A DNA stretch of 64,000 nt from a virus. How positions within the stretch are numbered: the first letter of the stretch is position 1; the number at the start of each line of letters is the position of its first letter. Below the pieces are notes generated by a model. That model was given only the letters and a program-made list of their open reading frames with translations, ran no database searches and was not told where the DNA came from. The position numbers and the translations under genes are program-made. Location of the stretch: positions 1 through 64,000 of IMG/VR virus record IMGVR_UViG_3300009085_000003; one strand, 5' to 3'. Below are positions 1-64,000 of this stretch, in pieces.

Positions 1-1
1 C

Positions 2-292
2 GTTGCTGGATTGGAGCCTCCCTATCCTTGCAATCGCATGTTCTACCGTAAGCTCCGAGCCAGCGCCTTCAACTCCAATAGCAACAGCCAACGTACTTAT
101 ATTGGCTTCCAGTTCCTCAATGCTGGATTGAAGGGCATCTTCGAGAGGGCGCGATTGCCATTTCTCGATGGGCACTCCGTACCAGTTCATAGGGCACAAA
201 GCGTCACCACAAAACACGAGTTCATTTTTAGACAGTTCGTGACTTGAAAATGCGGCATGTTTACACAACGGGCACGATTTCAGTTCGCTCAT
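2..292 (-). CDS. Lar-like (restriction alleviation) zinc-finger protein, runs off window edge
   Basis: Hand-translated, not in ORF track: MSELKSCPLC...FCGDALC...KWQSRP followed by coiled coil; Lar-type MSELKxCPxC and W-x-x-R pattern. Confidence 0.55.
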   Translation of the reverse strand, partial: MSELKSCPLCKHAAFSSHELSKNELVFCGDALCPMNWYGVPIEKWQSRPLEDALQSSIEELEANISTLAVAIGVEGAGSELTVEHAIARIGRLQSSN

Positions 293-478
293 TCATACCT
301 CCTTACGATATGTTGCGTCGTGGGTGTTTTCCTGTTCATCTACTTTTTGCATAAACTCGTCTGTTATTGGTTTCTTCATATCATCATATTGGTAGGTATA
401 GATATAAAGTTCCTCCTCGCAGTAAGTACAAATACCACCACGGGTTTCAGAACCACATTTTGTACACTTACCCATCAC
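293..478 (-). CDS. small CxxC...CxxC hypothetical protein
   Basis: ORF coupled to neighbours; CTKC and CTYC. Confidence 0.6.
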   Translation of the reverse strand: MMGKCTKCGSETRGGICTYCEEELYIYTYQYDDMKKPITDEFMQKVDEQENTHDATYRKEV

Positions 479-753
479 CCACCTTCCTTACGATAGGCTG
501 TGTAGCGACTGACGATACAGTCGGGGGAGTGGGTTGTGCCATCGCTATCATACGGGCTTGGTTGAATCGCGTCGCAGTATCGACAAAAATCGCCATCGCG
601 TCTCCACCCATTCGCCACTATACTGCGTAACTCGGATAGCTCGACAAGGGCATCCAAAGCTTCGATAGGGCTAAGCGGGAATATTGTGGTCGGTCTTTCG
701 TCTGTGAGATAATCTACTATTTCATCCACTCGCTCTTTACTAATAATGTTCAT
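475..753 (-). CDS. hypothetical phage protein (CxxC...HxxxC)
   Basis: Overlapping stop/start with neighbours; FCRYC...HSPDC. Confidence 0.6.
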   Translation of the reverse strand: MNIISKERVDEIVDYLTDERPTTIFPLSPIEALDALVELSELRSIVANGWRRDGDFCRYCDAIQPSPYDSDGTTHSPDCIVSRYTAYRKEGG

Positions 754-980
754 TTATTCACCTCTTTCAGGGCGGCATAATCACTCTGCCAAACAGAGAT
801 GTCATTTATCACTGCGCTTACACTACGGAAGTGACCCAGCACAAGATTCACTCTCTCCAGCAGTTCACGGGAGACGATTAGCTCTTTTGCCAAATCATCA
901 ACCTCTCTGGAGCCACGAACCCACTTCCAGTCACCAGAGGCTAGTTTTTTCAATCGCATGTCACTTATTCTGTCCATCAT
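750..980 (-). CDS. hypothetical phage protein
   Basis: Tightly packed minus-strand ORF with AAGGAG RBS. Confidence 0.55.
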   Translation of the reverse strand: MMDRISDMRLKKLASGDWKWVRGSREVDDLAKELIVSRELLERVNLVLGHFRSVSAVINDISVWQSDYAALKEVNK

Positions 981-1167
981 CTATCTCCTTGTCACTCCGT
1001 TGTTCACGTAATGTGATGTTGAACGCCTGCCACGCCAGAATCCGCCCCCACCACGTACCGAATGCGAACCACACTATCGAACCTAGAAACCAAGCGGCGA
1101 CTATTACCATTCCGGTATCTACTGACATAATAGCTACAAGAATTTTGACCAACAACTCCGTGCTCAT
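961..1167 (-). CDS. small membrane protein
   Basis: Hydrophobic N-terminal 45 aa; GGAGG RBS. Confidence 0.55.
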   Translation of the reverse strand: MSTELLVKILVAIMSVDTGMVIVAAWFLGSIVWFAFGTWWGRILAWQAFNITLREQRSDKEIDDGQNK

Positions 1168-1178
1168 CGCGGTACCTC

Positions 1179-1673
1179 CTACAGCAAGATTAGGCTCTTT
1201 ATGAAATCCGGGTCGGGCTTGATATGCTCCAAACTCCAGTTACGCTCTTTAAGCGCCTCGTAGAACAGAAACCATGGATTGAGAGACGCAGCCGCCCTGA
1301 GCTTGGCTCTGGCGTCCCGGTAGTTTGTCTGACGCTTACTGCCCTTCACCTCGACGCACACTATCATTCCGTTGTCCATGACATAAACAAAGTCTGGGGT
1401 ATACGAACCACCCGGCAGCTTGAACGTGAGCCACTCGTATAGCCGCGCCGAGACAGTGCGCCCGGTGGCGCCACTAATCAGCACAGCATCATACTGACGC
1501 CACTCATCCTCAACGGTCGAGCGAGACCGCAGGTAGAATTCCATCAACGTACGGTCGGCTGTGGATGGTGGCTTGCCGGATACCACATAGGCTTGTATGG
1601 CTTGGATAACTTCGCTGTCCAAACCATACTTCATTACTTTATCAACCGTGCTGAGTTGTTTTGCACGCGCCAT
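1179..1673 (-). CDS. PD-(D/E)xK endonuclease (DUF1064-like)
   Basis: YTPDF...VEVKG motif. Confidence 0.75.
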   Translation of the reverse strand: MARAKQLSTVDKVMKYGLDSEVIQAIQAYVVSGKPPSTADRTLMEFYLRSRSTVEDEWRQYDAVLISGATGRTVSARLYEWLTFKLPGGSYTPDFVYVMDNGMIVCVEVKGSKRQTNYRDARAKLRAAASLNPWFLFYEALKERNWSLEHIKPDPDFIKSLILL

Positions 1674-2668
1674 TACTCACCTCCAAATCGTAACCAGTGA
1701 ATCTCGTCACGCAGTATACCCGTCACCGATTCCGGGAGCACTATCTCAAAATTCACCAAAAGGCTAAAACATAACACGTGGCTCATCCACAACACATGTG
1801 GCTTGAAACTATCTGCCAGCTTGTGCCCGGTCTTGGCAGATGAGTCCCCAAAGAACTCTACAGTATCTGTAATGATTTTCTGGACACGCCGCGCATCGCC
1901 CGTCGAATCGGCAAGTTTATTAACCGCCAGTTGCAAGCGCTTGGCACGCTGGGCAATCACGTCGTTACTATACAGGCTTTCGTTCTCTTGGGCATTCATA
2001 ATCAGCTGCTCGAGCAACGCGACACCCACCTCCAAATATATCTCGGGCATCTTACGAATCACGTAGTCCTGCTTGACGCCCTGCTCGATGGAGGTCTTAA
2101 ACATGACCGATACATCTTCGCCACTCAATAGTGCGCCACGCTTAGTGTGCACGGCGCGATTCACCATGGTATTGTTAAGGCTGGCGACCACGATGTTGAG
2201 GTTTGCAAGGATTGCTGTGGGTGTTTGTTCTCCAAACCGGGATACCACGCCGTGCCCTAGGATACAGGACTCTGGGTACCCAGCCCGCCACACGGCACTC
2301 ATACCGCGACAAAAATCAGCAAGACGCTCGTACCCGCCCTCTGCTAGTTTGGCAACGTATAACGCCACCATCTTGTGCCGCGCAGACTCGAGGGCGCACA
2401 CACGCAGGTCAGACATAACATCATTGGTATTATATCGGGGATACTTGTCGCCCATGGCGTCCACCAGTTGCTTGGCGATAGCTGGCACATCAGAGTCTGG
2501 CTTAATGAACTCGACCTCAGCCATGTCGTTGACACGCTGGTGGTCGATGCGTTTCTCGCCATGCAGCATATTCAGGGCTTCGTCTTTGCTGTCTGCATAT
2601 ACCTTGGCGTAGAACACGCACGCTTTTTGCAAGATGTCTGGGGTGATATCCGTTCTCTGTTCTGACAT
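1673..2668 (-). CDS. hypothetical protein
   Basis: Long ORF; GGAGAGG RBS before ATG at 2668. Confidence 0.7.
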   Translation of the reverse strand: MSEQRTDITPDILQKACVFYAKVYADSKDEALNMLHGEKRIDHQRVNDMAEVEFIKPDSDVPAIAKQLVDAMGDKYPRYNTNDVMSDLRVCALESARHKMVALYVAKLAEGGYERLADFCRGMSAVWRAGYPESCILGHGVVSRFGEQTPTAILANLNIVVASLNNTMVNRAVHTKRGALLSGEDVSVMFKTSIEQGVKQDYVIRKMPEIYLEVGVALLEQLIMNAQENESLYSNDVIAQRAKRLQLAVNKLADSTGDARRVQKIITDTVEFFGDSSAKTGHKLADSFKPHVLWMSHVLCFSLLVNFEIVLPESVTGILRDEIHWLRFGGE

Positions 2669-2693
2669 TATCAATCCTCTCCACGAACTAGAT

Positions 2694-2829
2694 TTGCCGA
2701 GTCAGGATTTGAACCTGATTGCCTACCATTTCGTCCATCCACCTGCTTTCGCATTTGACGCTTCACGCTAGGTTGGTAGACCGAGAAGTGTCCTAACCTC
2801 CTCTGTGTGTTCCACCACACCGCCCGGCA
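2694..2829 (-). ncRNA. tRNA-like RNA with enlarged variable arm and non-canonical anticodon loop
   Basis: 7-bp acceptor stem TGCCGGG/CTCGGCA; D-like hairpin GTGTG-GTGGAA-CACAC; T-arm TCAGG-TTCAAAT-CCTGA; own promoter directly upstream. Confidence 0.7.
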
Positions 2830-2834
2830 TCATC

Positions 2835-2862
2835 ATTGTAGCACATTGGCAGGTTTTGTCAA
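2835..2862 (-). promoter_or_regulatory. sigma70-type promoter for the tRNA-like RNA
   Basis: TTGACA-16nt-TACAAT with TGn extension. Confidence 0.7.
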
Positions 2863-4184
2863 GCGCCTCTTTCGGGACTGGCAAGATAGAACTTTTGTTC
2901 TTTGAGCGCGTATTCCAAGCGCACCACTGTATCGATGGAGCCGATACGGTTTTTGCGTATCCACAGCTCGGTCTCCTTAACGTTTGAGGCTGAGTTGGAG
3001 GCTGAGGCTTCACTCAGGTCTGGGCGGTACAGCATCATCACGCAATCGGCTTTTTGTTCAATGTCACCAGACCACCGCAGGTCAGACAACACCGGGCGCC
3101 GGTCGCCCTCCTCAGCACCGCGGTTGAGTTGGTGCACGCACATCACATGCGCATTGTATTTTTTGGACAGGTTCCGCAAATACGTTACGACCGCTGCCAG
3201 CCACATCACTGGGCTATCGGATTTTTTGTCGTCCTCGTCGATTTCATCCAAGTGGTCGACCACAATGAAGTCCGGCTTGCACGCAGCCACCGCGTGGTGT
3301 ATCTCGGACAGCTTTCGGGACACACTATCCACAAACAGGGTGTTGGGGAATTGCTGAGCCAGTCGGGTGGACTCTTTGATAAGCAGGTCGTTTTGCAACT
3401 CCGAGGTTTTACCGGCAACCACGTCACGCCACTCGATACGCATGGAGCCCGCGGCTGTGCGTGCCCACAAGTCCTCGCCGCGCAGCTCGGTGCTGAAATA
3501 GATAGCCTTTTTACCCATCGACGCGACATACTGTGCCATCTGCCACGCCAGCGCCGTTTTGCCCACAGACGTTCTGGCAGCTAACACGCTCAGCTGGGTA
3601 CGCTGCAACAGCCCCAGCGCATTATCCAGCGTGCTCAGTCCAGTAGAGACACCATCCCAGCCCTGCTTGACGCTCGCGTTAAATTTGGCAACTATCGTGT
3701 CGATATTTTCAAACGACGGCTTGCCTTGGTTGGAGTCCTTGGATAGCGTCTTGCTCATGATATCGACCGCGCCCATCAGGTCTCTGGCGGACATAAACTT
3801 CATCGCGCCCTCAATGGCGGTCAGGAAATCAATCTCACGCCCGAGCGCTACCATCCGGTCAGCATAGTGGTCGATTCGTTTCAGGTCGGGGGTCTGGTTT
3901 ATCCAGTCAATAAATCCGGCGTCGTTCTGGATGGCGTCGAGAGCCACCATGGGGTCTTGAGATTCCAACAGCGCACGCCAGACCTTGCCAGCGGCAACGT
4001 CACAGAACGAATCCGGGGATACCCATGCATATTCACTCAGGGCAATCTTGGTGTCATGTCCAATGGACGCTGCCACAAACCGGCGCTCGACGTCGCGTTT
4101 TTCCTGCGTGGTCGCCCGGAGAACATCACCGGTGCGTATCTTGGGTTGTAAAGCGGGAGACTGATTTTCGGCTGTCATCACCAC
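2859..4184 (-). CDS. dnaB: DnaB-like replicative helicase
   Basis: AARTSVGKT Walker A, FSTE, VVDHL, HQLNR, LSDLRWSGDIEQKAD, KNRIG. Confidence 0.95.
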   Translation of the reverse strand: MVMTAENQSPALQPKIRTGDVLRATTQEKRDVERRFVAASIGHDTKIALSEYAWVSPDSFCDVAAGKVWRALLESQDPMVALDAIQNDAGFIDWINQTPDLKRIDHYADRMVALGREIDFLTAIEGAMKFMSARDLMGAVDIMSKTLSKDSNQGKPSFENIDTIVAKFNASVKQGWDGVSTGLSTLDNALGLLQRTQLSVLAARTSVGKTALAWQMAQYVASMGKKAIYFSTELRGEDLWARTAAGSMRIEWRDVVAGKTSELQNDLLIKESTRLAQQFPNTLFVDSVSRKLSEIHHAVAACKPDFIVVDHLDEIDEDDKKSDSPVMWLAAVVTYLRNLSKKYNAHVMCVHQLNRGAEEGDRRPVLSDLRWSGDIEQKADCVMMLYRPDLSEASASNSASNVKETELWIRKNRIGSIDTVVRLEYALKEQKFYLASPERGA

Positions 4185-5188
4185 ACCTCGTTTGCGGATT
4201 CTATTCCAAGGTCACCCTTACGCTTGGGTTTTGACTTGAGGCTGTAAGCCATGTTCGTGACGCTTTTGGGTGAGCCGATAGGCAGCTCGTCCTCGCGCAT
4301 TTTTTTGATAGCCCGCTCGATATCATCCGGCGTCAAGCCTATCGCAATCTGCTTACGAAATTCCTTGAGCCAAAAACCAAACTCGTCCCCGGTCGCCATT
4401 CGCCCGAACAGGGTGCAAAACCGCTGGGCAAGCACACGTACATCCTCTGGGAATTTACTGGCGTCGATAATTTTGACCTCGTGCTCTTGTGCGTTCCGGG
4501 CTATCCCGCGGTTCATCGCTTTGCGTGCGCTCTCCCTCCGAAGAATTGCAGGGTTGACCCCTTGTGGGTCATCTGTCGTAGTCTCTGTTAAGTTAACAGT
4601 ATCAGGTACTGTTAACGTTAACGGTACGCTAGAGGGAATTTCGGGTGTAGCATTGTCCGCTGGCGGACAGGGCGATGTATCGCCACAAACAGGGTCGTCC
4701 TGCCGAAAGACCATCTGTTGACCCTCCTCTGGTGGATTATCATCCGGGTCATTCAACGGAACCATAATGACCGGGGAGGCATGAACCACAGCCGGGCGAA
4801 ACGGTATGATGGGCTTGGAGACCACCGGTTTGTTTTTATCAATAAACAACTGCCAAAGCTCACCTAGCTTTTCGAGGTCTAGCTCATAATAGGTGGTCTG
4901 GTGCTCTCTCCACATCCCGACCGACAACTTAACGATACCCATATTTGCCAGAAGCTCTTTGGCTGCCCGGAGTCCATACCGGGACATACAGAGCTCGTCA
5001 CAGAACTCAGCATCCGATTTATAGATGCCCTCATTTGCCGCCCTCGGGTACCAGTATAGCAACTGCCCGAGCAACACCCCGGCGTCATAGGAGCCTGTGA
5101 ATTTGATGAATGCCTTGGAAACCATGAAGTAATTCCTGTCCCCCGAAACTTGCAGTAGCGTCGCCGCCAAAGAATTTGTTGACGTCAT
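4178..5188 (-). CDS. phage replication initiator (winged-helix N-terminus)
   Basis: LLGQLLYW...YKSDAEFCDELCMS wHTH, Pro-rich linker, directly upstream of DnaB. Confidence 0.75.
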   Translation of the reverse strand: MTSTNSLAATLLQVSGDRNYFMVSKAFIKFTGSYDAGVLLGQLLYWYPRAANEGIYKSDAEFCDELCMSRYGLRAAKELLANMGIVKLSVGMWREHQTTYYELDLEKLGELWQLFIDKNKPVVSKPIIPFRPAVVHASPVIMVPLNDPDDNPPEEGQQMVFRQDDPVCGDTSPCPPADNATPEIPSSVPLTLTVPDTVNLTETTTDDPQGVNPAILRRESARKAMNRGIARNAQEHEVKIIDASKFPEDVRVLAQRFCTLFGRMATGDEFGFWLKEFRKQIAIGLTPDDIERAIKKMREDELPIGSPKSVTNMAYSLKSKPKRKGDLGIESANEVW

Positions 5189-5240
5189 CGAGACCTCTCT
5201 CAAACTAGGATTCCCTCAAACCGAAAACAGGGTGACCACT

Positions 5241-5269
5241 ATTCTACAGAGTTAAGTCCTTAAAGTCAA
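5241..5269 (-). promoter_or_regulatory. promoter of replication operon
   Basis: TTGACT-17nt-TAGAAT. Confidence 0.6.
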
Positions 5270-5305
5270 TAGAACAAACATTCTGATGTACTAAAATGTC
5301 AGGTA

Positions 5306-5334
5306 TTGACATTGTGTTTACAATATGCTATAGT
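5306..5334 (+). promoter_or_regulatory. divergent promoter
   Basis: TTGACA-17nt-TATAGT with TGn. Confidence 0.65.
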
Positions 5335-5356
5335 GGACACACATATAGGAGTGACT

Positions 5357-5557
5357 ATGACAAGGAAACGTTTTGACAGTCAGTTTGCTTTCCCGTGGAG
5401 CCACGTGATGCGTGAGGGGTACGACAAGTTAGCCGCAAGGCGGAACACGACCGTATCACAAATCATTCGTGATGTCCTGTGGGACAATCTGCTTAAAGAG
5501 GGCTTAGTGAAAGACGAACCACTAACCCCCATCGCTCAGCCCGAAACAACTGAGTAG
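5357..5557 (+). CDS. ribbon-helix-helix DNA-binding protein
   Basis: QFAFPW strand, YDKLAARRNTTVSQIIRDVL helices; AGGAG RBS. Confidence 0.65.
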   Translation: MTRKRFDSQFAFPWSHVMREGYDKLAARRNTTVSQIIRDVLWDNLLKEGLVKDEPLTPIAQPETTE

Positions 5558-5581
5558 ACCAATCAGAGAGGATAACAACAC

Positions 5582-6229
5582 ATGACCGACCCAACCCCAA
5601 GCGGTGCGGCTGCTTCAACGCCGCAAGTAACAGCCACCCCTGACCCCCAGCCTGATATTATCATTCAGGATGGCGAGCAGGCTTTACTGGGTGAGGCTGG
5701 CGGTATCGCGTATACGGATAACTGCCTGCTTGACCCGACAACCAAAATCCGTGTGAACCTGACGGCTCGAGGGCTCACCACTGACAAAGCTGCCACACTC
5801 TTAATGCAAACCGTGACCCGGTTACTTGCTCAGGGGTGGACAATCGTTGAGAGCGCCAAGAACACGCCGCGCCAATCCACCACCAATAACAGCGCTTCAC
5901 TTAAGGCGCTCCCTACCAGCACCGGCGCCCCAGCCAAACCAGCTGGAGCCGTCCAGTCACTGGGAGCTCCCGTCAACGTACCCGGACAGGTTGGCGGGTC
6001 TGGGGAGGTTGTCAGCATCACCAGCATTGCCCACAATGTTACCAAAAACGGCACACACTGTATCACGTGCCGCGGCGGTAAGTACGTGAAGTGGGGCTTG
6101 ACCCTCTACCCGGAAAACATCCCGGCGGACTGGCAGGCATTCCAGCAGTGGAACGTTGGAGAATTCTATGCTCTGGAGAACCCACAAAATGTTCTCACCG
6201 ATGGTACCAAAGTCTTAAAGGTTCTATAG
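5582..6229 (+). CDS. hypothetical protein
   Basis: ORF with RBS; low-complexity linker and beta-rich C-terminus. Confidence 0.65.
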   Translation: MTDPTPSGAAASTPQVTATPDPQPDIIIQDGEQALLGEAGGIAYTDNCLLDPTTKIRVNLTARGLTTDKAATLLMQTVTRLLAQGWTIVESAKNTPRQSTTNNSASLKALPTSTGAPAKPAGAVQSLGAPVNVPGQVGGSGEVVSITSIAHNVTKNGTHCITCRGGKYVKWGLTLYPENIPADWQAFQQWNVGEFYALENPQNVLTDGTKVLKVL

Positions 6230-6238
6230 GCTTACGAC

Positions 6239-6766
6239 ATGGCGTCCAAACCGGTTATCACCCACCAAGGCTCTATGAATGCCGCACCGTCCATTACCAA
6301 TCTGGTCGGTAGTTTGGCATCACAGAAACCGCGCCGGGTGGTATCCAAGGTGGATTTGACCAAGGTAGTTGATATGCGCGTGGACTCAGCTATGGTAGAC
6401 GATAACCACTTGGGCGATATAGATTATGAGGAGGAGGACTCCCTGCCTCGTCTACCATATCGCTGGGGTTGGTATAAAAAAATCAACAATACCATTTATG
6501 CGCTGGCATACGCCAAGCCCCGCAGGGGGAATCAAGGCGCTCTCAGGGGAGGGCTCACCTTATTAGATGGTATCGCCCCGCTCTTGGATAAAATATTCGA
6601 TGCCAATGCTGACGAACCCGCCAAAATGCAACAGCTGCAAAAGCTCTTGATTGACCAAGCTGGTCTATTGGAGGGCAGCGCCAAAACCATGCGCGTGCTG
6701 GCAGACGTCATCCGTATTCAAAGCGCAAGCCGAACACCCGGAGTATATGTAGACGACGACCAATAA
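6239..6766 (+). CDS. hypothetical protein
   Basis: ORF continuing the plus-strand operon. Confidence 0.6.
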   Translation: MASKPVITHQGSMNAAPSITNLVGSLASQKPRRVVSKVDLTKVVDMRVDSAMVDDNHLGDIDYEEEDSLPRLPYRWGWYKKINNTIYALAYAKPRRGNQGALRGGLTLLDGIAPLLDKIFDANADEPAKMQQLQKLLIDQAGLLEGSAKTMRVLADVIRIQSASRTPGVYVDDDQ

Positions 6767-6776
6767 AAACTGGTAC

Positions 6777-6822
6777 TTGACAAACCCCCACAAAGTGCTA
6801 TAATCATAGTGTAATACAGTGT
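6777..6822 (+). promoter_or_regulatory. promoter, copy 1 of duplicated promoter/leader
   Basis: TTGACA-16nt-TATAAT; 31 nt identical to 9755-9785. Confidence 0.8.
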
Positions 6823-6850
6823 AAGACAAATCATTTTCAGGAGAGGTAAA

Positions 6851-7951
6851 ATGACAAAGTTTGTTGGTGCTTATCCGAAAGTAATCAAAGAGGTGCTTAC
6901 TACCTCGGCAGTCTCCGGCGAAAACGCCATGCTGCTATCGTCACCCGGCTGGGGCAAGACCGAAATGGCTTTGCAGACCGCGCTGGGTATCACCAAGTCC
7001 AAAGACAACGTTATCTTTTTAGAGCTCGACCCCGCCACGCCGCCTGAGGTTGTTCGCGGTTCATATGACCCGGCGCAGGCTTTGCAGGGCAAGTTGGTTC
7101 GGATGCTTGAGAATACCCCCTACGACCCCAAAGCCAGAATCGTTATTCTGGACGAGTTGTGGCGGGCGAACGACGTCTTGTTCGATGCTCTGGTGCACGC
7201 CACCTCCAATAAGATGGCAAACCCGGTAACCAAACCTGTGTTCTGGGGCACCAGCAATTTCACTGGTAAGGCAGAACGCGTGGCGGCTCTGCAAGACCGT
7301 TTCGCAATCTGGTACTACCTGTCAACCCCAGACCTCGAAATCAAATCCATCGTGTCGGCTCATCTGAATGATGGTGACCCACAGAACGTGGACGGCGACT
7401 GGGCTATCGACCTGCCCGAGCTCAAGACAATTGAGTCGGTTCGTCAAGCCAAACCGAGCCAGTCCACTGTGGACGCCATTCAGGAAATTCTGTACTCACT
7501 GGCTGATGAGGCGATGCATCAATCTTTTTCAATCAACCCGCGCCGCATCGTCCAGTGGACTGCCATGGTCTACCGCATGGGTGTTCTGGAAACTGGTAAG
7601 AGCGATTTCACAGACATCCCGATGCGTGCCCGTCGCATCCTGCGCTGGGCTTATCCCTGCCCGGATGCGAACACAGCCAGCAAGTGGGCTGAGGTCAGCC
7701 GGGTCATGGAGGACTCCATCGGCGCCGCAATCGAGGCATATCGTGCCGAGGCTATCAACAAGTTTCGTAAAGTGTTCAAGCAATCTGATGCGTCCGCTCG
7801 GGCTGGTCAGGTTGCAGAGCTTGGTATGATGCTGGCGAATGCAGAGTCCGAGCTGATTAAAATCGGTGGCAAGGACGCTCGTGTGCAAGAGGTTATGTCC
7901 GAGCTTTCCAACCTGTTCGGTCGCGCCGTTCGTGGCGAAAAGATTGACTGA
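6851..7951 (+). CDS. MoxR/RavA-like AAA+ ATPase
   Basis: SSPGWGKT Walker A, VILDELWRA Walker B, GTSN sensor, ALQDRF. Confidence 0.85.
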   Translation: MTKFVGAYPKVIKEVLTTSAVSGENAMLLSSPGWGKTEMALQTALGITKSKDNVIFLELDPATPPEVVRGSYDPAQALQGKLVRMLENTPYDPKARIVILDELWRANDVLFDALVHATSNKMANPVTKPVFWGTSNFTGKAERVAALQDRFAIWYYLSTPDLEIKSIVSAHLNDGDPQNVDGDWAIDLPELKTIESVRQAKPSQSTVDAIQEILYSLADEAMHQSFSINPRRIVQWTAMVYRMGVLETGKSDFTDIPMRARRILRWAYPCPDANTASKWAEVSRVMEDSIGAAIEAYRAEAINKFRKVFKQSDASARAGQVAELGMMLANAESELIKIGGKDARVQEVMSELSNLFGRAVRGEKID

Positions 7952-7960
7952 GAGGCAGAC

Positions 7961-9646
7961 ATGAAAACATGCTCAGCTAAACCAAACGTATCAACTCTCA
8001 AGTTAACACCCGGTCAACGCACCCTCGGTGGAATGATAGAGCTTACCTTGGACAAGCCCTTTGGTTTTGGCAAGGACGAAATCCAACGCGCGTTCGACGA
8101 TTTAGCCGCCGACCTGTTCTGGAGTTACTACGCGGTCGAGCCTGAGCAACTCTCCGTTCCGAAAGACCAACTGCCAACCGAGCGCAAGTTTACTGGTATG
8201 CTCATCGACTGGTTACGCCAGACCCAAACATGGCAGGCTGGTCATGAGCGTACCGCTGGCTCGTTGGTGCACTCCGCCCTCACAGCCAACCGGATGTGGT
8301 CGCTACTCACCGACGATGACCTTATCCGCCAGATGCTGCAAAACATGGCTGAGTCTGCTGAGCTTGACAAACAGGCTGCCAAAAAAGAGCGTAGCGAAAA
8401 CAAAAACAGTGACTCTGAATCAGACTCATCTCCCTCCCAGTCCGACGGCGATGGTCAGGATGGTGATGGTCAGGACGGCGATGGTCAGGATGGCGATGGC
8501 GATGGTGATGGTGATAGTGATGGTCAGGATGGCGATAGTGACAATCAGAGCCAGCAGCCCAAGGCATCCTCGCAGGAGTTACGAAAACGCGCCAATAGCA
8601 AAGCAGCCAAGGCGCAACAGATGTTCGATAAGCTGACACAATCCAAGCACAATGAGGCTTTTCGTGCCGGGTTTGCCCAGCAAGCCAAAACCGATGCCAG
8701 CGACTCCATGGAAGTCTTAGCATCTTGGGGCGTGGAGCTTGACAAGATTCAGCCAAACGACATTGGCAAAATTCAGAATCTGCTCAACCGGGGCACTTTC
8801 GAGCGCCTCTCGGGTATGGTAGAGCTGTTCGGTCGTGCCAAGGGATTCGCCATCAGCGGTCGTATCAAATCTGCTGAGCGCCGCGGGTTCGTGGTTGTAC
8901 AGGATGGCTTTACACAAGACATCGCCTCCATCTTTCCGTCGGAGCGTTCGATGCTCATGTCAAGCAACCCGCTGTTACAGGCACAGGCTACCTGTGAGTA
9001 CGCTGACCATGGCTTGATGGGCATGGTCAAGGGGCACGACACAGACAAGCTGGGCTCGCTGGTTATCGCGGTGGACTCCAGTGGTTCCATGGGCACCCCG
9101 GTGCACTTGGACATCAACGATGACGGATTCGGCAGACAAGCTACCCGCCATCAGTCCGGTAGTTATTCAGCCGAGGAGGTTTCCAAGGGTCTGTCGCTGG
9201 CAATCACCAAAGCCGCCAAGACATTCGAGCAATACTATCATATGTTCTTGTTCGGCTGTGGCAGCGGATACGACTTTGTAAATTCCAGCACCAGCGACTT
9301 GGATACTCTGAGCTGGGCTGGCAAGCAATACGGCGGTGGTACCGATTTCGACTCAGCGCTTACCAAGTGTGTGGATATTATCAATAACGATGTTCCCGAG
9401 GCGGAGCGCAACAACGCTGACGTCTTGTTCATTACAGACGGTCAGGCGAATATCTCTGAATCGGTTGCTGAACAGCTCAAGAACCTTAAAGAAAACCGGG
9501 GCACTCGTTTTATCTTGATGTACATTGGCAGCGGTATCTCGCAAGTCAAACATCAGTTTAGACATATCTTCGATGCGTATATCGATGTGTGTAGCATTCC
9601 CAGCTTCGATGACCTCTCCCGGCAGGTTACCGATGCACTGAGGTAG
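7961..9646 (+). CDS. VWA-domain protein (ViaA/YehP-like MoxR partner)
   Basis: MIDAS VDSSGSM, GGGTDF, FITDG; acidic low-complexity insert. Confidence 0.85.
   Translation: MKTCSAKPNVSTLKLTPGQRTLGGMIELTLDKPFGFGKDEIQRAFDDLAADLFWSYYAVEPEQLSVPKDQLPTERKFTGMLIDWLRQTQTWQAGHERTAGSLVHSALTANRMWSLLTDDDLIRQMLQNMAESAELDKQAAKKERSENKNSDSESDSSPSQSDGDGQDGDGQDGDGQDGDGDGDGDSDGQDGDSDNQSQQPKASSQELRKRANSKAAKAQQMFDKLTQSKHNEAFRAGFAQQAKTDASDSMEVLASWGVELDKIQPNDIGKIQNLLNRGTFERLSGMVELFGRAKGFAISGRIKSAERRGFVVVQDGFTQDIASIFPSERSMLMSSNPLLQAQATCEYADHGLMGMVKGHDTDKLGSLVIAVDSSGSMGTPVHLDINDDGFGRQATRHQSGSYSAEEVSKGLSLAITKAAKTFEQYYHMFLFGCGSGYDFVNSSTSDLDTLSWAGKQYGGGTDFDSALTKCVDIINNDVPEAERNNADVLFITDGQANISESVAEQLKNLKENRGTRFILMYIGSGISQVKHQFRHIFDAYIDVCSIPSFDDLSRQVTDALR
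8444..8536 (+). repeat. in-frame DGDGQ/DG tandem repeat
   Basis: GA(C/T)GG(C/T)GATGGTCAG 15-mers and GATGG(C/T) 6-mers. Confidence 0.85.
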
Positions 9647-9673
9647 CCTGAAAAGCATCGGGCTGGATGCGCG

Positions 9674-9713
9674 ACCGAGACCCCACGGCAACATCCGGGG
9701 TCTCGGTTTTTTT
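9674..9713 (+). terminator. intrinsic terminator
   Basis: ACCGAGACCCC/GGGGTCTCGGT stem plus T-tract. Confidence 0.85.
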
Positions 9714-9739
9714 GTGCTCAAATCGGGGAAAATTCCCTA

Positions 9740-9785
9740 TTGACAAATCCCTGTAAAGTGCTATAATCATAGTGTAATACAGTGT
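9740..9785 (+). promoter_or_regulatory. promoter, copy 2 of duplicated promoter/leader
   Basis: TTGACA-16nt-TATAAT. Confidence 0.8.
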
Positions 9786-9820
9786 TCAACAAACAGGTTC
9801 AAACAGAGAGAGGACAAGCT

Positions 9821-10981
9821 ATGAATCCTAACACACCAGAATTGGTCAACTCAGGGTCGCTCAACGAGGATACGCTGACAGGCTCTTATATCGTAATTGT
9901 CGAGTGGGACGGCAGGCGCCCTCCAACCAAGTGGTACAACCGCCTCGCGTCAATTGGTCTGTTCGTGCGTGGTTCCGACGCCGCTAAGGAAACATCTCCA
10001 ATTGCGCGACGCTATCAATGCAGTGGTAGCCACAGCCGGGCGGTCATCGTCCAAGAGGGTATGATTATCACTCCAGATGAGCACACCGCTCACCTAGTAT
10101 TCGGATGGGCGCACCAGATGGGTGCCCGGCACGTCAGCATCGGGACTGCCCAGTTTGCCAACCACTACGCCTCTGAGATGGACATGGATGTCATCAAGAA
10201 ATTCGAGACACAGTTCGGGCTCAACAAACGCGGTCGTACACAGCAACCAGATAAAGAAATCACCACAGCGGTGGTAGTCTGTGAAACCTGCGGACACACC
10301 GAGCAGCGCAAAGCGCCATCCAGCCGCGGTCGCCAAACTGTCAACTGCGCCAGCTGCCACAGCAGCAACGTAACCGTGCGGCTTGGAAAAAAGCACACAG
10401 TGCGATTCCCCTCCAGCGAGAACGCGAGCCGGTTTGAAATGTGGGCTCGTCAGTACCTATGGGCACAGTCAATCCCGCTCAAAGACGCACCCGCCTATGA
10501 GGGCTGTAACATCGCTGAGCCTACCGCCCGAGCTTACGACTTTGACGCGAAACTATCACGCTGCGCGACTGTGGCTGAGGTTGAGGGGCAGATGGGGCAC
10601 GAGGTCTCTATCGTACGAACAGTCATGGAACAGTGGAAAGACAGCTCGCAGTTTACCCAGACCGAGTACAACGCAGTCGCGTCCTTGGTCTTTTGGTACG
10701 CCCATAGTCGGGTGGCAGAGATGGAGAGGGCTAAGCAGGTTGCCGATAAAGTTGAGCACTGGTGGGACGCTGAACAAGCACGCCGTATCGATGGCGCCCG
10801 GATATATTATCTGCTGGCAACCAAGCCCGCTGACATCCAGTTATCGGTCAGAGCCCGCAAAAGGTGGTTTGCCTTCGATATCATCGATATCCTGCCGACC
10901 GTTGCCAAAATCAGCCTGACCCACATCTCGACCGAATCTGCCGATAAAATCATCCGCTCGCTGGTTGAATCAGTCAAGTAA
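9821..10981 (+). CDS. hypothetical protein with possible Cas2/VapD-like N-terminus and zinc ribbon
   Basis: YIVIVEWD...KWYNRL...VQEGMII; CETC...CASC. Confidence 0.65.
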   Translation: MNPNTPELVNSGSLNEDTLTGSYIVIVEWDGRRPPTKWYNRLASIGLFVRGSDAAKETSPIARRYQCSGSHSRAVIVQEGMIITPDEHTAHLVFGWAHQMGARHVSIGTAQFANHYASEMDMDVIKKFETQFGLNKRGRTQQPDKEITTAVVVCETCGHTEQRKAPSSRGRQTVNCASCHSSNVTVRLGKKHTVRFPSSENASRFEMWARQYLWAQSIPLKDAPAYEGCNIAEPTARAYDFDAKLSRCATVAEVEGQMGHEVSIVRTVMEQWKDSSQFTQTEYNAVASLVFWYAHSRVAEMERAKQVADKVEHWWDAEQARRIDGARIYYLLATKPADIQLSVRARKRWFAFDIIDILPTVAKISLTHISTESADKIIRSLVESVK

Positions 10982-10997
10982 ACCGCTCAGGTCACAC

Positions 10998-11030
10998 AAA
11001 AAACCGCCCCGGACTGGGGCGGTTTTCTTT
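10998..11030. terminator. bidirectional intrinsic terminator
   Basis: AAAACCGCCCC/GGGGCGGTTTT between convergent genes. Confidence 0.85.
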
Positions 11031-11043
11031 AATACATTCTGTT

Positions 11044-11379
11044 TTATTGGTTAGAGATAGCCTTGGCAATCTCGACCACCTTGTCAACTTTGTGGGCTGT
11101 CTGGCTTCCAAGCCACACCATGACCACGTACAAGACGGGTCTGAAATAGACATCGATGGCTGCCACCAAGTCTGGGAACTGTAACAGCCACGTGGCTAGA
11201 ACACCCAGAACAGCAGAGAGTCCAAGGATTATCAATGTCTTGAGCTTGCTCGATAGAGCCTCCCACTTGGGTACGCCCTCAAGACCCCACGCAATTGCCC
11301 AGCTTATCAGCAGGAAAGCCCCGCCGCCTGTGCCTGTCAACCATTTCAGGACTTCACTTAGATTCGTAGCTGTTTCCAT
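11044..11379 (-). CDS. holin-like membrane protein
   Basis: Three hydrophobic segments; lysis cassette position. Confidence 0.65.
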   Translation of the reverse strand: METATNLSEVLKWLTGTGGGAFLLISWAIAWGLEGVPKWEALSSKLKTLIILGLSAVLGVLATWLLQFPDLVAAIDVYFRPVLYVVMVWLGSQTAHKVDKVVEIAKAISNQ

Positions 11380-11399
11380 ATCGTCACTCCTTAAGGTTA

Positions 11400-11672
11400 T
11401 TATACGCCTTTTTTCTTGCGATAGGCTTTACATCTTACCCGGTTATGGATAATCTCAACCGACTCATAATCGGGGTAGTTTCGCTCCATATAGCGCCGGA
11501 TAGCATCACGGGATATGCCCAGCCGGTGCTCGAGGTCTTTTTGCAGGATATCTCCGGGCTGCATACGTTGTGTGGCGAACCCTCTGGTCATCTCCTCGAG
11601 CAACTTCTCGTAAGTTACAGCCGGACTATCGTCGGCTGGGGCAGTTTGTACAGTTTTCGACTCAGTTGCCAT
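11400..11672 (-). CDS. small HTH protein
   Basis: QKDLEHRLGISRDAIRRYM. Confidence 0.55.
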   Translation of the reverse strand: MATESKTVQTAPADDSPAVTYEKLLEEMTRGFATQRMQPGDILQKDLEHRLGISRDAIRRYMERNYPDYESVEIIHNRVRCKAYRKKKGV

Positions 11673-12469
11673 TCTCCACCTCGCGTCCGAATCACGACCC
11701 CACCGATATGGGGCATCCTGATGCGGTCAGATTTATACACAAAAGGCGTCTTGAGCTGCCAGCCGGGTGTAATGACACACAGCCGGTCGCTATCGCCCTC
11801 GCGTGCCAGCGGCACTGTTAGGTACCTGTGCCGATGGGAACGAATGATAATGTCCGGCAGCTTGGCGCCCCACTGCGACGCTTCGACCATGGCGGCGTCC
11901 AGCTCCCGCTTGGGGGCACTGGTCTCGTATCCAGACGATGACGAGTTGCCAATGTGGTGGGAGGCGTGCATCAGAACGTTGTCAGGCGTCTCCATCCATA
12001 ACTCCCACCGGGCGCAGTTACCAGTGGCATCATCTTTGAGAGCACCAATATCCGCAGCAATGCGCTCGGTAGATTGCTCTCCAATACCACCATGAGCCTC
12101 TGTGCCCCTAACAACAAAACACTGGTCGAAACCAGCTGCTTTTATCATGGGTTTTATGACATTGACCGCGGCAATCTCTTGTGACTGTACCGAAGGAACT
12201 ATATCGACCGCCTCGTGGTGATTGCCGTCTATAATGTCTCCGTTGAGTATCAACGCTGTTTTTTTCGCGGTTTGTAAAAGTGGGGGTAGATACTCAGACC
12301 AGAAGTTAACCCAGAATCCCCAGACCATCAACTGAAAGGCAGACGGCATAATGCGCCCGCCCGTATCTGTCTGAATTCCATCTGCTGGGCACAACCCTAA
12401 ATAGCTGCCCACATGCAAGTCGCTTAGAACAACGACTGCGGAGTCATGTATGTAATTAGTTTTTGGCAT
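11615..12469 (-). CDS. calcineurin-like metallophosphoesterase
   Basis: SDLHVG, NGDIIDG, GTEAH, SHRH; start moved to ATG 12469. Confidence 0.85.
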   Translation of the reverse strand: MPKTNYIHDSAVVVLSDLHVGSYLGLCPADGIQTDTGGRIMPSAFQLMVWGFWVNFWSEYLPPLLQTAKKTALILNGDIIDGNHHEAVDIVPSVQSQEIAAVNVIKPMIKAAGFDQCFVVRGTEAHGGIGEQSTERIAADIGALKDDATGNCARWELWMETPDNVLMHASHHIGNSSSSGYETSAPKRELDAAMVEASQWGAKLPDIIIRSHRHRYLTVPLAREGDSDRLCVITPGWQLKTPFVYKSDRIRMPHIGGVVIRTRGGEWQLSRKLYKLPQPTIVRL

Positions 12470-13163
12470 ATGTTTTTGGTTTGGTGTGCGTGAAATTTGA
12501 ATGAATGTCAGCCATACTGCAAATGCCAATCGATATACGACTGGCAACGGATTTGAGATTTTCAATCTCGGCTTTGGTGTAGTCACGGTGATTTTCTGTT
12601 GACACCGAGAATGCCCCGATAAGGTGACCAGATAGGTTAAACAACCCACACAATACCAGTGTGCTGACGTTATGGGTGTCCATACTGCCGTTTAAGGGGC
12701 TGGTCGCCGCCTTGTCGCTATTGTGTACAATTACAATCTTATTTTTGGCTAAATCGACCACAACGTCGGCAAAGAGACTCAGGGGAATGTCTTTATACGT
12801 GTTAGCGTCCGGCACCATGCCGGTCGTTACATACTGGTGCGTAGCGGTCATTTTTAGGAAAGGCACGCCAGCAAAACTCACAACACCATTATGAAATTGA
12901 AACAAGGTGGAATATTTCGCGCCGTACTTCACGGCTGTCTCGGCAAGGGCGGTATCGATTTGGGAATCGATTTTTGCCAGCTGCTCTAGTATAACGGAGC
13001 CATCATATGGATAGTCAGTGGTGCGACGCCGCCTTTTGTCGCGCTCCTGCATATCCTTAACCCATGGTATGAACCACACCAAGAGCATCAAAATCAACAT
13101 CACGAGAGATATCCCGTGATTTTCTACCAACTGTAATATTTTTTCAAAGGTTGTTAAATCCAT
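12456..13163 (-). CDS. single-TM protein with GAF-like domain (holin-like)
   Basis: N-terminal TM, LFQFHNG, GHLIGAFSV...IENLKSVASRI; adjacent to endolysin. Confidence 0.55.
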   Translation of the reverse strand: MDLTTFEKILQLVENHGISLVMLILMLLVWFIPWVKDMQERDKRRRRTTDYPYDGSVILEQLAKIDSQIDTALAETAVKYGAKYSTLFQFHNGVVSFAGVPFLKMTATHQYVTTGMVPDANTYKDIPLSLFADVVVDLAKNKIVIVHNSDKAATSPLNGSMDTHNVSTLVLCGLFNLSGHLIGAFSVSTENHRDYTKAEIENLKSVASRISIGICSMADIHSNFTHTKPKTYAKN

Positions 13164-13205
13164 GCGCGTCTCCTGTATCTCGTTGTTTAAGATGTTGACT
13201 TACAC

Positions 13206-14102
13206 TCACACGCGCACAGTATATTTTAGGTTAATCCACCCAGTCCCTCCATTATACATGATTTTTCCCCAATATAGATTGGATATCTCCAGAATAGTCA
13301 CTACCTGCCCGGCAAGCACATAGCCGCGTACCGGAGAATACATCGTGGCGCTTAGGCGAACAGTAAGCACTGCGGTGTTGATTTTGACGTCGTAGGGCAA
13401 ACCGGTTGCCGGTGGTTCGATGACGATGGGTGGCGGATTGGCTGGCACACTATTATCATTCAGGAACTTTTTCCACGATGCCTCGTCGCCATACCACAGA
13501 TTCATGTCAACCGCGGTAGGCACCCCATACACCGACCCAGCCTCAGTCCACTGCCATATCCAGTATGAGCTCCACCCGCTGGGGAGCCTTGGATAGTCGA
13601 CCCGGTAGTTTGCGACCCAGAGACCATATTTTTTGGTTAGGTTACTGTTCTTGGGTAGGTGCGTGTTCCAATATCCCATCGACGTGTAAATCCATGGAAT
13701 GCGACCGGTCTTTTGCTGGATAAACGACAGGCAGGTATCAAGCAGCTGGCTGAGCTTGTACGGTTCGGGCTCAACAACATCGCCTAGCCACTCGACATCC
13801 AGAATCGGGGGTAAATCGGGGAAACTTCCCACTTTGTTCAGAAAAGTTCGCGCCTGTTTTATTGGGTCAATACGGCAGTCAAAAAAGTGATATGCCCCGC
13901 GGGGTATCCCGACATCTTTCATGCCAGCCCAGTTGTAGTTAAACCGACTGTCCCAAAAGTAATCTCCCTGCGTTGCCTTGGCAATACCAAAGCGTATCGC
14001 GGGTATCTGGTTGGCGGCAACTTTGCTCCAGTCAATCACACCATCGTGGTGTGATACGTCGATGCCGCTAATTTTATCAATCAAGATTGCTGATGATGGC
14101 AT
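13206..14102 (-). CDS. endolysin, GH25 muramidase plus C-terminal SH3b
   Basis: GIDVSHH, KATQG, GAYHF, LDVE, IWQW, VDMN; GWINLKY SH3-like end. Confidence 0.92.
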   Translation of the reverse strand: MPSSAILIDKISGIDVSHHDGVIDWSKVAANQIPAIRFGIAKATQGDYFWDSRFNYNWAGMKDVGIPRGAYHFFDCRIDPIKQARTFLNKVGSFPDLPPILDVEWLGDVVEPEPYKLSQLLDTCLSFIQQKTGRIPWIYTSMGYWNTHLPKNSNLTKKYGLWVANYRVDYPRLPSGWSSYWIWQWTEAGSVYGVPTAVDMNLWYGDEASWKKFLNDNSVPANPPPIVIEPPATGLPYDVKINTAVLTVRLSATMYSPVRGYVLAGQVVTILEISNLYWGKIMYNGGTGWINLKYTVRV

Positions 14103-14124
14103 GGTGCTCTCCTTTTAAGTCAAG

Positions 14125-14349
14125 TCATTTCTGTGGCTCTGGTGGACGAGGGATTTTGTTAACAGAGACGTCCAAGACTGGCGGCGTCTCTGGGTCGAGA
14201 CGCGCGGTAATCTTATTGATAATCGACGCCATCAACACCACTGGTTTAGCACCAACTACGGTGATGCTTCCACATAGCTCAAGTAGGGCTCGGTACTCCT
14301 CTTGGGTAAAGATATCAATTGCTGGTGATTCGGATTTCGCGCTCATCAT
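14125..14349 (-). CDS. small hypothetical protein
   Basis: AAGGAG RBS before ATG 14349. Confidence 0.55.
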   Translation of the reverse strand: MMSAKSESPAIDIFTQEEYRALLELCGSITVVGAKPVVLMASIINKITARLDPETPPVLDVSVNKIPRPPEPQK

Positions 14350-14412
14350 ATATCTCCTTATGGATAGTTTATTTGACACCATTATTATACACGATTGCCA
14401 CGCTCTCGACAC

Positions 14413-17400
14413 TCATGCGAGAGCAGTCAAGCCTTTGTTCTCTAGCACTACAAGTATCGCGTTAATAGCTGCCCGCGACTGAGAATCCACGGTGGCGCCA
14501 CCTGACGGGTCGGCGATATGTGCCGCTTGAACTACGGGAGTTGCGTTGTGAAACGCGACCTTCTGTGCGGCGGCTGAGCCTATTTTTAATCCAGTGGTGG
14601 TATCCGTGATAATGCTTGTGGCATTGGCTGTTATTGTGCCAGCAAATGTAACGTTCTTGGTGGACTCAATCCGCATTGCCTCTACTGCGGTTGCAGACCC
14701 CACCGGAGTTGTTGCGAATGTCATATATGAAGATGCATCACCGGAGCCCCACGCGGCAGCTGAATACACCCTTATCCTACCCGATGCAGCTGTAGTTGAG
14801 CCGGTCGTGATTGCTCTAAAATCTAGCACCCCTATCCTTTTGTCGGCTGCGCTCGGAGTGATATCCCCTTCCACCGCAAGAACACCCCCAGAGGCAGCCC
14901 CCTCCGCAGAGCTGTTATGAATGAATATTCCGTGTCCGCCCGTAATACAATTAACCGATATTGCCTGCTGCGAAGTCCCTGCCGTGACTTGTAACACGCC
15001 AAGTTCTGAGCTTGTTGCTGCCGGAGCCGCTCCAATGCCAATGTTGTTATTTCCGGCATCAAACACAAGCAGGTTCGCGTTGGTGTCGCCCTCGTAAGTG
15101 ATATTAAAATCCCCGCCAGTATCATTGATGATAATATCTGTTGTGGGCTGCAAGGGCATCGCCCCAGCCGCTACGGGGAGGGTGCTCCAAGAGGGAGTGG
15201 CGTCGCCGCGCAAGAACTTTGCCGTGTCGGATGGAGAGGCTGGGCATAGCCCTGCCGCAGCACCCACATTCGGCAATATCCCGGCAGCCTGCGCCCCCGT
15301 TAGACCGGCGATATTTCCACCTGTGATGCGACCGACTATGCGCTGTTGTAATATCTCGATAGGGTTCACCCCACCATCAGTCCCAGCCGCCCGGCACACT
15401 AGGTAGTTCGCAGTTATATTCGCCAGTTTTGACCACGACAGAGCAGCGTCTGCGATAGTCAGCGACAGTGCCCCAGTTGCCAATGTTGCGGTGATACCAC
15501 CAGAGCCAGACACAGTGAGTTGTTGAGTAACACCATCACTGCCAGCCGCCCGACCTAGTATTCTTTGGTCGGTGGTATTGGCAATTTTTGCCAATGTAAT
15601 CGCCGAGTCCGCAATTGAGGCGGTAAGCGCCCCGGTCGCCAATGTCAAACCTACTCCGCCGGTACCAGTAACAGTAAGAGCCTGTGGCACGCCATCAGTT
15701 CCAGCTGCCCGACCGATGATTCTCTGGTCGGTCAGGTTTGCCATCTTCGCAAGCGTAATAGAGCCATCTGCCACAGTCGCCGAGACCGTGAGCCATGTAC
15801 CCACGCCGCTCAAAAACTTAGCAGCATCGTTCGGCAAAATCGGACACAGCCCATGGGCAGTGATACTGACATTGAGGTCAGTATTATTGTCCGGTGTTCC
15901 GAGGTCATCCAACTTAAGCGCCGTTTTATTGGTAGCGTTTGTTAAGTCTCGGTCAGTGGCATGATAATGCAGGGCGGAATCCCCGCCATCCGTTAAGTCG
16001 GTGTGCTGGGTAACTGTGAGGTGGTAATATGAGCCTGCGGAGCCGCCCTGTAAACTAGCCAGTGAGTTGTGGTCTATACTGCCGCCAGTTCCTACAACGG
16101 AGGTCAGAGAGATGTTGAGTTGTACTGGGATGCGAGTGAGGCGGCACTTACCCTTGGTGCCAAGAGCTGCGTTCGTGCCCCATGTAAATTGGTATGCAGC
16201 AACACACTCAGCAATAGGAAATCCGGTAAAGTCAAACGTATTAATGTCCTCGGCATAGGCTGCGTTCGCGTTGGCAAACTCGCCACGCCCGTGGATAATG
16301 ACAAACCGGGCAGCACCCGTCAGGTTGGTGAACAACAGATAGGTGTTATAGTAATCGCCGTTTTGCCCCTCGGTCATAGCTCCGGCATTATCATACTGGA
16401 TATATCCGGCGGCAGTATAACGGAACGGGACTGCCGAATATTCCCACGTCCATGACCCACCAGAGCGGTAGAAAATCACATAGTCGCTTCCGGCACCGCT
16501 GGGGTCAGCCAGAGCCGCAAGCGTATGGAACAAGTCCTCGTCAGCAATCTCAGCCTCAGTAAGACTAAACGTATTGTCATCATCGGTCGACCCACCGACC
16601 GTATAGTCACCGGGCTCTCCGCCAGACACGTGCATGGTACCCTCGGTGTAGTGATGGATACGATGCCACCGCCTGTCTACGAGAACGGTATGTCGCTCAT
16701 CCATCAGCCAGTATTTTGGCGTATTGCTCGCGTTCCAAATGATGATAGCCACCGGCACCTTGGTATCGTTCAGCGTCCACGAACTTGTGGACGAGCTTAG
16801 CGTGCCATCTACAGCATCTATATAAATGAAGTAAGTCCCAGCGGCAGGCGGCGCCCCCAGCGAAACAGTCTTGTTTCCAGCAATGGTGTACTTGACACCG
16901 GCGCGATAATAAGACCAACTGGCGCCCACTGATGTGAGAGTGAACAGATAGGTACCATCGTTGTAAGATAGGCTTGTCTCAACGTTATTATCAAGGAACC
17001 CAAAACGATACACGTCGTTTGAGAACGACGAGAGCGCAAAGTCAGATGCATGGAACCCATCCAACAGGTCAGCATTGAGATTCGGGTTCATGGTAATACT
17101 TGTGACCAATATGGGCACCGTTCCAGTTGGAACCAGAGACTGCAACGCCCCGTTCGAGTAAAGTCCACCGGTTGTGTTCGTAGCGGGGGCGGCAGCTCCC
17201 AGTGCACCGTCCGCAGTATCGTCAGTGTATGTGGTAGTGGTATTATCATTAATGGTGGTGACCAGCAAATAGTTACCGGCTCCGCCAACCACGGTACGAT
17301 AAATCTTACGCCCAGTAACGGTAGGAGCCCCCACTGGGATATCCGTCAAAGTGATTTTATTATTACCGCCAGTAGTAACCGAACCAATCTCCCCGGCAGT

Positions 17401-17634
17401 GGTCTCTCCACCCAGCAAATCGGTGAAAGTTACCACATAGTTATAAAGCCCAGTTCCGGGATTGCCCGCGACGCCTGAGTCGGTCGCCGTCAATGCATAC
17501 CGGGGCGGTACCAATGGGCGTATTTTCTGGGTGCCATGGGATAGAGGAGCGGTCATTCCAGCCGACAAAATATTGAGCTTGCGTTGCAGTTCATATATCT
17601 TAGCGGCTAAAATTGAGGTTTCGCTTATCATCAC
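14413..17634 (-). CDS. tail fibre / receptor-binding protein
   Basis: NADLLDGFHASDF fibre motif, ~50-aa ITLAKxAN repeats, Gly/Thr/Ala-rich, distal to tape measure. Confidence 0.85.
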   Translation of the reverse strand: MMISETSILAAKIYELQRKLNILSAGMTAPLSHGTQKIRPLVPPRYALTATDSGVAGNPGTGLYNYVVTFTDLLGGETTAGEIGSVTTGGNNKITLTDIPVGAPTVTGRKIYRTVVGGAGNYLLVTTINDNTTTTYTDDTADGALGAAAPATNTTGGLYSNGALQSLVPTGTVPILVTSITMNPNLNADLLDGFHASDFALSSFSNDVYRFGFLDNNVETSLSYNDGTYLFTLTSVGASWSYYRAGVKYTIAGNKTVSLGAPPAAGTYFIYIDAVDGTLSSSTSSWTLNDTKVPVAIIIWNASNTPKYWLMDERHTVLVDRRWHRIHHYTEGTMHVSGGEPGDYTVGGSTDDDNTFSLTEAEIADEDLFHTLAALADPSGAGSDYVIFYRSGGSWTWEYSAVPFRYTAAGYIQYDNAGAMTEGQNGDYYNTYLLFTNLTGAARFVIIHGRGEFANANAAYAEDINTFDFTGFPIAECVAAYQFTWGTNAALGTKGKCRLTRIPVQLNISLTSVVGTGGSIDHNSLASLQGGSAGSYYHLTVTQHTDLTDGGDSALHYHATDRDLTNATNKTALKLDDLGTPDNNTDLNVSITAHGLCPILPNDAAKFLSGVGTWLTVSATVADGSITLAKMANLTDQRIIGRAAGTDGVPQALTVTGTGGVGLTLATGALTASIADSAITLAKIANTTDQRILGRAAGSDGVTQQLTVSGSGGITATLATGALSLTIADAALSWSKLANITANYLVCRAAGTDGGVNPIEILQQRIVGRITGGNIAGLTGAQAAGILPNVGAAAGLCPASPSDTAKFLRGDATPSWSTLPVAAGAMPLQPTTDIIINDTGGDFNITYEGDTNANLLVFDAGNNNIGIGAAPAATSSELGVLQVTAGTSQQAISVNCITGGHGIFIHNSSAEGAASGGVLAVEGDITPSAADKRIGVLDFRAITTGSTTAASGRIRVYSAAAWGSGDASSYMTFATTPVGSATAVEAMRIESTKNVTFAGTITANATSIITDTTTGLKIGSAAAQKVAFHNATPVVQAAHIADPSGGATVDSQSRAAINAILVVLENKGLTALA

Positions 17635-19073
17635 AAATACTCCTGCGATACTGCGGTCAGCTCGATTGATTCTCTGCCGCCCTCATATGTAATATGGACA
17701 CCGCTGACGTGGCAATCGTATACCTTGCCTTTGTATCCAACTGTAATGATATCCCCATAATTGAAATCAATTCCATATCGAGCGTTCGGGCTGTCGACGA
17801 TTTTCGCCTGAAACGTGATGCGCGGGCGATAGCGTCTGAGATTATCATTCGCTGCGTTCTGGAGGTTCGTGATGTCTCCAACGCCACCCACATTCAGATA
17901 AGCCTCCTTGCGACCAAAGATGCTCATGTTAGACAGCTCCTCGTCCTCTGCCTCGGTCAGCATCTTTACATCCGCCTCCCCCTCTCCGCTGACATAGACC
18001 ACAGTAGCCATATCAGCATAGTTGTATAGCAATGTCGGCTCGAACACATTTCCAAAGGTGTCGGCAATCTTGAGATTGGCGCCGCTAGTCTTGCCCCGGT
18101 CTACACCGCGTTGATTGACATAAGTCATAAACTTAAAGGTTTTTTCAGTTGGGTTAATCACGTCAAAGGCTAGGTAACAACGTTTCGTCGGGTCAGTGGG
18201 TAGGAACTGGCTGTTGGCTGCTGACGCAACCTGATTCAGCGCCTCGACCACATTCAGGTATGCGAGCTTCATGTCAACATACGCTAGGCTGGCAGAGATA
18301 TCTGCATCGACCGACAATGGGTTGAACCGCTTGTAGTTCGAGATAAGGTTCCGTTTCAGGAATCCCACCATCACATGATGCACGGTGGTGGCGGCAATCG
18401 TTGCTGTCACGGTAATGGTACCGCCCAACCCAGAGCCGCCATCAGCTACAATCGCCTTGGCTCCAATAGTGGTGTAATCCGCAGTGTGTGCCACCAGCGA
18501 TGCGTGTTCGCTGTCTTTATAGATACTGATAGAGTAGTTCGGGTCTGAATAGTTAATGACGATGTACAGCATTCCGCTGTCTGTGTTCGTATCGTCCACG
18601 CCCGTAATATTTTCGTACCCATCCAGCTGGTTATAGTCATCATGACTTTCCGATATACCAAACTGCTGTCGGACAATCGATTTCATGACGTCATCAGCAT
18701 ATCCGTATTTTAGAGACCGGTCACTCTCGTCATTCGAGTTAACGATATGCGTGGACAGAATATAATTATTATCATAGCAAGCCAGCCGGATACTTTGTTT
18801 CAGGGCGGAGTCAGTCGAAAACGCGGGCGCCTCAATAAACCACTGCGTAGCACCCTCAATATATCCGGGATACCCATCTACCGTTCGTATCAGCAAGATA
18901 CGATAGTCTCGTTTTATCAAAGACGGGTCAAACACTGGTGGCAGCACGGCTTCCAGACTACCGACTTGATTCTCTGCACGCGAAAACTCCAGCCGCGATA
19001 GGTCATTCAGAGACACGTCGGTAATCCGGTTGCCGAAAGAATCGAGAAATCTGAGCCTGTAATTAACTGCCAC
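17631..19073 (-). CDS. minor tail protein (ReqiPepy6 Gp37-like hub)
   Basis: Position after distal tail gene; VYVSGEGE...GRKE...YGIDFNYGDIITV. Confidence 0.8.
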   Translation of the reverse strand: MAVNYRLRFLDSFGNRITDVSLNDLSRLEFSRAENQVGSLEAVLPPVFDPSLIKRDYRILLIRTVDGYPGYIEGATQWFIEAPAFSTDSALKQSIRLACYDNNYILSTHIVNSNDESDRSLKYGYADDVMKSIVRQQFGISESHDDYNQLDGYENITGVDDTNTDSGMLYIVINYSDPNYSISIYKDSEHASLVAHTADYTTIGAKAIVADGGSGLGGTITVTATIAATTVHHVMVGFLKRNLISNYKRFNPLSVDADISASLAYVDMKLAYLNVVEALNQVASAANSQFLPTDPTKRCYLAFDVINPTEKTFKFMTYVNQRGVDRGKTSGANLKIADTFGNVFEPTLLYNYADMATVVYVSGEGEADVKMLTEAEDEELSNMSIFGRKEAYLNVGGVGDITNLQNAANDNLRRYRPRITFQAKIVDSPNARYGIDFNYGDIITVGYKGKVYDCHVSGVHITYEGGRESIELTAVSQEYL

Positions 19074-19088
19074 TCATATCACCTAGCC

Positions 19089-21980
19089 TCAATCAATGGA
19101 TGTGTACCCATTTTGCCATTGTAGGTAAATCTTGCTTCTGAGATACCCGTAATGAACTTCAATGTCATCGTCTCCGCCAGATATCACATCCGCATCAAAA
19201 ACAACAGAGGCTGCAATGCCTGAGGCATTATCTTCTATCAGGGCTTGGAGGATTTGCCCACCACCCGAGACGTCAATAGAGGCAGTATGCGCCACTAAGT
19301 CACCAGCTCCACGAGCTGCATCCTTATACATCTCGATATGGTACAAATCGCCACCATCATCCACGAGAGTAACATACATAATCCCGTTATTCGTGTTCAC
19401 CGTTGTGATACTGCCCGCTAAATCATAGGCGTAAGACCAGCTATATAGCAGGGCGCCGTTGTCATCCCCGTAGGAAATCATATACGGGTGGTGAATCACT
19501 GAAATGCGGTTCTCCCCGGTCTCAAAGCCAAAGTCCATGTCGGAGACGGGGTTGATGTAGGCAAGCAGGTCACGGGACTGAGATTGGAACGTCACCGTAT
19601 TGGTCACGCGGTCGATAGTCAGCGTGGCGACCTCATTAAGGGCTATCGACAATCCATCAAAATAGATTGCCTTTTTATTCGTGTGGTTAACGATAGCATA
19701 CACATTGGTACCACCGTATATGACAAATTTGATGGTTGTAGAGTCACCAGACCAATCTACTACGTTGTCGTAGGTACGCATATAGATGCTACCATTATTG
19801 AGGAGGTAGATATTATCATCCGGTGTAATATACACGTAATAGGGCTGCTCGCCCAAAGCCACCGCTGGGTCATTCCATTGATAATCAAAGTTCCAGTCCG
19901 CTGGGTACCAAGCACCGTTTTTATATCTAACCACCAAGCCCGGAATCAACACCCCGTATAGGTAATACTTTGGGGAATTTTGGTCTACTGTAAAAGTATA
20001 TGAACCATCGTCCATCACCACTACATAATTGAATGATACGTCGCCTGACACTCGGGTAATCTGTTCTTGATTGAGGAGTTTGGAGTATTGGTTGCCATCC
20101 CAAACCACTATCCCATCAGCACCATCAATACCACCGCCATCCTCAAAGTAACCCACGACGATTAGTTCCCCAGCTTTGTTGAAAGCCATACCACCGCCGG
20201 ATTCCGAGGAGCCAGCGTCCAGTATCCATCCACCCACGGGCTCCCACGTTGAGAGCGTGGAATTCCATTTGACAAGCCCAGCCAACGAGGTGCCGAAATA
20301 CATCGAGCCAGACATATACAACGAGCCATCCATAGGCGAGACTGCCAGATGGAACGGGGTATCAACCCAGTTTATCGTGCCCATTGGTGCCCACACAGTA
20401 CCATTCCACTGGGCAACCGCGACAGCAGCAACGCCATCCACTTCGGTGAATTGCCCCACTATCACAAGATTACCATTCGGCAGCTTCGTAATGGCAGTCA
20501 CTTCTGTTCCAGCGGTGATGCCAGCGCCCAGCGACATCCAAGTCGTGCCATTGTATCTGGCGATACCGTTGACCGTCACGCCATCCACCGTTGTAAAACT
20601 GCCACCGATATAGATGTCGCCGTTATTATCAAAGTAGATGCTGTCTCGAGACGATGCTGATGCATCAAACGAACCAACATCGACCCACGCCCCACCGTCC
20701 CAGTATTTCAGGTCGTAAGTGGCGCCATTGTCGACGATGACATAGATATATCCGTTATGGGGATTGCGCCAGAGCCTGCCCCCACTATCGGTCGGCGGAA
20801 ATACCCCATCTCCAAACTCCTCCCAGACCCCATTTTCGCGGGCATAAAGATAGTCAGCAGTCTGTAAGTCAGTTTTATTCGTATATGTGAGCTCTTGGGC
20901 GGTGTTTCCCTCTTTGATGATGAGCGGCAGAAACTGTTTATACTGTAAGACGATGCGCTCCTGATAATCGTTATCGATATTGCCTTCGAGCCCACTGTTA
21001 TACAGCGCCGGGATGAGAAAATCCTCGCCCATCTCCTCTCCATCATCGTTGAGAGGGCGATACTTAAGCAGCAGGGGCTGCCGAAATACGGTTCTATCGT
21101 GGCGGTGAGCATCTAGCAACTGACCACGGAGCTCATGCAAATCATTAACGCTGCCAGTGCGCGAGAACAACGCTCCACCTATAGCGAAATCGCGCACCCC
21201 AAAAATCGAGTTTTGATAAAATGCGCCGCCAGTGGCGGAGTCCAGCGCAACATTATAAACCGGTGGCATACCAAGACCAGCCACCATCATTATTACCAAT
21301 CCAAACTGTAGAAAACTCATCTCTCGACCTCCTGCTCTAGTATCACCACTGCGCCACGATACCGACGCGTGCGGCGCACCGAGCCATTTGTAGGCTATCT
21401 GACCAGCCACGTAACCGGTCTGGTCACCATCGCAGTATGTGGTCGCATACTTTTTCGCTTCCACCTGCAAACCATCAATGTAGAACGGTTCAACCCCAGA
21501 TATTGCACTCCTTGTCACATAGATTCTATGGGTAGCGCTGGCAGTCGCAGTATATGTGACGCTGCGCCGTATCCAGAACCCTCTACCCTTGACAGTCACC
21601 TTCTCGCTCTTAAGTACACCGGCGTTATCCGTGACATAGATATAATATGTAACACCGGGCAGACCATAAAGATACACACTAGATGTGTAGCTGGTGTTAG
21701 CAACCAGACTCAGCGCATAATACGCACCAGATTCGGTCATGTTCACCGGAATCGCTTTAAGAGAGAACAGCCCATACTTTTGCTGTTCGCCACTTTGCGA
21801 AATCGTCGCATCCACCGCAGTCCACCCGGTAGTATTGGTCTCGATAGATGGATTCCACACGAGGTTTTCGGTCAGCTCTGGTATGACAATCAGGAACGAA
21901 TCCTGTTCTATCGCACGCCCGTTAACAACCGGAGGAACTGAATAATGTAGCCTAGGATTTTTATCAAACAAATCTGTCAT
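19089..21980 (-). CDS. distal tail protein with carbohydrate-binding-like and beta-propeller inserts
   Basis: Follows tape measure; NLVWNPSIE CBM-like domain; repeated GxFTxVDGV...ARWNGxxW blades. Confidence 0.75.
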   Translation of the reverse strand: MTDLFDKNPRLHYSVPPVVNGRAIEQDSFLIVIPELTENLVWNPSIETNTTGWTAVDATISQSGEQQKYGLFSLKAIPVNMTESGAYYALSLVANTSYTSSVYLYGLPGVTYYIYVTDNAGVLKSEKVTVKGRGFWIRRSVTYTATASATHRIYVTRSAISGVEPFYIDGLQVEAKKYATTYCDGDQTGYVAGQIAYKWLGAPHASVSWRSGDTRAGGREMSFLQFGLVIMMVAGLGMPPVYNVALDSATGGAFYQNSIFGVRDFAIGGALFSRTGSVNDLHELRGQLLDAHRHDRTVFRQPLLLKYRPLNDDGEEMGEDFLIPALYNSGLEGNIDNDYQERIVLQYKQFLPLIIKEGNTAQELTYTNKTDLQTADYLYARENGVWEEFGDGVFPPTDSGGRLWRNPHNGYIYVIVDNGATYDLKYWDGGAWVDVGSFDASASSRDSIYFDNNGDIYIGGSFTTVDGVTVNGIARYNGTTWMSLGAGITAGTEVTAITKLPNGNLVIVGQFTEVDGVAAVAVAQWNGTVWAPMGTINWVDTPFHLAVSPMDGSLYMSGSMYFGTSLAGLVKWNSTLSTWEPVGGWILDAGSSESGGGMAFNKAGELIVVGYFEDGGGIDGADGIVVWDGNQYSKLLNQEQITRVSGDVSFNYVVVMDDGSYTFTVDQNSPKYYLYGVLIPGLVVRYKNGAWYPADWNFDYQWNDPAVALGEQPYYVYITPDDNIYLLNNGSIYMRTYDNVVDWSGDSTTIKFVIYGGTNVYAIVNHTNKKAIYFDGLSIALNEVATLTIDRVTNTVTFQSQSRDLLAYINPVSDMDFGFETGENRISVIHHPYMISYGDDNGALLYSWSYAYDLAGSITTVNTNNGIMYVTLVDDGGDLYHIEMYKDAARGAGDLVAHTASIDVSGGGQILQALIEDNASGIAASVVFDADVISGGDDDIEVHYGYLRSKIYLQWQNGYTSID

Positions 21981-24900
21981 TGCGCTGAACCTCCAACCAA
22001 ATGCATCAACTGGAAATTGCGTATCACTGCCGGGGCAGACTCTTGCGTCGTGACGCCCAGATTATAGGCGTTATGATTGTTAATCACCGTCGAGCGACCC
22101 AGCACTGGGGCTATCGAGCTTGCATACGGCTCGACCGTGCCAGTGTTTCGACCGACACTATTCATGGACGGAGCATTAGCGCCGCCGCCACCTATCAAGT
22201 CCCATACCCAGTCTGGAATCAGGCTTTGCAGGTACGCAAGGATTTTCCAGCCGATAGAGCGCAGCCCGTCTAGTATACCTTGAATAATGGCGATGCCCGC
22301 ATCGCGCAAATCGACATAGATGCCAGATATCCAGTCCATAATATCTTGGATATACTCCGTAACGTTGGTGTATATCTCCAGCGCCTTTGTGGTGACCGCA
22401 GTCACCATATTTGACCACGCCTCGGAAAGATTAGTTTTGATTTCTTCCCATTTGTTCACCAACCAGTCCTTGACCTCTTGAATTTTCGCCGCGATTCTAT
22501 CCTTGATTTCTTGCACCTTGGCAGCTATAGCAGTTTTTATCAATTCCCAGATAGCCGAGGCATTCTGGCGCATTTCATCCCACTTGCTTTTGACATAGGC
22601 GACAATGGCTGGGATGCCCACTGTAAATATTGCCTTCCACGCAGCGACCATCCGCTTAATTCCATCGCTAATCTTTGCCCCGTAAACCTCCCAAGCTAAT
22701 TTCAGCATAATGATATACTGCATGACCAGCATGATTCCCTCAAACACACCTTTCACCAACAAACCTATTGTGACTAGGATGCCACCAATAGATTTGCCGA
22801 CGGCTTTCCCTAGTGACTTCCAGATGGACTCACCAAAGGCTTTTTTCCAATCGTCGAGCACAGGCTTAATCCGTTTGTTGTAGTAACGCTGTATTGCCAT
22901 CGAAAGCGTGTTAAACTCGCGTATCAATGGCTTGAACATAGGTACAATTTCGTTGTTCCACTTATCCTTGAACGGCTGAAACATCTCATCGAGCTTTGCT
23001 TTAACATTCTCTTTGATGGCATCCAAAGCTGTGGTGACATTCAACTTGCTCATGTCTATTCCGCCCAGCGCGTCCGCCGCAGCCTGAGCCGCAGCTGCCG
23101 CAGCAGCGCCAGCTTTAGCCTCTGCTTCCGCAGCTCGAGCAGCGGCGTTCCGAGCGTTGGCGATTTCCAACTGCTCCTCAAGTGCCTGCTGCATCAAAGA
23201 CACCTGCTCCATCAGGGGCTCCACGACCTCTACTTGGTCATCATATTGCTCCTGCGCGGCGTCGGCGTTATCTTCTGCCAGCCGGTAAGCATCCTGCGCT
23301 GCCTGTAACTCGGCACGCTTGGCAGCCAACACTGCTGGGTCGGCTCCGGCTTCAACGAGAGCGGTGTACTCATCAGATAATTTCTGGACATTCTCTCCGG
23401 CATCCTTTTGGGCTTTGTTAGCGTCCTTGAGGATTTCCTGATACTCCTCGAGCATCTTGGTTGCATCGCCCAAAGCTATTTGCTGCTCGACAAGCTCTGC
23501 CAGTTCGTCGCCATAGTCACCCGCTGCGCCGCGTATCCGTTCCAGTAGCTCGTCCAGCCCAGTCCCAGTAGCAATGACCTCTGTAATCTGTTCAGATAGG
23601 TCAGCAAACAGAGTTTCGGCAGCTCCTCGCTCACCACCCACTCCACCAAAGGCGGTCATCAGGGCAGCCCGCAAGGGGCTCTGAATAGCATTCAAGATGC
23701 TGAACTGAGCTTGCGTGAATCCGTTAAGATATTCATTCATCGCCGCCGCACCCCAGACATCAATCTCGGGGGCAACTTTAGGGGGCGAGCCGGGGGACAA
23801 CCATCCGCCCAGCATACTACTGATAAGGCTCATGGCGCCGCCAATACTGGAGAGAGCGCCCTCAATCAAGCCAAGGGCAAACTCGGCTATGGTATTAAAA
23901 CCCCATGTGCCAGCCTTGGTGATAAAACCGATAAATTGACTCGCTGCATCATTGAGCATATCAATGATAGGCATGACAGCCGACCCAGATGCATCGCGTA
24001 TTTGTTCCATGAACCACTCAGCCGCACCGCCAGCTAAACCCAGCACCTGCTGTAGATTATCAACCGCGGTCGTCACAGTGTTGATTTGAGTCGCGTCCAA
24101 GTCCTTGCCTAGAGCCTTACCGATATACTCGATAGCCTTTTGCGCGTCTCCCGACAACAGGGCGGCAAAAGCAGAGGCGAACCGGTAAACACCCTGCATA
24201 GCTGCATCGAAGGCGCCCGTGAATGGAGCACCAATAGCCAGTTGTATATCGTTGAGCACGCGCGGCATGGAGCCCATGATTTTATAGCCACTGGTCATCG
24301 CTAAGTCGTATGCCCCGGCAATCTTAGCGCCTTCGGCAATCACCGCGTTAAGCATAGCCTGTTGTTTTTCAACTGGGGTCAATTGCCCAGCCGTTTTGTT
24401 CAACGTTTTGGCGTAGGTATTGAACGCCTCATCAGCACTAACCATGATTCCATACGTGCGCAAAATCATGGTGTTGTAGGTCATCACGCCATACTTTAAG
24501 CCCTCGAGGGTATCAGTAGAGTTACGACCAGCAACCACCGCTGCGTCCTTGGCAACATTCGCAAGCGCTTCGGCATCCGCCATATCCATGGAGGCGCGTG
24601 CCATCTCGGTGATAAGCTCAGCAGCTGTTGCCGCTTCGATACCAGAGTCACGGATTCTCTTGATGAACTCATCAACCTGCTGGGTTGTGTAGTTTTGCTT
24701 TTGCCCCATCATATAAGCCACAGTCGTGATTTCCTCAAAGCGGCTTGCTGCCTGAATAGCCTCTTTTTCAAACGCAACGAATTGCTGAACGGTGTGTTGT
24801 ACCCAGTTCGCTAGATTGATGAAAGATTCAGATAGCAGATTTCCACCCGCGACAGCCAGCATCATGGCTGGATTCACGGCGCCCGTGAGCACCCCGGTCA

Positions 24901-25084
24901 ACTTACCAAAAGCAGACATTCCCATCCCGGCTTGGGATGGGATTGACTGTAGTTGTCCGCCCAAATTTTTGAGCATATCAGAGAACCCACCCGTAGACTG
25001 GCGTGCCGCATCGATGCCTTTGCGAAAGGCAGCCTCATTCTCGACTATTAATCGCACGCCAGTTGGTACTAGGTTATCACCCAT
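21977..25084 (-). CDS. tape measure protein
   Basis: Long Ala-rich helical protein with 11-aa spaced Trp repeats, after tail chaperone. Confidence 0.9.
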   Translation of the reverse strand: MGDNLVPTGVRLIVENEAAFRKGIDAARQSTGGFSDMLKNLGGQLQSIPSQAGMGMSAFGKLTGVLTGAVNPAMMLAVAGGNLLSESFINLANWVQHTVQQFVAFEKEAIQAASRFEEITTVAYMMGQKQNYTTQQVDEFIKRIRDSGIEAATAAELITEMARASMDMADAEALANVAKDAAVVAGRNSTDTLEGLKYGVMTYNTMILRTYGIMVSADEAFNTYAKTLNKTAGQLTPVEKQQAMLNAVIAEGAKIAGAYDLAMTSGYKIMGSMPRVLNDIQLAIGAPFTGAFDAAMQGVYRFASAFAALLSGDAQKAIEYIGKALGKDLDATQINTVTTAVDNLQQVLGLAGGAAEWFMEQIRDASGSAVMPIIDMLNDAASQFIGFITKAGTWGFNTIAEFALGLIEGALSSIGGAMSLISSMLGGWLSPGSPPKVAPEIDVWGAAAMNEYLNGFTQAQFSILNAIQSPLRAALMTAFGGVGGERGAAETLFADLSEQITEVIATGTGLDELLERIRGAAGDYGDELAELVEQQIALGDATKMLEEYQEILKDANKAQKDAGENVQKLSDEYTALVEAGADPAVLAAKRAELQAAQDAYRLAEDNADAAQEQYDDQVEVVEPLMEQVSLMQQALEEQLEIANARNAAARAAEAEAKAGAAAAAAAQAAADALGGIDMSKLNVTTALDAIKENVKAKLDEMFQPFKDKWNNEIVPMFKPLIREFNTLSMAIQRYYNKRIKPVLDDWKKAFGESIWKSLGKAVGKSIGGILVTIGLLVKGVFEGIMLVMQYIIMLKLAWEVYGAKISDGIKRMVAAWKAIFTVGIPAIVAYVKSKWDEMRQNASAIWELIKTAIAAKVQEIKDRIAAKIQEVKDWLVNKWEEIKTNLSEAWSNMVTAVTTKALEIYTNVTEYIQDIMDWISGIYVDLRDAGIAIIQGILDGLRSIGWKILAYLQSLIPDWVWDLIGGGGANAPSMNSVGRNTGTVEPYASSIAPVLGRSTVINNHNAYNLGVTTQESAPAVIRNFQLMHLVGGSAQ

Positions 25085-25336
25085 TTAGTGTTTTCCTTTG
25101 CCCGACTTGGGCTTTTTGGGCTGGTTCTCTTTTTGTAACAGCGCCTCCATAGCGCTAGTGTCTCGGTAAGCGGCAATCACAAACGATTGCTCATCTCCAT
25201 CCATCTCGCAAAACCTGTCCCATGGTATATGCGCCCAGCGAGCCGCATTAATCCACTCAAGATATGGTGCGTGTCGAAATCCAGACTTGGGGATACTGTA
25301 GCTACTGAGCGGGCGTCCCCTGTATAGTGTCTGGAA
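25085..25336 (-). CDS. frameshifted C-terminal extension of tail assembly chaperone (GT)
   Basis: Open +1 frame from TTT-C ending at TAA that abuts the tape measure ATG; YLEWINAARWAHIPWDRFCEMDGDEQSFVIAAY. Confidence 0.65.
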   Translation of the reverse strand, partial: FQTLYRGRPLSSYSIPKSGFRHAPYLEWINAARWAHIPWDRFCEMDGDEQSFVIAAYRDTSAMEALLQKENQPKKPKSGKGKH

Positions 25337-25817
25337 ATAATTCAGCGGCTTGCTTCACCGCCATTTCCGTAGGCTGAGACCTACGCATAATAGTTTCGAT
25401 AAGCTCGTTCATATCGTCCGGTGACCCGATTGCGACATACGAGATGAACGCAACCAAATCGTTCTTTTCGAGTTCACCCATTTTGTTTTCAGCCCAGTAG
25501 TCGCGTATCTCTTTCAGGCGCTGTTTGTCATCGTCGGTCAAGGTGTACACGACACCAAACTGAATCATGGCGCGGCGGACACGCAGCTCCAGCTCAGTAT
25601 CGTAGGCTTTCATTGCCTTGAGATGACTGGGGTGAGCGGCATTCGGCTCGAGCTTCTTTTTTCCGTCCCCGTAATCAACTTCTTGCATAGGCGGCTCGGG
25701 CGGCGGAAAGCCACGTTGGACTTCCATCACCAAAAGCGGGGAAACTTTGCGGATTTGAACTTGATAGCCGCCATCTTTGAAAGTGAACGGGGTTAGTTCG
25801 TTCGGTTTGAGACTCAT
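25302..25817 (-). CDS. tail assembly chaperone (G)
   Basis: Between tail tube and tape measure genes; GAGGAG RBS. Confidence 0.75.
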   Translation of the reverse strand: MSLKPNELTPFTFKDGGYQVQIRKVSPLLVMEVQRGFPPPEPPMQEVDYGDGKKKLEPNAAHPSHLKAMKAYDTELELRVRRAMIQFGVVYTLTDDDKQRLKEIRDYWAENKMGELEKNDLVAFISYVAIGSPDDMNELIETIMRRSQPTEMAVKQAAELFPDTIQGTPAQ

Positions 25818-25846
25818 ATTATCAATACTCCTCACACATAGATTAG

Positions 25847-25884
25847 ACCGTGTGGGTATATCCGCTAGGACACACCCACACGGT
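25847..25884. terminator. stem-loop after major tail gene
   Basis: Perfect 11-bp stem ACCGTGTGGGT/ACCCACACGGT; no clear U-tract. Confidence 0.5.
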
Positions 25885-25895
25885 AGGTCAACATT

Positions 25896-27434
25896 TTACA
25901 GCTTGGTGGCGGTGCCGACGAGAATAATGCCGTCGGTCGCATTACCAGCCAAACCAGCTACAGCCAGATTGTTTGCGGCAACGCCAGCAAAGGTATCTGG
26001 GAACGCAAGTCGGTGTGCATAGTCAAACACCGGCAGGTTCATCACGCGGGGCGCGGTCATTGTCCAGTCCGCACCGCCATTGAACGTGCCAAAGATACGT
26101 GCCGTGGGTGTCGCAGTTGAGTGCGAGAACCAGCCGACCTCAGCAGTTGGGAATATGATGTCATACAAGACACCAGCTCCGCTACCAGAGAATGCGACTT
26201 CCACCCAGCTTTCGCCGCCATCAAGGGTGTAGTACAGATGCCCACCCGAGCCCAGCCAGAACCTCTTGGATGTCAGGACACAAACAGCAGTGCCATCATC
26301 AGCGGAGGGGCTGGTGGTCGTGGTCGCCCAAGTCAAGCCACGGTTGATGCTCTTAATCACAACACCACCAACACCAAAGCACACAATGGTGTCGTTCTTG
26401 TCGCCATGGATGCGTGTCAGGTCAGCAGAGGTTGCTGAACCAGCGCTCTTAACTTCCACACCGGCGGTGATATTGTCACTAAAGTAGACATAACCGTCCT
26501 CAGCCGAGAACCACACTTCGGTCGAGTTGGACACGAACATATCCAATGGTTTGTGGCTGCCATCAAAGCCACTGGAAACCTTGGTGAAGGTTCCCGGCAC
26601 ACCAGTGCTGGTGTTGATAGCTGCGTAGAAATACGCGCCGTTGGATGACAAAACAACCAGATAGTTACCGACGATATCGATAGCCAGAGGCTGGTCGCTG
26701 GCGCTTGTCCATCCAGCAATGTTGGCTTGGAACCAGTTTGCCCCACCATCCAGAGAATAGACAATCTCAGACGGCATACCGGGAGAACCGGAGCCACTGT
26801 CCTTGGTCACACCGTAGATGAGCTGCGTGCCATCGCTGACAATTCCGCACTCACCACAGGAGAACTTGCTGTGATAGACGATATCTATCACCTCAAGGTC
26901 AACCTGAGTTGTGGCACCCTCTCCAAACGAGATGGAGCCAACGGGGTAAATGTCGTCAAGTGTCAGGGACAGGCTATCTTCCATGGCATCATCAGAATCC
27001 CAGCTTGTGCGGGAGCCGAGGTCTTTGCTGTCGACCAAGGCACCGCTGTAAATCAGAACGTAGTCTGACCAGCCGTTGAGGAAATCGCTCAAGTCCTCGC
27101 AGTTTCCGGTGACTTCGTACAGATTGAAACGGCAACCCATGGTGAGCAGCTGACGCGGGATAGAGCCGTGCTTCTCGTGCATGAGCAGCGTGGCGCTTGC
27201 CAAATCCGGCGCGGAAATCTGGCGTGCTACCAGTTTGTAGCGCCCGACTTGACGTGGGTCATGAACCCAAATGGGGTCTGCTCCACCAGTCTCGGGCAGC
27301 GTGACACCCTCAATCGCCATATACTGGGCATTCTGTCCGGCATACTTGACTGGGTTAGCAGGGCTTGCACCGTTGAACTGGATGAAGTTTCGCTTGTGTT
27401 TTTGAGTAATTAGCTCATCGGCATTAATGGTCAT
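25896..27434 (-). CDS. major tail (tube) protein with C-terminal Asp-box beta-propeller
   Basis: Synteny upstream of chaperone; SLDGGANW, SINRGLTW, TLDGGESW, TFNGGADW. Confidence 0.7.
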   Translation of the reverse strand: MTINADELITQKHKRNFIQFNGASPANPVKYAGQNAQYMAIEGVTLPETGGADPIWVHDPRQVGRYKLVARQISAPDLASATLLMHEKHGSIPRQLLTMGCRFNLYEVTGNCEDLSDFLNGWSDYVLIYSGALVDSKDLGSRTSWDSDDAMEDSLSLTLDDIYPVGSISFGEGATTQVDLEVIDIVYHSKFSCGECGIVSDGTQLIYGVTKDSGSGSPGMPSEIVYSLDGGANWFQANIAGWTSASDQPLAIDIVGNYLVVLSSNGAYFYAAINTSTGVPGTFTKVSSGFDGSHKPLDMFVSNSTEVWFSAEDGYVYFSDNITAGVEVKSAGSATSADLTRIHGDKNDTIVCFGVGGVVIKSINRGLTWATTTTSPSADDGTAVCVLTSKRFWLGSGGHLYYTLDGGESWVEVAFSGSGAGVLYDIIFPTAEVGWFSHSTATPTARIFGTFNGGADWTMTAPRVMNLPVFDYAHRLAFPDTFAGVAANNLAVAGLAGNATDGIILVGTATKL

Positions 27435-27460
27435 ATCGATACTCCTTATATTAGTTATTT

Positions 27461-27545
27461 AAAAATACCGCGCACCCCTTGGGTACACGGTAGCCAATCT
27501 CCGAAACCCACTCAGATGCAGTGGTCTGGCAAAATCATTATAGCA
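27461..27545 (-). promoter_or_regulatory. extended -10 promoter and structured leader with terminator-like hairpin
   Basis: TGCTATAAT at 27537-27545; hairpin 27466-27492 followed by TTTTT. Confidence 0.55.
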
Positions 27546-27555
27546 CATAGGTACG

Positions 27556-28263
27556 CTAGTGATACTTATTATCAATCGACTTGATGAACTCCACTATTGT
27601 GTCTGGTGTGTCATCCCGGTTGAACTCGACTCGCACAAAACGCGGGTCGTCCGGGGTCTCGCGTACCGCTTTCAGCTCCTCCATGCGTATCTCCAAGCTA
27701 TTCGCTAAATCCCAGATTGCCAATTGGTTGTGTTGCTGCGCCAGCTTGATGGCTTTTTCGTAGTTGTGCTCAACCACGGAGACGTCAAGAAAGAACTTGC
27801 GGCTCTCCTTATCGTACCACCCGCCGATATGGGTCTGGTTGTTCTTTTTCAGCAAATCTTGATGCTTGTCGATAAAGTTGGCGACATCGTTCGGATTCGG
27901 ACTCGTGGCATCGATGATAGTTTCGTAGTCTTTAAAGATTGACAGGGCATAGCCATCAGCTGGGCTACTGGCACTGCGTGGCTCAAACGTGAACCCGCCC
28001 TCAGTCAGCATCCGGTCGGTCAGGAACTTACCCATCTCAACTTTTTCCTCTGGAGCAAAATACCGCTCCTCTTGAACCTGTCGAGGCGCATCAGCACCCA
28101 TGGATTCCGACTCGGCTTTACCAGAACCATCACCCTCGCCACTACCACCAATTTTGCCCGGACGCCCAGCGTGCCCAAAATTACCGGAGCCCTTGCCTCC
28201 TTTGGTAGTGACAAAAACAGACAGGATGTTTTCAATCGCAGTGAAATCATTTGGCTCGGTCAT
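27556..28263 (-). CDS. tagged putative virion cargo protein, SAM-lyase-like domain
   Basis: KGG tag at aa 21-41, then GGW...FLDVS...AIKLAQQHNQLAIWD. Confidence 0.6.
   Translation of the reverse strand: MTEPNDFTAIENILSVFVTTKGGKGSGNFGHAGRPGKIGGSGEGDGSGKAESESMGADAPRQVQEERYFAPEEKVEMGKFLTDRMLTEGGFTFEPRSASSPADGYALSIFKDYETIIDATSPNPNDVANFIDKHQDLLKKNNQTHIGGWYDKESRKFFLDVSVVEHNYEKAIKLAQQHNQLAIWDLANSLEIRMEELKAVRETPDDPRFVRVEFNRDDTPDTIVEFIKSIDNKYH
28141..28203 (-). repeat. KGG-GH tag copy 1
   Basis: KGGKGSGNFGHAGRPGKIGGS. Confidence 0.95.
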
Positions 28264-29525
28264 GGGACAAATCCTTGTATCTTACGATTGATTTTAACCT
28301 CTTTCCACGTCATCACTTGCCCACGGCGTGTTCCCAGAGGGTTCATTAAGTCCTCCCGGCTGATAAGACCATACGCCTCACCCGCGTTACCAGATGACTG
28401 GGCAAGGTCATATTGCCAGTAGGACAGGTTACGGTTTGCGATATCGCACGCGCAAATTCTCCGAGCCATCTCAGCGGTAGCGAGTCGCGCCACCATGTTG
28501 GCATATCGCATGTCCATGCGGTCGTGGTCGGCGCGGGGCGCTCCAGCTTCGTAACGCACGAGCACCCGGTCTGGTGGTCTCCAGTTGTAGTAACAGCCAC
28601 ACCAGTCCACACCGACCCACTGACCAGACGTTGCGTTGTAAACCGACTGACCGATGCCGATGAGACCCGGCTCCGAGTCACGGATAACCGCACGCGCCAG
28701 CGCATACCCGACCGCAGCCGGGTCGTAGGAATTCGATGATGGATATGCCCAGCACGGATACGGGGTAGTTTCCCAGATTAAAACGCACTGGCAGTCATCC
28801 TCTGTGATTCCGGTATTATCAATATGGTAGTCGTAGATGTCCAAGTCGTCAGCAAAGTTCGTGGCGTCTGACGGGTCAATGGGAGCGGTTTGGTTTTCGT
28901 ATAGGATGGGACGCACAATTAGCCGGATGTCTCCCTTGACGGTTACAGAACCACCCGCAATGCTTATCTTGACCGGGCGAACGCGCCAGCGGTCACTGAT
29001 ATCGTCCCCGGTGAAACGGTCGCCACTGTCGAAATAGACTCGAATATAATCCTCATTGGTGACCGTGGTCGCCAGTGTTATCGTGAAGGTATCGTTGAGA
29101 CCATCTCCGTCCACGTCACTTAAAACCACCGCGGCACTGCCAATAAGTGTTTCGCTCTTGTATCCCAGATGCTGTACCTTGCCCTCGGGGAGCTGCAAGG
29201 TGAGCCAGCGGTCATCGGCTGCGGAGTATCCCAAGCGCATCAAATCTTGCTGCGGATAACGTGGGAATTGTAGCGTGACCTCTTTATAGTGCGGGGCAGG
29301 AGCAAAACCGAGGAGTGGCATCAGCCTCTCCTCAGCTGAAATAATAGCCCGATTGATATCATCGCGCCCAGCAGCATCGGCTGTCAGCCAAGGGTACTGA
29401 AACACGATGTCGTTACACTGGCTGGACACCGGGAAGCGGGCGCTCGATGACAGCCCCCAGTAGTGCCATGGGTGGTAACCAATTCTCTCGCGCCACTCCT
29501 CCAGTGATAACAGGGCTTCTGACAT
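28260..29525 (-). CDS. virion structural protein, probable head-tail adaptor
   Basis: LSLEEWRERIG N-terminus, VLVRYEAG; lies between capsid and tail tube. Confidence 0.55.
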   Translation of the reverse strand: MSEALLSLEEWRERIGYHPWHYWGLSSSARFPVSSQCNDIVFQYPWLTADAAGRDDINRAIISAEERLMPLLGFAPAPHYKEVTLQFPRYPQQDLMRLGYSAADDRWLTLQLPEGKVQHLGYKSETLIGSAAVVLSDVDGDGLNDTFTITLATTVTNEDYIRVYFDSGDRFTGDDISDRWRVRPVKISIAGGSVTVKGDIRLIVRPILYENQTAPIDPSDATNFADDLDIYDYHIDNTGITEDDCQCVLIWETTPYPCWAYPSSNSYDPAAVGYALARAVIRDSEPGLIGIGQSVYNATSGQWVGVDWCGCYYNWRPPDRVLVRYEAGAPRADHDRMDMRYANMVARLATAEMARRICACDIANRNLSYWQYDLAQSSGNAGEAYGLISREDLMNPLGTRRGQVMTWKEVKINRKIQGFVP

Positions 29526-29529
29526 ATTA

Positions 29530-29853
29530 TCAATCTCCTCGGCTGGATAGGAAAGCCATGATGTGATGCCACAGCAAGGTCATGCCAAACATCACCAGCC
29601 AGTACCAAACTGCCACGCCTATCGTACTATCGTATAAGACCATGGCGAAAATTGCGAACACGAGCGTGAACCAGAACGAGATACAGAGCGGGCAGGTAAA
29701 TCCCTCGGCAATCCACTCGTGCTTAGTGCGGAGGGAAAGTTCCCTGATTTGTTTGAACACCGCGAACGTCCCGGTTTCGTATGCGACCATGTATGCCAGC
29801 CGATAGGCTGCCAGTGACGAAAGCATCAGGAACGCAACGAGCGACGGTATCAT
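29530..29853 (-). CDS. DUF1360-like membrane protein
   Basis: LAAYRLAYMVAYE...FTCPLCISFW. Confidence 0.75.
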   Translation of the reverse strand: MIPSLVAFLMLSSLAAYRLAYMVAYETGTFAVFKQIRELSLRTKHEWIAEGFTCPLCISFWFTLVFAIFAMVLYDSTIGVAVWYWLVMFGMTLLWHHIMAFLSSRGD

Positions 29854-32730
29854 CTAGCCCCTTTTCTTGCTGCCAAGGAAACCATCCAAGAACGGTTTAT
29901 CCGCCACTGGCGTCTCATTCACGGTGGAGACGCGGGGCTTCACAGACTCCGAACGCGCTTGCGCCTCGGCATGTAGCTCATCCTGCGACGCGGCTTTTTC
30001 GGGGTTGCGGGTCTTGGTTGCCTGAGTATTCACTGGCGGGTTGGCTCGCGCACCAATCACACGAAAGACGCGCAACTTCTCCATGTCCGCCACATCGGTG
30101 GCAAGGACGTCGAGATAGCGACCCGACTGACTGGCGCCAGCACGATAAGTGTGCCCATTGACTTTGAACGTCATGTTGCCTTGGGCGCTGCCAATATATT
30201 CCATGCGCACCTTGGCGGGCTCAATATTGACATTTTCAATCCGCTTGACGTTAATAGGCTGACCACCACCACCAACACGTGGTGCTTGCTGAGATGCAAT
30301 CACACGCTTGGCGGCAATAATTTGTTTTCCTGCTTTACTACCACAACCACTACAAGCCATCATCTTGTTTACTCCTTTATAGTAACCAGAATATTGTTTT
30401 GAAAGTCTCCCAAGAATCTCTTTGCCTCGAGTAGAGAGCTCTCCCTGCTTGGTCAGGGTTAACATGCGCCTGTGACCGGTATCAATGCGATAAATCATCA
30501 GGGGTTCTGGAACGTGCTGCCCACAGATACCATTGACCGCGCATCTCACAAAATATTCCCAGTCCTCCCAAGACTCATAGGTCTCGTCAAACTTCATGCG
30601 CTGAGCGCACTCCGTATACATGAGGACTGTGACAGCGTGCTGCAACTTCCAGTCCATTCTATTATAACTCTTTAAGCGTTCGATTGAGTCACCGGACTTT
30701 TGCCGCAGGATATAGTCTGAGTACACATATGAGATTTCATCGTCGCTGCGTGCCAGAGCGCCCAGTAACACATCCAGTGCGTTATTGGTTAGCATATCAT
30801 CACAATCTAAAAACATGAGGGTCGGTGCTATGGCGGCATCGATACCGAGATTCCGTGCAATCCCAGCCCCATGCTTTCCCATGTTCGGCACCACGCGGGC
30901 GAACGGGTACGGAGACATAATGTCGCCGGTGATTTCACTCTTGTCGTCCTCAATCGTATCATCTACGATTATCAATTCCCACTCACGGCACGACTGGGCA
31001 ACGACGCTCTCAATGACCTCTGGCAGATACCGGGCATGTCCCTTGCCTACCGGGACAACGACACTGACCAGCGGAAATAGATATGAGTAGATAGCATCAG
31101 GGCGGCGCAACAGGGGGGCGCCCATAGGGTATACCCTGTCCCTCATCCATGGCAAATCCTCATCGATAGTACGGTAAGGCTTCGTGACGTGGGCACCAGC
31201 ATCATGTAGGCGGTATCGAAACAGCGGGGTTGTCGATACCCGGCGAGCGGTGAAACCAACCGACAGCCCACGTGTCCAGAATTCCGCATCCTCTCCGGGT
31301 GCAAACTTTTGCTTATGCCAACCAGCTCGGCGCCACATCTCCTTGCGGAACATGGCTGCGCTCGGTATGCAGTTGGCGGGCGGGTTGGTGAGGCTGCTCT
31401 GTATATCCCAGCTGAATTCCGGCGGAAACTGGGATGACCCCAAGGTTTTACCCTTGGCGTCTATCAGGGTCAAACCGGCATAGGCGATGCCCAAAGAACG
31501 GTCTTGCTCCATGGCGCCCGACAGCAAGCCCACATATCCGGCTGCCAGTTCATCGTCAGCGTCAAGACATATTATCAATGGGTACCGAGCTGCTTGAATG
31601 CCAGTAGTGCGTGCCGCCGCCACGCCCTGATTCGCCTGTGTGATGATTTTGACCAGCGGGTTTGACCCATAGCGCTCACGAATCAACTGGACACTGTTAT
31701 CTTTTGACCCATCATCCACCACAATTATCTCGTCGGGCTTCTGGGTTTGTTTCAGTGCACTATCGATGGCGCCCATCACCCACTTGCTATAGTTGTAATT
31801 CGTGATAACCACGCTCACGCCATGGGTATCTTTTTCATTCTGGAGCTCATGGGCAATGCCCTCGTACAACTTGGCGTATTGCGCCATGATATTCGACCAG
31901 TCGTACTGGGCTGCTTTTTCGCGTGCCCGGTCAGACATCTCAGCGCGGTGCGCCTGTATGTATTCGTATCCAGCCGCCAGACCCTCGATATCTCCGGGGG
32001 CAACAAGGTAACCATCCACCTTGTGGGTCACGATATCAGCTGTGCCGCCCCAGTTGTACCCGAGAACTGGCACGCCACACATCATTGCCTCCAGTGTACC
32101 AACACCAAAGGTCTCAATGGTTGTTGCCAGATAGATGTTTGCTGAGCCAACCAGTACCATCATGTCAGCATGACTCATGGTGCCCACTACCCGTAACTTG
32201 TCCAGTGCAGGCTTATTCGGTACCGCGAACGTAGATACAATGTCGATACCCTTGGCAGCCAGCTCCCAAGCCGGTGTAGGGTCACATACGTCACCGACCC
32301 GGTTCTTGTTCCAGAGAGCATAGTTCACCGGCTGGTCGTGTCTGGCATCTGTCAAGTCGATACCGTGTCCAATCACTACTGGGCTGATACGCATATCGCG
32401 TTTGAACGGCATCGCTACCCACTGGCTGGGAACGGTTATTTTCAATGCCTTACGGCTGCTGTCTACAATCTCGTGGTTGACAGCACTGTGCCAGCTGACA
32501 TAGGACATATGGGGGAGGTCGGCGAAATAGAGACCATGGCTGTGGAGAACGTCAACACGCTTCTCACCCCCACGCGCGGCAATATGCACAGCCACTACAT
32601 CAGCGTTTTTCCAATCGTTCGTAATCTCTATCCCATATCGGGGCAGGTATTTATGCTGGGCATGAACCACGCGTCCAATGCCATTGTCATCAGATGCATT
32701 ATTAGGATTCAGGTTTAGGAATAGTTTCAC
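29854..32730 (-). CDS. triple glycosyltransferase (GT4 + GT2 + GT2)
   Basis: ETFGVGTLEAM (GT-B); VSVVITNYN...VVDDGS...LDADD; VSVVVP...IVDD...FLDCDD. Confidence 0.9.
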   Translation of the reverse strand: MKLFLNLNPNNASDDNGIGRVVHAQHKYLPRYGIEITNDWKNADVVAVHIAARGGEKRVDVLHSHGLYFADLPHMSYVSWHSAVNHEIVDSSRKALKITVPSQWVAMPFKRDMRISPVVIGHGIDLTDARHDQPVNYALWNKNRVGDVCDPTPAWELAAKGIDIVSTFAVPNKPALDKLRVVGTMSHADMMVLVGSANIYLATTIETFGVGTLEAMMCGVPVLGYNWGGTADIVTHKVDGYLVAPGDIEGLAAGYEYIQAHRAEMSDRAREKAAQYDWSNIMAQYAKLYEGIAHELQNEKDTHGVSVVITNYNYSKWVMGAIDSALKQTQKPDEIIVVDDGSKDNSVQLIRERYGSNPLVKIITQANQGVAAARTTGIQAARYPLIICLDADDELAAGYVGLLSGAMEQDRSLGIAYAGLTLIDAKGKTLGSSQFPPEFSWDIQSSLTNPPANCIPSAAMFRKEMWRRAGWHKQKFAPGEDAEFWTRGLSVGFTARRVSTTPLFRYRLHDAGAHVTKPYRTIDEDLPWMRDRVYPMGAPLLRRPDAIYSYLFPLVSVVVPVGKGHARYLPEVIESVVAQSCREWELIIVDDTIEDDKSEITGDIMSPYPFARVVPNMGKHGAGIARNLGIDAAIAPTLMFLDCDDMLTNNALDVLLGALARSDDEISYVYSDYILRQKSGDSIERLKSYNRMDWKLQHAVTVLMYTECAQRMKFDETYESWEDWEYFVRCAVNGICGQHVPEPLMIYRIDTGHRRMLTLTKQGELSTRGKEILGRLSKQYSGYYKGVNKMMACSGCGSKAGKQIIAAKRVIASQQAPRVGGGGQPINVKRIENVNIEPAKVRMEYIGSAQGNMTFKVNGHTYRAGASQSGRYLDVLATDVADMEKLRVFRVIGARANPPVNTQATKTRNPEKAASQDELHAEAQARSESVKPRVSTVNETPVADKPFLDGFLGSKKRG

Positions 32731-33365
32731 AAAGTCCTCGTTTTGATATAGCCCAGAACTTGGTTGTAGGTTTCAACCAAATCCCAGTCATAGGCATCGT
32801 TGTCGATATCGATAAACACACCGGTCTTATCGTATTGGTGGATATCCAGAGGCATACCGCAAAACGAGCGATACAGTGACCAGAGTCGATACGGAGTTTT
32901 ATGGGCTAGGTGGCTATGGACTGCGAAATCAAGCGCTCCACGAACGTGAATCATATCGTGTATGACCAAGGCATATATTTCGCCCTTGGGCTTAGAGCCA
33001 ATCACAGCGAGACCGTTGGTGTTGTCCTGTGCCCCAGCCGATACTATCACATCCCACGCCTCGCTGGTATAAACACAATCACTTAACAACACCAGCACCG
33101 GGGATGCCGTCACGAGCCTTATGGCATCCTGTAAGCTCTCAATAATGGTGTTACTTGGGCGCAGGACAAACTTTGCCCGAGCAACGTCGATGATATCCTT
33201 TTTGCCGGTCACCAGATACGGCTCCAGAGTCAGCCGCCTGCGGCACTGCCCCATGATGAGGCTGACTGCCGGGGTGCCATTGATGGGAGCGAGCTCTTTG
33301 GGGGACGGAGCCGTCCACCTCTCGCCCTGTCCGCCAGCCATTAGGAAAACAGTCTGTATGCTCAT
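32727..33365 (-). CDS. sugar nucleotidyltransferase-like protein
   Basis: FLMAGGQGERW...PKELAPING signature. Confidence 0.8.
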   Translation of the reverse strand: MSIQTVFLMAGGQGERWTAPSPKELAPINGTPAVSLIMGQCRRRLTLEPYLVTGKKDIIDVARAKFVLRPSNTIIESLQDAIRLVTASPVLVLLSDCVYTSEAWDVIVSAGAQDNTNGLAVIGSKPKGEIYALVIHDMIHVRGALDFAVHSHLAHKTPYRLWSLYRSFCGMPLDIHQYDKTGVFIDIDNDAYDWDLVETYNQVLGYIKTRTL

Positions 33366-33389
33366 TGTGTGCTCCTTAATTATTATCAA

Positions 33390-34121
33390 TCAGGAATTAT
33401 TACCCAGACATCCTGCGCGGCGCAGCTCCTCGTAGTCATCCTCGCTGAGCTGCCTTGCTGGGTGCATCCAGTCTCCCTCTTTAACGAATTGTCCGCCGCG
33501 TACCATAATCTGGTAACACAGCGCCCATTGTGCCTGACCATACACTCCCAGCTCTGGCATAGACGCAAGGCGGTTGGTTCCTTGGAGCTCTATCTCCCAT
33601 GGTGACATGCCCGGCGTCAAGATTCGCTTAAAGCTCTCGACATTCCAGATACTGGCTTGCAGGCTGACCTGATACGGGGTGTGGTAGGAACGGAATATGT
33701 CGACATCACCACGATGGGTAATCATATTGATTTTGCCGCAGTTTAATCTATCCGTGGTGAGGTCGAAGCGCAGCGCGTGGGGGTGCTCAGTCATCCAGAC
33801 CTGCCCGGCGATAAGAGCCTGATAGCTGACCTGCCTGACCAGCCAGTAATCCTCGAGCATCACCAGCAGCAGCGGGTCGTTGGTATATTTCATCACCTTT
33901 AACAAAGCGTCCGACCACTTGTTTGCTGGGTAGTCGGACATTGCCCCGATGGAATAGAATTCGTAACGTTTTTCGTTTATCGGGAAATCTGGTTTGGTGA
34001 AGCCTGCCAGTAAGACTGGGTTGGCTGTGATGGTGTGGTCTGATGCATACTTATCCCACTGGTGCATAAAACCCTGCAAGAGCCAATTGTGTTTGTCGGA
34101 TGTCATTACAACGATTCGCAT
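33390..34121 (-). CDS. GT-A fold glycosyltransferase-like protein
   Basis: LVMLEDYWL, SLQASIW, SPWEIE. Confidence 0.65.
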   Translation of the reverse strand: MRIVVMTSDKHNWLLQGFMHQWDKYASDHTITANPVLLAGFTKPDFPINEKRYEFYSIGAMSDYPANKWSDALLKVMKYTNDPLLLVMLEDYWLVRQVSYQALIAGQVWMTEHPHALRFDLTTDRLNCGKINMITHRGDVDIFRSYHTPYQVSLQASIWNVESFKRILTPGMSPWEIELQGTNRLASMPELGVYGQAQWALCYQIMVRGGQFVKEGDWMHPARQLSEDDYEELRRAGCLGNNS

Positions 34122-34203
34122 GTTATCTCTTGTCCCACTCGATTATAGTATATTATCAATCGAAAGGCAAGCAGGAAAATCGGGGAATCTGACCCGATTT
34201 AAC

Positions 34204-34232
34204 TTGACAAACTATCTGTAATGTGCTACAAT
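34204..34232 (+). promoter_or_regulatory. promoter of plus-strand insert
   Basis: TTGACA-17nt-TACAAT with TGn. Confidence 0.75.
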
Positions 34233-34255
34233 GTACTTAGATAAGGAGCTAAACG

Positions 34256-34516
34256 ATGAACCAATCAGAGATTATCCAGATGAATCGCACGGCAGCCGAA
34301 ATCTACGTCGCCAGTGGTCTCAACCCAGAGGTCAAAAAGGCTGTCCGCCAGATGGTCGCCAATCAGGTCGACATTCATAACATGAATTGCAGTATCCGCT
34401 GTGGCGACAAGGAAATTCCGCACGCCAGTGTCGACAAACACTTTCGCATCGTGGTCGCTGAAATCATGACACGCAATTACGAGGCTGCAAAGTGCAAGGT
34501 TCGGGAGCAATCATAA
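34256..34516 (+). CDS. hypothetical protein
   Basis: AAGGAG RBS; first of four coupled ORFs. Confidence 0.7.
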   Translation: MNQSEIIQMNRTAAEIYVASGLNPEVKKAVRQMVANQVDIHNMNCSIRCGDKEIPHASVDKHFRIVVAEIMTRNYEAAKCKVREQS

Positions 34517-34716
34517 TGATGAAGATAACCGAGGCTCGTGCGCTGGCAAAGAAAAAGTGGGGCTCCCTTGGCTTCGCCGCCAAGACCCGATATGGTGGCG
34601 CCTGCTACACCGTTGGCAAGTGGGTCGTGATTGGCAAACAGCTTCACAAGGAATACTATGGGCAGGGAACCTCTTGGGAACACGCCTTTGAGCGAGCCGC
34701 CCAAAAGGGATACTAG
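34516..34716 (+). CDS. small basic hypothetical protein
   Basis: TAATG coupling. Confidence 0.65.
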   Translation: MMKITEARALAKKKWGSLGFAAKTRYGGACYTVGKWVVIGKQLHKEYYGQGTSWEHAFERAAQKGY

Positions 34717-34733
34717 AGAGAGGATGGTAGACA

Positions 34734-35069
34734 ATGAATGAGCAGCGTTTTTGGATAACTCAAGGTAAGGGCTTTCAGATGAAGTTTGACAACGGCTATA
34801 TGGTGTCGGTACAGTGGGGCAGCATGAATTACTGCGATAACCGTACCTTTGGCACTGACATTGTTCCGCCAGATGGCGAGGCTGCCAGAGGCGCCATGGG
34901 TTCCAACACTGCTGAGGTCGCTATCATCAACCCCAGCAAGCAGTACGTTGGATTCAAGGTGACCGCACGTGGCATCCGGCGCAGTAACAACCCGTCGTAC
35001 CGTGTCGGCAGCTACATGGATGCCAACGAGGTCGCCCGAGTCATCGCTTGGGTGGCTCGCATCAAGTAA
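34734..35069 (+). CDS. phage hypothetical protein
   Basis: FDNGYMVSVQWG...AEVAII pattern. Confidence 0.7.
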   Translation: MNEQRFWITQGKGFQMKFDNGYMVSVQWGSMNYCDNRTFGTDIVPPDGEAARGAMGSNTAEVAIINPSKQYVGFKVTARGIRRSNNPSYRVGSYMDANEVARVIAWVARIK

Positions 35070-35083
35070 TCTAGGAGGAACGT

Positions 35084-35281
35084 ATGTTCTATAAAATCAC
35101 TTGGCAAGATAATAGTGGAACATTCCACACCGACTATTTTGTGAGCCCACACACAGTCTGGGCTCACGATGGCGGGTACCGGGAATGCAGCTTTGTGCAT
35201 GTTTCCAACGACCCAGAGACAGCCCTGCGCAAGTTTCTCAAGGCGCTGCCTCTGAGAAACGTGAACATCGTCTGCCGGTAG
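35084..35281 (+). CDS. hypothetical protein
   Basis: AGGAGG RBS. Confidence 0.65.
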   Translation: MFYKITWQDNSGTFHTDYFVSPHTVWAHDGGYRECSFVHVSNDPETALRKFLKALPLRNVNIVCR

Positions 35282-35298
35282 TACAGCAATTAAAATAT

Positions 35299-35330
35299 CC
35301 CCCCGGAGTTTCCTCCGGGGGGTTTGCTTT
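35299..35330. terminator. terminator between convergent units
   Basis: CCCCCCGGAG/CTCCGGGGGG stem. Confidence 0.8.
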
Positions 35331-35370
35331 CATCCGCTATTTAGGCTAAGCGGATTCAATCCGCTTATCT

Positions 35371-36828
35371 CTAGTTATTCTCTGGGACAGGCGAATAGTA
35401 GCTCGGGATAGTGGTATCGCCTGCGGTCTTACCGCCATTGACGAAGTAGCCACTATCGGTGAACGGTGAACGTTCGTGTGCCAGAGGTGCGTATCCGACA
35501 TTATCAATCCGTGCCGCCAGATACGGGGTGAGCAGCATGAGCCGGGGCTCGGTCTTGGCAAGCACCTGAACACAGAAATTGTTCGGTGGCTTCTTGTGCC
35601 ACATAAAGCGACCGCTATCTGTGGTGTAGAAGCTGCCATCCGGGGCGAACAGGTTCGCCATTGCCATGGCACCGTTCGGTGAGTCGTAGCTAAAGTATTC
35701 CATGTAGGTCACTGGCATACGACCGAGAACGGTCATGGGCAGGATAAAGACCCCAGCCGAGAACACGCCCGGAGCCACTTCGGTTTCGGGGATTGCATCG
35801 TCCAAAACCACCGGGACTTTCTGACCGTCGATGAGCAGGTACTGACCTGTATATTCATACAGGTTGCCACGCATTTCATCGCGCATCCGTTCCACGTCAG
35901 CTGAGTTAAGTGACAGTTCCGCTGAATTCAGGGTCTGGCAGCGATAGCTCAGGTAAGTGCACGGGTAGCTCTCTGTGATTGCATAGAACAGAGAGAACGG
36001 CATGACGATTTTCCATGACACCGGGTCAAGCCCAGCGCGGGAGGCAAGCCATTTCAGGTTGCGCATGGTGCTGGTAATCAGGCGGATAAAGCCCTCAGCA
36101 TCGTCCTCGATTTGAACGTCGTTATAGTCGTAGACAATGGAGTCAGCTGCCGGGCAAGCGACGCCAGTTTCAGCATCCTGATACCCAGTATTGACCAGAG
36201 TCTCCAGACCCCAGAATTCACGATACCCGCCGCCCGCCGTGTTATTGGTGGGTGTACCGGTGTAGAGAATCCGGGCGAAGTCACGCGACCACGTGACACC
36301 GAGCTCAAACAGAGCCTTGGCAATTTCATTCTGAGCAGCTTTCGCAGCGTCAAAACCGATGATGCCGGGGGTCTGGGGATTATCGCCAGCGCCAGCAAAC
36401 GGATTGCCGTAGATGTCAAAATCGGTGAATTCTCCCCGATTAGTGACACGTCCCGCGCGGTCTACGTCGTAGACCTTGGTCATGCGGGAGAACCGACCAA
36501 ACACAAAGCTGTGGGTGCACAGCTTCATGACACCAGTCACGGGCGGGTCATCACAGACACCGGTCGGCTCATCGCCTGACGATGCGGTGACACCAGTGAT
36601 GATGCCATACAACGGGTTGGTCTCATTCGCTGCTTTGACCGGAAGCTGAGCTTGCAGACCCAGCTTGGGCAGAACCATTGCTGAGAACAACGGCTTTGAT
36701 AATCCGGGGCTTGAGAACAAGCCACCCATACCGTGTCCCATCGTTGCAGACGGGGTACTGGATGGAACGTCTTTCAGGCTCACGGTGGAGAGCAGCGATT
36801 TCGCTAGTTTTTCGTAATCAATGTCCAT
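35371..36828 (-). CDS. major capsid protein
   Basis: Directly after protease/scaffold; strong RBS; size; followed by terminator. Confidence 0.8.
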   Translation of the reverse strand: MDIDYEKLAKSLLSTVSLKDVPSSTPSATMGHGMGGLFSSPGLSKPLFSAMVLPKLGLQAQLPVKAANETNPLYGIITGVTASSGDEPTGVCDDPPVTGVMKLCTHSFVFGRFSRMTKVYDVDRAGRVTNRGEFTDFDIYGNPFAGAGDNPQTPGIIGFDAAKAAQNEIAKALFELGVTWSRDFARILYTGTPTNNTAGGGYREFWGLETLVNTGYQDAETGVACPAADSIVYDYNDVQIEDDAEGFIRLITSTMRNLKWLASRAGLDPVSWKIVMPFSLFYAITESYPCTYLSYRCQTLNSAELSLNSADVERMRDEMRGNLYEYTGQYLLIDGQKVPVVLDDAIPETEVAPGVFSAGVFILPMTVLGRMPVTYMEYFSYDSPNGAMAMANLFAPDGSFYTTDSGRFMWHKKPPNNFCVQVLAKTEPRLMLLTPYLAARIDNVGYAPLAHERSPFTDSGYFVNGGKTAGDTTIPSYYSPVPENN

Positions 36829-36871
36829 AGGTTTTCTCCTTAGATAAAGGTTTATTTTTTATGTCCGCCAT

Positions 36872-38917
36872 CTACTGTGGGATGGTCGGCAAAACAAATT
36901 GCATGAAGTCATCAATCGGAGTAGATTTCTTCATGTCAACGTTTTTAAACTTGTTGACCACATCCTCGGCGGTCAGGGTGTTTGTGACCGAGTTGGACGC
37001 AATATACTTATCAGAACCCTTTTCCCGAGAGTTCTTGGGCATATTGCCTTCGAGACTTTCCAGACGCGAGGCGATTTCCTTGGTGGCTGCCTGACTGGAT
37101 TGCAAAGCCTCTTTGAGCGCCGTGATTTGGTCGTCCCGGCTCTTGGTCTCTTTGGCGGCACTGGCTTGGATAGCCTCAGCCGAGTTGATGAAAGGCTGAA
37201 TCGCTGATGCAAGAGCATCGCTCAACACCGTGGCGAACTGCCCCATGGAGAGGTCGGATAACTTGAGGTTATCAGCTTCTTTGCCAACTGCCGCCTCATC
37301 AGCAACAGGTGCCTCGGGCTCCGCAGCAGGTTCTGGTTTTTCAACCTCGGGCTCCGCAGCAGGTTTTTCCTCGGGCGTTTCGGCAGCCTCAGCCTCGGGT
37401 TTTTCGGTTACCTCGGCTTCGGGTTTTTCTTCGTCCTCGTCCTTTTTGGCTGGCTCAGATTCCTTATAAGCCAGACCACTCATTTCAGCCGCCTTGGTGA
37501 CCTTGGTTGCATTATCAATCACATCCGCAACCAAGCCATCATCGGCAAGCAGCTTCTTGAATTCATCGAGTTTTTTATTGATAGACGTCATACTGTCATC
37601 TCCTTGTTTTACTGCAAAGGCAGTGAGTATATTACTTGCATATCCGGCTGGCAGGATGGAGCGCTCAAAGCGCCGGATGTTATGAAACACACCTTGCTCA
37701 TCGGGTTCGTTGATGGGGTGTGTGAATCCCAGTGAAACTTGCAGGTCGGACGATGATTCTTTTATCGCCATGGCAACCCGCGGGTCAAAGAATATCCCGG
37801 ACTCGATAAGTACCCGGTCGTAGACCATGTTGAAATCACAGACGCCGATATCGACACCGGGCACGTGCCACCAGCGCAACGTTCCGTAATCACCATCGCC
37901 GTCTGCCCGGTCACAATCAGCCTCCAGCGCCTTGGTTGAGACAATCTCACGGTCTCGGTCGATGAAAGCAGTGGACGATATCGCAACCCAGCGGTCTTGG
38001 TTCCGGGCATCCTTGAATACCACCATGCTGCCGCGACCGCCAGTGACATCCGCATCATCATCGTTGAATCCAACAGGTGGAATGGATTCTTTCGCGGCTC
38101 GACCAATACCGAACAAACGTTCGACCCACCCCTTGACCCCATAGGTTTCGGTTTTTTCAATCGATTCTTTGCGGCTCTTGGGGTGCTCGCTCGGATAGAT
38201 GCCTGTCACAATCTTATGCGCTCGAGCGGCAATCGCCTTACGCGCCTCTGGCTCATACCTTGCCAGCTCATCGGAGCCCGCGACCTTCGTGAAAAAGTCC
38301 GGGTCTCCGCCATACTTGTTTGCCAGATGCTTGGCAAGTCCAGCCATGTTGCCAGCGCCTTTTGTCTTGCTTGATTCTTTCCATAGGATATTATCCCGAA
38401 TGAAAGATAGCGGGAACTCAGTATTATCAATCATCTCTACCTCAGGCGCCGCTACCGCAACTGGGGACGGCAATGCGACCCACTGTTTTTCTACCGGATA
38501 GGGTTCGCCACGAAACACGATTTGGCTACCCTCGAACAACTCAAAGTCCATCCGGTAGTATAGGTTGGTGGGTATAGGGCTGGTCAGAGCGGCAGGAGTA
38601 TTGGGGCTGCCAGTAACAGTGCTCTTGAGACCAGCACGAATAACAGCGTGGTCATCGTAAGTATCCACAACATAATAAACCGTCATATCACCGGGCACAC
38701 CGGCGAAAAATCGTTCAACGTGCCGTACAACTTCACTATCAATATAAGCCGATAAATCCTGTATCGAAAGTTCTTTTTTAGCATCCGATACGTTGGCATA
38801 CAAAGCCTTGACCTGAGCCTCAGCCTTGTCCTGACCGTCGTGCGTGCCAACCACCTTGCCGGTGTCCTTGGCAATCACAACCCATTTTTCACCACGTTTC
38901 ATCGCTTTATACGGCAT
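36872..38917 (-). CDS. prohead protease (HK97-type) fused to scaffold
   Basis: DRDREIV...WWH...VSLGF...ERSILP...ASN; acidic EKPE linker and coiled coil. Confidence 0.85.
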   Translation of the reverse strand: MPYKAMKRGEKWVVIAKDTGKVVGTHDGQDKAEAQVKALYANVSDAKKELSIQDLSAYIDSEVVRHVERFFAGVPGDMTVYYVVDTYDDHAVIRAGLKSTVTGSPNTPAALTSPIPTNLYYRMDFELFEGSQIVFRGEPYPVEKQWVALPSPVAVAAPEVEMIDNTEFPLSFIRDNILWKESSKTKGAGNMAGLAKHLANKYGGDPDFFTKVAGSDELARYEPEARKAIAARAHKIVTGIYPSEHPKSRKESIEKTETYGVKGWVERLFGIGRAAKESIPPVGFNDDDADVTGGRGSMVVFKDARNQDRWVAISSTAFIDRDREIVSTKALEADCDRADGDGDYGTLRWWHVPGVDIGVCDFNMVYDRVLIESGIFFDPRVAMAIKESSSDLQVSLGFTHPINEPDEQGVFHNIRRFERSILPAGYASNILTAFAVKQGDDSMTSINKKLDEFKKLLADDGLVADVIDNATKVTKAAEMSGLAYKESEPAKKDEDEEKPEAEVTEKPEAEAAETPEEKPAAEPEVEKPEPAAEPEAPVADEAAVGKEADNLKLSDLSMGQFATVLSDALASAIQPFINSAEAIQASAAKETKSRDDQITALKEALQSSQAATKEIASRLESLEGNMPKNSREKGSDKYIASNSVTNTLTAEDVVNKFKNVDMKKSTPIDDFMQFVLPTIPQ

Positions 38918-38936
38918 CTGTCTTTGACTCCACAAT

Positions 38937-39063
38937 ATTGTCAGTTTATGACAATGTAATAAAATAGCACCTCGGTCTGGTTAAGACGCGGGGTGCTAAG
39001 TCCCGCTGCACTGTCCCTGTAGAACAGCCCAGCAAATGTGTGAAACTTACCTGTATTATAGCA
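38937..39063 (-). promoter_or_regulatory. extended -10 promoter and structured leader with terminator-like hairpin
   Basis: TGCTATAAT at 39055-39063; hairpin 38965-38998 followed by TTTT. Confidence 0.55.
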
Positions 39064-39067
39064 TAAT

Positions 39068-39292
39068 TTACGACATTGTTACCACAGGTCTCCACTGACC
39101 TGTCTCACCGCAGTGTCTGCATATGAACGTTACCCGCAATGGGAACGCGGCATTATCAATATACAACCGAAAGCCATCGGTTTCACCGATGACCGAATCG
39201 CAATGGCGGCAGTGGAAGTCTTTTAACGGGACTCCTGCTTTGCTACAGTCGCCATGGATTTTTGAATCATTTTTGGGAGTCTCTTTGTCCAT
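39068..39292 (-). CDS. Com-like zinc-ribbon protein
   Basis: DFHCRHC...FICRHCG. Confidence 0.6.
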   Translation of the reverse strand: MDKETPKNDSKIHGDCSKAGVPLKDFHCRHCDSVIGETDGFRLYIDNAAFPLRVTFICRHCGETGQWRPVVTMS

Positions 39293-39684
39293 TTTTCACC
39301 TATAACTTTACTAAACTCACGTGCTTGGATACCGGGCAGGTTAATGTTCTTGTTTACAATGACGCCGCTGAATTTACCCTTGCGTGAGCGTATCTGTCCG
39401 GGAACGGTCTTGGCGACGAACGGCGGCAGCATCAAGGCGTGTCTTACCCGCGTGCCACGGTCGATATATTTGAAGATATCCTGCGTGGTGAAGATGTCAC
39501 GCACGTTTGGTTTCGTCGCTTCGATGACGAACAGGGGCTGGTTAATCCACGTTTGTGTGACCACCTTGTAATCGATACGCACATCCTCGGCAGCCTCGTC
39601 CAGTGCCCGACCGATACCCTTGAGGTACAAGCCGGGGTCTAGAAACGAGTTCGGTGGAACGTGAATTCGTGCCCCAAATCTCAT
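39223..39684 (-). CDS. HK97 gp10-like head-tail completion protein
   Basis: YIDRGTRVRH...LPGIQAREF; basic. Confidence 0.65.
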   Translation of the reverse strand: MRFGARIHVPPNSFLDPGLYLKGIGRALDEAAEDVRIDYKVVTQTWINQPLFVIEATKPNVRDIFTTQDIFKYIDRGTRVRHALMLPPFVAKTVPGQIRSRKGKFSGVIVNKNINLPGIQAREFSKVIGEKWTKRLPKMIQKSMATVAKQESR

Positions 39685-41333
39685 TCAGCCAATCTCCTTA
39701 ATCCATTCACCATATTGCGGTAAATATCACTACCAAGATTATACGCCTTATGCTGGGCTTTCGTTGTGACCACTTGCGTTTCCAGCAAGGTTCGTCCACC
39801 CATCTTGAGCAGCCATGACAGGCTCTTGGATGGGTCGATGTGATACGTCTTGGCAAACTTCGCAAACTGCGCCTGACCCAAGTCGAGGATTTTCTGTAAC
39901 GTGGTCGCGCGAGCATCCTGCCGCATATAGACTCGCAGGAACCCACCCTCCGGGGCGTCCTGCCACTCGAACGAATCGACATTGCCACCCAGCATCCCAA
40001 GCGTAAATTTGGGGGTCTTGGGGTTCAGGTCTTGTTTCGTAGCTTGAATCAGCGCAGCCTGAATCTCGGGCGACAGGTCGGATGCCTTGATGTTTTTTAT
40101 CATTAATGCCTTAGCTTGCTCAACGTCAATCTTACCGCTGCCTAGGTCAGCCAGAACATCGGTGTTGCCGGGCACAAGGCGGAACAGGGCGGGCAGCTTC
40201 TCCTTTTGGAACAGTGCCAGATTGTCAGCCACCGAAATGGCAGTGCCAATCGGGTTGCCCTCCCAGTTGATGTCGGTCGATGCGTGGTTCGCTATCTCGA
40301 TTGCAATCGCATCAGCCACACGGCTGCCAAACGCCTCCTCAATATCCGGGCGCACGTTCACGTTATAATTCTCAGCTCCCCAGCGGGGATGTCCCATATC
40401 AAGGAATACAGCAGCGGGGTCAGTCAGATACCCAGCGTCGTGATAAATGTTCGCTATATAGGCTTGTGCGATATCAGTCGGGGTGTCCGAGCCCGGCACC
40501 TGTTTGAGTATTTCAGTGGCGAACTCGATATTGCCTCGGATATGATTGATGCCATGGTCACCCAGCTGGCGCTTCATTGCCTCGTTGTCTTGGACTGCCA
40601 ATGCATCGGCAGCGTCCATGGCGATTTTGTGTCGCAGTTCTGGTGACGCGTTTGTGTTGACTAAAATATCGTCCAGTTCATACAGCGTCTCGGCAATCAC
40701 TTTAGCTGAGTCTTTATGGATGAACTTATCGGTCAGTTGTGTCATGCGCTCATCGACCGCAGCACGAACATCATTATCATTCAGCTTGGGTCGCTCCCCA
40801 AACTCAGCAAGGCGCTCTTTGATGATTTCTGGAATCCGTTTCCCGGCATCTGCCATACGGTCTTGGGCATCAGCTCCAGCCTCAGTCCACTTAGCGCGTC
40901 GCTCATCCATGTCCATCTTCGCCCATTCAGCTTGGTCGAACGCGATAGCGGGCTTGTTCTGTACCATGAAATTTGGTTCGTCGAGTTTTTTGGCACCATG
41001 CTCACTGGCAAGTTTATCAAACTTCTCCAGCATCACCTTGCGCATCGACGCAGCCCGCTCTTGCTGCTCAGGTGTTTTGGGCTGGGCGGATGGCTGCGCA
41101 GCGGGAGTAGCCTCGGTAGCGGTGACTGGGCTGGACTCACCCTTGGGTTGGCTGCCGCCACGCTTGCCGGGAATACCAGCATGACCGCGGTTGCCGGAGC
41201 CAGCCCCGCCCTTTTCGCGCGTCCCAGACATGCTGCGCTTCACGGCAGCATCAATCTGCTCCGGGGTTGCCGTGTAAACGTTCAGCCCCTCGCGTTGCAG
41301 TTCATCTTCGAGTCCATCTAATTTGTATACCAT
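39681..41333 (-). CDS. tagged putative virion cargo protein, HD phosphohydrolase
   Basis: KGG tag; DHGINH...YHDAGY...GHP...NH...VADNL. Confidence 0.8.
   Translation of the reverse strand: MVYKLDGLEDELQREGLNVYTATPEQIDAAVKRSMSGTREKGGAGSGNRGHAGIPGKRGGSQPKGESSPVTATEATPAAQPSAQPKTPEQQERAASMRKVMLEKFDKLASEHGAKKLDEPNFMVQNKPAIAFDQAEWAKMDMDERRAKWTEAGADAQDRMADAGKRIPEIIKERLAEFGERPKLNDNDVRAAVDERMTQLTDKFIHKDSAKVIAETLYELDDILVNTNASPELRHKIAMDAADALAVQDNEAMKRQLGDHGINHIRGNIEFATEILKQVPGSDTPTDIAQAYIANIYHDAGYLTDPAAVFLDMGHPRWGAENYNVNVRPDIEEAFGSRVADAIAIEIANHASTDINWEGNPIGTAISVADNLALFQKEKLPALFRLVPGNTDVLADLGSGKIDVEQAKALMIKNIKASDLSPEIQAALIQATKQDLNPKTPKFTLGMLGGNVDSFEWQDAPEGGFLRVYMRQDARATTLQKILDLGQAQFAKFAKTYHIDPSKSLSWLLKMGGRTLLETQVVTTKAQHKAYNLGSDIYRNMVNGLRRLAE
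41151..41213 (-). repeat. KGG-GH tag copy 2
   Basis: KGGAGSGNRGHAGIPGKRGGS. Confidence 0.95.
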
Positions 41334-41343
41334 GTGTCCACCT

Positions 41344-42525
41344 CTATGTCTCAGAACCTAATACATAATTATCAAACATCAAATCATCCAGACTTATACC
41401 ACAGTAGTTGTTCAGCAAATGATTGATTTTGTTGGTTTCAACGGGCGAGAACTGCCGGAGCAGATTTGTCCACCCGTTGGAGCCACTTTGCCACTTCAGT
41501 TTTTGGTCTGTGATATTACATGCCACCAGATGTATCAAGCCACGCACCTCGACAATAATTTCAGCGATTTTGTCAGGCGAATATCCCTTAGCTTGGAGCA
41601 TGGTGCGAAACAAAGCCACTGTATCGTCGAGTACCACGCGGTAGGTACTATCCGCTCCGCTGCCTATCCGCCCCGCTATCTTTCCAAAAATTTTGGCTAT
41701 CTCGCTGTACACCTCGCCGCCAGCGTCGTTACCGCTCTCGTTTGACACGTTCTTGGCTGCCTCGGGCAACGTCAGTATCTGGACGGCATACGCAACTTCG
41801 TCATTAATACCGGATATCGTTGAGATGCACTGGATAGACCGGGCACCGCTAACCACCGCCATGGCAATATCAGCAGATGACAAGGTGGACGCAGTTCCCA
41901 GCAGCTGGCGCTCCGCAAGCGCAGCGACGTGCGTGTATATTTGTTCGCCCTCCTCTTGACCATATTTGCGAATCAGGGTCTCTCGCGCTATATCAAAGTC
42001 GTACTCGTTATTCTTGGGATGACAGTGGAGTAGGGTCATGTCATCAAAACGCGCGATATCGTCGTCGGCGAACGCTATAGAGTGAGCACCGCCTCGCGCC
42101 TCGTGTATGATTTCCCCTTTCGGGTTCAGGACAAACGCATACTCCCTACCACCAGATATCTCACCCTGACGCATCGCCTCCTTAAGGAGCTCGTTGGTGA
42201 GCGCCCGGAACTCCAATGAATTCGTTGGCAGCTTCTCCGATTTTAGTGGGTCGGGAGCCCCGCCTGTCTCTGGTTTAGGATTATCAATCGGAGCTGCGTG
42301 CTCGCCTTTGGGGAGAGACCCACCTCGCTTACCGGGTCTACCGGCGTGACCACGGTTACCAGAACTGGCGCTGCCTTTTTCGGAAATCGGGGAAAGTTCC
42401 CGCTCTGACGCGAGTAAATCATCTAACGCCTGCTGGGTAATATCGGCGTCGTCATAACCGGCTTCTAGATATTTCAGCCAGTCGTCATTAAGCTCAGAGT
42501 TGTTAACAAAGTTCCTTGGTGTCAT
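41344..42525 (-). CDS. tagged putative virion cargo protein, JAB/MPN domain
   Basis: Tag; REYAFVL...LLHCHP...LSSADI. Confidence 0.7.
   Translation of the reverse strand: MTPRNFVNNSELNDDWLKYLEAGYDDADITQQALDDLLASERELSPISEKGSASSGNRGHAGRPGKRGGSLPKGEHAAPIDNPKPETGGAPDPLKSEKLPTNSLEFRALTNELLKEAMRQGEISGGREYAFVLNPKGEIIHEARGGAHSIAFADDDIARFDDMTLLHCHPKNNEYDFDIARETLIRKYGQEEGEQIYTHVAALAERQLLGTASTLSSADIAMAVVSGARSIQCISTISGINDEVAYAVQILTLPEAAKNVSNESGNDAGGEVYSEIAKIFGKIAGRIGSGADSTYRVVLDDTVALFRTMLQAKGYSPDKIAEIIVEVRGLIHLVACNITDQKLKWQSGSNGWTNLLRQFSPVETNKINHLLNNYCGISLDDLMFDNYVLGSET
42316..42378 (-). repeat. KGG-GH tag copy 3
   Basis: KGSASSGNRGHAGRPGKRGGS. Confidence 0.95.
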
Positions 42526-45371
42526 GTGACTCCTACTATAAACGGATTATCATTCATTATAACAAACTCCAATTCGTTCAGACACCCAAAGCCAGTTAGG
42601 GCATTACAGAAAATTCGGCTGATGGGCACTCTGGCAGAGAACACGTAAGCTGAATTGCCGCTACTGTGACCATCACCAAATGTATACGCAATACCAACCG
42701 AGGATGTCCATGCCTCCATCGCGTTGCCATGATATAGCGCCGTATCGTACTTGTCAATACCAGCCCTACCCGCCTCAAAATTGATGTCTCCGATAGCTCT
42801 GGGTACCTCCAAATCGATAAAGCCTCGATAAAGCACAAGGGTGTCAGTCGGTTTGTATCCCATTTTGGCGAACCACGCCTGTGTTTGGCGATATATCGCT
42901 CGCAGCAACGCGCGTGCCTCGGCATTGGTCAATAGCATCATATGTTCGGAGCGGATGTCCATCTTCTCATCCGATGTCGACAGCTCCCCCTTCGCCAAGG
43001 TGTCCGCAACGAATACCGTGAGACGAGCGAGGTTTCTCTGCTTCTCGTCAGGGAACACGTCCGCAAAATTGCCCTCCAGCATATCATTGAGCGGAGACGG
43101 GTACAGGGCGGTGATATCGACACCGGTCTCGGCTGCGTATTGCTCTGCCAACACCGTAACTTTTTCATGTAAGGCACGGGCAATACTCCGAACGGAGTCC
43201 TCGGTTCCGATACTCCCCTTGTCACCATCCGGCACGTTGTATAGAAACCCGCGTATGATGCTACTTTCGGTTTCGTGGATGTAGGCGTAGTATTTTGATG
43301 TATCGGTAACTCCGGCTGCCGCCAGAGCTTCGTAAGCTACGGCTTGTAGTTCGTCATAATACTTGGTCAGAAAATCGCTCTTGGGTTGTACAGCGGCGTA
43401 TTTCTGTTCTTGCCACTGCGACATATTAGCGCCAAACTCGTCCTTCATCGCCTTTTGCAGACCCAGCATCATGGCATTATTATCATTCGAGCTGTGCGCC
43501 CAGCACTTAATAGCCGTACTCACTAGGGTCGGACTAATCCCAGTCTCTTGACTTAGGGTACTAATCACGTTCTTTTTAGCTTCCACACGCGCCACATTTA
43601 GTAGAGCCTCAACTTGCCCTTTATAGGTACCAGCTACAATCTGCCTAGAGAGCTCATCACGGTATTTGGTCGCCATGTCCACCATGTAGGCTGACTCGGG
43701 ATGCTTGGTGTAATGTTGTAGAAATTCTGGCGTGAGGTATTTGTCCAACATGAGCATCTCACGCTCGAGGGCGATTCGGCTCCTGTCGTCCCGGTCGCCT
43801 TTCTGAGTTCTATCAAACGGGGTAATATCCGCAAAATACTCCCCACTGCTTTGGCTTCCGCCCACCGCTACCGGTCGTGACGCCCCCTTTGGGGCGCTGC
43901 CGCCACGTTTGCCAAGGATGCCAACATGCCCATGGTGCCCAGAGCCAGTGCCACCTTTGAATGCAGCAACCTTGCCTTGGAGAATCCCCATGATGAATGC
44001 AAACATATCCGGGTCTTGGCGTGCCAATCGCCATGGGCTGACCGCGAATATCTCAAAAGCGCAGGACAGCAACTCGGTGCTCCCGTTCTGGTAGGAGGTA
44101 GTCATATACTCGAACAAGGGCGGCTTGTTCCGAGCTTCCAGCCGGTCTCGGTATTCGTTCAGTAACGCCCGGTCGTCGTCGTATAGCAGATATTCAATAG
44201 CGTGACCATACTCATGCGCGACCGTTGCCTTGAGCTCATCGTCCATGGTATCCACATCGAGGTCAGTCTCTCGGTCGGTGTATGGATAATTTTCCCGTGT
44301 TGGTAAGAGCTCAGAGTACCCAGCCAGAGCCCGCAGCTCGGGAACCACCTCATAAGGAATGTTCATTTGCGTATTGGTATCATCGTAGTTAGCGCCACTA
44401 TTAAACATACTGTACTTTAAGTTTACGCCAATCATGGGCTGGGTTTCGTCCACCACATCATAATTGACCAGCGAGTCGACTTCTGTAATCGCATCATATA
44501 TTTTCTGGTCGATAGCATCTCGAATTTCCGGCGTCAGTTGCTTGAGCACCCTATCAGGATAATTATGCATCACGTCCACGGTCTCATACTTGTTCAGATA
44601 CTGGGTGGTGTCAACACCAAACATATCGACGAACTGGCGTTGCATCTTGTGTTGCAGGGCTTGAGACACCTCTCGAGCCTTGGTATAGCGCTCCATGGCT
44701 GTCGATAGTTCATCGACCGCGTTCTGCATCACATCAGCTGCATGTTCGCCAAGGTACTTTTTTGCCTTGGCGTAAGAGTCTATAGCGACCACGCGTATCG
44801 GTTTCGATGGAATCTTGGCTGTGATATCAAATCCCGCATTACGCCACGCAGCGTTAGGCATATTATCAAGGTGTATATTTGGGTAGAACGCACCCTCAGC
44901 TCGAAACGCGATTGTCCAGTCCTCCGACACTTCATACTCGCCCAGCTCCAGCATATCCAGTACCTCGCCGTTACCAGCCCGCCACGCTGACATCACCGCG
45001 TCGAGCTGCTTGTGAGTCTCGGCATACGCTGCCGTGTACTGAGTCAGGTCTTTATCAATCGCTTTCATGTATGCGTCTAGATAGGTCTTGCCAATCGCCT
45101 TGGTCTGACGCAGTTTTGCCGTGAGTCCCTTTTGGTCGTAGTACCGATGCCGCACAGACGGGATATCGTACGACGGGATATCACGCTTTCCCTGCCCCCG
45201 CTCCCCCTTGGGTAACGACCCGCCACGTATCCCCGGACGACCCGCATGTCCCCAGTTTCCGGAGCTGGCACCACCTTTTACAGTGGCGCCAGTTCCCCAT
45301 ACAGCTGGGTCGATGATATCGATGTCAATCGATAACGGGATTCCGGGAACCGCGACGTTATTGTTTTTCAT
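42522..45371 (-). CDS. two-module tagged protein: zincin metallopeptidase + R-S-E-type ADP-ribosyltransferase
   Basis: AHEYGH...TELLS; LYRGF...AWTSS...ELEFVI. Confidence 0.8.
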   Translation of the reverse strand: MKNNNVAVPGIPLSIDIDIIDPAVWGTGATVKGGASSGNWGHAGRPGIRGGSLPKGERGQGKRDIPSYDIPSVRHRYYDQKGLTAKLRQTKAIGKTYLDAYMKAIDKDLTQYTAAYAETHKQLDAVMSAWRAGNGEVLDMLELGEYEVSEDWTIAFRAEGAFYPNIHLDNMPNAAWRNAGFDITAKIPSKPIRVVAIDSYAKAKKYLGEHAADVMQNAVDELSTAMERYTKAREVSQALQHKMQRQFVDMFGVDTTQYLNKYETVDVMHNYPDRVLKQLTPEIRDAIDQKIYDAITEVDSLVNYDVVDETQPMIGVNLKYSMFNSGANYDDTNTQMNIPYEVVPELRALAGYSELLPTRENYPYTDRETDLDVDTMDDELKATVAHEYGHAIEYLLYDDDRALLNEYRDRLEARNKPPLFEYMTTSYQNGSTELLSCAFEIFAVSPWRLARQDPDMFAFIMGILQGKVAAFKGGTGSGHHGHVGILGKRGGSAPKGASRPVAVGGSQSSGEYFADITPFDRTQKGDRDDRSRIALEREMLMLDKYLTPEFLQHYTKHPESAYMVDMATKYRDELSRQIVAGTYKGQVEALLNVARVEAKKNVISTLSQETGISPTLVSTAIKCWAHSSNDNNAMMLGLQKAMKDEFGANMSQWQEQKYAAVQPKSDFLTKYYDELQAVAYEALAAAGVTDTSKYYAYIHETESSIIRGFLYNVPDGDKGSIGTEDSVRSIARALHEKVTVLAEQYAAETGVDITALYPSPLNDMLEGNFADVFPDEKQRNLARLTVFVADTLAKGELSTSDEKMDIRSEHMMLLTNAEARALLRAIYRQTQAWFAKMGYKPTDTLVLYRGFIDLEVPRAIGDINFEAGRAGIDKYDTALYHGNAMEAWTSSVGIAYTFGDGHSSGNSAYVFSARVPISRIFCNALTGFGCLNELEFVIMNDNPFIVGVT
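43896..43958 (-). repeat. KGG-GH tag copy 4
   Basis: KGGTGSGHHGHVGILGKRGGS. Confidence 0.95.
45216..45278 (-). repeat. KGG-GH tag copy 5
   Basis: KGGASSGNWGHAGRPGIRGGS. Confidence 0.95.
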
Positions 45372-45921
45372 ATGCAGCCAGATAATCTACAACCTCAAGT
45401 TGTTTGTGGGCAGTCATCATTTTGTCCACTACCAGTTTAACATCTTTCCAGACATCTTTACCGTAATCATGGAACAGAATAATTCCACCCTTTTTGACCA
45501 GTGGAACCCAGTCTGTGATATCGCGGGTGATTTCGTGCTCCAGATGACCATCGTCAACCAGCAGCAGGTCGATGGGTTTATTATCCGCCCAGTGCTTGAC
45601 CCGTGCCTCGTGCGCGTCCGCAAGAATCTGGACGGGATACGCCGGGAACCCATGCTCCAAAAATGCGTTCTGTTCATTCACCAAGCCGTGCCCTGTAGCC
45701 ATTAAGGTATTATCAATCGTGTACAGGGTCGGCAGCAGGTCTGGGCGTACATCAGCCACCGCCATGGCAGTGGTTCCCACGCCCGCGCCAATATTGACCA
45801 CCGTGGCATTCTCCGGGGCAAGCTGGGCATACTTCGCCAGTAGACCCACCTCGTTAACCGTCAGGTAGCCGAACGACCGAGCCAGATGCTCCGCACGTGT
45901 TGCTTTCAGTAACTCGCTCAT
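45358..45921 (-). CDS. class I SAM-dependent methyltransferase (Methyltransf_24-like)
   Basis: VVNIGAGVGTT, LLVDDGH, VKKGGIILFHDY. Confidence 0.85.
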   Translation of the reverse strand: MSELLKATRAEHLARSFGYLTVNEVGLLAKYAQLAPENATVVNIGAGVGTTAMAVADVRPDLLPTLYTIDNTLMATGHGLVNEQNAFLEHGFPAYPVQILADAHEARVKHWADNKPIDLLLVDDGHLEHEITRDITDWVPLVKKGGIILFHDYGKDVWKDVKLVVDKMMTAHKQLEVVDYLAAYEKQ

Positions 45922-48900
45922 AATCCTAGTAACCTCCTAATAGCAACCTCTAGGTCGCTACTGTTTAAATTATAGTCGAAATCAAATATATCGTTAGCAG
46001 CAATGATTTCGACATTCTCACCACCAAAGATACGGAACTCACCCATGGAGCTCATCTGGTAACCCTTGGCTTTGCCCAGCTTCCCCATTTTTGGTTTCAG
46101 AACAAGTGTCTTAAACTGTTTCGGGTCAAGTTTGGCGAGCGCTTTCCAGTTGGTGCCAAAGAATACCGGGTTGCTCATGCCGCCCGCACCTTCACGCGCA
46201 TATAGGTAGGCGTGTGACCACAGATACCACAGAGCCTCGCGGTACGCCTCCTCGGTCATCAGGGTTCCATCCCACTTTTTGACCTCCTCGCCACGTTCAT
46301 AAGCCATAAGTCTGTCCAGACTCTTTTCGCTATCGAACTCCCGGAATCGGTCGCTCCAATCTTCCCGGATACCCTCACTGCCGTTCTGGGCACCCTCAAA
46401 CATCTGGGTAGCAGTCAACATACCATTTGCGACTAACCACGCCTCCTGTAGAGACTGCTCGACTTCTTTGGCAGTCTTAAGGTCATTGGTCAGGGAGATG
46501 GTCTTATCATCACCGCCCGCAAGACCGACTTCGCTATCGTGCCCATGCATCTCGTAGCGGGAGCGGAGCTGGTCACCGATGACAGCTGCGGCATCGGTCG
46601 TGACGTGATATAGCTCATCCGGCAATTCCATCCATTTGCCTTGGTTACTGACATAAAACGCTGTCAGCGCCTCAACATCGGACGGGGTCAAGCGAGCAGC
46701 GGTGACCGCATGATTGACATCGAACTCGAACTTTTCACGCAGCTCCCCAGCCACTCCGCCATATTCTATGATATCGTAGTACCCTTTGTATTCTTTGCTA
46801 TCCTCGCCATACTTGGCTTTAAGTTGCTCCTCGTACCCCTGCAAAATATAGTCTGTCTCCGAGCGACTAAACTCGGTCATGTCAGGAGCGCCTGCCAGTA
46901 ACTCTCGGGCTAATTTTCTACCGTAACGACCACGCTCCGCACTGGCATCGCTTCCATCTTGTATCAAGAGCGACTTGTCAGTCATCCGTGTAGATAAATC
47001 CTCTGCGTTTTCAGGCAGCCCAAGCTGTTCGCGCACGCGACGTATGCGATTATCAAACTCGGCTTGATGGTGCTCCAATACTTTGGTTACCTGAGCTGTA
47101 GTAACATAATTGCAGTTCGTAAACACTTCCATCCCGAGGTCTACAGTTGCTGGGTCATCACTGTCCCGCAAAGCACGCCAGTGGTCATATGTCAGACCAA
47201 GCGTGCTAAGCGCAATATCAAAATCGTCAGCACCCAGTCCAACAGTGCCATTATTATCCGTGGCTTCCAGTTTGTTTTTGAGGAGCAGGTATGGTCTGGA
47301 TATTGTCATCTGCGGAGTCTCCAGTATCTCCGCACTCACATCCGGGTCTCCATACCCACGCCTGACGCTACGAGAACTGAAATAGAATTTGTCGGCTAGG
47401 TCAATCATGACATCTGGGTTAGGAATGATGCCATTGTTAGCGATGATGGCTTTCGCCTCTTGCACCAGAGCTTGCCGCTGGGCACGAGCTTGTTCGACCT
47501 CAGCATCCTCGATACCGTATGACACCACCGGTCGCGCGGCTCCCTTGGGCGCTGAACCGCCCCGGCGTCCCAAGACGCCCACGTGTCCACGGTGACCAGA
47601 ACCAGCCCCGCCTTTCAGCTTCGCCTCTTTGTTCACGCCAACGTAGTCCCACTCTTGGAGCGGGTGGGTACGCCAGCCACCATCGTCGCTGATGTATATA
47701 GCAATGTCCGACGGATTCAACTGTCGTTCAAATAAGGCGCTTAGAATGTCAGGAAAGTGTTTATCCAGCTTTTTCAATAACCGGTCGATATCATCATCAC
47801 CGTATCGATGCAGAGATACAATTGGCTTCCCTTTCACATACCCAAACAGCCCACGGAAACTTATGTTATCCTGATTTAATTTGTCATTACCACCATAACG
47901 ACCTGTCTCTCGCATGAGGATATCGTCATGTATCTCGTCTTTTTTCCCGGCGAACGCAAGCCCATCCTCGGTAACCAAGAATGGTCGAACGTCAGCCATG
48001 CCCTCTGTTTTATTGGTTCGTATCATGGCGTAGCCGGGTATCTCGTCCTCAGCCCGGAGTCGAGAGGCAACATCGATATCAGTAATGCCCATCGTCACGA
48101 GCCCACCGCGTCCTGAGCCACCCACCTTACCGGGACGTCCACGATGACCAAAATTACCAGAGCCCTCTCCGCCCTTGAGTACCACATTTCCGTGAATAAT
48201 CCCCAAAATGAATGAGAACAGGTACGGGTCTTGCCGCGCCAGTTTCCATGGGGCGGTAGCGAAAATCTCAAAAGCACAGGACAGGATTTCGGTCTCCCCG
48301 CTCGAGTATTCCCTGTTCATGTAGTCAAAGAACATATGAGACGTGTTCTTGTTCGTTCGGTAGTCCCTCAGGGCTTGGCGGGTCTTGGCTGGCAACCGTG
48401 CCTCTACGTGATGACCCAACTCATGCCACAACTCCGCTCGGGCAGCCTCTTGCATGGCGTCCACATCCAGTTCGGTATGGCGCTGTACATACGGATAATT
48501 GTTCGGGTCGTTAGCAAGGAACTCCCCGCTATCCCATGTGTACAAAGTCGCCTCGCCGCTTATCTGCTGTAAATCCGCAGTGTACGCGCCCCGATTCGGG
48601 TAGGTAACAAAGAGCACTTCGTTATCGACAGCTTTCGGGTCGTAGACACTTTTATCAATCATCTGGTTGGCACGCCACAGCTCCTGCCGGATAAACTCCT
48701 CGGCATCAGGGGCGTACCGTATATCGCCAATATTCCAACCGATAGGACGCGGCGCCAAAGCGATAGACGTCCTGAATTTCTCCGCCTTGTCTCCGGCACT
48801 CAGCACACTGGTATAACAGTCCATGACCATCTGGCGCTGCATGTCGTTGACCTCACCCTTGCGCTTGATAACCTCTTGAACAAATTCATTGTGTCGATTT

Positions 48901-51900
48901 AGATACGTCTCAAAGTGCTCCGCCGCCTGCGGATACTCTTTCTGAATGTCGCGCAAGCTCATCTCTCGCTCGAGCGTATTGTTGAACGGGGACGGCGAGA
49001 TTCGTCGCTCAGTAATTGTAAAAACTCTATCATCGATGCCTATCGGTCGAATGCGACTTGTCCCATAAAGATGGGACTCGATTCCAGCAACCGCGGTACT
49101 GGTCTGTTCGTTGAACATCGCCTCGCGCGTATCCGGGGATGACAGGGTAGACCTATCGTTTTCCATCCACACCATCTGGTTACGAACCCAGACGAGATAG
49201 TCATCGCGCAACTTCTCATACTGTTCTACCTGCGGTTTGACCCGGTTCATGTACTCGAGCACGGCAGAGGCGCCCGCCCGCATCAACGACTTAACGTCAT
49301 GTTCGTATACAACTGGATGACCGCTCACATCTTTTTCCGGTGGGAATTTCAGGAACGGATTATCAAGATTAATAGCGGGGGTGGAACGCTCACCTTTAGG
49401 TAACGAACCTCCACGCTTGCCCGGTCTGCCAGCGTGACCGATATTGCCGGAGCCCGTACCACCCTTAGTAGTAACATTCGGGTCATAGCCAAATGTAAAC
49501 GAGTCAAGCTCCGTGAGCCAATCAAAGTGCCGAAAGTATGGCTTGTTGGCAACGATGACCACGCGCAATGGCTTGCCCGTTAAATCACAATACTTTTTCA
49601 GGGCGCCCATGAATCGAGACCCTAGGTTGTTAAGGTTGTCTGGTTTTTTAAAGATGGTTCCCAAATATAGGTATGAGCCATCGTCCTGTATTCCAACCGA
49701 CAACTGGGTATTATCATTATCGGTGAAGTACAGCGACTCGACCGGATTGCCGTAGATGTCGTTCCACCGCTCGTCACCATTACCATAGCGCATCGTAACA
49801 TCCCCGCCCATTTCGCGCTCAAAGAATATCTTCACCGGGTTGTCTGGCGTGTTTAATAGTTGCCGACCAGTGATACTGCGACTCCACAGCTCGCGCCGGG
49901 GCATATCTGTGCCGTCAGCAACTTCACGTAGCTTATTAACAGCATCGTTATAACCCGCTTCGGAGCCGCCCTCCCCAGACCCACCCACCTGTCCGGGGCG
50001 TCCCCGGTGACCAAAGTTACCAGAACCCTGTCCGCCTTTCAGCACCGTAGTTCCCTGAATGATGCTGAGGATAAAGCCGAACATCTCTGGGTCTTGTTGG
50101 GCAAGACGCCATGGGGCAGTAGAGAATATCTCGAACGCGCAGGACAGGAGCTCGGTGGCACCAGTGCGGTACCGTGTTTGCATGTAGTCGAACATGAAAG
50201 GATTCTTACCATCGGCTACATCCACGCGAAAGAGATAGAAATTATCAATAGCATGACGGTATGGTACGGTTAGAGTGTGTTCCACATGATGACCAAACTC
50301 GTGCCAGATTTCCAGCCGCAGGTATTCTTGCAGTGTGTCGACATCCACATCGTAGTCTCGCGGTATGAATGGATAAATGCCACCTATGCCAGCACCGGGG
50401 AATTCTGGGGGTTCAGCCGCATAGGCGCTCTCGCGCTGGTCGTATGTCACCAGCTTGCGGTCTAAGGTGATGGTCGGTATATCCAACTCCCGGTTGTCCG
50501 CAGGGTTGGCATACGAACCGGTCATAAGGGAGGTGTCAATATAGAGCTTGTCACCATACAAGCTGCGGTTGCCCTCATGCAGAATGTTGACATTCACTAC
50601 GCCTGCCGCATCGTCTACGACGCTACGAATATAATCAATGGCGTCCGGTGAAATAGATAGGGGCTTACCGGTGATGTCTACTCCTCCCGTATTCATGTCC
50701 AGCGCGACCTCCCATGGTCTTGGGTTGGACGCCTTAAGAGATTTAATGAACTGGTTCGCTAACTCGGTCTGGACTTTGTTGGCTGCCTCGCGCTTTTCAA
50801 TATAGCCGTTCGCAAAGGCATTGTAATCGTTGAACCACTTATCCAGTCCGCCAGCAGTGAGGGCTTCTGGATATTTTTCCTTGAGGTCGTTGTAGCTGAA
50901 AACCTGCTGGTATTTGTGACCGGATTCGTGGGTATTTGGGTCATCAGCCGACGGTACCCATGGCTGGATAAGCAGGAACGGCTCATCCGGGCTCAGGGGA
51001 CGCACCTCCATGCGCGAGTCGTAGGTATTATCAAAGCGCTGCTGCCCGATACGAATCGACGGGTTCCGCACATCGACATGGGCAAGACCGTAATCATCAG
51101 GGGATAGGTGCCGAAACGTGTCATGGAGCACATTGCTAGAATCGGCTGACGGCAGACTTTGCAGGAACTCATGTGTTATCGCCTTAAAGTCAGCCTGTGC
51201 CTCAGTGACGAACGTCTCCCGCAGCTTTTTGTACTCATCCAGCTGGGGCTCGATGGATTTCAGGTATACAGCTGCCGCATCCTTGTTCGCGTCGATGAGT
51301 GCCTGAACATGGCTTGGGTATTGCGGTGCCGGGAATGTTTTGTCGCCCACGCGCAGGACACCACGCGGCTGCTTCTTGGGCTTGTCTACTGGAACCCCAC
51401 GAACGCCCTTGGGCAAGCTGCCACCGCGTTTTCCGGGTCGTCCTGCATGACCAACGTTCCCAGAGCCTGTGCCGCCCTTGGTGGTAGTCTCTTTCAGGGA
51501 GATGTTCCCATCGGAATCGATAAACACGTGCTTGGCAGACAAAAACTCGCTCAGGTCATATTCGAGCGATACACTGGAGTACCCATGACCGAGATGCTCA
51601 GAGTACGTCTGCCAGCGCACAGTGTCGTTGTCCGCCAGCTCCATATCCCAGACGCCAGCATCGTACATGCGTTGCAGCTGGCGGAGGATTTTGGAGTTGA
51701 CGTTCTGGGTGGTGATATATAAAGACTTGCCACGGAAATTACCAACCAACAGGCGGAAGTTCACGAACGGTATCGCGCTGTTCTCGTCCATGACCAACAT
51801 GCCATACGTCTCCTGCATGGCGTGGCGGAACATGCCCACGGTCTCAGAGAGCTTCACCGGCATCGTTGTCATGGGCTGATTCTCGAGCTGGTGTTTCAGG

Positions 51901-54041
51901 TAGATAGCGTTGTACTTATTAACTATCCGTTCGAGTTCTTTTTCAATCTCGTGGTCATCATCAAACACACCCTCATCGACCTCGCGGGTCAGCTTGTGCA
52001 TCTCTTTGTCCAAGTCGACATATTCCTGTAGCCACGCAATCGCTGGGTCATCGTTAGACTCCAGTATTTTCTTGGCGCTCCTAGCAACACCGATGATGGG
52101 GCGCAACGCATCGAACACAAAGACGGCTTTTTCACCAACCCGTCCGGGGTCAGCTTCCATCTCCTTGACGATATCGGGGAATAATCCCGGATTTTCGTAC
52201 ACAATTCCACCCACCAGCTGCTCGTGACTAAAATGCCCTTCGCCACGAACGCCAATCACGCCAATCCCCTCGATATAGGTGGCGGCTGCCGTGGTGAAGT
52301 CATCAACATCGTCTCCCTCGAGCTCAGCCTTAATCGCTTCGTTCACGCTGTCGAATGGACGGTAGCCACTCGGGAGCTTGACAGTGTTCCAGTCTATTGT
52401 CGGGGGACTATCGATGCCGTAGGTAATTGACTCGCCCGCAGGGGCACGGGGGACAGGAGCAGCGCCTTTCGGGGCAGAACCACCGCGCTTTCCCGGCACA
52501 CCTACGTGACCATGGTGCCCACTGCCAGCACCGCCCTTGGTGGTTACCTCGGGCATCAGATAATACAGCTTGTAAAAATACTTATAGCCATCCGGTGATG
52601 GGGATTCCTTAAATTCATCGAGAACCCACTGAGCGTCATGATTGAGACGCAACGTAAACATGCCATCTATCCACGAAGGCGGGATAGCCTGCTCCATGCG
52701 ATAGCACCCTTGAGTCTCAAAGTCAACGTCAGCTTGCGCGTCTGTAAAGATGTCAGATAATTTTTCAATCGGAACCCGGATACGCACCCACACAGGCTGG
52801 GTTTTCGCAGCAAACTCCTCCGGTGGAAACAAGTCAGTTGGTACGTTGTGTTGTACATAGCTGGCTAGGTCGGTCATCGTTTCTATGTCATCGACAAAAT
52901 AGGTCGATGGCGGTCTGCCATAATGGACACGACCGGGCAGAATGCCGTACTGCTTGAGACTGTCCGCCAAACCAGCTGGAGTCCCATGGTAGAGGTCAAC
53001 GTATCCGATACCCTTTGCGATAAGCTCCTGCTCCAGAGCGTCCAGTTTCGCAGCGATATCTGGGTCGTAGTTCGTAAAGTCTCCCTGCGCATGATACGGT
53101 GTCGCATACGGGTCTTTACTCGGGTCTGTTTTCATCGGTTCTAGGTCACGCTCCCAGCCATGGAGACCGGTGTAAGCCGGGTCTGTGCGACGCGGGTTGT
53201 GCATGTCAATGACTTCCGACGCCGGAGCGACCCTGCCACCGAACCGACTCCCGCCACGCTTTCCGGGAATACCAGCATGACCCGCCTCGCGCGTGAATCC
53301 ACTGCCCTTCCCGCCTTTGAGTGAAATCGGGGAAACTTCCCTCCCCGCTATGCGATGCAACGGCAGGTGAACTTGCTTCGTCCGGTACGGTAAGATGAGT
53401 TCCCAGTTCCGTATCTGGAGCGGGTTCCATGCACGATGACGCTCGACGCAGGTCTGGCAGTGCTCAGCGACCCCGAGCTCCCAGTATGCATCAGCGTTAC
53501 CGTCCTCGATATCACCGATGACCTCGATACGCCACCGGCATTTGCAGTTTTTCAAACATTGGCTGGTACCATCCCCCGGATAGGCTGGCAGGGGCATGTC
53601 ATCCACGCCCAGCTTGGCAGAGGTGTTGGCACGCCAGTATTGCTCTACCGCAGTGCGGTTGTACTGACGAGCACGCCCGAACCAGCGGCTGTCGAAATTG
53701 GTATCATCGAATTTGTTCCCGAGTTGGTTGGCTGCGATTACCAATGCAAAGCCAGACAAGAACGCCAGCTGCTGGGCAATCGCTTGTGTCAGGTAGTCGC
53801 TTGCTTTTGGGGGAATGACCTCAGAGCCAGCGCCGACCATGTAGCCGGTGGTGGCTCCCAAACCGATGAGCTCACCCATCAGCTGCTCCCAAGCCTCGAC
53901 GGTTATCTCACCGTTAAATAGCTCGTAGAGCAGGGCGTCGGTCTGTTCATCCATGCCCATAATAACGGGAATCAGCTCGGGGGGCAGACCGTCGTAGCGT
54001 TCCCACAGCTCGGGCTCACCAAGCGGGGTGTAGTCTGGCAT
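45918..54041 (-). CDS. MuF-like minor head protein fused to seven tag-delimited effector modules (polyvalent protein)
   Basis: Directly after portal; PGDG..QCLKNCKC...HCQTC; 7 tags; two HExGH, two LYH(G/V)T, one GNAT-like module. Confidence 0.85.
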   Translation of the reverse strand: MPDYTPLGEPELWERYDGLPPELIPVIMGMDEQTDALLYELFNGEITVEAWEQLMGELIGLGATTGYMVGAGSEVIPPKASDYLTQAIAQQLAFLSGFALVIAANQLGNKFDDTNFDSRWFGRARQYNRTAVEQYWRANTSAKLGVDDMPLPAYPGDGTSQCLKNCKCRWRIEVIGDIEDGNADAYWELGVAEHCQTCVERHRAWNPLQIRNWELILPYRTKQVHLPLHRIAGREVSPISLKGGKGSGFTREAGHAGIPGKRGGSRFGGRVAPASEVIDMHNPRRTDPAYTGLHGWERDLEPMKTDPSKDPYATPYHAQGDFTNYDPDIAAKLDALEQELIAKGIGYVDLYHGTPAGLADSLKQYGILPGRVHYGRPPSTYFVDDIETMTDLASYVQHNVPTDLFPPEEFAAKTQPVWVRIRVPIEKLSDIFTDAQADVDFETQGCYRMEQAIPPSWIDGMFTLRLNHDAQWVLDEFKESPSPDGYKYFYKLYYLMPEVTTKGGAGSGHHGHVGVPGKRGGSAPKGAAPVPRAPAGESITYGIDSPPTIDWNTVKLPSGYRPFDSVNEAIKAELEGDDVDDFTTAAATYIEGIGVIGVRGEGHFSHEQLVGGIVYENPGLFPDIVKEMEADPGRVGEKAVFVFDALRPIIGVARSAKKILESNDDPAIAWLQEYVDLDKEMHKLTREVDEGVFDDDHEIEKELERIVNKYNAIYLKHQLENQPMTTMPVKLSETVGMFRHAMQETYGMLVMDENSAIPFVNFRLLVGNFRGKSLYITTQNVNSKILRQLQRMYDAGVWDMELADNDTVRWQTYSEHLGHGYSSVSLEYDLSEFLSAKHVFIDSDGNISLKETTTKGGTGSGNVGHAGRPGKRGGSLPKGVRGVPVDKPKKQPRGVLRVGDKTFPAPQYPSHVQALIDANKDAAAVYLKSIEPQLDEYKKLRETFVTEAQADFKAITHEFLQSLPSADSSNVLHDTFRHLSPDDYGLAHVDVRNPSIRIGQQRFDNTYDSRMEVRPLSPDEPFLLIQPWVPSADDPNTHESGHKYQQVFSYNDLKEKYPEALTAGGLDKWFNDYNAFANGYIEKREAANKVQTELANQFIKSLKASNPRPWEVALDMNTGGVDITGKPLSISPDAIDYIRSVVDDAAGVVNVNILHEGNRSLYGDKLYIDTSLMTGSYANPADNRELDIPTITLDRKLVTYDQRESAYAAEPPEFPGAGIGGIYPFIPRDYDVDVDTLQEYLRLEIWHEFGHHVEHTLTVPYRHAIDNFYLFRVDVADGKNPFMFDYMQTRYRTGATELLSCAFEIFSTAPWRLAQQDPEMFGFILSIIQGTTVLKGGQGSGNFGHRGRPGQVGGSGEGGSEAGYNDAVNKLREVADGTDMPRRELWSRSITGRQLLNTPDNPVKIFFEREMGGDVTMRYGNGDERWNDIYGNPVESLYFTDNDNTQLSVGIQDDGSYLYLGTIFKKPDNLNNLGSRFMGALKKYCDLTGKPLRVVIVANKPYFRHFDWLTELDSFTFGYDPNVTTKGGTGSGNIGHAGRPGKRGGSLPKGERSTPAINLDNPFLKFPPEKDVSGHPVVYEHDVKSLMRAGASAVLEYMNRVKPQVEQYEKLRDDYLVWVRNQMVWMENDRSTLSSPDTREAMFNEQTSTAVAGIESHLYGTSRIRPIGIDDRVFTITERRISPSPFNNTLEREMSLRDIQKEYPQAAEHFETYLNRHNEFVQEVIKRKGEVNDMQRQMVMDCYTSVLSAGDKAEKFRTSIALAPRPIGWNIGDIRYAPDAEEFIRQELWRANQMIDKSVYDPKAVDNEVLFVTYPNRGAYTADLQQISGEATLYTWDSGEFLANDPNNYPYVQRHTELDVDAMQEAARAELWHELGHHVEARLPAKTRQALRDYRTNKNTSHMFFDYMNREYSSGETEILSCAFEIFATAPWKLARQDPYLFSFILGIIHGNVVLKGGEGSGNFGHRGRPGKVGGSGRGGLVTMGITDIDVASRLRAEDEIPGYAMIRTNKTEGMADVRPFLVTEDGLAFAGKKDEIHDDILMRETGRYGGNDKLNQDNISFRGLFGYVKGKPIVSLHRYGDDDIDRLLKKLDKHFPDILSALFERQLNPSDIAIYISDDGGWRTHPLQEWDYVGVNKEAKLKGGAGSGHRGHVGVLGRRGGSAPKGAARPVVSYGIEDAEVEQARAQRQALVQEAKAIIANNGIIPNPDVMIDLADKFYFSSRSVRRGYGDPDVSAEILETPQMTISRPYLLLKNKLEATDNNGTVGLGADDFDIALSTLGLTYDHWRALRDSDDPATVDLGMEVFTNCNYVTTAQVTKVLEHHQAEFDNRIRRVREQLGLPENAEDLSTRMTDKSLLIQDGSDASAERGRYGRKLARELLAGAPDMTEFSRSETDYILQGYEEQLKAKYGEDSKEYKGYYDIIEYGGVAGELREKFEFDVNHAVTAARLTPSDVEALTAFYVSNQGKWMELPDELYHVTTDAAAVIGDQLRSRYEMHGHDSEVGLAGGDDKTISLTNDLKTAKEVEQSLQEAWLVANGMLTATQMFEGAQNGSEGIREDWSDRFREFDSEKSLDRLMAYERGEEVKKWDGTLMTEEAYREALWYLWSHAYLYAREGAGGMSNPVFFGTNWKALAKLDPKQFKTLVLKPKMGKLGKAKGYQMSSMGEFRIFGGENVEIIAANDIFDFDYNLNSSDLEVAIRRLLGL
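47553..47615 (-). repeat. KGG-GH tag copy 6
   Basis: KGGAGSGHRGHVGVLGRRGGS. Confidence 0.95.
48114..48176 (-). repeat. KGG-GH tag copy 7
   Basis: KGGEGSGNFGHRGRPGKVGGS. Confidence 0.95.
49404..49466 (-). repeat. KGG-GH tag copy 8
   Basis: KGGTGSGNIGHAGRPGKRGGS. Confidence 0.95.
49977..50039 (-). repeat. KGG-GH tag copy 9
   Basis: KGGQGSGNFGHRGRPGQVGGS. Confidence 0.95.
51417..51479 (-). repeat. KGG-GH tag copy 10
   Basis: KGGTGSGNVGHAGRPGKRGGS. Confidence 0.95.
52476..52538 (-). repeat. KGG-GH tag copy 11
   Basis: KGGAGSGHHGHVGVPGKRGGS. Confidence 0.95.
53247..53318 (-). repeat. KGG-GH tag copy 12 (3-aa insertion)
   Basis: KGGKGSGFTREAGHAGIPGKRGGS. Confidence 0.9.
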
Positions 54042-55726
54042 TAGCGCCCCCTGCGTGCGAATTTGGTTACTGAGCTGTACAGCTTCCGTGCGGCTCCCAT
54101 AGATTTAGCCAGAATGCTCTCAGCCCGTTTTTGTTCCTTGGGGGTCACAACCGGGATAGGCTTGTCACGCTTGGCTCCTAGACTGTTCACCTTGGGCTTG
54201 GGGGCTGGCTTGGTACGCACCGCCTTGGTTGCTTTAGGCTTAGCAGTTGCCACCAGCTTACCCAGCATCTGTTGCCGGAGCATCTTATTGAAATCAGCCG
54301 GGTTGGGCTTAACAGCTGGCGCAGCAGTGTTGGTCGCTACGGTAGGCGTTCCCGGCGTGACCTCTGGACTGGCATTATCATCCGGGCTCATGCTGACCTC
54401 ACCGGGTGCTCCAACCGGAGCGCCTGTCTGGACGCCGGGAGCCTTTGAATCAGCGAAATCCTTGGGCAACTCGTCTTTTTCAATCATCATCGTGCGTTCC
54501 TCGTCGGGTGTGGTCAGACCAGCTGACAGACGCACCTGCGCTGACTGCGCACGCTTGGTGGAGATATCCTCAGATTGCTGGATGTCACGATAGTCTTTTT
54601 CAACAAATGCAAACTCGGTATCCATGGGCATGACGTACTCATTCATGGCGTGTGTGAAAGCCTCGCGCCATGCGACCAAACCCTTGCCACGCGCCTTGTC
54701 CGCCAGAACCTGTGACTGGGCGCCGGTACCGATAGTGCCGGAGCTGAGCGGCTGGAGCTCTTGGGGGTCAAGACCGAGCACGTCTGCATAGGTCAGGAGG
54801 GCAATGTCAAACTCCTCTTTGCGCTGGAATCGGTCAGGCAGTTCGGCAAGTGGGATTTTTACCAGATTTGGCTGCATCTCATCCGGGACACCAAGCACCA
54901 CAGCGCCCATGTAGGACATGACGCCCTTGGCAGTCTCACCGGATTTGGTAGCCAGAACAGCCTCGCGCAACTGGGTGTCCAACACGCCGTTCACGATGTA
55001 GATAGCAAGCGGGTGCATACCGGAAATCTTCTCCCGGAGGTACCACTCAATCGCTGACAATTTGTAGATAGCTGGGAAAGCACGGCTGGCGGCACACAGT
55101 CCGACGCCGTTATAAATCTCGGACGGGTCTGGCATCTCCGAGAACATCATCACTTGGTGGTCACGCATCTCATGGTACGCGCCCCGCCTGTCCTGAAAGA
55201 CAACCGGGACGTCCGGGTCGCCGGTACGAATGCAGCGCAACGAGTCCAAGTGCCGGAGACCGATAATCTTGCTGCCCTCAGCTGGCGAAGCTCGGACGAT
55301 TTCGATGAAACTTCCGTTATCCGTGGTCAAATAATCGCGCAACTGTTTTGACAGGAACCCGACCCACCCGACCCGGCGTCCATCCGCACCACGCAGCAGC
55401 TCTTGGGTATCCTGTACACGCTGCGGCACTGAGCCCTTGATTTCCCATGACAGCGACACGATGCGCGTGATGGCAATACCGATGGCGGCTGACCACATGG
55501 CTTCTTTGAATAGAGAGCTGCGCAAGATAGCATCGCGCCCCCGCGTCCAATACGCCGGGGGCTGTGGGGTCATGGCGCTCGAGTCCTCGCTACGATGCCA
55601 CGGAACTACAATTTGTAGGACGCCACCATTCAGAACCTGCGCGACGTCATCTTTGGTGACAGACTTTTGTAAGAGCTTCTTGATGTCAGTTGCTCCGCTA
55701 TCCGCCTTTTTGTTTTTTTGAACCAT
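54041..55726 (-). CDS. portal protein
   Basis: LRDYLTTDNGSFIEIVR...LRHLDSLR...GLTTPDEER; upstream of MuF-like gene. Confidence 0.85.
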   Translation of the reverse strand: MVQKNKKADSGATDIKKLLQKSVTKDDVAQVLNGGVLQIVVPWHRSEDSSAMTPQPPAYWTRGRDAILRSSLFKEAMWSAAIGIAITRIVSLSWEIKGSVPQRVQDTQELLRGADGRRVGWVGFLSKQLRDYLTTDNGSFIEIVRASPAEGSKIIGLRHLDSLRCIRTGDPDVPVVFQDRRGAYHEMRDHQVMMFSEMPDPSEIYNGVGLCAASRAFPAIYKLSAIEWYLREKISGMHPLAIYIVNGVLDTQLREAVLATKSGETAKGVMSYMGAVVLGVPDEMQPNLVKIPLAELPDRFQRKEEFDIALLTYADVLGLDPQELQPLSSGTIGTGAQSQVLADKARGKGLVAWREAFTHAMNEYVMPMDTEFAFVEKDYRDIQQSEDISTKRAQSAQVRLSAGLTTPDEERTMMIEKDELPKDFADSKAPGVQTGAPVGAPGEVSMSPDDNASPEVTPGTPTVATNTAAPAVKPNPADFNKMLRQQMLGKLVATAKPKATKAVRTKPAPKPKVNSLGAKRDKPIPVVTPKEQKRAESILAKSMGAARKLYSSVTKFARRGR

Positions 55727-55747
55727 GGATACCTCAGGTGAGTTAAG

Positions 55748-56065
55748 TTATTCCAGTTCGTCCGATTCTCCCTCGTCAAGTATTTCGCGTTCCTCGGAAT
55801 CACTGGAGACCACCTCTGCTCCCACGACATCACCATCGTATGGGCGCTTGGTCAGTGCCACTACTTCGCCGCCAAGTTCCTTGGCAACGTATTTGGCTAT
55901 TTCGTTATCGATATCCACCATCCCACCAATATGGTCGGTCGCATCCGCAACTGACCACATTCCACCTATCATCGTTGCCTGAAACAACAGGTCAGGGTCA
56001 TCGGACGACCACTGCTTGTTCGTCACAGTGGCGGTGTGTTCACCTAACTTTATCATTGCTGGCAT
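55748..56065 (-). CDS. acidic hypothetical protein
   Basis: AGGAG RBS. Confidence 0.6.
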   Translation of the reverse strand: MPAMIKLGEHTATVTNKQWSSDDPDLLFQATMIGGMWSVADATDHIGGMVDIDNEIAKYVAKELGGEVVALTKRPYDGDVVGAEVVSSDSEEREILDEGESDELE

Positions 56066-56122
56066 AGCTACTCTCCTGTGGCTTATTAAGCCATTATACG
56101 TTTATTATAGTGCACAATATGG

Positions 56123-56428
56123 TTATTTGTGCCGCTTGGCTTCGCGCACCATGGCACGCTCAATTGATTTGGCGGTTTTCAGCATGGCGTCCGCTGAGCG
56201 TGCAATGTTGTGAGACTGGATGTTGAGCATCTTTATCACTGCATCCATGGTGTTCACGAGGATGGCAATCTGCTCATCCGTGGTCAGGGGTCGATTGGGC
56301 AACCCGGCTTTTTCCGCAGCGGTCTGCTCTGCCTCAGCCACGACCGCAGGTACCTCGGGCGGGGTCTCTCCATTCATCCTGTCCATCTGGGCGTCTTGTT
56401 CTTTGGGGTCAATCTGTTGTTCATCCAT
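56123..56428 (-). CDS. hypothetical protein
   Basis: AAGGAG RBS; coiled-coil C-terminus. Confidence 0.6.
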   Translation of the reverse strand: MDEQQIDPKEQDAQMDRMNGETPPEVPAVVAEAEQTAAEKAGLPNRPLTTDEQIAILVNTMDAVIKMLNIQSHNIARSADAMLKTAKSIERAMVREAKRHK

Positions 56429-56458
56429 TTTGTACACACTCCTTGAGATTTGTAATTA

Positions 56459-56809
56459 TTATAACAAAAGTAACTGGACTGGACTAGCCTTTTTAGGTGG
56501 GAATGTGACCTCCCAGTATCCCAGTGACTCGTCCAGCAGCATCGCTATCTGTTTACCGTACCCACGCTCGACCTTGAATCCCAAGTCATACAGACGGTCA
56601 ATGGGAGCCCGGTAGGTTATCTTGGTGTCGAGGTTGGTGACCTCCACGATACGCGCCCCAGCTGCTTTGGCAGCTCTCAGGGTGCTGTCATCAAACGCCA
56701 GCGCTCGGGGTCGTTGGAGAACATGCTTCTCGTGGATGGTCTTTCGGAACGTGTCATTGAGAACCGACCCAACGACTTTGGAACCCACATAAATCGGTAT
56801 AGCACTCAT
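56459..56809 (-). CDS. hypothetical protein
   Basis: Coupled to the methyltransferase gene. Confidence 0.6.
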   Translation of the reverse strand: MSAIPIYVGSKVVGSVLNDTFRKTIHEKHVLQRPRALAFDDSTLRAAKAAGARIVEVTNLDTKITYRAPIDRLYDLGFKVERGYGKQIAMLLDESLGYWEVTFPPKKASPVQLLLL

Positions 56810-57390
56810 GCCTCATCCTTTCCGCCAGCGCCATGCAGACGTCTGGCTGCGATATCAAAGTATTTTTTATCAATCTCAATTCCAGTGAATGCCCGCCCCA
56901 GATTCTGGCACGCCTCGCCGGTACGCCCAGACCCCATGAATGGGTCGAGCACACTGTCTCCGGGATTGGTATAGATACGCACCAGCCGCTCCATGAGCGA
57001 CAGTGGCTTTTCGTATGGGTGTTCGGTGGGACTGATATGCCGGTCGTCGTAGACCCCGGTCATCTGAGACCAGTGCAATCGGTTGAACGTGTTACCGCGC
57101 CGATTGACCAGTATCATCTCAACGAACCGACCGCACGCCCGGATATAGTTTTTGGTCGACGGGGTTTTTATCCAGAACAGATACTCATCCGCAGTCCAGT
57201 AGACGTTTTCCGGCTTGCAAAAAGCGATGATGTTGCCCTTGGCGATTCTGGCAAACTGTCCCAAGAGACTCATCGCCCTAAGCGGCTCAATGTCGTAGGG
57301 TGGGTCAGTAATGATGGCATCATAGGATTGGTCTGGTATCGTCGGGAGCACCGACAGGCAATCATCGAGCAGAATAATACCTTTCGTCAT
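56806..57390 (-). CDS. N6-adenine/N4-cytosine DNA methyltransferase (beta class)
   Basis: TDPPY, HPYEKP, LDPFMGSG. Confidence 0.9.
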   Translation of the reverse strand: MTKGIILLDDCLSVLPTIPDQSYDAIITDPPYDIEPLRAMSLLGQFARIAKGNIIAFCKPENVYWTADEYLFWIKTPSTKNYIRACGRFVEMILVNRRGNTFNRLHWSQMTGVYDDRHISPTEHPYEKPLSLMERLVRIYTNPGDSVLDPFMGSGRTGEACQNLGRAFTGIEIDKKYFDIAARRLHGAGGKDEA

Positions 57391-57406
57391 ATCGATATCC
57401 TCTCTG

Positions 57407-57673
57407 TTATAGCTTTAGTAAATAATCTCGGACTCTCTCAAATATATCAGAGCCCTCTTGCAGCTCACAGTCGCTGTTGATGACCTTGGCTGCTGTAGTG
57501 TCCAGCTCTTGCAGGAGCGCCCGGACGTATTCCAGCTCGTCAACCAGAGCCTGTATCGCACACCCCTCATGGATATAGCGGCAGTCCTTGTAATGGGTGG
57601 ACTCCACGCCGCTCGATAAAAACGACGTGATGACACGGCTGAGATTTAAAGCCTCTTTGACAGGTCTGGTCAT
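57407..57673 (-). CDS. hypothetical protein
   Basis: ORF from ATG 57673. Confidence 0.5.
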   Translation of the reverse strand: MTRPVKEALNLSRVITSFLSSGVESTHYKDCRYIHEGCAIQALVDELEYVRALLQELDTTAAKVINSDCELQEGSDIFERVRDYLLKL

Positions 57674-57779
57674 AGGAATACGCTCAGAAAAAAGACTCCG
57701 GCGACAAGCGCCAAAACAAACACCAACGCGAGACATCCGCAGCATCCGCTGCCGGGCTCGCAATAATCCTCATCATACC

Positions 57780-58103
57780 TCATTCCCATAGTGTCTCACC
57801 TTTCGCATAAGCCTCAGCATGTTCCGGGCACAGGGTCTTAATCCACCCACGTGGCTCAGTCGGCTTGCCCGGTTTACCACACACCTCACAGATTGTTAAA
57901 CTACGATTTTCAATCTCATCCAGCAGGTCGTAGTAAGCCATGTCCGCCATGGAGGGGGTGATTCTGAGTCCGCCCCACTTCTCTTTGACTTCGACAATGA
58001 CCACTCTCTTGGGCTTGTTACGATATGCCTCGAGTAGTAGTTCGTGCCAGCCCTTGCCAACCTGCCGCTGGGCATCATGGAGTGTGATGTGGTCTTTATG
58101 CAT
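57780..58103 (-). CDS. phage zinc-finger hypothetical protein
   Basis: GKGW...VKEKWGGLR...CEVCG...GWIKTLC. Confidence 0.7.
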   Translation of the reverse strand: MHKDHITLHDAQRQVGKGWHELLLEAYRNKPKRVVIVEVKEKWGGLRITPSMADMAYYDLLDEIENRSLTICEVCGKPGKPTEPRGWIKTLCPEHAEAYAKGETLWE

Positions 58104-58359
58104 GGGTGACCACCTGTTCGACCCCATCCCATGTTTCCATGGCATAGAACCGATTCGCCCAGCTGTCCTCGTCGATACCCTCGCCCCACACCCAACGCAT
58201 ACCCTTGGCAATCAGAGCGCGAGACGCCTCTTTTGCCGCCTCGTAACTCTTGAGACCAGACTGTTGACGCCGGGCACCACTGGCTGGGTCTTTGTAGTGC
58301 ACGACCCACGTGTTACGATTTGTGGTCTGAACGGGAATCTTAACTGTAGCCTTGGACAT
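58096..58359 (-). CDS. hypothetical protein
   Basis: GAGGTG RBS; overlaps next gene. Confidence 0.6.
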   Translation of the reverse strand: MSKATVKIPVQTTNRNTWVVHYKDPASGARRQQSGLKSYEAAKEASRALIAKGMRWVWGEGIDEDSWANRFYAMETWDGVEQVVTHA

Positions 58360-58389
58360 ATCTCACTCACCTCTCTCACTTATAGTGTA

Positions 58390-58596
58390 CTAACATGATA
58401 CTACATTTGCTGTTTTTGTCAAGTAATCCTCGTGACTGACGAACACGTCCGGGGTGTACACCTGACCACAGAACACGCACTTGAATAGTCCTCTGGGCAA
58501 GTCAACGCTGTACACCAATCTCACCTCATTACACACCGGACAATCCGCATATCTGCATTCTGGGGGTTTGGGCTTTTCGCCATGGTTGTGTTTCAT
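58390..58596 (-). CDS. small zinc-ribbon protein
   Basis: CPVC...CVFC. Confidence 0.55.
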   Translation of the reverse strand: MKHNHGEKPKPPECRYADCPVCNEVRLVYSVDLPRGLFKCVFCGQVYTPDVFVSHEDYLTKTANVVSC

Positions 58597-58771
58597 GGTT
58601 ACCTCTACTCAGATTATACATCGAAATGCAGAGCTCGGGTCACTGTACACATGAACCCGAGCCCTTTGAACAAGCGGCATATAGGTAATTTGGGGGCATG
58701 TGCACTGAGGCTAATCATGCCATGCCGCTGATTTAAGTATAGGGGGTTTCCGTAAATTTGTGCCAGCCAGT

Positions 58772-59779
58772 TCACGGCTCCAGCCTTTTTGCGCACTTTA
58801 TCAATGCCCGGAGACCACCCTTGGTCAACGAGCCATCCAGAATCATGTCGTCGATTTTGCGGTTCAGGTTTATAATGCGGGATTTTTCACCGATTACATC
58901 CACCAGCCGTCCCAGTGGCGTGTTGGCAGCTTTCGCGTGCGAGAGCACCCTCGCGTCCGGGTCGAGACACACGTACACCGGGTCACAGTTCGCAATCGGG
59001 GCAAGCAAGTCGAGGTCGGGCGTCACACCGGGCACACCCACAACGTGCATATCGACGTCATCCAGCGCCAGATACGTGGTCATCGCCTTGAACTCTCCCT
59101 CGACCAACAGGCACGCCCCAGCCATGGGTCGGTCGTGGTCTGCCACAAATAGTCTGGGCGGCAGTCCCTTGACCTCGCTCCTGTAACGGTCATTCTTGCT
59201 GCGGGGATGGACAATGCGGTGCTTGATGTTCAGGACGGTGCCGGTCACAGGTTCGTGGAGAGGTATCGTCAGCGACGGGGATTCGTAGTACGCATCACCC
59301 ACCCACACGCCACGATTCGGGCAATAGCCCAGCTCCCAGTAATTCAGCCAGTATGGGTCAACGATACCGCGCTGGGCATAGAGCGCTCGAGCGGCATCAT
59401 CCAACTGGGCATGATAGGTTTTCCACACGTGGGACGCTGTGAACTCAGCCATGGCTTTCGCCGCCAGCTCCTGCTGTTCTTTTTCAAACGCTTGACGCTG
59501 GCGCTCTATCTCCGCCTGTTGTTCGGCAGTCAGAGTGACACCCGCCTCACGTCCCGGTAGCCAGACGTATCCGCATCGACGGCACCAGCCAAACGCGCCA
59601 CCGGTTGCCTTGGATTGCACGAACATTCGGAACCTGTCCGGGAATGAACCATCCTGATGGGGAGAGCCACCACACCGGGGGCAACTGCCGGAATACTCGT
59701 TGGCGCTGACCCGGACAACATGGTTGACGAGTGGCGTGAGCTCAGCACAGGCTGCTGGCAAAACGGCGGTATGCCTCAT
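58772..59779 (-). CDS. DNA primase-like protein (Zn finger + TOPRIM)
   Basis: CPRCGG..DRF..WCRRC; LLVEGEFKA; LDPDA. Confidence 0.85.
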   Translation of the reverse strand: MRHTAVLPAACAELTPLVNHVVRVSANEYSGSCPRCGGSPHQDGSFPDRFRMFVQSKATGGAFGWCRRCGYVWLPGREAGVTLTAEQQAEIERQRQAFEKEQQELAAKAMAEFTASHVWKTYHAQLDDAARALYAQRGIVDPYWLNYWELGYCPNRGVWVGDAYYESPSLTIPLHEPVTGTVLNIKHRIVHPRSKNDRYRSEVKGLPPRLFVADHDRPMAGACLLVEGEFKAMTTYLALDDVDMHVVGVPGVTPDLDLLAPIANCDPVYVCLDPDARVLSHAKAANTPLGRLVDVIGEKSRIINLNRKIDDMILDGSLTKGGLRALIKCAKRLEP

Positions 59780-60066
59780 GCGTCCACCACGAGCAGCGGC
59801 TTGCGGGCACGATGCTTGGGAAATCCATCATGCTGCCTGCCCCACTTATCATCCATCTTCATCACCGGCTCATTCTCACCGTTGTCGTACTGGCAGACGC
59901 GACCGTCCTTGCCCAAGTGGGTGGGCACGATTGGCTCACCAATAAAATCGATGCCCAGTAGCGGCATGGAACGACCGCAGTGTGGGCATCGAATGGCACG
60001 ACAATAGGTTCCCTCGTGCTTGGCTTTTTTATATTCAGCGATTTTGCGCCTTTGACTGTAATTCAC
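59776..60066 (-). CDS. hypothetical protein
   Basis: GAGGTG RBS; CPHC. Confidence 0.55.
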   Translation of the reverse strand: MNYSQRRKIAEYKKAKHEGTYCRAIRCPHCGRSMPLLGIDFIGEPIVPTHLGKDGRVCQYDNGENEPVMKMDDKWGRQHDGFPKHRARKPLLVVDA

Positions 60067-60116
60067 TGTGCACCTCTCTCAAATTGTATCATTATCAAAC
60101 AACACGTACTGATACA

Positions 60117-60145
60117 TTGTAACACAGTGTCATTATGGTGTCAAG
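60117..60145 (-). promoter_or_regulatory. sigma70-type promoter
   Basis: TTGACA-17nt-TACAAT. Confidence 0.65.
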
Positions 60146-60533
60146 GGGTATCTTCTGGTTGGTCGATAGCTCCCTCAAGCTCGGGCACACGAGCCCAGTT
60201 GCGCATCTCATCCTTTGTCCACACCTCCAACACCTCGAGGTCGGTACAGTTCATCGTATCACCCACGCAGCCATGGGCGGGCGGGTCTCCGTAGTGCCAG
60301 CTCTTGGGCGGACGTTTGTTCGGCTTGAACCGGTCGAACAGGCTCAAGTGCATCTCGACGTCGAACCGCTGGTCGCAGCTCTGGCACCCGATACGCATCA
60401 AGACCACAACACGAGAATAAATATCTGGCGCCAAATCCGGCTCAAACTTGCCATACCGGGGCGTACCGTTTTCGTCGTACCACGTAGGCTGCTCCTGAAT
60501 CCGGGAGCGGATATCCTGAAACCTGCTATGCAT
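60141..60533 (-). CDS. phage hypothetical protein
   Basis: PTWYDENGTPRY...CQSC...HYGDPP. Confidence 0.65.
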   Translation of the reverse strand: MHSRFQDIRSRIQEQPTWYDENGTPRYGKFEPDLAPDIYSRVVVLMRIGCQSCDQRFDVEMHLSLFDRFKPNKRPPKSWHYGDPPAHGCVGDTMNCTDLEVLEVWTKDEMRNWARVPELEGAIDQPEDTP

Positions 60534-60717
60534 GTTCCGGCTCCTCTCCGGTGGGAGACTTCGCTTGCTGCTCCGCCCATTTTATCAATACCGACACTGG
60601 TGTCTTGCTGAGCGACTTACCCGTAATATCGCTAAAGTCCTCCACTAGCTCATACAACATGCCACGCAATTCGTCGTGGCGTGCTTTGTGCTCTGCGGGT
60701 GTAAATGGTTTAGGCAT
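60526..60717 (-). CDS. hypothetical protein, paralog A
   Basis: Similar to adjacent ORF. Confidence 0.7.
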   Translation of the reverse strand: MPKPFTPAEHKARHDELRGMLYELVEDFSDITGKSLSKTPVSVLIKWAEQQAKSPTGEEPEHA

Positions 60718-60720
60718 GGT

Positions 60721-60903
60721 TTACTCCTCTGGATTCAATGTCTGTAAATACGACCAGTCCATCAGCTCTTTCAGGGTCGTCTGACTGGGCAACTTTCCGG
60801 TATGCAGTATAAAGTCCGCCACCAGCTCATCGAACATTTGGTGGAGTTCTCCATGGCGCTCTTTGTGCGCCTCGCGCTGCGTTTTATCAATCTGCTCACT
60901 CAC
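60721..60903 (-). CDS. hypothetical protein, paralog B
   Basis: HKERHGELHQMFDELVADF; GGAGG RBS before GTG. Confidence 0.7.
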   Translation of the reverse strand: MSEQIDKTQREAHKERHGELHQMFDELVADFILHTGKLPSQTTLKELMDWSYLQTLNPEE

Positions 60904-60913
60904 ACAGAACCTC

Positions 60914-61684
60914 CTAGAAATGGTTAAAGTAGACGCCATTCATTCGCTGATACAGCTGGGTGGTCAGGTATACGTCGTTGCTGACGTACTGGCGCCGGAC
61001 ATCATTGGTCATATCCGCAATCATCGAACCATCCAGCTCTGGCAGCGGGTTGTCCAGATTGTACAGCTTGGCAAGCGCCTTGAGTCCCTTGACGTTCTGG
61101 ATGCTCCAGTTATAGAGAATCGAGAACAGGTCAGTAATCGGTTCAGTGCGAAACCGCGCCAGATTCGGGATGTGACGCGGGCGGATACCCAGCGCCATGG
61201 AGCGGCGCATGATGTAGGGGATGTCGAAGTTAAGCACGTTGAATCCCACCACGCGCCCCTCGCACTCAGCGTACTTTTTCCAGAACAGCTCAATCAGGTC
61301 GCTTTCAGTAATCGTCGCGTGAACGAGCGTGCTTTCGTCAACGGTCTCGTCACCCACCAGCCACGCCTCTATGGGCAGGCTCGGGTGTGTGCGATAGGCA
61401 ATGGCGATGATGCGCCCATAGTCCGGGTCGAGCGGGGCGTCCTTGAGACGCTGCTCCTGCTTTTCGGACTTGTATTTTTCAATCGTGTCAGCATCCTTGT
61501 AGTTTCCGGGCGCCTTGACCTCTGGCATCAAATCGGCAATCAAAGGGTTCGCCTCGGTCTCGATATCAAAGAACAGGCGCTTGGATGCCGTGCGAATCGG
61601 CATTGCGACCGGTATCAAATCCGGCTGGGTCGCCACGTCCGCTGGGAACGTGGTCTCAATGGGATAGGGGGGTTTTTCACTCAT
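60914..61684 (-). CDS. DEDD 3'-5' exonuclease (PolB exonuclease-like)
   Basis: FFDIET, GFNVLNFDIPYI, YVSNDV. Confidence 0.85.
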   Translation of the reverse strand: MSEKPPYPIETTFPADVATQPDLIPVAMPIRTASKRLFFDIETEANPLIADLMPEVKAPGNYKDADTIEKYKSEKQEQRLKDAPLDPDYGRIIAIAYRTHPSLPIEAWLVGDETVDESTLVHATITESDLIELFWKKYAECEGRVVGFNVLNFDIPYIMRRSMALGIRPRHIPNLARFRTEPITDLFSILYNWSIQNVKGLKALAKLYNLDNPLPELDGSMIADMTNDVRRQYVSNDVYLTTQLYQRMNGVYFNHF

Positions 61685-61722
61685 AGTCTCACTCCTTGTG
61701 CGTTATTGTATCACATTATCAA

Positions 61723-62397
61723 TCAATGTCCCCACTGGTCGCGGCGCAGCAACAGACCGATGGCGCCGTACACAGCCAAGTCCATGAACGAATCCTCCAG
61801 CGACTCGTTGGCTGCCTCCGCAGGTGGGTTCACGGGCTCATCACTGATGGTCAGGATATACTTGCCGTCCTTGTGTTGCACCTCAATGTTGAACCCGAGC
61901 AGGTTCATGAGCCGGATGGTCTTGTCCCAGATACGCACCATGACACCCTTTTTGCCGGTGCCAATGATGTTGGCTGGGGAGTAGTCCGAATTCTTGCGGA
62001 CATGGACGCGGTACATCGATGATGTCAGGTTGCGGAACGCTTCGCACTGTACCGGGCTGGTCACCTCTGCTTTGGGTATCTTGGGCAGCTTGGGATAAAA
62101 GTACACCGGGATATCGTGCGCCTTGGCATACTCGACCTCCACCTTGGCGCCCTTACTGGATTCCCAGTCTGGGAGCGCAATCACAGCATCGACGCGCGAA
62201 ATCATGTCGAGGTCACCGGCGATATAGTCCTCCCACGTACAGGTGCAATCCTGCTCAAAGTGGGCAGTGTTGAGGTGAGGGCAGATAACGTGGTACCCAT
62301 CCTGCCAGAGCCGGACAGCCACGCGCCGGGCATTGGCAAGGTTCTGTTCCATAGTAGTACCACCGGTAGAATATGGGGCTGAGATATAGACTAACAC
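61723..62397 (-). CDS. DUF4406/nucleoside deoxyribosyltransferase-like domain fused to DUF1599 (MazG-like) domain
   Basis: YISAPYS...WESSKGAKVE; KNSDYS...RIWDKTIRL...ESLEDSFMDLAVY. Confidence 0.75.
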   Translation of the reverse strand: MLVYISAPYSTGGTTMEQNLANARRVAVRLWQDGYHVICPHLNTAHFEQDCTCTWEDYIAGDLDMISRVDAVIALPDWESSKGAKVEVEYAKAHDIPVYFYPKLPKIPKAEVTSPVQCEAFRNLTSSMYRVHVRKNSDYSPANIIGTGKKGVMVRIWDKTIRLMNLLGFNIEVQHKDGKYILTISDEPVNPPAEAANESLEDSFMDLAVYGAIGLLLRRDQWGH

Positions 62398-62675
62398 ACG
62401 ACACCTCCATGCGCCCCGAATTCGACTATCTCGTCACCGCACCAGCAGCAGCGCTCCAGACATCGGAATTCTGGCGGGTGTCCTGCGGCAGCCCACTTGC
62501 CATGGGGCTTGGGCAACTTGGTGTTGTCCTGTTGTGACACCTCGTGCCAGCAGTGGCGACCGTCGGGAGCAACTTCGCAATTATATGTTGACATCACACC
62601 AACATCGTGCCCAACCACGCCATCGTATCTCTTGCGTTTCGTAGTGCGCTTAATATACTCTTTTACCTCACTCAT
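62391..62675 (-). CDS. Cys-rich hypothetical protein
   Basis: HCWH...CCWCG; AGGAG RBS. Confidence 0.55.
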   Translation of the reverse strand: MSEVKEYIKRTTKRKRYDGVVGHDVGVMSTYNCEVAPDGRHCWHEVSQQDNTKLPKPHGKWAAAGHPPEFRCLERCCWCGDEIVEFGAHGGVVC

Positions 62676-62881
62676 CTCACATCTCCTTTTTGTTTTCTGG
62701 TTGGCTTGGGCGGTTTCCACCCCTCGGGTGCTGTTCCGATATCCACCCGATGGGTAGTATCGTCGACGTGCCAGTAGAACATTACAAATGGGCTGTCAAA
62801 ATAATCGGCAGCACCCAGAGAGTCCACCACAAAGTCGACCTTTGGGATAACCGTACCGTTCACATGCATATAGTAATACAC
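62672..62881 (-). CDS. hypothetical protein
   Basis: Coupled ORF with GAGGAG RBS. Confidence 0.55.
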   Translation of the reverse strand: MYYYMHVNGTVIPKVDFVVDSLGAADYFDSPFVMFYWHVDDTTHRVDIGTAPEGWKPPKPTRKQKGDVR

Positions 62882-62908
62882 TCACACACTCCTCTCTCAT
62901 GATTATTA

Positions 62909-63811
62909 TCAATCGCCCGGATATAGCAGGGGCGTCAAGTTGCCCTGCTTGCAGGCGTCGTACCAGATGCGGACAAAAGCCTTGACGATATCCGCCGGTA
63001 ACTCCAGCTCTGCAAACTCGCGCATATTGTAGCTCCAGACACCCGGCTGGCAAGCCATGGTGTTATCGTCCCGGACAAGCCACTTGCCTGCCGTGATGGA
63101 GCAACTGTATTGCACCGACTGGTCGAGACATGCTGGCAGGCTCTGGTTGCAGGCTTCGTTCTCAGCATAACTCAGGTTGTAAACGTACTCACCGAACAGG
63201 CTCTGGTAGTCTGGCTCCACATCGCAGTCCAGCTTATCTGTGACCACGTACAGGAAAATCGTGCGCAGGGACGGGAACTGGGTATAGGACGTCGACCACC
63301 CACAGGTATCCGCACCACTGCCCTCAACCTGTTCTGCTGGGCACGCTTTTCTGGGGCACTCATATTTGACCGGGGTCGGGGTCACAATCCATCCAGTCGG
63401 GGTGACCGTGGGGGTAAATTCCATGGTGGGGGTCGCAGTGAATTTAGGCGTGCTGGTCGGCGTAAACTCGGGAGTATTGGTAGCCGTAGGCTCTTTGGTG
63501 TTGGTGGCTGTGGGCTCCGGGGTATTGGTACTGGTGGGCTCGAGAGTCTTGGTGACCGTGGCGGTCTTGGTGACGGTTGGGGTGGCGGTATAGAGCCACT
63601 CGCATTTTCCGTTCTCAGACTCTGGGTTGAACGGGATACACGCCAGTCCGGGGCAACAGGGTTTGTCACTCTCGTTTATGGTGCACTCAGCGTGCTCATG
63701 CTTGCAGTCGGTACACTCCGCAGGCTGCGGTTGCGATATCAGCAGGGCAGCGACAACCACCAGAACAAGCACAACGAGAACATAGGGGGCAAGACGTAAC
63801 AGTTTATTCAT
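62909..63811 (-). CDS. exported Cys-rich protein with Pro/Thr linker
   Basis: Signal/TM segment, cystine-knot-like motif, (E/K)PTATNT-type repeats. Confidence 0.75.
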   Translation of the reverse strand: MNKLLRLAPYVLVVLVLVVVAALLISQPQPAECTDCKHEHAECTINESDKPCCPGLACIPFNPESENGKCEWLYTATPTVTKTATVTKTLEPTSTNTPEPTATNTKEPTATNTPEFTPTSTPKFTATPTMEFTPTVTPTGWIVTPTPVKYECPRKACPAEQVEGSGADTCGWSTSYTQFPSLRTIFLYVVTDKLDCDVEPDYQSLFGEYVYNLSYAENEACNQSLPACLDQSVQYSCSITAGKWLVRDDNTMACQPGVWSYNMREFAELELPADIVKAFVRIWYDACKQGNLTPLLYPGD

Positions 63812-64000
63812 GGGGCACACTCCTCGCCACTATTATACATCATAGTGCATCCAACGAGGTGACCCTGATGCGGTCTGCCAGATACACAACCCCGCGGGCA
63901 TGAACCTTGGGGCGTATGAGACCCGCTGCCTCGCACCTGACGATACGCCTATTCTCCCGACGTCGAAACATCTTGCTGAAAAAATCTTGCGCCTCCTCGA

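Follow-up and report, generated by a model that had tools for sequence, protein, structure and literature searches.

Directly downstream of the replicative helicase gene of an uncultured phage, we found a 136-nt RNA element that has the frame of a tRNA together with a 61-nt arm in the variable position, and we consider it very probably a real, structured, tRNA-derived RNA gene. As to its role, our tentative preference is a tRNA-derived look-alike that would be processed by host tRNA enzymes and would engage tRNA-binding factors without routine decoding. The window, meaning the whole 64,000-nt stretch of DNA that was analysed, covers the opening 64 kb of an IMG/VR phage record that is complete at 79,569 bp (79.6 kb) and has direct terminal repeats, and the sequencing runs that contain the phage are freshwater-sediment metagenomes. 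The RNA belongs to a replication module on the minus strand, where the order is O-like initiator, DnaB-type helicase, tRNA-like RNA, ORF331 and a small endonuclease. Throughout, RNA position n equals 2830 minus the window coordinate.

Table 1. Features of the tRNA-like RNA, its promoter and the neighboring genes (window coordinates)
Feature	Coordinates	Strand	Details
O-like initiator	4181-5203	minus	
DnaB-type replicative helicase	2859-4184	minus	upstream of RNA; PF03796, E = 2.7e-48
Sigma-70 promoter	2835-2862	minus	-35 TTGACA 2862-2857; 16-nt spacer; TGn-extended -10 TACAAT 2840-2835; 11/12 matches, TG present
tRNA-like RNA	2694-2829	minus	136 nt
Acceptor 5' strand	2823-2829	minus	UGCCGGG, positions 1-7; pair probabilities 0.81-1.0
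D arm	2805-2820	minus	positions 10-25; GUGUG/CACAC, loop GUGGAA; pairs 10-14/21-25
Anticodon-type arm	2783-2803	minus	positions 27-47; 6-bp GAGGAG/CUUCUC, 9-nt loop GUUAGGACA; pairs 27-32/42-47
Variable-position arm	2721-2781	minus	positions 49-109, 61 nt; 8-bp basal stem, 4-bp second stem, 12-nt 3' bulge, 25-nt apical part
T arm and acceptor 3' strand	2695-2718	minus	UCAGG-UUCAAAU-CCUGA (112-128), T stem 112-116/124-128; CUCGGCA (129-135)
Spacer	2669-2693	minus	25 nt, with ORF331 ribosome-binding site GGAGAGGA (2682-2675)
ORF331	1673-2668	minus	331-aa all-helical orphan, presumably co-transcribed with the RNA
Small endonuclease gene	1182-1673	minus	

Fold of the RNA and its recognition as tRNA-like

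The minimum free energy (MFE) structure of the RNA is a cloverleaf of -50.1 kcal/mol (z = -3.2), and none of 200 dinucleotide shuffles was as stable (RNAfold). The modelled pairs are Watson-Crick or G.U in 35 of 35 cases with no mismatch, and pair probabilities in the core lie at 0.8-1.0. The initial annotation had described a 7-bp acceptor stem, a D-like hairpin and a canonical T-arm, and all of these are present on the minus strand, the acceptor stem being formed by positions 1-7 and 129-135 with one G.U pair. The annotated anticodon arm, GAGGAG/CTTCTC with a 9-nt loop, likewise proved to be the best pairing in its region, and the 3' end agrees with the remark that CCA is not encoded, since the discriminator A136 (A2694) is followed by AUC. 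Two small ORFs run over the RNA, one of 49 aa on the minus strand (2671-2820) and one of 45 aa on the plus strand (2634-2771); as both lack a ribosome-binding site, we regard them as spurious.

The whole variable region, from anticodon stem to T stem, spans positions 48-111 (64 nt), with the arm flanked by G48 and by A110 and A111. The basal stem of the arm pairs GUCUACCA with UGGUAGGC (49-56/102-109) and is extended by ACCU/AGGU (57-60/86-89), and the bulge GGAUGGACGAAA occupies the 12 nt from 90 to 101. The 5' strand of the arm has two 3' partners, either 102-109 (structure A, -50.1 kcal/mol, modelled probability ~0.74) or 90-97 (structure B, -49.1 kcal/mol, ~0.24), and it is possible on these models that the arm acts as a conformational switch. 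The apical 25 nt, including the GAAA hairpin, fold ambiguously, with a pair probability of 0.37 for 78-85 versus 0.62 for 69-79. The large closed variable region that had been annotated is present, with both stems and the GAAA hairpin, but its UGC-GAAA-GCA and ACCU/AGGU elements share A86 and compete for it, so that full formation of both is impossible. As further observations on the arm, the bulge GGAUGGACGAAA nearly repeats the 3' strand of the arm, its GGAC recurs in the anticodon loop, and C70-C73 with G95-G98 form a candidate 4-bp pseudoknot in the model.

Standard tools do not call the native RNA. ARAGORN made no call at default settings or when introns of 0-200 nt were allowed (-i), RF00005 had no match up to E = 10 in segments of 151 and 501 nt around the RNA, and a whole-genome scan with Rfam 15 gave no RF00005 match at the locus. 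No intron family was among the Rfam matches, no tmRNA (a tRNA-Ala-like domain plus tag frame) was found by default ARAGORN or Rfam, and the weak Rfam matches to icd-II, sR36 and NEAT1_2, all far under threshold, were discarded. These checks had been proposed along with the original claim that the RNA is tRNA-like, and their outcome fits that claim: the RNA scores neither as an ordinary tRNA nor as an intron-containing one.

The tRNA frame emerges when the long arm is shortened. We removed each interval i..j of the RNA in silico and reran ARAGORN at default thresholds, and a tRNA was called in 345 of 6552 variants. Nearly all of these (339/345) lose part of the long arm, and the restoring deletions are located in the variable region, starting at positions 45-49, with the anticodon read as AGG or as a 4-nt AGGA. 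The same procedure gave no calls in 40 random 166-nt genome segments, in 40 dinucleotide shuffles or in the two loci L010 and L101 considered below. In a descriptor scan that looked for a canonical T arm and a 7-bp acceptor within 260 nt and ran ARAGORN on the joined halves, the window RNA was the only locus recovered from both strands of 1.09 Mb of phage and metagenome DNA. Finally, a covariance model built from the window RNA alone (R1) detected 8/8 T4 tRNAs, T4 rnaC and 7/7 tRNAs of the E. coli metT operon, and in its alignments the basal part of the long arm fell on the variable arms of T4 tRNA-Ser, T4 tRNA-Leu and E. coli leuW. Together, these findings show that the tRNA frame is real and that the size of the variable region is the main reason tRNA detectors miss the RNA. 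Since tRNA-finding tools miss anything with a large insert, deleting candidate inserts and rerunning the finder alongside controls offers a way to recover such genes.

Within this frame, canonical and aberrant features are divided between the parts of the molecule. The 7-bp acceptor, the 5-bp T stem, a 7-nt T loop of the form U-U-C-R-A-N-Y and the G53-C61 pair are as in canonical tRNAs, and, as in class II tRNAs, a base-paired extra arm separates the anticodon stem from the T stem. The canonical anticodon loop of 7 nt with U33 and a purine at 37, on a 5-bp stem, is absent, and a 7-nt loop (UUAGGAC) can be drawn only with a G.A closing pair. The variable region of 64 nt lies outside the canonical 4-24 nt. 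U8, A14 and A21 are near-universal core nucleotides of tRNAs; here they are replaced by C8, G14 and C21, and the D-loop GG is present at RNA positions 17-18. The earlier suggestion of a non-decoding RNA is thus backed in part, in that the 9-nt loop, the 64-nt variable region and C8/G14/C21 would all speak against routine decoding.

The predicted isotype signals conflict among Leu, Pro and Gln. The loop UUAGG, the discriminator A and the class II layout point to Leu(UAG); ARAGORN reads Pro(AGG) once the arm is shortened; and a gammaproteobacterial tRNA-Gln(CTG) (L166:5359-5430) has the same T loop and the same acceptor, including U1-A72. The locus of that tRNA-Gln, in a metagenome-assembled genome of uncultured Gammaproteobacteria (L166:5359-5555), carries a partial duplicate ~50 nt after the gene. 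The duplicate consists of an anticodon arm, a 33-nt two-hairpin insert in the variable position, a T arm and the 3' strand of the acceptor, without a 5' half of its own, and it indicates that insertions in the variable position do arise in bacteria too.

Promoter and operon leader

The -35 box of the promoter overlaps the dnaB stop codon (2859-2861), and between its -10 box and RNA position 1 there are five nucleotides (gatga). Transcription usually starts 6-8 nt past the -10 box, and here the start would be expected at 2830-2827, which are the first bases of the acceptor stem. The earlier view that little or no 5' processing is needed fits this arrangement, in which a strong promoter stands directly ahead of the RNA with essentially no 5' leader. 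Between the RNA and ORF331, no terminator was found.

Two related phages, L082 and L083, share the gene order, with dnaB proteins 38-41% identical. Both have the orthologous promoter, likewise over the dnaB stop, with an invariant -35 box and an alignable spacer. The RNA is absent from both, and the promoter is followed by the next start codon after only 25-31 nt. Since the promoter is kept in these phages with such short leaders, the RNA is best described as a discrete insertion of ~136 nt into a conserved 5' leader, and the promoter belongs to the operon after dnaB and is not dedicated to the RNA. The annotation of the RNA as promoter-driven consequently holds as far as the near-consensus sigma-70 box 5 nt upstream is concerned, but the promoter is that of the operon and persists where the RNA is missing.

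The slot after dnaB holds an ORF of ~300-331 aa in all three phages, with no detectable similarity among the three, and it appears as a hypervariable gene slot within the replication module (window 1673-2668; L082:4545-5520; L083:3354-4324). ORF331 itself had no match in Pfam, PHROGs or PADLOC. Word-indexed and full phmmer searches of 1.8 billion representatives returned ORF331 itself and one weak repeat-like match, the ESM Atlas gave no usable match, and the AlphaFold model (pLDDT 39.6) was unusable. In the 79.6-kb genome we found no gene for Ro60/TROVE, RtcB, a CCA enzyme or an integrase.

Outside the window, the phage also carries two ordinary tRNAs, Met-CAT and Arg-TCT (genome 69703-69773 and 70721-70794), both without an encoded CCA. 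The tRNA-Met(CAT) has an A1.A72 mismatch and scores barely above the RF00005 threshold (29.4 bits versus 29). An extended -10 box, TGTGGTATACT, lies upstream of tRNA-Met, with a second copy downstream of tRNA-Arg. A separate observation concerns the 9-mer ATTGATAAT, which occurs in the whole genome in 23 copies on the minus (coding) strand and 2 on the plus strand, a strong strand polarity. Most copies are intragenic, and although the one at window 2667-2675 overlaps the start codon of ORF331, the 9-mer is not a start-codon motif.

Searches for relatives and variation within the population

We found no homologue of the RNA in any collection searched. By blastn, the phage GenBank set and E. coli genomes gave only 24-nt T-arm matches, one of which is the tRNA-Met of Agrobacterium phage Atu_ph07. 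Scans of IMG/VR returned no relative, and its sole 17-mer match (L165), without tRNA-like context, was set aside as chance. No relative was found in JGI metagenomes approached via dnaB relatives and synteny, in pattern scans of GTDB genomes, or with R1 over 174 loci, where no homologue was accepted. The weak R1 matches at L010:1766-1897 (E 0.47) and L101 (E 0.84) were rejected, as no deletion variant of either was called a tRNA, and R1 gave no match on the full record that contains L010.

Logan contigs from three further sediment samples cover the RNA in part; they show the presence of the locus only. The contigs of two samples are identical to the RNA over the covered parts. One contig, from a second sediment sample and of depth 2.2, has three differences, all inside the RNA. 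Two of these fall in stems, where U130 to C turns G6.U130 into G-C, and G108 to A turns U50.G108 into U-A. Since both are transitions, about half of which would keep pairing by chance, they lend weak support to the structure. The third, U118 to A, changes T-loop position 55, the universally conserved U55, and fits better with some relaxed constraint than with a strict tRNA mimic. Elsewhere in the module, a contig from another sediment sample shows eight differences in dnaB (window 3105-3156) spaced in multiples of three, which looks like third-codon-position variation in a co-occurring strain ~95% identical there.

Possible roles and comparison with known RNAs

The look-alike that we tentatively favour would work as follows. 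Host RNA polymerase would start at, or 1-2 nt from, the 5' end of the RNA, making an RNase P cut unnecessary, and the RNA would form the 5' part of the ORF331 mRNA. Host 3'-end enzymes (RNase Z, or RNase E and exonucleases) would then release it, and the host CCA-adding enzyme would complete its 3' end. Neither the tRNA-Met nor the tRNA-Arg of the phage has an encoded CCA, so that CCA addition to both must fall to the host, which could treat the window RNA likewise. These steps of transcription start, 3' processing and CCA addition are taken from general knowledge of bacterial tRNA maturation and would apply here by analogy. With an intact elbow of acceptor and T arm, the mature RNA should be accepted by tRNA-binding proteins, and with its 9-nt loop, C8/G14/C21 core and 64-nt variable region it would be a poor or null decoder. 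It may occupy a tRNA-binding factor or present a handle to one; candidates are a defence nuclease of the host that targets tRNAs and a partner for which the large arm would be the docking site.

Several findings argue for this reading. The acceptor and T arm are perfect, and it is the anticodon loop, the core and the arm that break tRNA rules. The intactness of every modelled pair argues against decay, the 345 called deletion variants stand against none in the 80 controls and none for L010 or L101, and the two stem variants in the depth-2.2 contig turn G.U into Watson-Crick pairs. Against it stand the failure to find a homologue in the searched collections and the variant at conserved U55. The genome search also turned up no gene for a CCA enzyme, RtcB or Ro60/TROVE, ORF331 is uninformative, and a specific target is not indicated.

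It is unlikely that the RNA is instead an unusual working tRNA that decodes and tolerates its large arm in the manner of class II arms. Such a tRNA would use U33-UAG-G37 (Leu, reading CUA) with two extra 3' nucleotides in the loop, or U33-AGG-A37 (Pro, reading CCU) with a G.A closing pair. The intact acceptor stem, T arm and D-loop GG, the arm at the class II site and the discriminator A are all compatible with decoding, as is the tRNA-Pro(AGG) call on short-arm variants. Within their codon families, CUA (7.9% of Leu) and CCU (10.5% of Pro) are the ones that the phage uses least, and one of its ordinary tRNAs reads the rare AGA codon. An A34 anticodon, however, is unusual in bacteria outside tRNA-Arg, and a 7-nt loop requires the G.A closing pair. 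C8, G14 and C21 disrupt the U8-A14-A21 core, the variable region is ~3x the class II maximum, and U1-A72 and the acceptor match a class I tRNA-Gln rather than tRNA-Leu, which puts the isotype signals in conflict. Phage tRNAs with altered anticodon loops are known to escape anticodon nucleases (PMC10264068), which we count in favour of a decoding role.

Of similarly low probability is a cis-acting leader or processing element, in which the tRNA-shaped 5' end would shield the mRNA from 5'-end-dependent decay or a signal resembling a t-element would set the 5' end of the ORF331 mRNA. The position suits such a role, as the RNA follows the operon promoter and precedes the ribosome-binding site without an intervening terminator, and its acceptor helix begins at the predicted start site without a single-stranded 5' tail. 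The t-elements of plant mitochondria are documented end-forming signals (PMC1920247). In an extended transcript of 200 nt, the cloverleaf persists in the MFE structure and does not take in the ribosome-binding site, but the folding energy is not unusual (z = -0.8). L082 and L083 manage with leaders of 25-31 nt, and a simple hairpin would suffice for this purpose, which leaves the full cloverleaf, the canonical T loop and the 61-nt arm as excess.

A functionless, drifting remnant of a captured tRNA gene with a variable-loop insertion is quite improbable. The RNA is a singleton with no relatives found, its core positions are non-canonical, one population variant affects U55, and the tRNA-Gln 3' duplicate in L166 has a 33-nt insert at the same position. 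On the other hand, a remnant is at odds with 35/35 intact pairs, 12 of them consecutive in the insert, with the identity of two sample contigs over their covered parts and with two stem variants that improve pairing, and 136 nt of junk within a leader is rarely kept by phage genomes. An integration (attP) remnant was rejected, as the genome has no integrase and the 5' half of the tRNA frame is complete. Last, a replication-origin transcript or primer element of the module is very improbable, since the location right after dnaB and the O-like initiator gene is offset by the lack of iterons or repeats in 2600-3000, by L082 and L083 sharing the module without the RNA, and by a tRNA frame left unaccounted for.

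Among known systems, class II tRNAs (tRNA-Leu, Ser and Tyr; RF00005) are alike in their cloverleaf with a paired extra arm, preceded by one unpaired nucleotide and followed by two, and the window RNA also has their canonical T loop and the GG of the D loop. It differs in a branched or bulged variable region of 64 nt, where class II normally has ~13-24, and in its 9-nt anticodon loop, its C8/G14/C21 core and the lack of an RF00005 match or native ARAGORN call. T4 rnaC (species 1, 139 nt) and rnaD (species 2, 119 nt) are likewise phage RNAs of ~120-140 nt whose function is unknown. There is no formal definition of such a family, and as working criteria for a phage RNA we took stability, processing, a length of 120-140 nt and a tRNA-like 3' domain; the window RNA is comparable to rnaC and rnaD in size and tRNA-likeness and would in addition have to be stable and processed to belong with them. 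In T4 rnaC, too, the T arm is canonical, the closing helix resembles an acceptor stem and a long hairpin lies immediately 5' of the T arm, and R1 matches rnaC at 16.8 bits. In our own folding of rnaC (L163:4909-5047), the variable-arm position of the MFE structure is taken up by a 10-bp hairpin, with a canonical T arm after it, and once 5-10 nt were deleted, ARAGORN read the 3' 87 nt of rnaC as tRNA-Leu(UAA)-like. Unlike the window RNA, rnaC and rnaD lie within a tRNA cluster and are excised from a multi-tRNA precursor, and rnaC has no recognisable D arm and anticodon arm in standard order; neither has sequence similarity to the window RNA.

Phage tRNAs act as weapons against bacterial defences that cleave tRNAs. 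The defence-evading phage tRNAs (PMC10264068, PMC11555353) resemble the window RNA in being tRNA-shaped, phage-encoded and off the host norm in the anticodon loop, and in that setting host nucleases attack tRNAs (PMC10264068, PMC11555353). They are otherwise canonical decoding tRNAs of normal length, whereas the window RNA has a 9-nt loop and a 61-nt insert. YrlA Y RNAs (RF02553) and the tRNA-like domain of tmRNA similarly combine a module of acceptor, T arm and D loop with a large extra domain, and both are non-decoding RNAs whose module is recognised by tRNA enzymes. In these the extra domain replaces the anticodon arm, whereas the window RNA keeps that arm and bears its insert in the variable position; neither an RF02553 match at the RNA nor a linked TROVE gene was found in the 79.6-kb genome.

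The window RNA thus meets the defining features of none of the compared families in full, and in the open-access literature we came across no account of any tRNA-like RNA from bacteria or phages whose variable region measures ~60 nt. Its singleton status limits the weight of the finding. As the locus demonstrates, a perfectly paired 61-nt module can be accommodated in the variable loop of a complete tRNA frame that stands behind a consensus promoter with no 5' leader. It is conceivable, though doubtful, that the RNA is an independent instance of a wider phage design, in which a tRNA frame would address host machinery and the arm, here with two near-isoenergetic pairings, would provide a module for docking or switching. 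Such an RNA would act in the conflict between phage and host, perhaps by soaking up or misdirecting a tRNA-targeting defence nuclease. If it is a functional mimic, it would represent an additional route by which phages exploit the host tRNA machinery and a natural tRNA scaffold that presents an RNA module.

Follow-up and report, generated by a model that had tools for sequence, protein, structure and literature searches.

A conserved Gly/His/Arg peptide as a candidate prohead-protease site and retained header on head-carried phage proteins

Introduction

Phage-injected proteins are a main route of counter-defence, and to our knowledge the proteins that travel in the capsid cannot be predicted from sequence outside T4 and the phiKZ-like phages. 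Trimming of head-internal cargo by the prohead protease is already known from these phages, and polyvalent proteins are known as well. In T4, the CTS on the internal proteins and Alt is removed by gp21 (PMC3012670; PMC5694885), and propeptides of 20–254 residues are removed from the ejection proteins of phiKZ-like phages (SPN3US gp245, motif A-X-E; PMC10052503); the proteases of T4, phiKZ, and SPN3US cut after Glu (PMC5694885). In HK97, the cut falls at K103/S104, with Lys at P1 (PMC10275583). Polyvalent proteins, for which packaging and injection have been predicted, are giant late-gene products that adjoin or are fused to portal or MuF and carry many swappable enzyme domains, among them ART-PolyVal, zeta-toxin, ParB, Fic, HD, and 2'-5' ligase (Iyer, Burroughs, Anand, de Souza, and Aravind, 2017; PMC5512222).

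Here, we analyze a window of 64,000 nucleotides (bases 1–64000) from a complete IMG/VR virus genome of 79,569 bp with 120-bp direct terminal repeats, in which five genes encode copies of a 21-residue Gly/His/Arg peptide, the tag (header sequence GGxGSGNxGHxGRPGxxGGS). The tagged proteins resemble polyvalent proteins in that their relatives carry exactly the swappable domains listed above and in that a 2707-aa tagged gene adjoins a probable portal gene, with protease-scaffold and capsid genes downstream. They differ in that the modules of this phage match none of the corresponding Pfam domains and in that the founding paper has no account of a recurrent header peptide, the words 'glycine' and 'linker' being absent from its text; that paper proposes processing by a zincin-like MPTase and does not invoke the prohead protease (PMC5512222).

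The likeness to T4 lies in diverse anti-host proteins that share one short N-terminal signal, a prohead core, and trimming at a fixed P1 residue, and the short hydrophobic leaders of tagged proteins (MKIVLK|, MSTIRLVE|) are similar in size to the CTS. In T4, however, the conserved element precedes the cut and is discarded, whereas the tag follows the predicted cut and would be kept. In addition, the part upstream of the tag varies and is sometimes just three residues long, and the tag also joins polyprotein modules and is common to phages with different protease families. Many head-internal or ejected proteins of phiKZ-like phages are likewise cut by the prohead protease at a short P-side motif, in some cases more than once, but no conserved primed-side peptide has been reported for them (PMC10052503). 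HK97 gp4 (MEROPS S78) shares its protease family and Lys at P1 with the phage studied here (PMC10275583), but its known substrate is the scaffolding domain of the capsid protein rather than cargo, and no Gly/His/Arg header follows its site. What appears to be new is a retained primed-side header that is conserved over protease families, its use as a joint in polyproteins, and a genome-wide P1 code.

Results

Twelve copies of one peptide in five genes

Six-frame scans with the pattern K-G-[GS]-x-[GS]-S-G-...-G-H-x-G-x-x-G-x-x-G-G-S, run over the window as well as the full 79,569-bp genome, found exactly 12 copies of the tag, all on the minus strand. Seven are in an ORF of 2707 aa, two are in an ORF of 949 aa, and one each is in ORFs of 393, 550, and 235 aa, which confirms the number and distribution given in an earlier note on this DNA; no copy was found outside these five genes in any frame of the complete 79.6-kb genome. 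When the 12 copies were aligned, 11 residues were invariant (K-G-.-.-.-S-G-.-.-G-H-.-G-.-.-G-.-.-G-G-S), and Lys preceded the tag in 12 of 12 copies, again as the note had stated. Its general form of the motif also held, with the exception of copy 1 of the 2707-aa ORF, which has a three-residue insertion (GSGFTREAGH) and lacks the N/H position. The sequence x-P-K-G, described as often following the tag, does so in eight of the 12 copies. A G-R-P core is present in seven of the 12 tags of this genome and in 173 of 200 tags elsewhere, and its Arg is replaced by Ile or Val in five of the 12.

Mean pairwise identity among the 12 tags was 64% at the nucleotide level and 76% at the amino-acid level. 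Where two copies had the same residue, their codons differed in 66% of pairs, and the invariant last Ser of the tag was encoded by AGY as well as TCN codons. Because codons vary in this way between copies, selection acts at the level of the protein, in agreement with the original reading. AF2 gave pLDDT values below 50 to aa 1–65 of the 235-aa protein, which span its leader, tag, and linker; the tag and linker are thus predicted to be disordered.

The tagged genes belong to one late operon

The minus strand carries one long late operon. In the order of transcription, it includes the probable portal gene, the 2707-aa tagged gene, a methyltransferase-like gene, and the 949-aa, 393-aa, and 550-aa tagged genes; then a 153-aa gene and the genes for a 687-aa protein, the probable capsid protein, and nucleotidyl- and glycosyl-transferases; and then the 235-aa tagged gene followed by those for the tape measure protein, minor tail proteins, and endolysin. 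Four of the five tagged genes are thus flanked by the portal gene on one side and the protease/capsid genes on the other, and the description of all five as head-region genes stands for these four; the 235-aa gene is ~7 kb beyond them, among connector/tail genes.

The probable portal protein (561 aa; 54041..55726, minus strand) was assigned from the ESM Atlas, where its nearest clusters were Phage_portal PF04860 (score 0.96, structure TM 0.5–0.65); searches with it against Pfam, PHROG, and PDB sequences gave no match. The portal stop codon overlaps the ATG of the 2707-aa ORF by 1 nt, and portal homologues occur upstream of tagged genes in three other tag-bearing loci (L010, L030, and L031). 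An untagged, methyltransferase-like gene of 187 aa inside the cargo block (45358..45921, minus strand; Pfam Methyltransf_24, E = 1.3e-13) overlaps its neighbours on both sides. The probable major capsid protein (485 aa; 35371..36828, minus strand) had SU10_MCP as its nearest ESM Atlas clusters (score 0.97) and no PDB sequence match, and its homologues immediately follow the protease gene in L010, L031, and L009.

The 687-aa protein (36872..38935, minus strand) is a prohead protease-scaffold protein with its protease domain at approximately aa 296–460 (nt 37556–38050). Pfam S78 did not match this protein directly, but an iterative profile of residues 296–460 reached 14–17 ORFs of other tag-bearing phages, and four ORFs of the same protease clade passed Pfam Peptidase_S78 in the same place. 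Residues D326, H357, and S401 were invariant in the protease alignment. The AF2 model (pLDDT 81) had as its top fold matches almost exclusively capsid-maturation proteases, the best being T4 gp21 (5jbl), followed by herpesvirus assemblins, at a limited Foldseek strength of E ~4e-3 and TM ~0.5. At the level of sequence, the 687-aa protein matched nothing in the PDB, and the protease profile returned noise alone from PDB sequences. The C-terminal third of the protein is acidic and helical/coiled-coil, as in scaffolds. In the relative L010, a five-tag polyprotein of 1578 aa has the protease-scaffold unit at its C-terminus, and the capsid gene follows immediately downstream.

Architecture of the tagged proteins

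The 2707-aa polyprotein (45918..54041, minus strand) consists of a 242-aa N-terminal domain and seven tag-headed modules (aa 243–502, 503–855, 856–1335, 1336–1526, 1527–1956, 1957–2143, and 2144–2707). Its tags, all on the minus strand, run from K242 to S265 (53247..53318; the variant with the 3-aa insertion), K502 to S522 (52476..52538), K855 to S875 (51417..51479), K1335 to S1355 (49977..50039), K1526 to S1546 (49404..49466), K1956 to S1976 (48114..48176), and K2143 to S2163 (47553..47615). The 949-aa protein (42522..45371, minus strand) has a 32-aa leader and two tag-headed modules, with tags from K32 to S52 (45216..45278, minus strand) and K472 to S492 (43896..43958, minus strand). Each of the three remaining proteins, also encoded on the minus strand, has one tag and one module: the 393-aa protein (41344..42525) has a 50-aa leader and its tag at 42316–42378, the 550-aa protein (39681..41333) has a 41-aa leader and its tag at 41151–41213, and the 235-aa protein (27556..28263) has a 21-aa leader and its tag at 28141–28203, followed by a linker and a module at approximately aa 70–200.

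Modules of the 2707-aa protein have homologues at other positions, in other orders, and with other partners in other tagged polyproteins, and with its eight segments the protein falls within the range of 2–15 independently occurring domains that characterizes polyvalent proteins. Modules 3 and 5 of the 2707-aa protein and module 1 of the 949-aa protein are paralogous, and the module of the 550-aa protein has homologues within the P0050, P0215, and L053 polyproteins. Transitive sequence similarity links the C-terminal part of module 2 of the 949-aa protein to those regions of P0037 and P0014 that are DRAT-like ADP-ribosyltransferases. Pfam searches of the five tagged proteins, including all 12 modules, gave no match and no peptidase of any kind, and PHROGs returned nothing useful for the same proteins. 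The view that the tags head catalytic-looking effectors is based mainly on enzyme domains in relatives (see below); of the 12 modules themselves, one has the indirect link to DRAT-like enzymes.

The 242-aa N-terminal domain of the 2707-aa protein scored E = 0.11 with a local MuF profile, the seeds of which had been verified with Pfam; hhalign against MuF gave a probability of 8% over 10 columns that comprised an N-C-K/R-C motif alone, and Pfam MuF (PF04233) did not match this domain. AF2 modelled the module of the 235-aa protein confidently (aa 70–200, pLDDT 80–90), and the search for its fold found no convincing structural match, the best VIA Z-score being 4.8. A SAM-lyase identity found no support for this module; the phage SAM lyase 6zm9 scored just E = 0.23.

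Spread of the tag in other phages

A profile of 31 columns built from the 12 copies was used in an exhaustive search of 1.84 billion cluster representatives. It matched 4,125 proteins at E <= 1e-3, of which 681 also passed E <= 1e-10. Single proteins contained as many as 10 copies, and the broader consensus was KGGxGSGNFGHAGRPGxVGGS; the 2707-aa protein itself matched at E = 2.2e-86, far beyond chance. Pfam holds no model of the tag and we found no published description of it, in keeping with the earlier note's failure to recognize a named family.

Enzyme domains on tagged proteins included ART-PolyVal, exotoxin-type ART, DRAT, zeta toxin, Fic, HD, ParB_N, RadC, Tpt1, 2'-5' RNA ligase, NUDIX, and topoisomerase IB. 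Head-assembly domains were found on tagged proteins too, namely portal (PF04860, PF06381), MuF (PF04233), and XkdF-type prohead protease (PF14550); in one example of 1905 aa (L054), a portal domain, a NUDIX domain, four tags, and a zeta toxin follow one another in this order. Among 72 viral loci fetched via the tag, the tagged ORFs were grouped on one strand, a typed prohead protease or MuF gene lay within 10 kb of a tag in 48 loci, and 74 of 74 protease or MuF genes near tags shared the strand of the tag. These neighbours and the fusions to portal, MuF, and protease domains give comparative support to the head-module context described in the earlier note.

In a pattern scan of 185,579 bacterial species genomes, the 12-residue core of the tag, GSGNFGHAGRPG, occurred in three contigs, all from MAGs. 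A tblastn search of 50,697 phage records with the polyprotein and a 45-aa tag query gave no match, a result in which the low-complexity filter may mask the tag, and the tag was found in no cultured phage, a negative weakened by the same BLAST filter. The zeta-toxin-bearing head protein gp030 of the cultured cyanophage PSS2 is without a tag. If the capsid-maturation protease cuts just ahead of the tag, as the comparison between phages suggests (see below), the tag would be a widespread and previously undescribed label on head-carried phage proteins.

The residue before the tag is a property of the phage

Position -1 is near-constant within a phage and varies between phages, being K, R, E, D, L/A, N, H, or Q/Y. 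In a set of 39 loci with 200 tags, the entropy at this position was 2.48 bits overall and 0.21 bits on average within a locus, a ratio of 0.08, compared to ratios of 0.42–0.52 at positions -2 to -8 and 0.21–0.47 at the variable positions within the tag. In an independent set of 177 proteins with at least three tags, the ratio was 0.09 at -1 versus 0.35–0.40 at -2 to -4, 140 of the 177 proteins were fully uniform at -1, and the observed value was reached in 0 of 2000 permutations. Moreover, in the family to which the module of the 235-aa protein belongs, the tag is preceded by K in some phages and by L or N in others, and thus the -1 residue follows the phage and not the module.

Each class also has an upstream pattern. 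The E class shows (L/I/M/V)-x-E, which is like T4-type cleavage sites; the L/A class shows L-(R/K)-(A/T)-(L/A), the R class L-(V/I)-(E/Q)-R, and the N class L-E-K-x-L-N; in the K class, P4–P2 are hydrophobic. Together, the class-wise P4–P2 patterns and the phage-specific -1 residue look like a protease site, with the -1 residue as putative P1.

The putative P1 residue tracks the protease clade

All 15–16 protease genes of the S78 clade belonged to K phages (14 loci and this genome) or, in one phage, to the R class. By contrast, all 19 genes of the DUF2213 clade, detected by the Pfam DUF2213 model and by a local profile derived from that model, belonged to D, L/A, N, H, or Q/Y phages, and the strong DUF2213 matches were in D phages. 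In a joint protease tree, the S78 and DUF2213 families split with 99/97 support, and D phages formed one subclade. P1 labels changed nine times on this tree versus a mean of 18.5 changes after shuffling, and 0 of 200 shuffles gave a number as low. In the subclade of L/A, N, and H phages, close proteases go with different P1 residues (L037 has L, L075 has N), and all tags of one genome thus seem to switch together. Because all genes of a lineage co-vary through shared descent, the link between P1 and clade is consistent with recognition by the protease without being proof of it. If the tag does follow a cleavage site, these distributions further suggest that the DUF2213 proteins are prohead proteases, specific for Asp, Leu/Ala, or Asn.

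In 50 tag-bearing records, the Pfam ClpP model found nothing, and Pfam S77 also found nothing in a search that missed its control genomes too. Neither PHROGs nor Pfam S77 gave a type for the E-class protease.

Polarity of the tag

Of 223 tagged proteins, 108 had their first tag no more than 40 residues from the N-terminus, whereas four had their last tag no more than 40 residues from the C-terminus, and in none was it closer than 22. The leaders upstream of the first tag are not conserved and range in length from three to more than 90 residues. The shortest (MRIK, MTSLK, and MKIVLK) are no longer than a P4–P1 site, which argues against a long targeting peptide. Downstream of the tag there is a generic A-P-G-G-G/S stretch with no class-specific residue, and thus no second cut is seen. 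The 108-to-4 bias toward N-terminal tags and the generic downstream stretch give comparative support to the proposal that the tag would be retained on the downstream product. The median module length is 230 residues.

PKG was tried as a second, class-specific cut site and was rejected, as a Lys downstream of the tag shows no association with the K class; the PKG of this phage is a quirk of its lineage. At the N-terminus of the capsid protein, we found no conserved tag-like site and no Lys site with a tag-like primed side; recognition of the primed side is thus not supported by the protease's classical substrate.

Discussion

A candidate cleavage and retention mechanism

Cleavage at K|GG by an HK97-type protease, as proposed in the earlier note, gains support from comparison: the genome encodes an S78-type gene, and the -1 residue tracks the protease clade. 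We think it probable that the prohead protease cuts K|GG at 12 sites in this phage and that every module keeps the tag as a disordered header at its N-terminus. Each tag would mark the start of a cargo module, and modules would be built into the procapsid, some by way of the polyprotein and others as small proteins from the same late operon. The likely cutter is the HK97-type (S78) serine protease that this phage itself encodes as the central domain of its 687-aa protein; the enzyme would cut between Lys and the first Gly of every tag and thereby turn five gene products into 12 modules, the polyprotein N-terminal domain, and four short leader peptides. The ~21-residue peptide and a Gly/Ser/Pro linker would be kept at the new N-terminus of each module. 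The -1 residue would be set by the protease of each phage, and the tag itself would be universal.

One conjecture is that the header forms the primed side of a substrate that assemblin-fold prohead proteases all recognize; it might dock cargo on the protease-scaffold core and present the scissile bond; once cut, it could serve as a flexible N-terminal lead for exit alongside DNA. A header that acts as a docking substrate would account for one peptide serving both S78 and DUF2213 phages and for proteases that are often tagged, as those of L037 and L075 themselves are.

Other readings of the tag

The phage-specific -1 residue could also be part of the interface with a binding partner, if the tag were a docking or address peptide that is never cut and binds the scaffold, capsid interior, portal, or DNA. 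A peptide of this kind would suit a tag that is universal over phages with different head proteins and yet preceded by a phage-specific residue, and it would suit the fusions to portal, MuF, and protease domains; the GRP core and basic residues of the tag recall AT-hooks, although Pfam AT_hook did not match the tagged proteins and the Arg of this core is lost from five of the 12 tags of this phage. We regard docking without cleavage as unlikely. The (L/I)-x-E pattern of the E class and the pairing of the K class with an S78 protease fit known cleavage specificities, leaders of 3–10 residues resemble minimal P4–P1 sites, and uncut cargo of 1100–1500 aa on all 12 portal subunits would make passage of DNA hard.

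The predicted disorder of the tag, the generic Gly/Ser-rich stretch after it, and the variation of module order and partners between proteins would be expected of an inert flexible hinge, kept as a recombination joint for shuffling the modules of polyvalent proteins. Such a hinge is very improbable in our judgement: 11 residues are invariant here and the tag is near-invariant over 4,125 clusters, a phage-specific residue stands at -1, and the tag occurs at the N-termini of single-module proteins, where a joint would be needless. Moreover, the codons are scrambled, including the AGY/TCN switches of Ser, and thus DNA identity is not maintained. A cut by something other than the prohead protease, or at a place other than K|GG, would include cleavage after GG (double-glycine or LxGG type), cleavage by a host protease or another phage protease, and self-cleavage. 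The invariant GG after the -1 residue and the metallopeptidase-like domains on some tagged proteins count in its favour, as does the L-R-A-L-G-G of the L/A class, which we take to resemble LRLRGG-type sites. We nevertheless give these variants little chance, since it is the prohead protease clade that the -1 residue tracks, assemblin-type enzymes select chiefly on P1, a disordered tag holds no folded self-cleaving domain, and the tagged proteins of this phage have no peptidase match.

Implications of cleavage at the tag

Under the preferred reading, in which the prohead protease cuts before the tag, cleavage would explain the dismantling of polyvalent proteins after assembly, which their founding paper left open (PMC5512222). 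More broadly, and only tentatively, one may entertain the possibility of a universal load-and-release code of tailed-phage capsids, in which proteins bearing [phage-specific P4-P1]-GGxGSGNFGHxGRPGxVGGS are recruited to the assemblin-fold protease/scaffold core of the procapsid, cut free with a fixed N-terminal header, and delivered with the DNA, in phages with at least two protease families and in thousands of uncultured phages, and in which the -1 residue allows retargeting; we consider this wider scheme doubtful. If the narrower, preferred reading of the tag is right, the capsid cargo of thousands of uncultured phages could be listed by sequence alone, and the list would include many modules of no known fold. 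The P1 specificity of a maturation protease could likewise be read from the genome alone, and the tag would be a compact handle with which proteins of choice could be loaded into capsids.

The header may have other functions, such as DNA binding via its GRP core or a role in exit through the tail. The strong conservation of the His, Asn/Phe, and Arg-Pro residues of the tag is more than a mere cleavage spacer needs.

Probable proteases encoded beside the tagged genes

In loci fetched through the tag, a protein of the Pfam family DUF2213 occupied the position expected for the prohead protease-scaffold (L054:15701-17260, L036:12471-14201, and 17 other loci), with the gene order MuF, DUF2213, small ORF, and capsid gene. 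DUF2213 also weakly cross-matched the profile of the S78 clade of HK97-type prohead proteases (viral locus L012). In all likelihood DUF2213 represents a family of prohead proteases, with the residue ahead of the tag (Asp, Leu/Ala, Asn, or His) varying by subclade. In four loci, the DUF2213 protease protein itself carried one or two tags (L037:11118-13661, L075:9953-11590, L076:13965-15302, L079:432-2561), which suggests self-processing at the same code. The residues preceding the tags were mixed in L077 (IMGVR_UViG_3300027902_000329; Q, Q, Y, M, Y, H, Y) but uniform elsewhere; a wide S1 pocket in the L077 enzyme is possible.

Tag decay and possible module duplication

At L033:7548-8285, a homologue of the module of the 235-aa single-tag protein followed a degenerate Gly/Ser-rich stretch without the GH..GRPG core, and the tag can therefore decay. 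The stretch SKTKGAGNMAGLAKHLANKYG in the 687-aa prohead protease-scaffold (gene 36872-38935, minus strand) resembles a tag that has decayed (TK|GAGN). This candidate, together with a conserved domain of ~80 aa that follows it and is common to an ORF in viral locus L032, spans residues 188-273. The first 55 residues of the 687-aa protein matched the N-terminus of the tagged polyprotein of viral locus L010 and also phrog_3684.

The 12 tags fell into three subtypes, GN.GHAGRPG.RGGSLPKG, GHHGHVG..GKRGGSAPKG, and GNFGHRGRPG.VGGSG.GG (45918-54041 and 42522-45371, minus strand), the first of which headed all three paralogues among the modules. In the polyprotein, a unit of two modules seems to have been duplicated in tandem, giving modules 3-4 and 5-6.

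Organization of the late operon

Cargo genes at 39223-45921 (minus strand) were joined by three 4-nt overlaps of the ATGA type (45918-45921, 42522-42525, 39681-39684) and by one of 14 nt (45358-45371), tight coupling that is consistent with a single translational unit. Just downstream of the capsid gene, the minus-strand late operon was broken by a small island of three plus-strand ORFs (86, 111, and 65 aa; 34256-35281), which looks moron-like by placement. The structural operon also housed, between the capsid and the connector/tail genes (29854-33389, minus strand), a MobA-like nucleotidyltransferase and a protein of 958 aa that combines one GT1 and two GT2 glycosyltransferase domains; these two proteins may glycosylate the virion.

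Follow-up and report, generated by a model that had tools for sequence, protein, structure and literature searches.

The polyprotein gene and its modules

The locus described here raises the question of why a giant phage protein should carry the same glycine- and histidine-rich peptide again and again between its modules, and what this peptide does. The window, i.e., the whole stretch of DNA analyzed (64,000 nucleotides), covers positions 1 to 64,000 of IMG/VR record IMGVR_UViG_3300009085_000003, and the locus is found on this single 79.6-kb contig of an uncultured phage. The open reading frame proposed in the initial annotation (P0001) is indeed present, and its module limits coincide exactly with the coordinates given there, each of those intervals consisting of a tag plus the module behind it. 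A regular-expression scan detected seven tag copies in P0001, which divide it into eight modules (M1 to M8):

45918..54041, minus strand: P0001 polyprotein, M1 plus seven tag-headed modules, 2707 aa
53319..54041, minus strand: M1, head-assembly domain, aa 1-241
53247..53318, minus strand: tag 1, aa 242-265, a degenerate copy into which FTR (3 aa) is inserted
52539..53246, minus strand: M2, weakly Tpt1/ART-like, aa 266-501, LYHGT at aa 350-354
52476..52538, minus strand: tag 2, subtype B (GHVGxxGKRGGSAPKGA), aa 502-522
51480..52475, minus strand: M3, no family recognised, aa 523-854
51417..51479, minus strand: tag 3, subtype A (GHAGRPGKRGGSLPKG), aa 855-875
50040..51416, minus strand: M4, putative zincin, aa 876-1334, HEFGHHVEH at aa 1247-1255
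49977..50039, minus strand: tag 4, subtype C (NFGHRGRPGxVGGSG), aa 1335-1355
49467..49976, minus strand: M5, no family recognised, aa 1356-1525
49404..49466, minus strand: tag 5, subtype A, aa 1526-1546
48177..49403, minus strand: M6, putative zincin, aa 1547-1955, HELGHHVEA at aa 1873-1881
48114..48176, minus strand: tag 6, subtype C, aa 1956-1976
47616..48113, minus strand: M7, no family recognised, aa 1977-2142
47553..47615, minus strand: tag 7, subtype B, aa 2143-2163
45921..47552, minus strand: M8, helical N-terminal half plus ART-fold core (core 45921-46655), aa 2164-2707

P0001 overlaps the portal gene at its 5' end and g187 at its 3' end, and the genes behind it adjoin one another directly or share 4 nt. 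No Pfam model, ART-PolyVal and Phage_Mu_F included, is matched by any of M1 to M8. As had been supposed, the modelled domains (M1 and M8) do not cross the tag boundaries: they end before or start after the tags. The absence of immunity-like genes was likewise borne out, as the array is one open reading frame and no small coding-strand frame lies between or after the modules.

The tag peptide and the late gene block

The tag follows the 21-residue Gly/His consensus KGGxGSGxxGHxGxxGxxGGS, with a fuller form KGGxGSGxxGHxGxPGKxGGS(xPKG) of 21-27 residues. Exactly 12 tags occur in the whole 79,569-bp genome: seven lie in P0001, the remaining five are distributed over four further late genes, and every copy is on the minus strand and in frame within a long open reading frame. 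Their mean identity over the 21-residue motif is 76%, and twelve copies at that identity cannot be due to chance. Subtype B is common to non-homologous modules (M3, M8 and the ART module of g949), and the tags behind the three paralogous putative zincins belong to subtypes C, C and B. The Arg-Pro of the tag is swapped for VP, VL, IP or IL in five of the 12 copies. No published description of the peptide was found in the literature.

As the initial annotation had noted, the same arrangement recurs downstream, where g949, g393, g550 and the distant g235 are built as leader, tag and module:

45358..45921, minus strand: g187, SAM methyltransferase (Methyltransf_24) without a tag, located within the cargo block
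42522..45371, minus strand: g949, leader-tag-zincin-tag-ART, tags at aa 32-52 and aa 472-492, zincin motif HEYGH
41344..42525, minus strand: g393, 49-aa leader, tag at aa 50-70, module with no family recognised
39681..41333, minus strand: g550, 40-aa leader, tag at aa 41-61, module
27556..28263, minus strand: g235, 20-aa leader, tag at aa 21-41, module

The leaders ahead of the tags in g393, g550 and g235 (about 20-49 aa) are not conserved, and g235 is placed 11 kb from the cargo cluster, amid other late genes. Relatives have homologues of g187 in this variable position as well. As for g949, its C-terminal module is a DRAT-like R-S-E ART, the homologues of which match DRAT.

M1 belongs to a conserved head-gene cassette

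M1 has 1061 homologues, most of them stand-alone proteins of about 185-190 aa. Others are attached C-terminally to portal homologues or are followed by a tag and then by an ADPrib_exo_Tox ART or a zincin, and two carry inteins. The AF2 model of M1 (pLDDT 88.9) depicts a four-helix bundle and a Cys-rich zinc-ribbon (C162, C166, C168, C195 and C198), with confidence falling at aa 221-241, ahead of tag 1. M1 had been labelled MuF-like, a label that fails the Pfam test, as PF04233 was matched neither by M1 (E up to 10) nor by a single one of the 95 family members searched (E up to 0.01). A BFVD fold search returned, among ranks 3-50, about 12 proteins named as head morphogenesis, minor capsid or MuF-like, all weak matches (E 0.06-0.9, TM 0.2-0.3). 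Similarly to MuF proteins (SPP1 gp7/Mu gpF, PF04233; Jamet et al. 2017, PMC5576092), M1 is found directly after the portal gene and is fused to portals, ARTs and other toxin-like domains. M1 is a real head-protein family, MuF-like in position and fusions but without a Pfam match.

Two further genes of this cassette were considered:

54041..55726, minus strand: g561, portal-like, immediately upstream of P0001
36872..38935, minus strand: g687, putative prohead protease, protease part at aa ~300-445

The M1 profile led to 46 IMG/VR loci, 39 of which keep the order portal, M1, g153, protease and capsid; only ten of these syntenic loci contain tagged cargo genes or fusions, which are variable. The g561 protein shares 30-49% identity with the product of the gene that precedes M1 in 36 loci, and with the N-terminal portions of proteins in which portal and M1 are fused, and its homologue in locus L003 matches PF04860 at E 3.6e-4, below the cut-off. 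Database searches gave no label for g687, which has a 290-aa N-terminal extension and an acidic scaffold-like tail; its position in the conserved gene order, together with conserved His and Ser residues, suggests a putative protease and makes it a candidate reader or cutter of the tags.

Putative enzymatic modules

The ART-like labels initially given to M2 and M8 hold for M8 by fold and weakly for M2, by profile matches. In a VIA fold search with the M8 model, more than 30 of the best 50 matches were ARTs, aligned to model residues 300-530 with moderate Z scores (4.3-7.5), and the core superposes on Tpt1 (9ld3) with Z 7.5 and an rmsd of 2.5 over 88 residues. H316, S353, T355, R453 and E505 (M8 numbering) are invariant in the alignment of 15 sequences. 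As judged from the predicted structure, the M8 core has the ART fold, and it superposes on the Tpt1/KptA RNA 2'-phosphotransferase branch of the ART superfamily, the same branch from which the M2 profile picks Tpt1 chains. M8 differs from known ARTs in matching no sequence model and in its additional helical parts, namely an insert of ~110 residues and a 300-aa N-terminal half. Directly behind tag 7, M8 begins with 14 residues modelled at a pLDDT of 37, and homologues of M8 were found in 17 giant proteins of IMG/VR. As to M2, RNA 2'-phosphotransferases (Tpt1) account for 10 of the best 20 PDB matches to its profile, the best with E 0.018, and its LYHGT motif is common to P0003, P0004, P0027 and P0033; its sequence thus appears weakly Tpt1/ART-like.

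M4, M6 and the N-terminal module of g949 are paralogues, all with HExxHxxE, a motif that is also present in eight of 12 other HExxH modules, from other proteins. As M4 and M6 have no Pfam, NCBIfam or PDB match, it is on this conserved motif that they are regarded as putative zincins. Putative zincins are frequent behind tags, with 15 such modules among the fetched M1-led and tag-sharing proteins and occurrences in 34 of 190 tagged open reading frames of IMG/VR; many tag-bearing IMG/VR stretches, which are partial, have none. The designation of M5 as GNAT-like is without support, since it has neither Pfam or NCBIfam matches nor relatives in the fetched sets. Finally, the last 80 aa of M3 resemble the segments that precede tags in P0029, P0027 and P0006.

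Module sets differ between relatives, with junctions at tags, and the peptide rather than its DNA is conserved

We then considered whether the modules are swappable, as initially proposed. Relatives do differ in module content and order, with junctions at tags: M1-led polyproteins from elsewhere contain other modules in other orders, joined by the Gly/His tag or by an alternative and different tag, KHLPGxHDQxxHG, which does not occur in the present 79,569-bp genome. The module that stands alone in g550 has a counterpart with 49% identity inside P0029, where the other tag type precedes it. Moreover, the protease-scaffold proteins of loci L021 and L025 (886 and 930 aa) carry a tag at aa 614 and 623, respectively, and in L023 the counterpart is split into a 614-aa protease and a 395-aa gene product with a tag at aa 22. 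In these proteins, fusion or fission has taken place exactly before a tag.

The exact tag variant was found in 108 IMG/VR viral stretches and in only three contigs across 185,579 species genomes of bacteria and archaea, which indicates that tag carriers are mostly not prophages; no cultured relative was matched among 50,697 cultured-phage records. In the 108 viral stretches, the first tag lies at most 60 aa from the first Met in 87 of 157 open reading frames, and the last tag is never less than 72 aa from the stop in 158, so that the tag serves throughout as a header, not as a trailer. Its pattern GSG..GH.G..G..GGS, with a fixed His and mostly Arg-Pro, is invariant across distant phages. The residue ahead of it varies between phages (L, K, D or N), and the tags of this genome are not consistently preceded by a Glu cut site; hence, a defined scissile bond cannot be named.

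It had been suggested that tags exist mainly as coding-DNA microhomology for gain, loss and shuffling of modules, as in polymorphic-toxin cassette arrays. The differing module sets of relatives with their junctions at tags, the three tag subtypes common to non-homologous modules in this genome, and the 20-nt runs shared by a few tag pairs here (up to 32 nt in other phages) would agree with such a role. Nevertheless, the DNA itself does not bear it out. The mean nucleotide identity of the 12 copies is 0.638, against 0.615 +/- 0.007 expected if synonymous codons were drawn at random, exact runs typically measure 7.4 nt (6.9 expected), and the same-codon fraction is 0.354 (0.307 expected), and 0.389 against 0.343 in 37 other multi-tag phage loci, all barely above the random-codon expectation. 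Synonymous sites of the tags are thus nearly randomised, which implies that selection acts on the peptide. In addition, unrelated phages keep the peptide while encoding it with different codons, it also begins genes that have one module only and hence no junction to serve, and it is interchangeable with a different peptide tag. As the DNA similarity is only about that forced by the peptide, stand-alone genes are headed by it and relatives use an unrelated tag, the tag is read as a protein-level signal, probably for addressing and processing. Even though the slight excess of shared codons and a 20-nt run leave some room for DNA-level exchange between tags, recombination at tags is at most a by-product, and we regard microhomology as an unlikely reason for their existence.

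A probable capsid-cargo polyprotein with proposed loading and/or cleavage signals

A close comparison is that with the polyvalent proteins of phages and conjugative elements, which contain 2-15 distinct effector or enzyme domains per polypeptide (Iyer et al. 2017, PMC5512222). P0001 is alike in having many effector-type domains, including an ART and a putative zincin-like metallopeptidase, in being located among late head genes beside the portal, on a head-morphogenesis domain, and in the absence of immunity genes. Polyvalent proteins with MuF, ART and zincin domains are thought to be packaged and processed, and processing by their own zincin domains has been proposed (PMC5512222). In contrast to them, none of the modules of P0001 matches Pfam, and its header is also found on stand-alone genes; that work describes no repeated header peptide, and the words "linker" and "glycine" are absent from it. 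A second parallel is offered by the capsid-targeting sequences of the T4 internal proteins and by the ejection proteins of giant phages, which the prohead protease cuts (SPN3US, PMC10052503). As here, a short N-terminal peptide fronts proteins encoded among head genes; in T4 and SPN3US these enter the procapsid as cargo, are trimmed there by the head protease and are then injected. The tag differs from these signals in being a 21-residue Gly/His peptide, common to unrelated phages, repeated inside polyproteins and without a defined cut site. The signals of T4 and SPN3US are short cut-site motifs, each confined to one lineage.

Based on these results, P0001 is probably a phage-type polyvalent protein that serves as capsid cargo, with the tags working as loading and/or cleavage signals. 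M1, a small head-assembly protein that would have gained seven appended modules in this phage, would carry the polyprotein into the procapsid, while free modules would be recruited via their tag. A protease would cut at or near the tags, candidates being the putative zincin modules of the phage itself and g687, the putative head-maturation protease, and the freed enzymes would exit together with the DNA to act on the host. Since every module has a header of its own, gain, loss, fusion or splitting of modules could take place without loss of loading, which would explain the combinatorial architectures of relatives.

Alternatively, tags could be flexible Gly-rich spacers only, with an intact beads-on-a-string polyprotein threading the portal and tail channel. 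Their Gly-rich composition with five Gly-X-Y triplets, their location in low-confidence regions beside modelled domains, and the fact that no cut site can be named are in line with a spacer. Still, one would not expect a spacer to keep an invariant motif with a fixed His and mostly Arg-Pro across distant phages, or to be retained behind non-conserved leaders at the N-termini of stand-alone genes, and we consider this explanation improbable, to about the same degree as microhomology.

The initial comparison with polymorphic toxins is weaker than that with polyvalent proteins, and it is very unlikely that P0001 is a MuF-type polymorphic toxin (PMC5576092) for inter-bacterial competition rather than host take-over. 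P0001 does begin with a head-protein domain, behind which ART-type toxin-like domains are located, and some relatives consist of M1 plus a single ADPrib_exo_Tox domain; however, P0001 has eight modules, i.e., seven appended to M1 instead of one C-terminal toxin, it has no immunity gene, M1 is not PF04233, and the tag carriers are mostly not prophages (108 viral stretches against three cellular contigs). Lastly, the tag is most improbably a basic, AT-hook-like (GRPGKRGG) DNA-binding peptide tying modules to the packaged genome for ejection, since, even though tags are basic and their core resembles that of AT-hooks (G-R-P flanked by K/R), Arg-Pro is replaced in five of the 12 copies and KHLPGxHDQxxHG has no such core.

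Returning to the capsid-cargo reading, we tentatively put forward an extension of it, held with less confidence than the reading itself: the Gly/His tag and KHLPGxHDQxxHG may together represent a portable capsid-cargo code, read by a conserved component of the assembling head that loads whichever protein carries the tag and then cuts it free. If so, phages would be able to gain or discard injected enzymes cassette by cassette, and the tag could serve to bring foreign proteins into capsids.

Tagged modules in the phage genome

The 64 kb analyzed form the first part of one contig of 79,569 bp that is evidently a phage genome, and one minus-strand ORF in it stays open over 2707 codons. The genes treated here with their coordinates are:

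45918-54041, minus strand: P0001, a polyprotein made of a head-assembly domain (M1, aa 1-241) and seven tag-headed modules (M2-M8)
45358-45921, minus strand: g187, an untagged Methyltransf_24 SAM methyltransferase gene
39223-39684, minus strand: g153, a conserved small gene (153 aa)
36872-38935, minus strand: g687, a putative prohead protease with a scaffold-like tail
27556-28263, minus strand: g235, a stand-alone tagged gene

A motif scan located seven copies of KGGxGSGxxGHxGxxGxxGGS, the GSG tag, in P0001, which divide it into eight modules. The initial annotation had described P0001 as a string of tag-bounded modules, and this observation was confirmed in full: its limits coincided with the tag-derived ones, each interval comprising one tag and the module behind it, and no small genes lie between the modules, in line with its statement that small immunity-like genes are absent there. 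Five further tags are found in g949 (two), g393, g550 and g235 (one each), and such stand-alone genes consist of a non-conserved leader of 20-48 residues, followed by the tag and then the module. The whole genome contains exactly 12 GSG tags, all in frame and on the minus strand; other tag types are absent. With 12 tagged modules within about 14 kb, this phage represents an extreme case. In addition, an SPIS string is common to the M1 tail before the first tag (REVSPISL-KGG; window positions 53250-53330, minus strand) and to the end of the g393 leader (RELSPISE-KGS; 42370-42400, minus strand); the leader-tag unit of g393 may derive from an M1-tag junction.

Relatives and module order

Relatives were obtained with an M1 profile, which retrieved 46 IMG/VR loci, whereas a single-protein search of IMG/VR with the portal returned nothing. 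Word-indexed searches with the whole of P0001 gave only tag-sharing proteins, and tblastn of P0001 and the tag segment against cultured phages gave no match, in a search where the low-complexity filter may hide the tag. In 39 of the 46 loci the gene order is shared, namely portal-like g561, M1, a g153 homologue, the g687 protease domain and capsid-like g485, with identities of 30-49% for g561 and 35-56% for g485. Most of these 39 loci have a stand-alone M1 gene with g153 directly after it and no tagged cargo. In the present phage, about 14 kb separate M1 from g153, occupied by the seven modules fused to M1 and then by g187, g949, g393 and g550; in other relatives, cargo lies between g153 and the protease.

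The initial annotation had taken an invariant module order, or domains spanning the tags, as evidence against swappable modules; module order was found to differ among relatives, and no modelled domain crosses a tag. In locus L032 (10908-18261), four successive genes bear a KHLPGxH[DN]QxxHG (HLPG-type) tag at the N-terminal end, and L038 (10960-15230) has two such genes. In L021 and L025 a module is fused to the protease-scaffold protein behind an HLPG-type tag at aa 614/623, an arrangement that is split over two genes in L023, where the second gene has its tag at residue 22. Moreover, the M1-led protein P0029 (1748 aa) joins about six modules by HLPG-type tags, and one of them is 49% identical to g550, here a free gene with a GSG-type tag. 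Three other library proteins have further orders.

Module order in three library proteins
P0013: M1, HLPG tag, module, GSG tag, M8-like
P0015: tag, ART, M1, tag, module, tag, module, tag, M8-like
P0044: M1 and seven GSG tags, repeated small modules, terminal HExxH module

The second junction tag, KH[LM]PGxH[DN]QxxHG(N/R)xG (P0029, P0013, P0003, L032 and L038), is found at positions equivalent to those of the GSG tag, and in some polyproteins both occur. In L057 and L049 the M8-like domain is flanked by a third tag, GD[LV]PGHxFxGNQ[WY]T. The untagged g187 lies inside the cargo block, its start overlapping the P0001 stop, and in L005, L006, L010 and L011 its homologues lie in the variable slot that separates g153 from the protease, which indicates that untagged genes also travel in this slot. 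The same lineage includes a portal-effector fusion, a portal homologue with a C-terminal 2H phosphoesterase (L045:7701-9779; 2_5_RNA_ligase2, E 4e-10).

A signal probably carried by the peptide

Unrelated phages that use different codons share the tag, and at equivalent junctions another peptide tag can take its place. The exact 12-mer GSGNFGHAGRPG by itself occurs in 108 IMG/VR stretches, but among 185,579 bacterial and archaeal species genomes it was found on only 3 contigs. Of 157 ORFs from those 108 stretches, 87 have their first tag no more than 60 residues from the first Met; in 158 ORFs the last tag is never less than 72 residues from the stop, meaning that the tag is always a header. 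The three paralogous zincins of the genome all have subtype-A headers, which fits a tag travelling with the module it heads. A full-text literature search for the tag strings retrieved no paper.

It had been proposed that tag-coding DNA provides microhomology for the shuffling of modules. A role of the tags as DNA would predict homogenised synonymous sites, which is not what is observed. The 12 tags share 75.6% identity as peptides and 63.8% as DNA, as compared to 61.5 +/- 0.7% expected when the same peptides are back-translated with the codon usage of the gene block itself, and the longest exact run shared by two tags averages 7.4 nt, versus 6.9 nt in the simulation. At identical residues, the same codon is used in 35.4% of cases against 30.7% expected; in 37 other multi-tag IMG/VR loci, the values are 38.9% and 34.3%, and synonymous sites are likewise not homogenised. 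This small codon excess, together with a few runs of 20-32 nt, fits occasional recent duplication and is no evidence for recombination through the tags, which may still occur as a by-product. The microhomology proposal is not supported, and a signal in the peptide is the more probable reading.

Identity of the modules

None of the eight P0001 modules matched Pfam (even at E 10) or NCBIfam, and searches of Pfam, PHROGs and NCBIfam with the whole protein and each module gave a single match, between the tag itself and a PHROG of unknown function. Every module of the phage escapes current domain libraries, and each label had to be tested in another way.

For M8, annotated as ART-like, 15 sequences from P0013, P0015 and IMG/VR homologues were aligned, and the resulting model has a confident C-terminal core. 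When about 48,000 PDB chains were scanned with VIA-align, more than 30 of the top 50 matches to this core were ADP-ribosyltransferase folds, including Tpt1 (Z 7.5), pertussis S1, Scabin, DarT, diphtheria toxin, PARPs, Arr and RES toxins. These matches have moderate Z values, yet as a list they are consistent and cover the domain. H316, S353, T355 and E505 are invariant in the alignment. Foldseek of the model against the PDB gave nothing at E ≤ 0.001 (best 0.11, not ART folds), and a word-indexed homologue search with M8 alone gave no match. Overall, the fold matches and invariant residues support an ART fold for the M8 core. M2 had been given the same label: with a three-sequence profile, RNA 2'-phosphotransferases made up 10 of the 20 top PDB matches (best E 0.018, on the LYHGT region), which weakly suggests an ART-like fold, and hhalign found no match between the M2 and M8 families. 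The C-terminal module of g949 is a predicted R-S-E ART, through transitive homology to DRAT-matching proteins.

M4, M6 and the first module of g949 are mutual paralogues that share HExxHxxE and a conserved C-terminal block. HExxH occurs in 12 more modules of M1-led and tag-sharing proteins from other sources, in full as HExxHxxE in 8 of them. By this conserved motif M4 and M6 are putative zincins; no database model or structure matched, and a zincin profile gave no match in the PDB or IMG/VR. No label for M3, M5 or M7 found support; for the GNAT-like reading of M5, there was no Pfam or NCBIfam match and there were no relatives in the fetched sets. ORFs of L058 (E 2.6e-12) and L052 (E 8e-8), two loci retrieved through their M8-like domains, contain homologues of residues 83-195 of g235, so that the g235 module belongs to the same cargo repertoire.

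A search of 1.84 billion representative proteins yielded 1061 homologues of M1, mostly of ~190 aa. Some lie at the C-terminal end of larger proteins (~650 aa) that have an N-terminal region homologous to g561, which is encoded upstream of P0001, and others are followed by a tag and then an ADPrib_exo_Tox ART or a zincin. The AF2 model of M1 (pLDDT 88.9) comprises a four-helix bundle and a Cys-rich zinc-ribbon, and its confidence collapses at residues 221-241, directly before the first tag. Against BFVD, the fold shows only a weak likeness to proteins annotated as head morphogenesis, minor capsid or MuF-like, while Phage_Mu_F matched neither M1 nor any of 94 relatives. M1 thus behaves like MuF, as annotated, without demonstrable membership of the MuF family. 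Two homologues contain inteins (Intein_splicing and HINT matches; P0041, aa ~175-620, and P0140, aa ~195-610), an observation consistent with M1 as an essential and conserved head gene.

A possible role in loading and separation

Phage polyvalent proteins are multi-enzyme polypeptides tied to head proteins and thought to be packaged, processed and injected (PMC5512222), and the context of P0001 is the same; that work makes no mention of a repeated linker or header. In the inferred scheme, M1 would bring the polyprotein into the procapsid, the tag would recruit free modules and mark the positions where the chain is cut, and the freed ARTs, zincins and other enzymes would enter the host with the DNA.

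The phage's own putative zincins are one candidate cutter. Zincins are frequent among tag-headed modules and occur in 34 of 190 tagged IMG/VR ORFs, not in every partial locus; being enriched yet not universal in these partial loci, the zincin was rejected as an obligatory partner of the tag. The other candidate is the head protease g687, assigned by position and by a conserved His and Ser only, as its protease-domain profile matched nothing in the PDB or PHROGs. A Glu cut site before each tag was discarded, with Glu within 6 residues upstream in only about half of the 12 tags, as was Lys as P1, the residue preceding the tag being L, K, D or N in other phages; for both reasons no scissile bond can be named.

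g687 has an N-terminal extension (aa 1-290) that is absent in relatives, where matches start at aa 272-304, and its residues 9-48 resemble a segment of L048 and a PHROG of unknown function. With its hydrophobic-hydrophobic-Lys pattern, the protease-scaffold junction of g687, TAFAVKQGDD, recalls the residues ahead of most tags in this phage (VTTK, VVLK, AAFK), a likeness that offers only a lead. In 38 related loci M1 is immediately followed by g153, which has no database match; its product probably takes part in head assembly as well and adds one more candidate reader of the tag.

Polyvalent proteins are known from sequence analysis, and the question that they raise is how their many domains enter the capsid and separate into active enzymes. 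Here, cargo is inserted in a head operon that mostly lacks tagged cargo among the relatives found, and a conserved header before every module, fused or free, provides a concrete handle on loading and separation: it can be mutated, moved onto a reporter, or used as a search key for the injected arsenal of uncultured phages.
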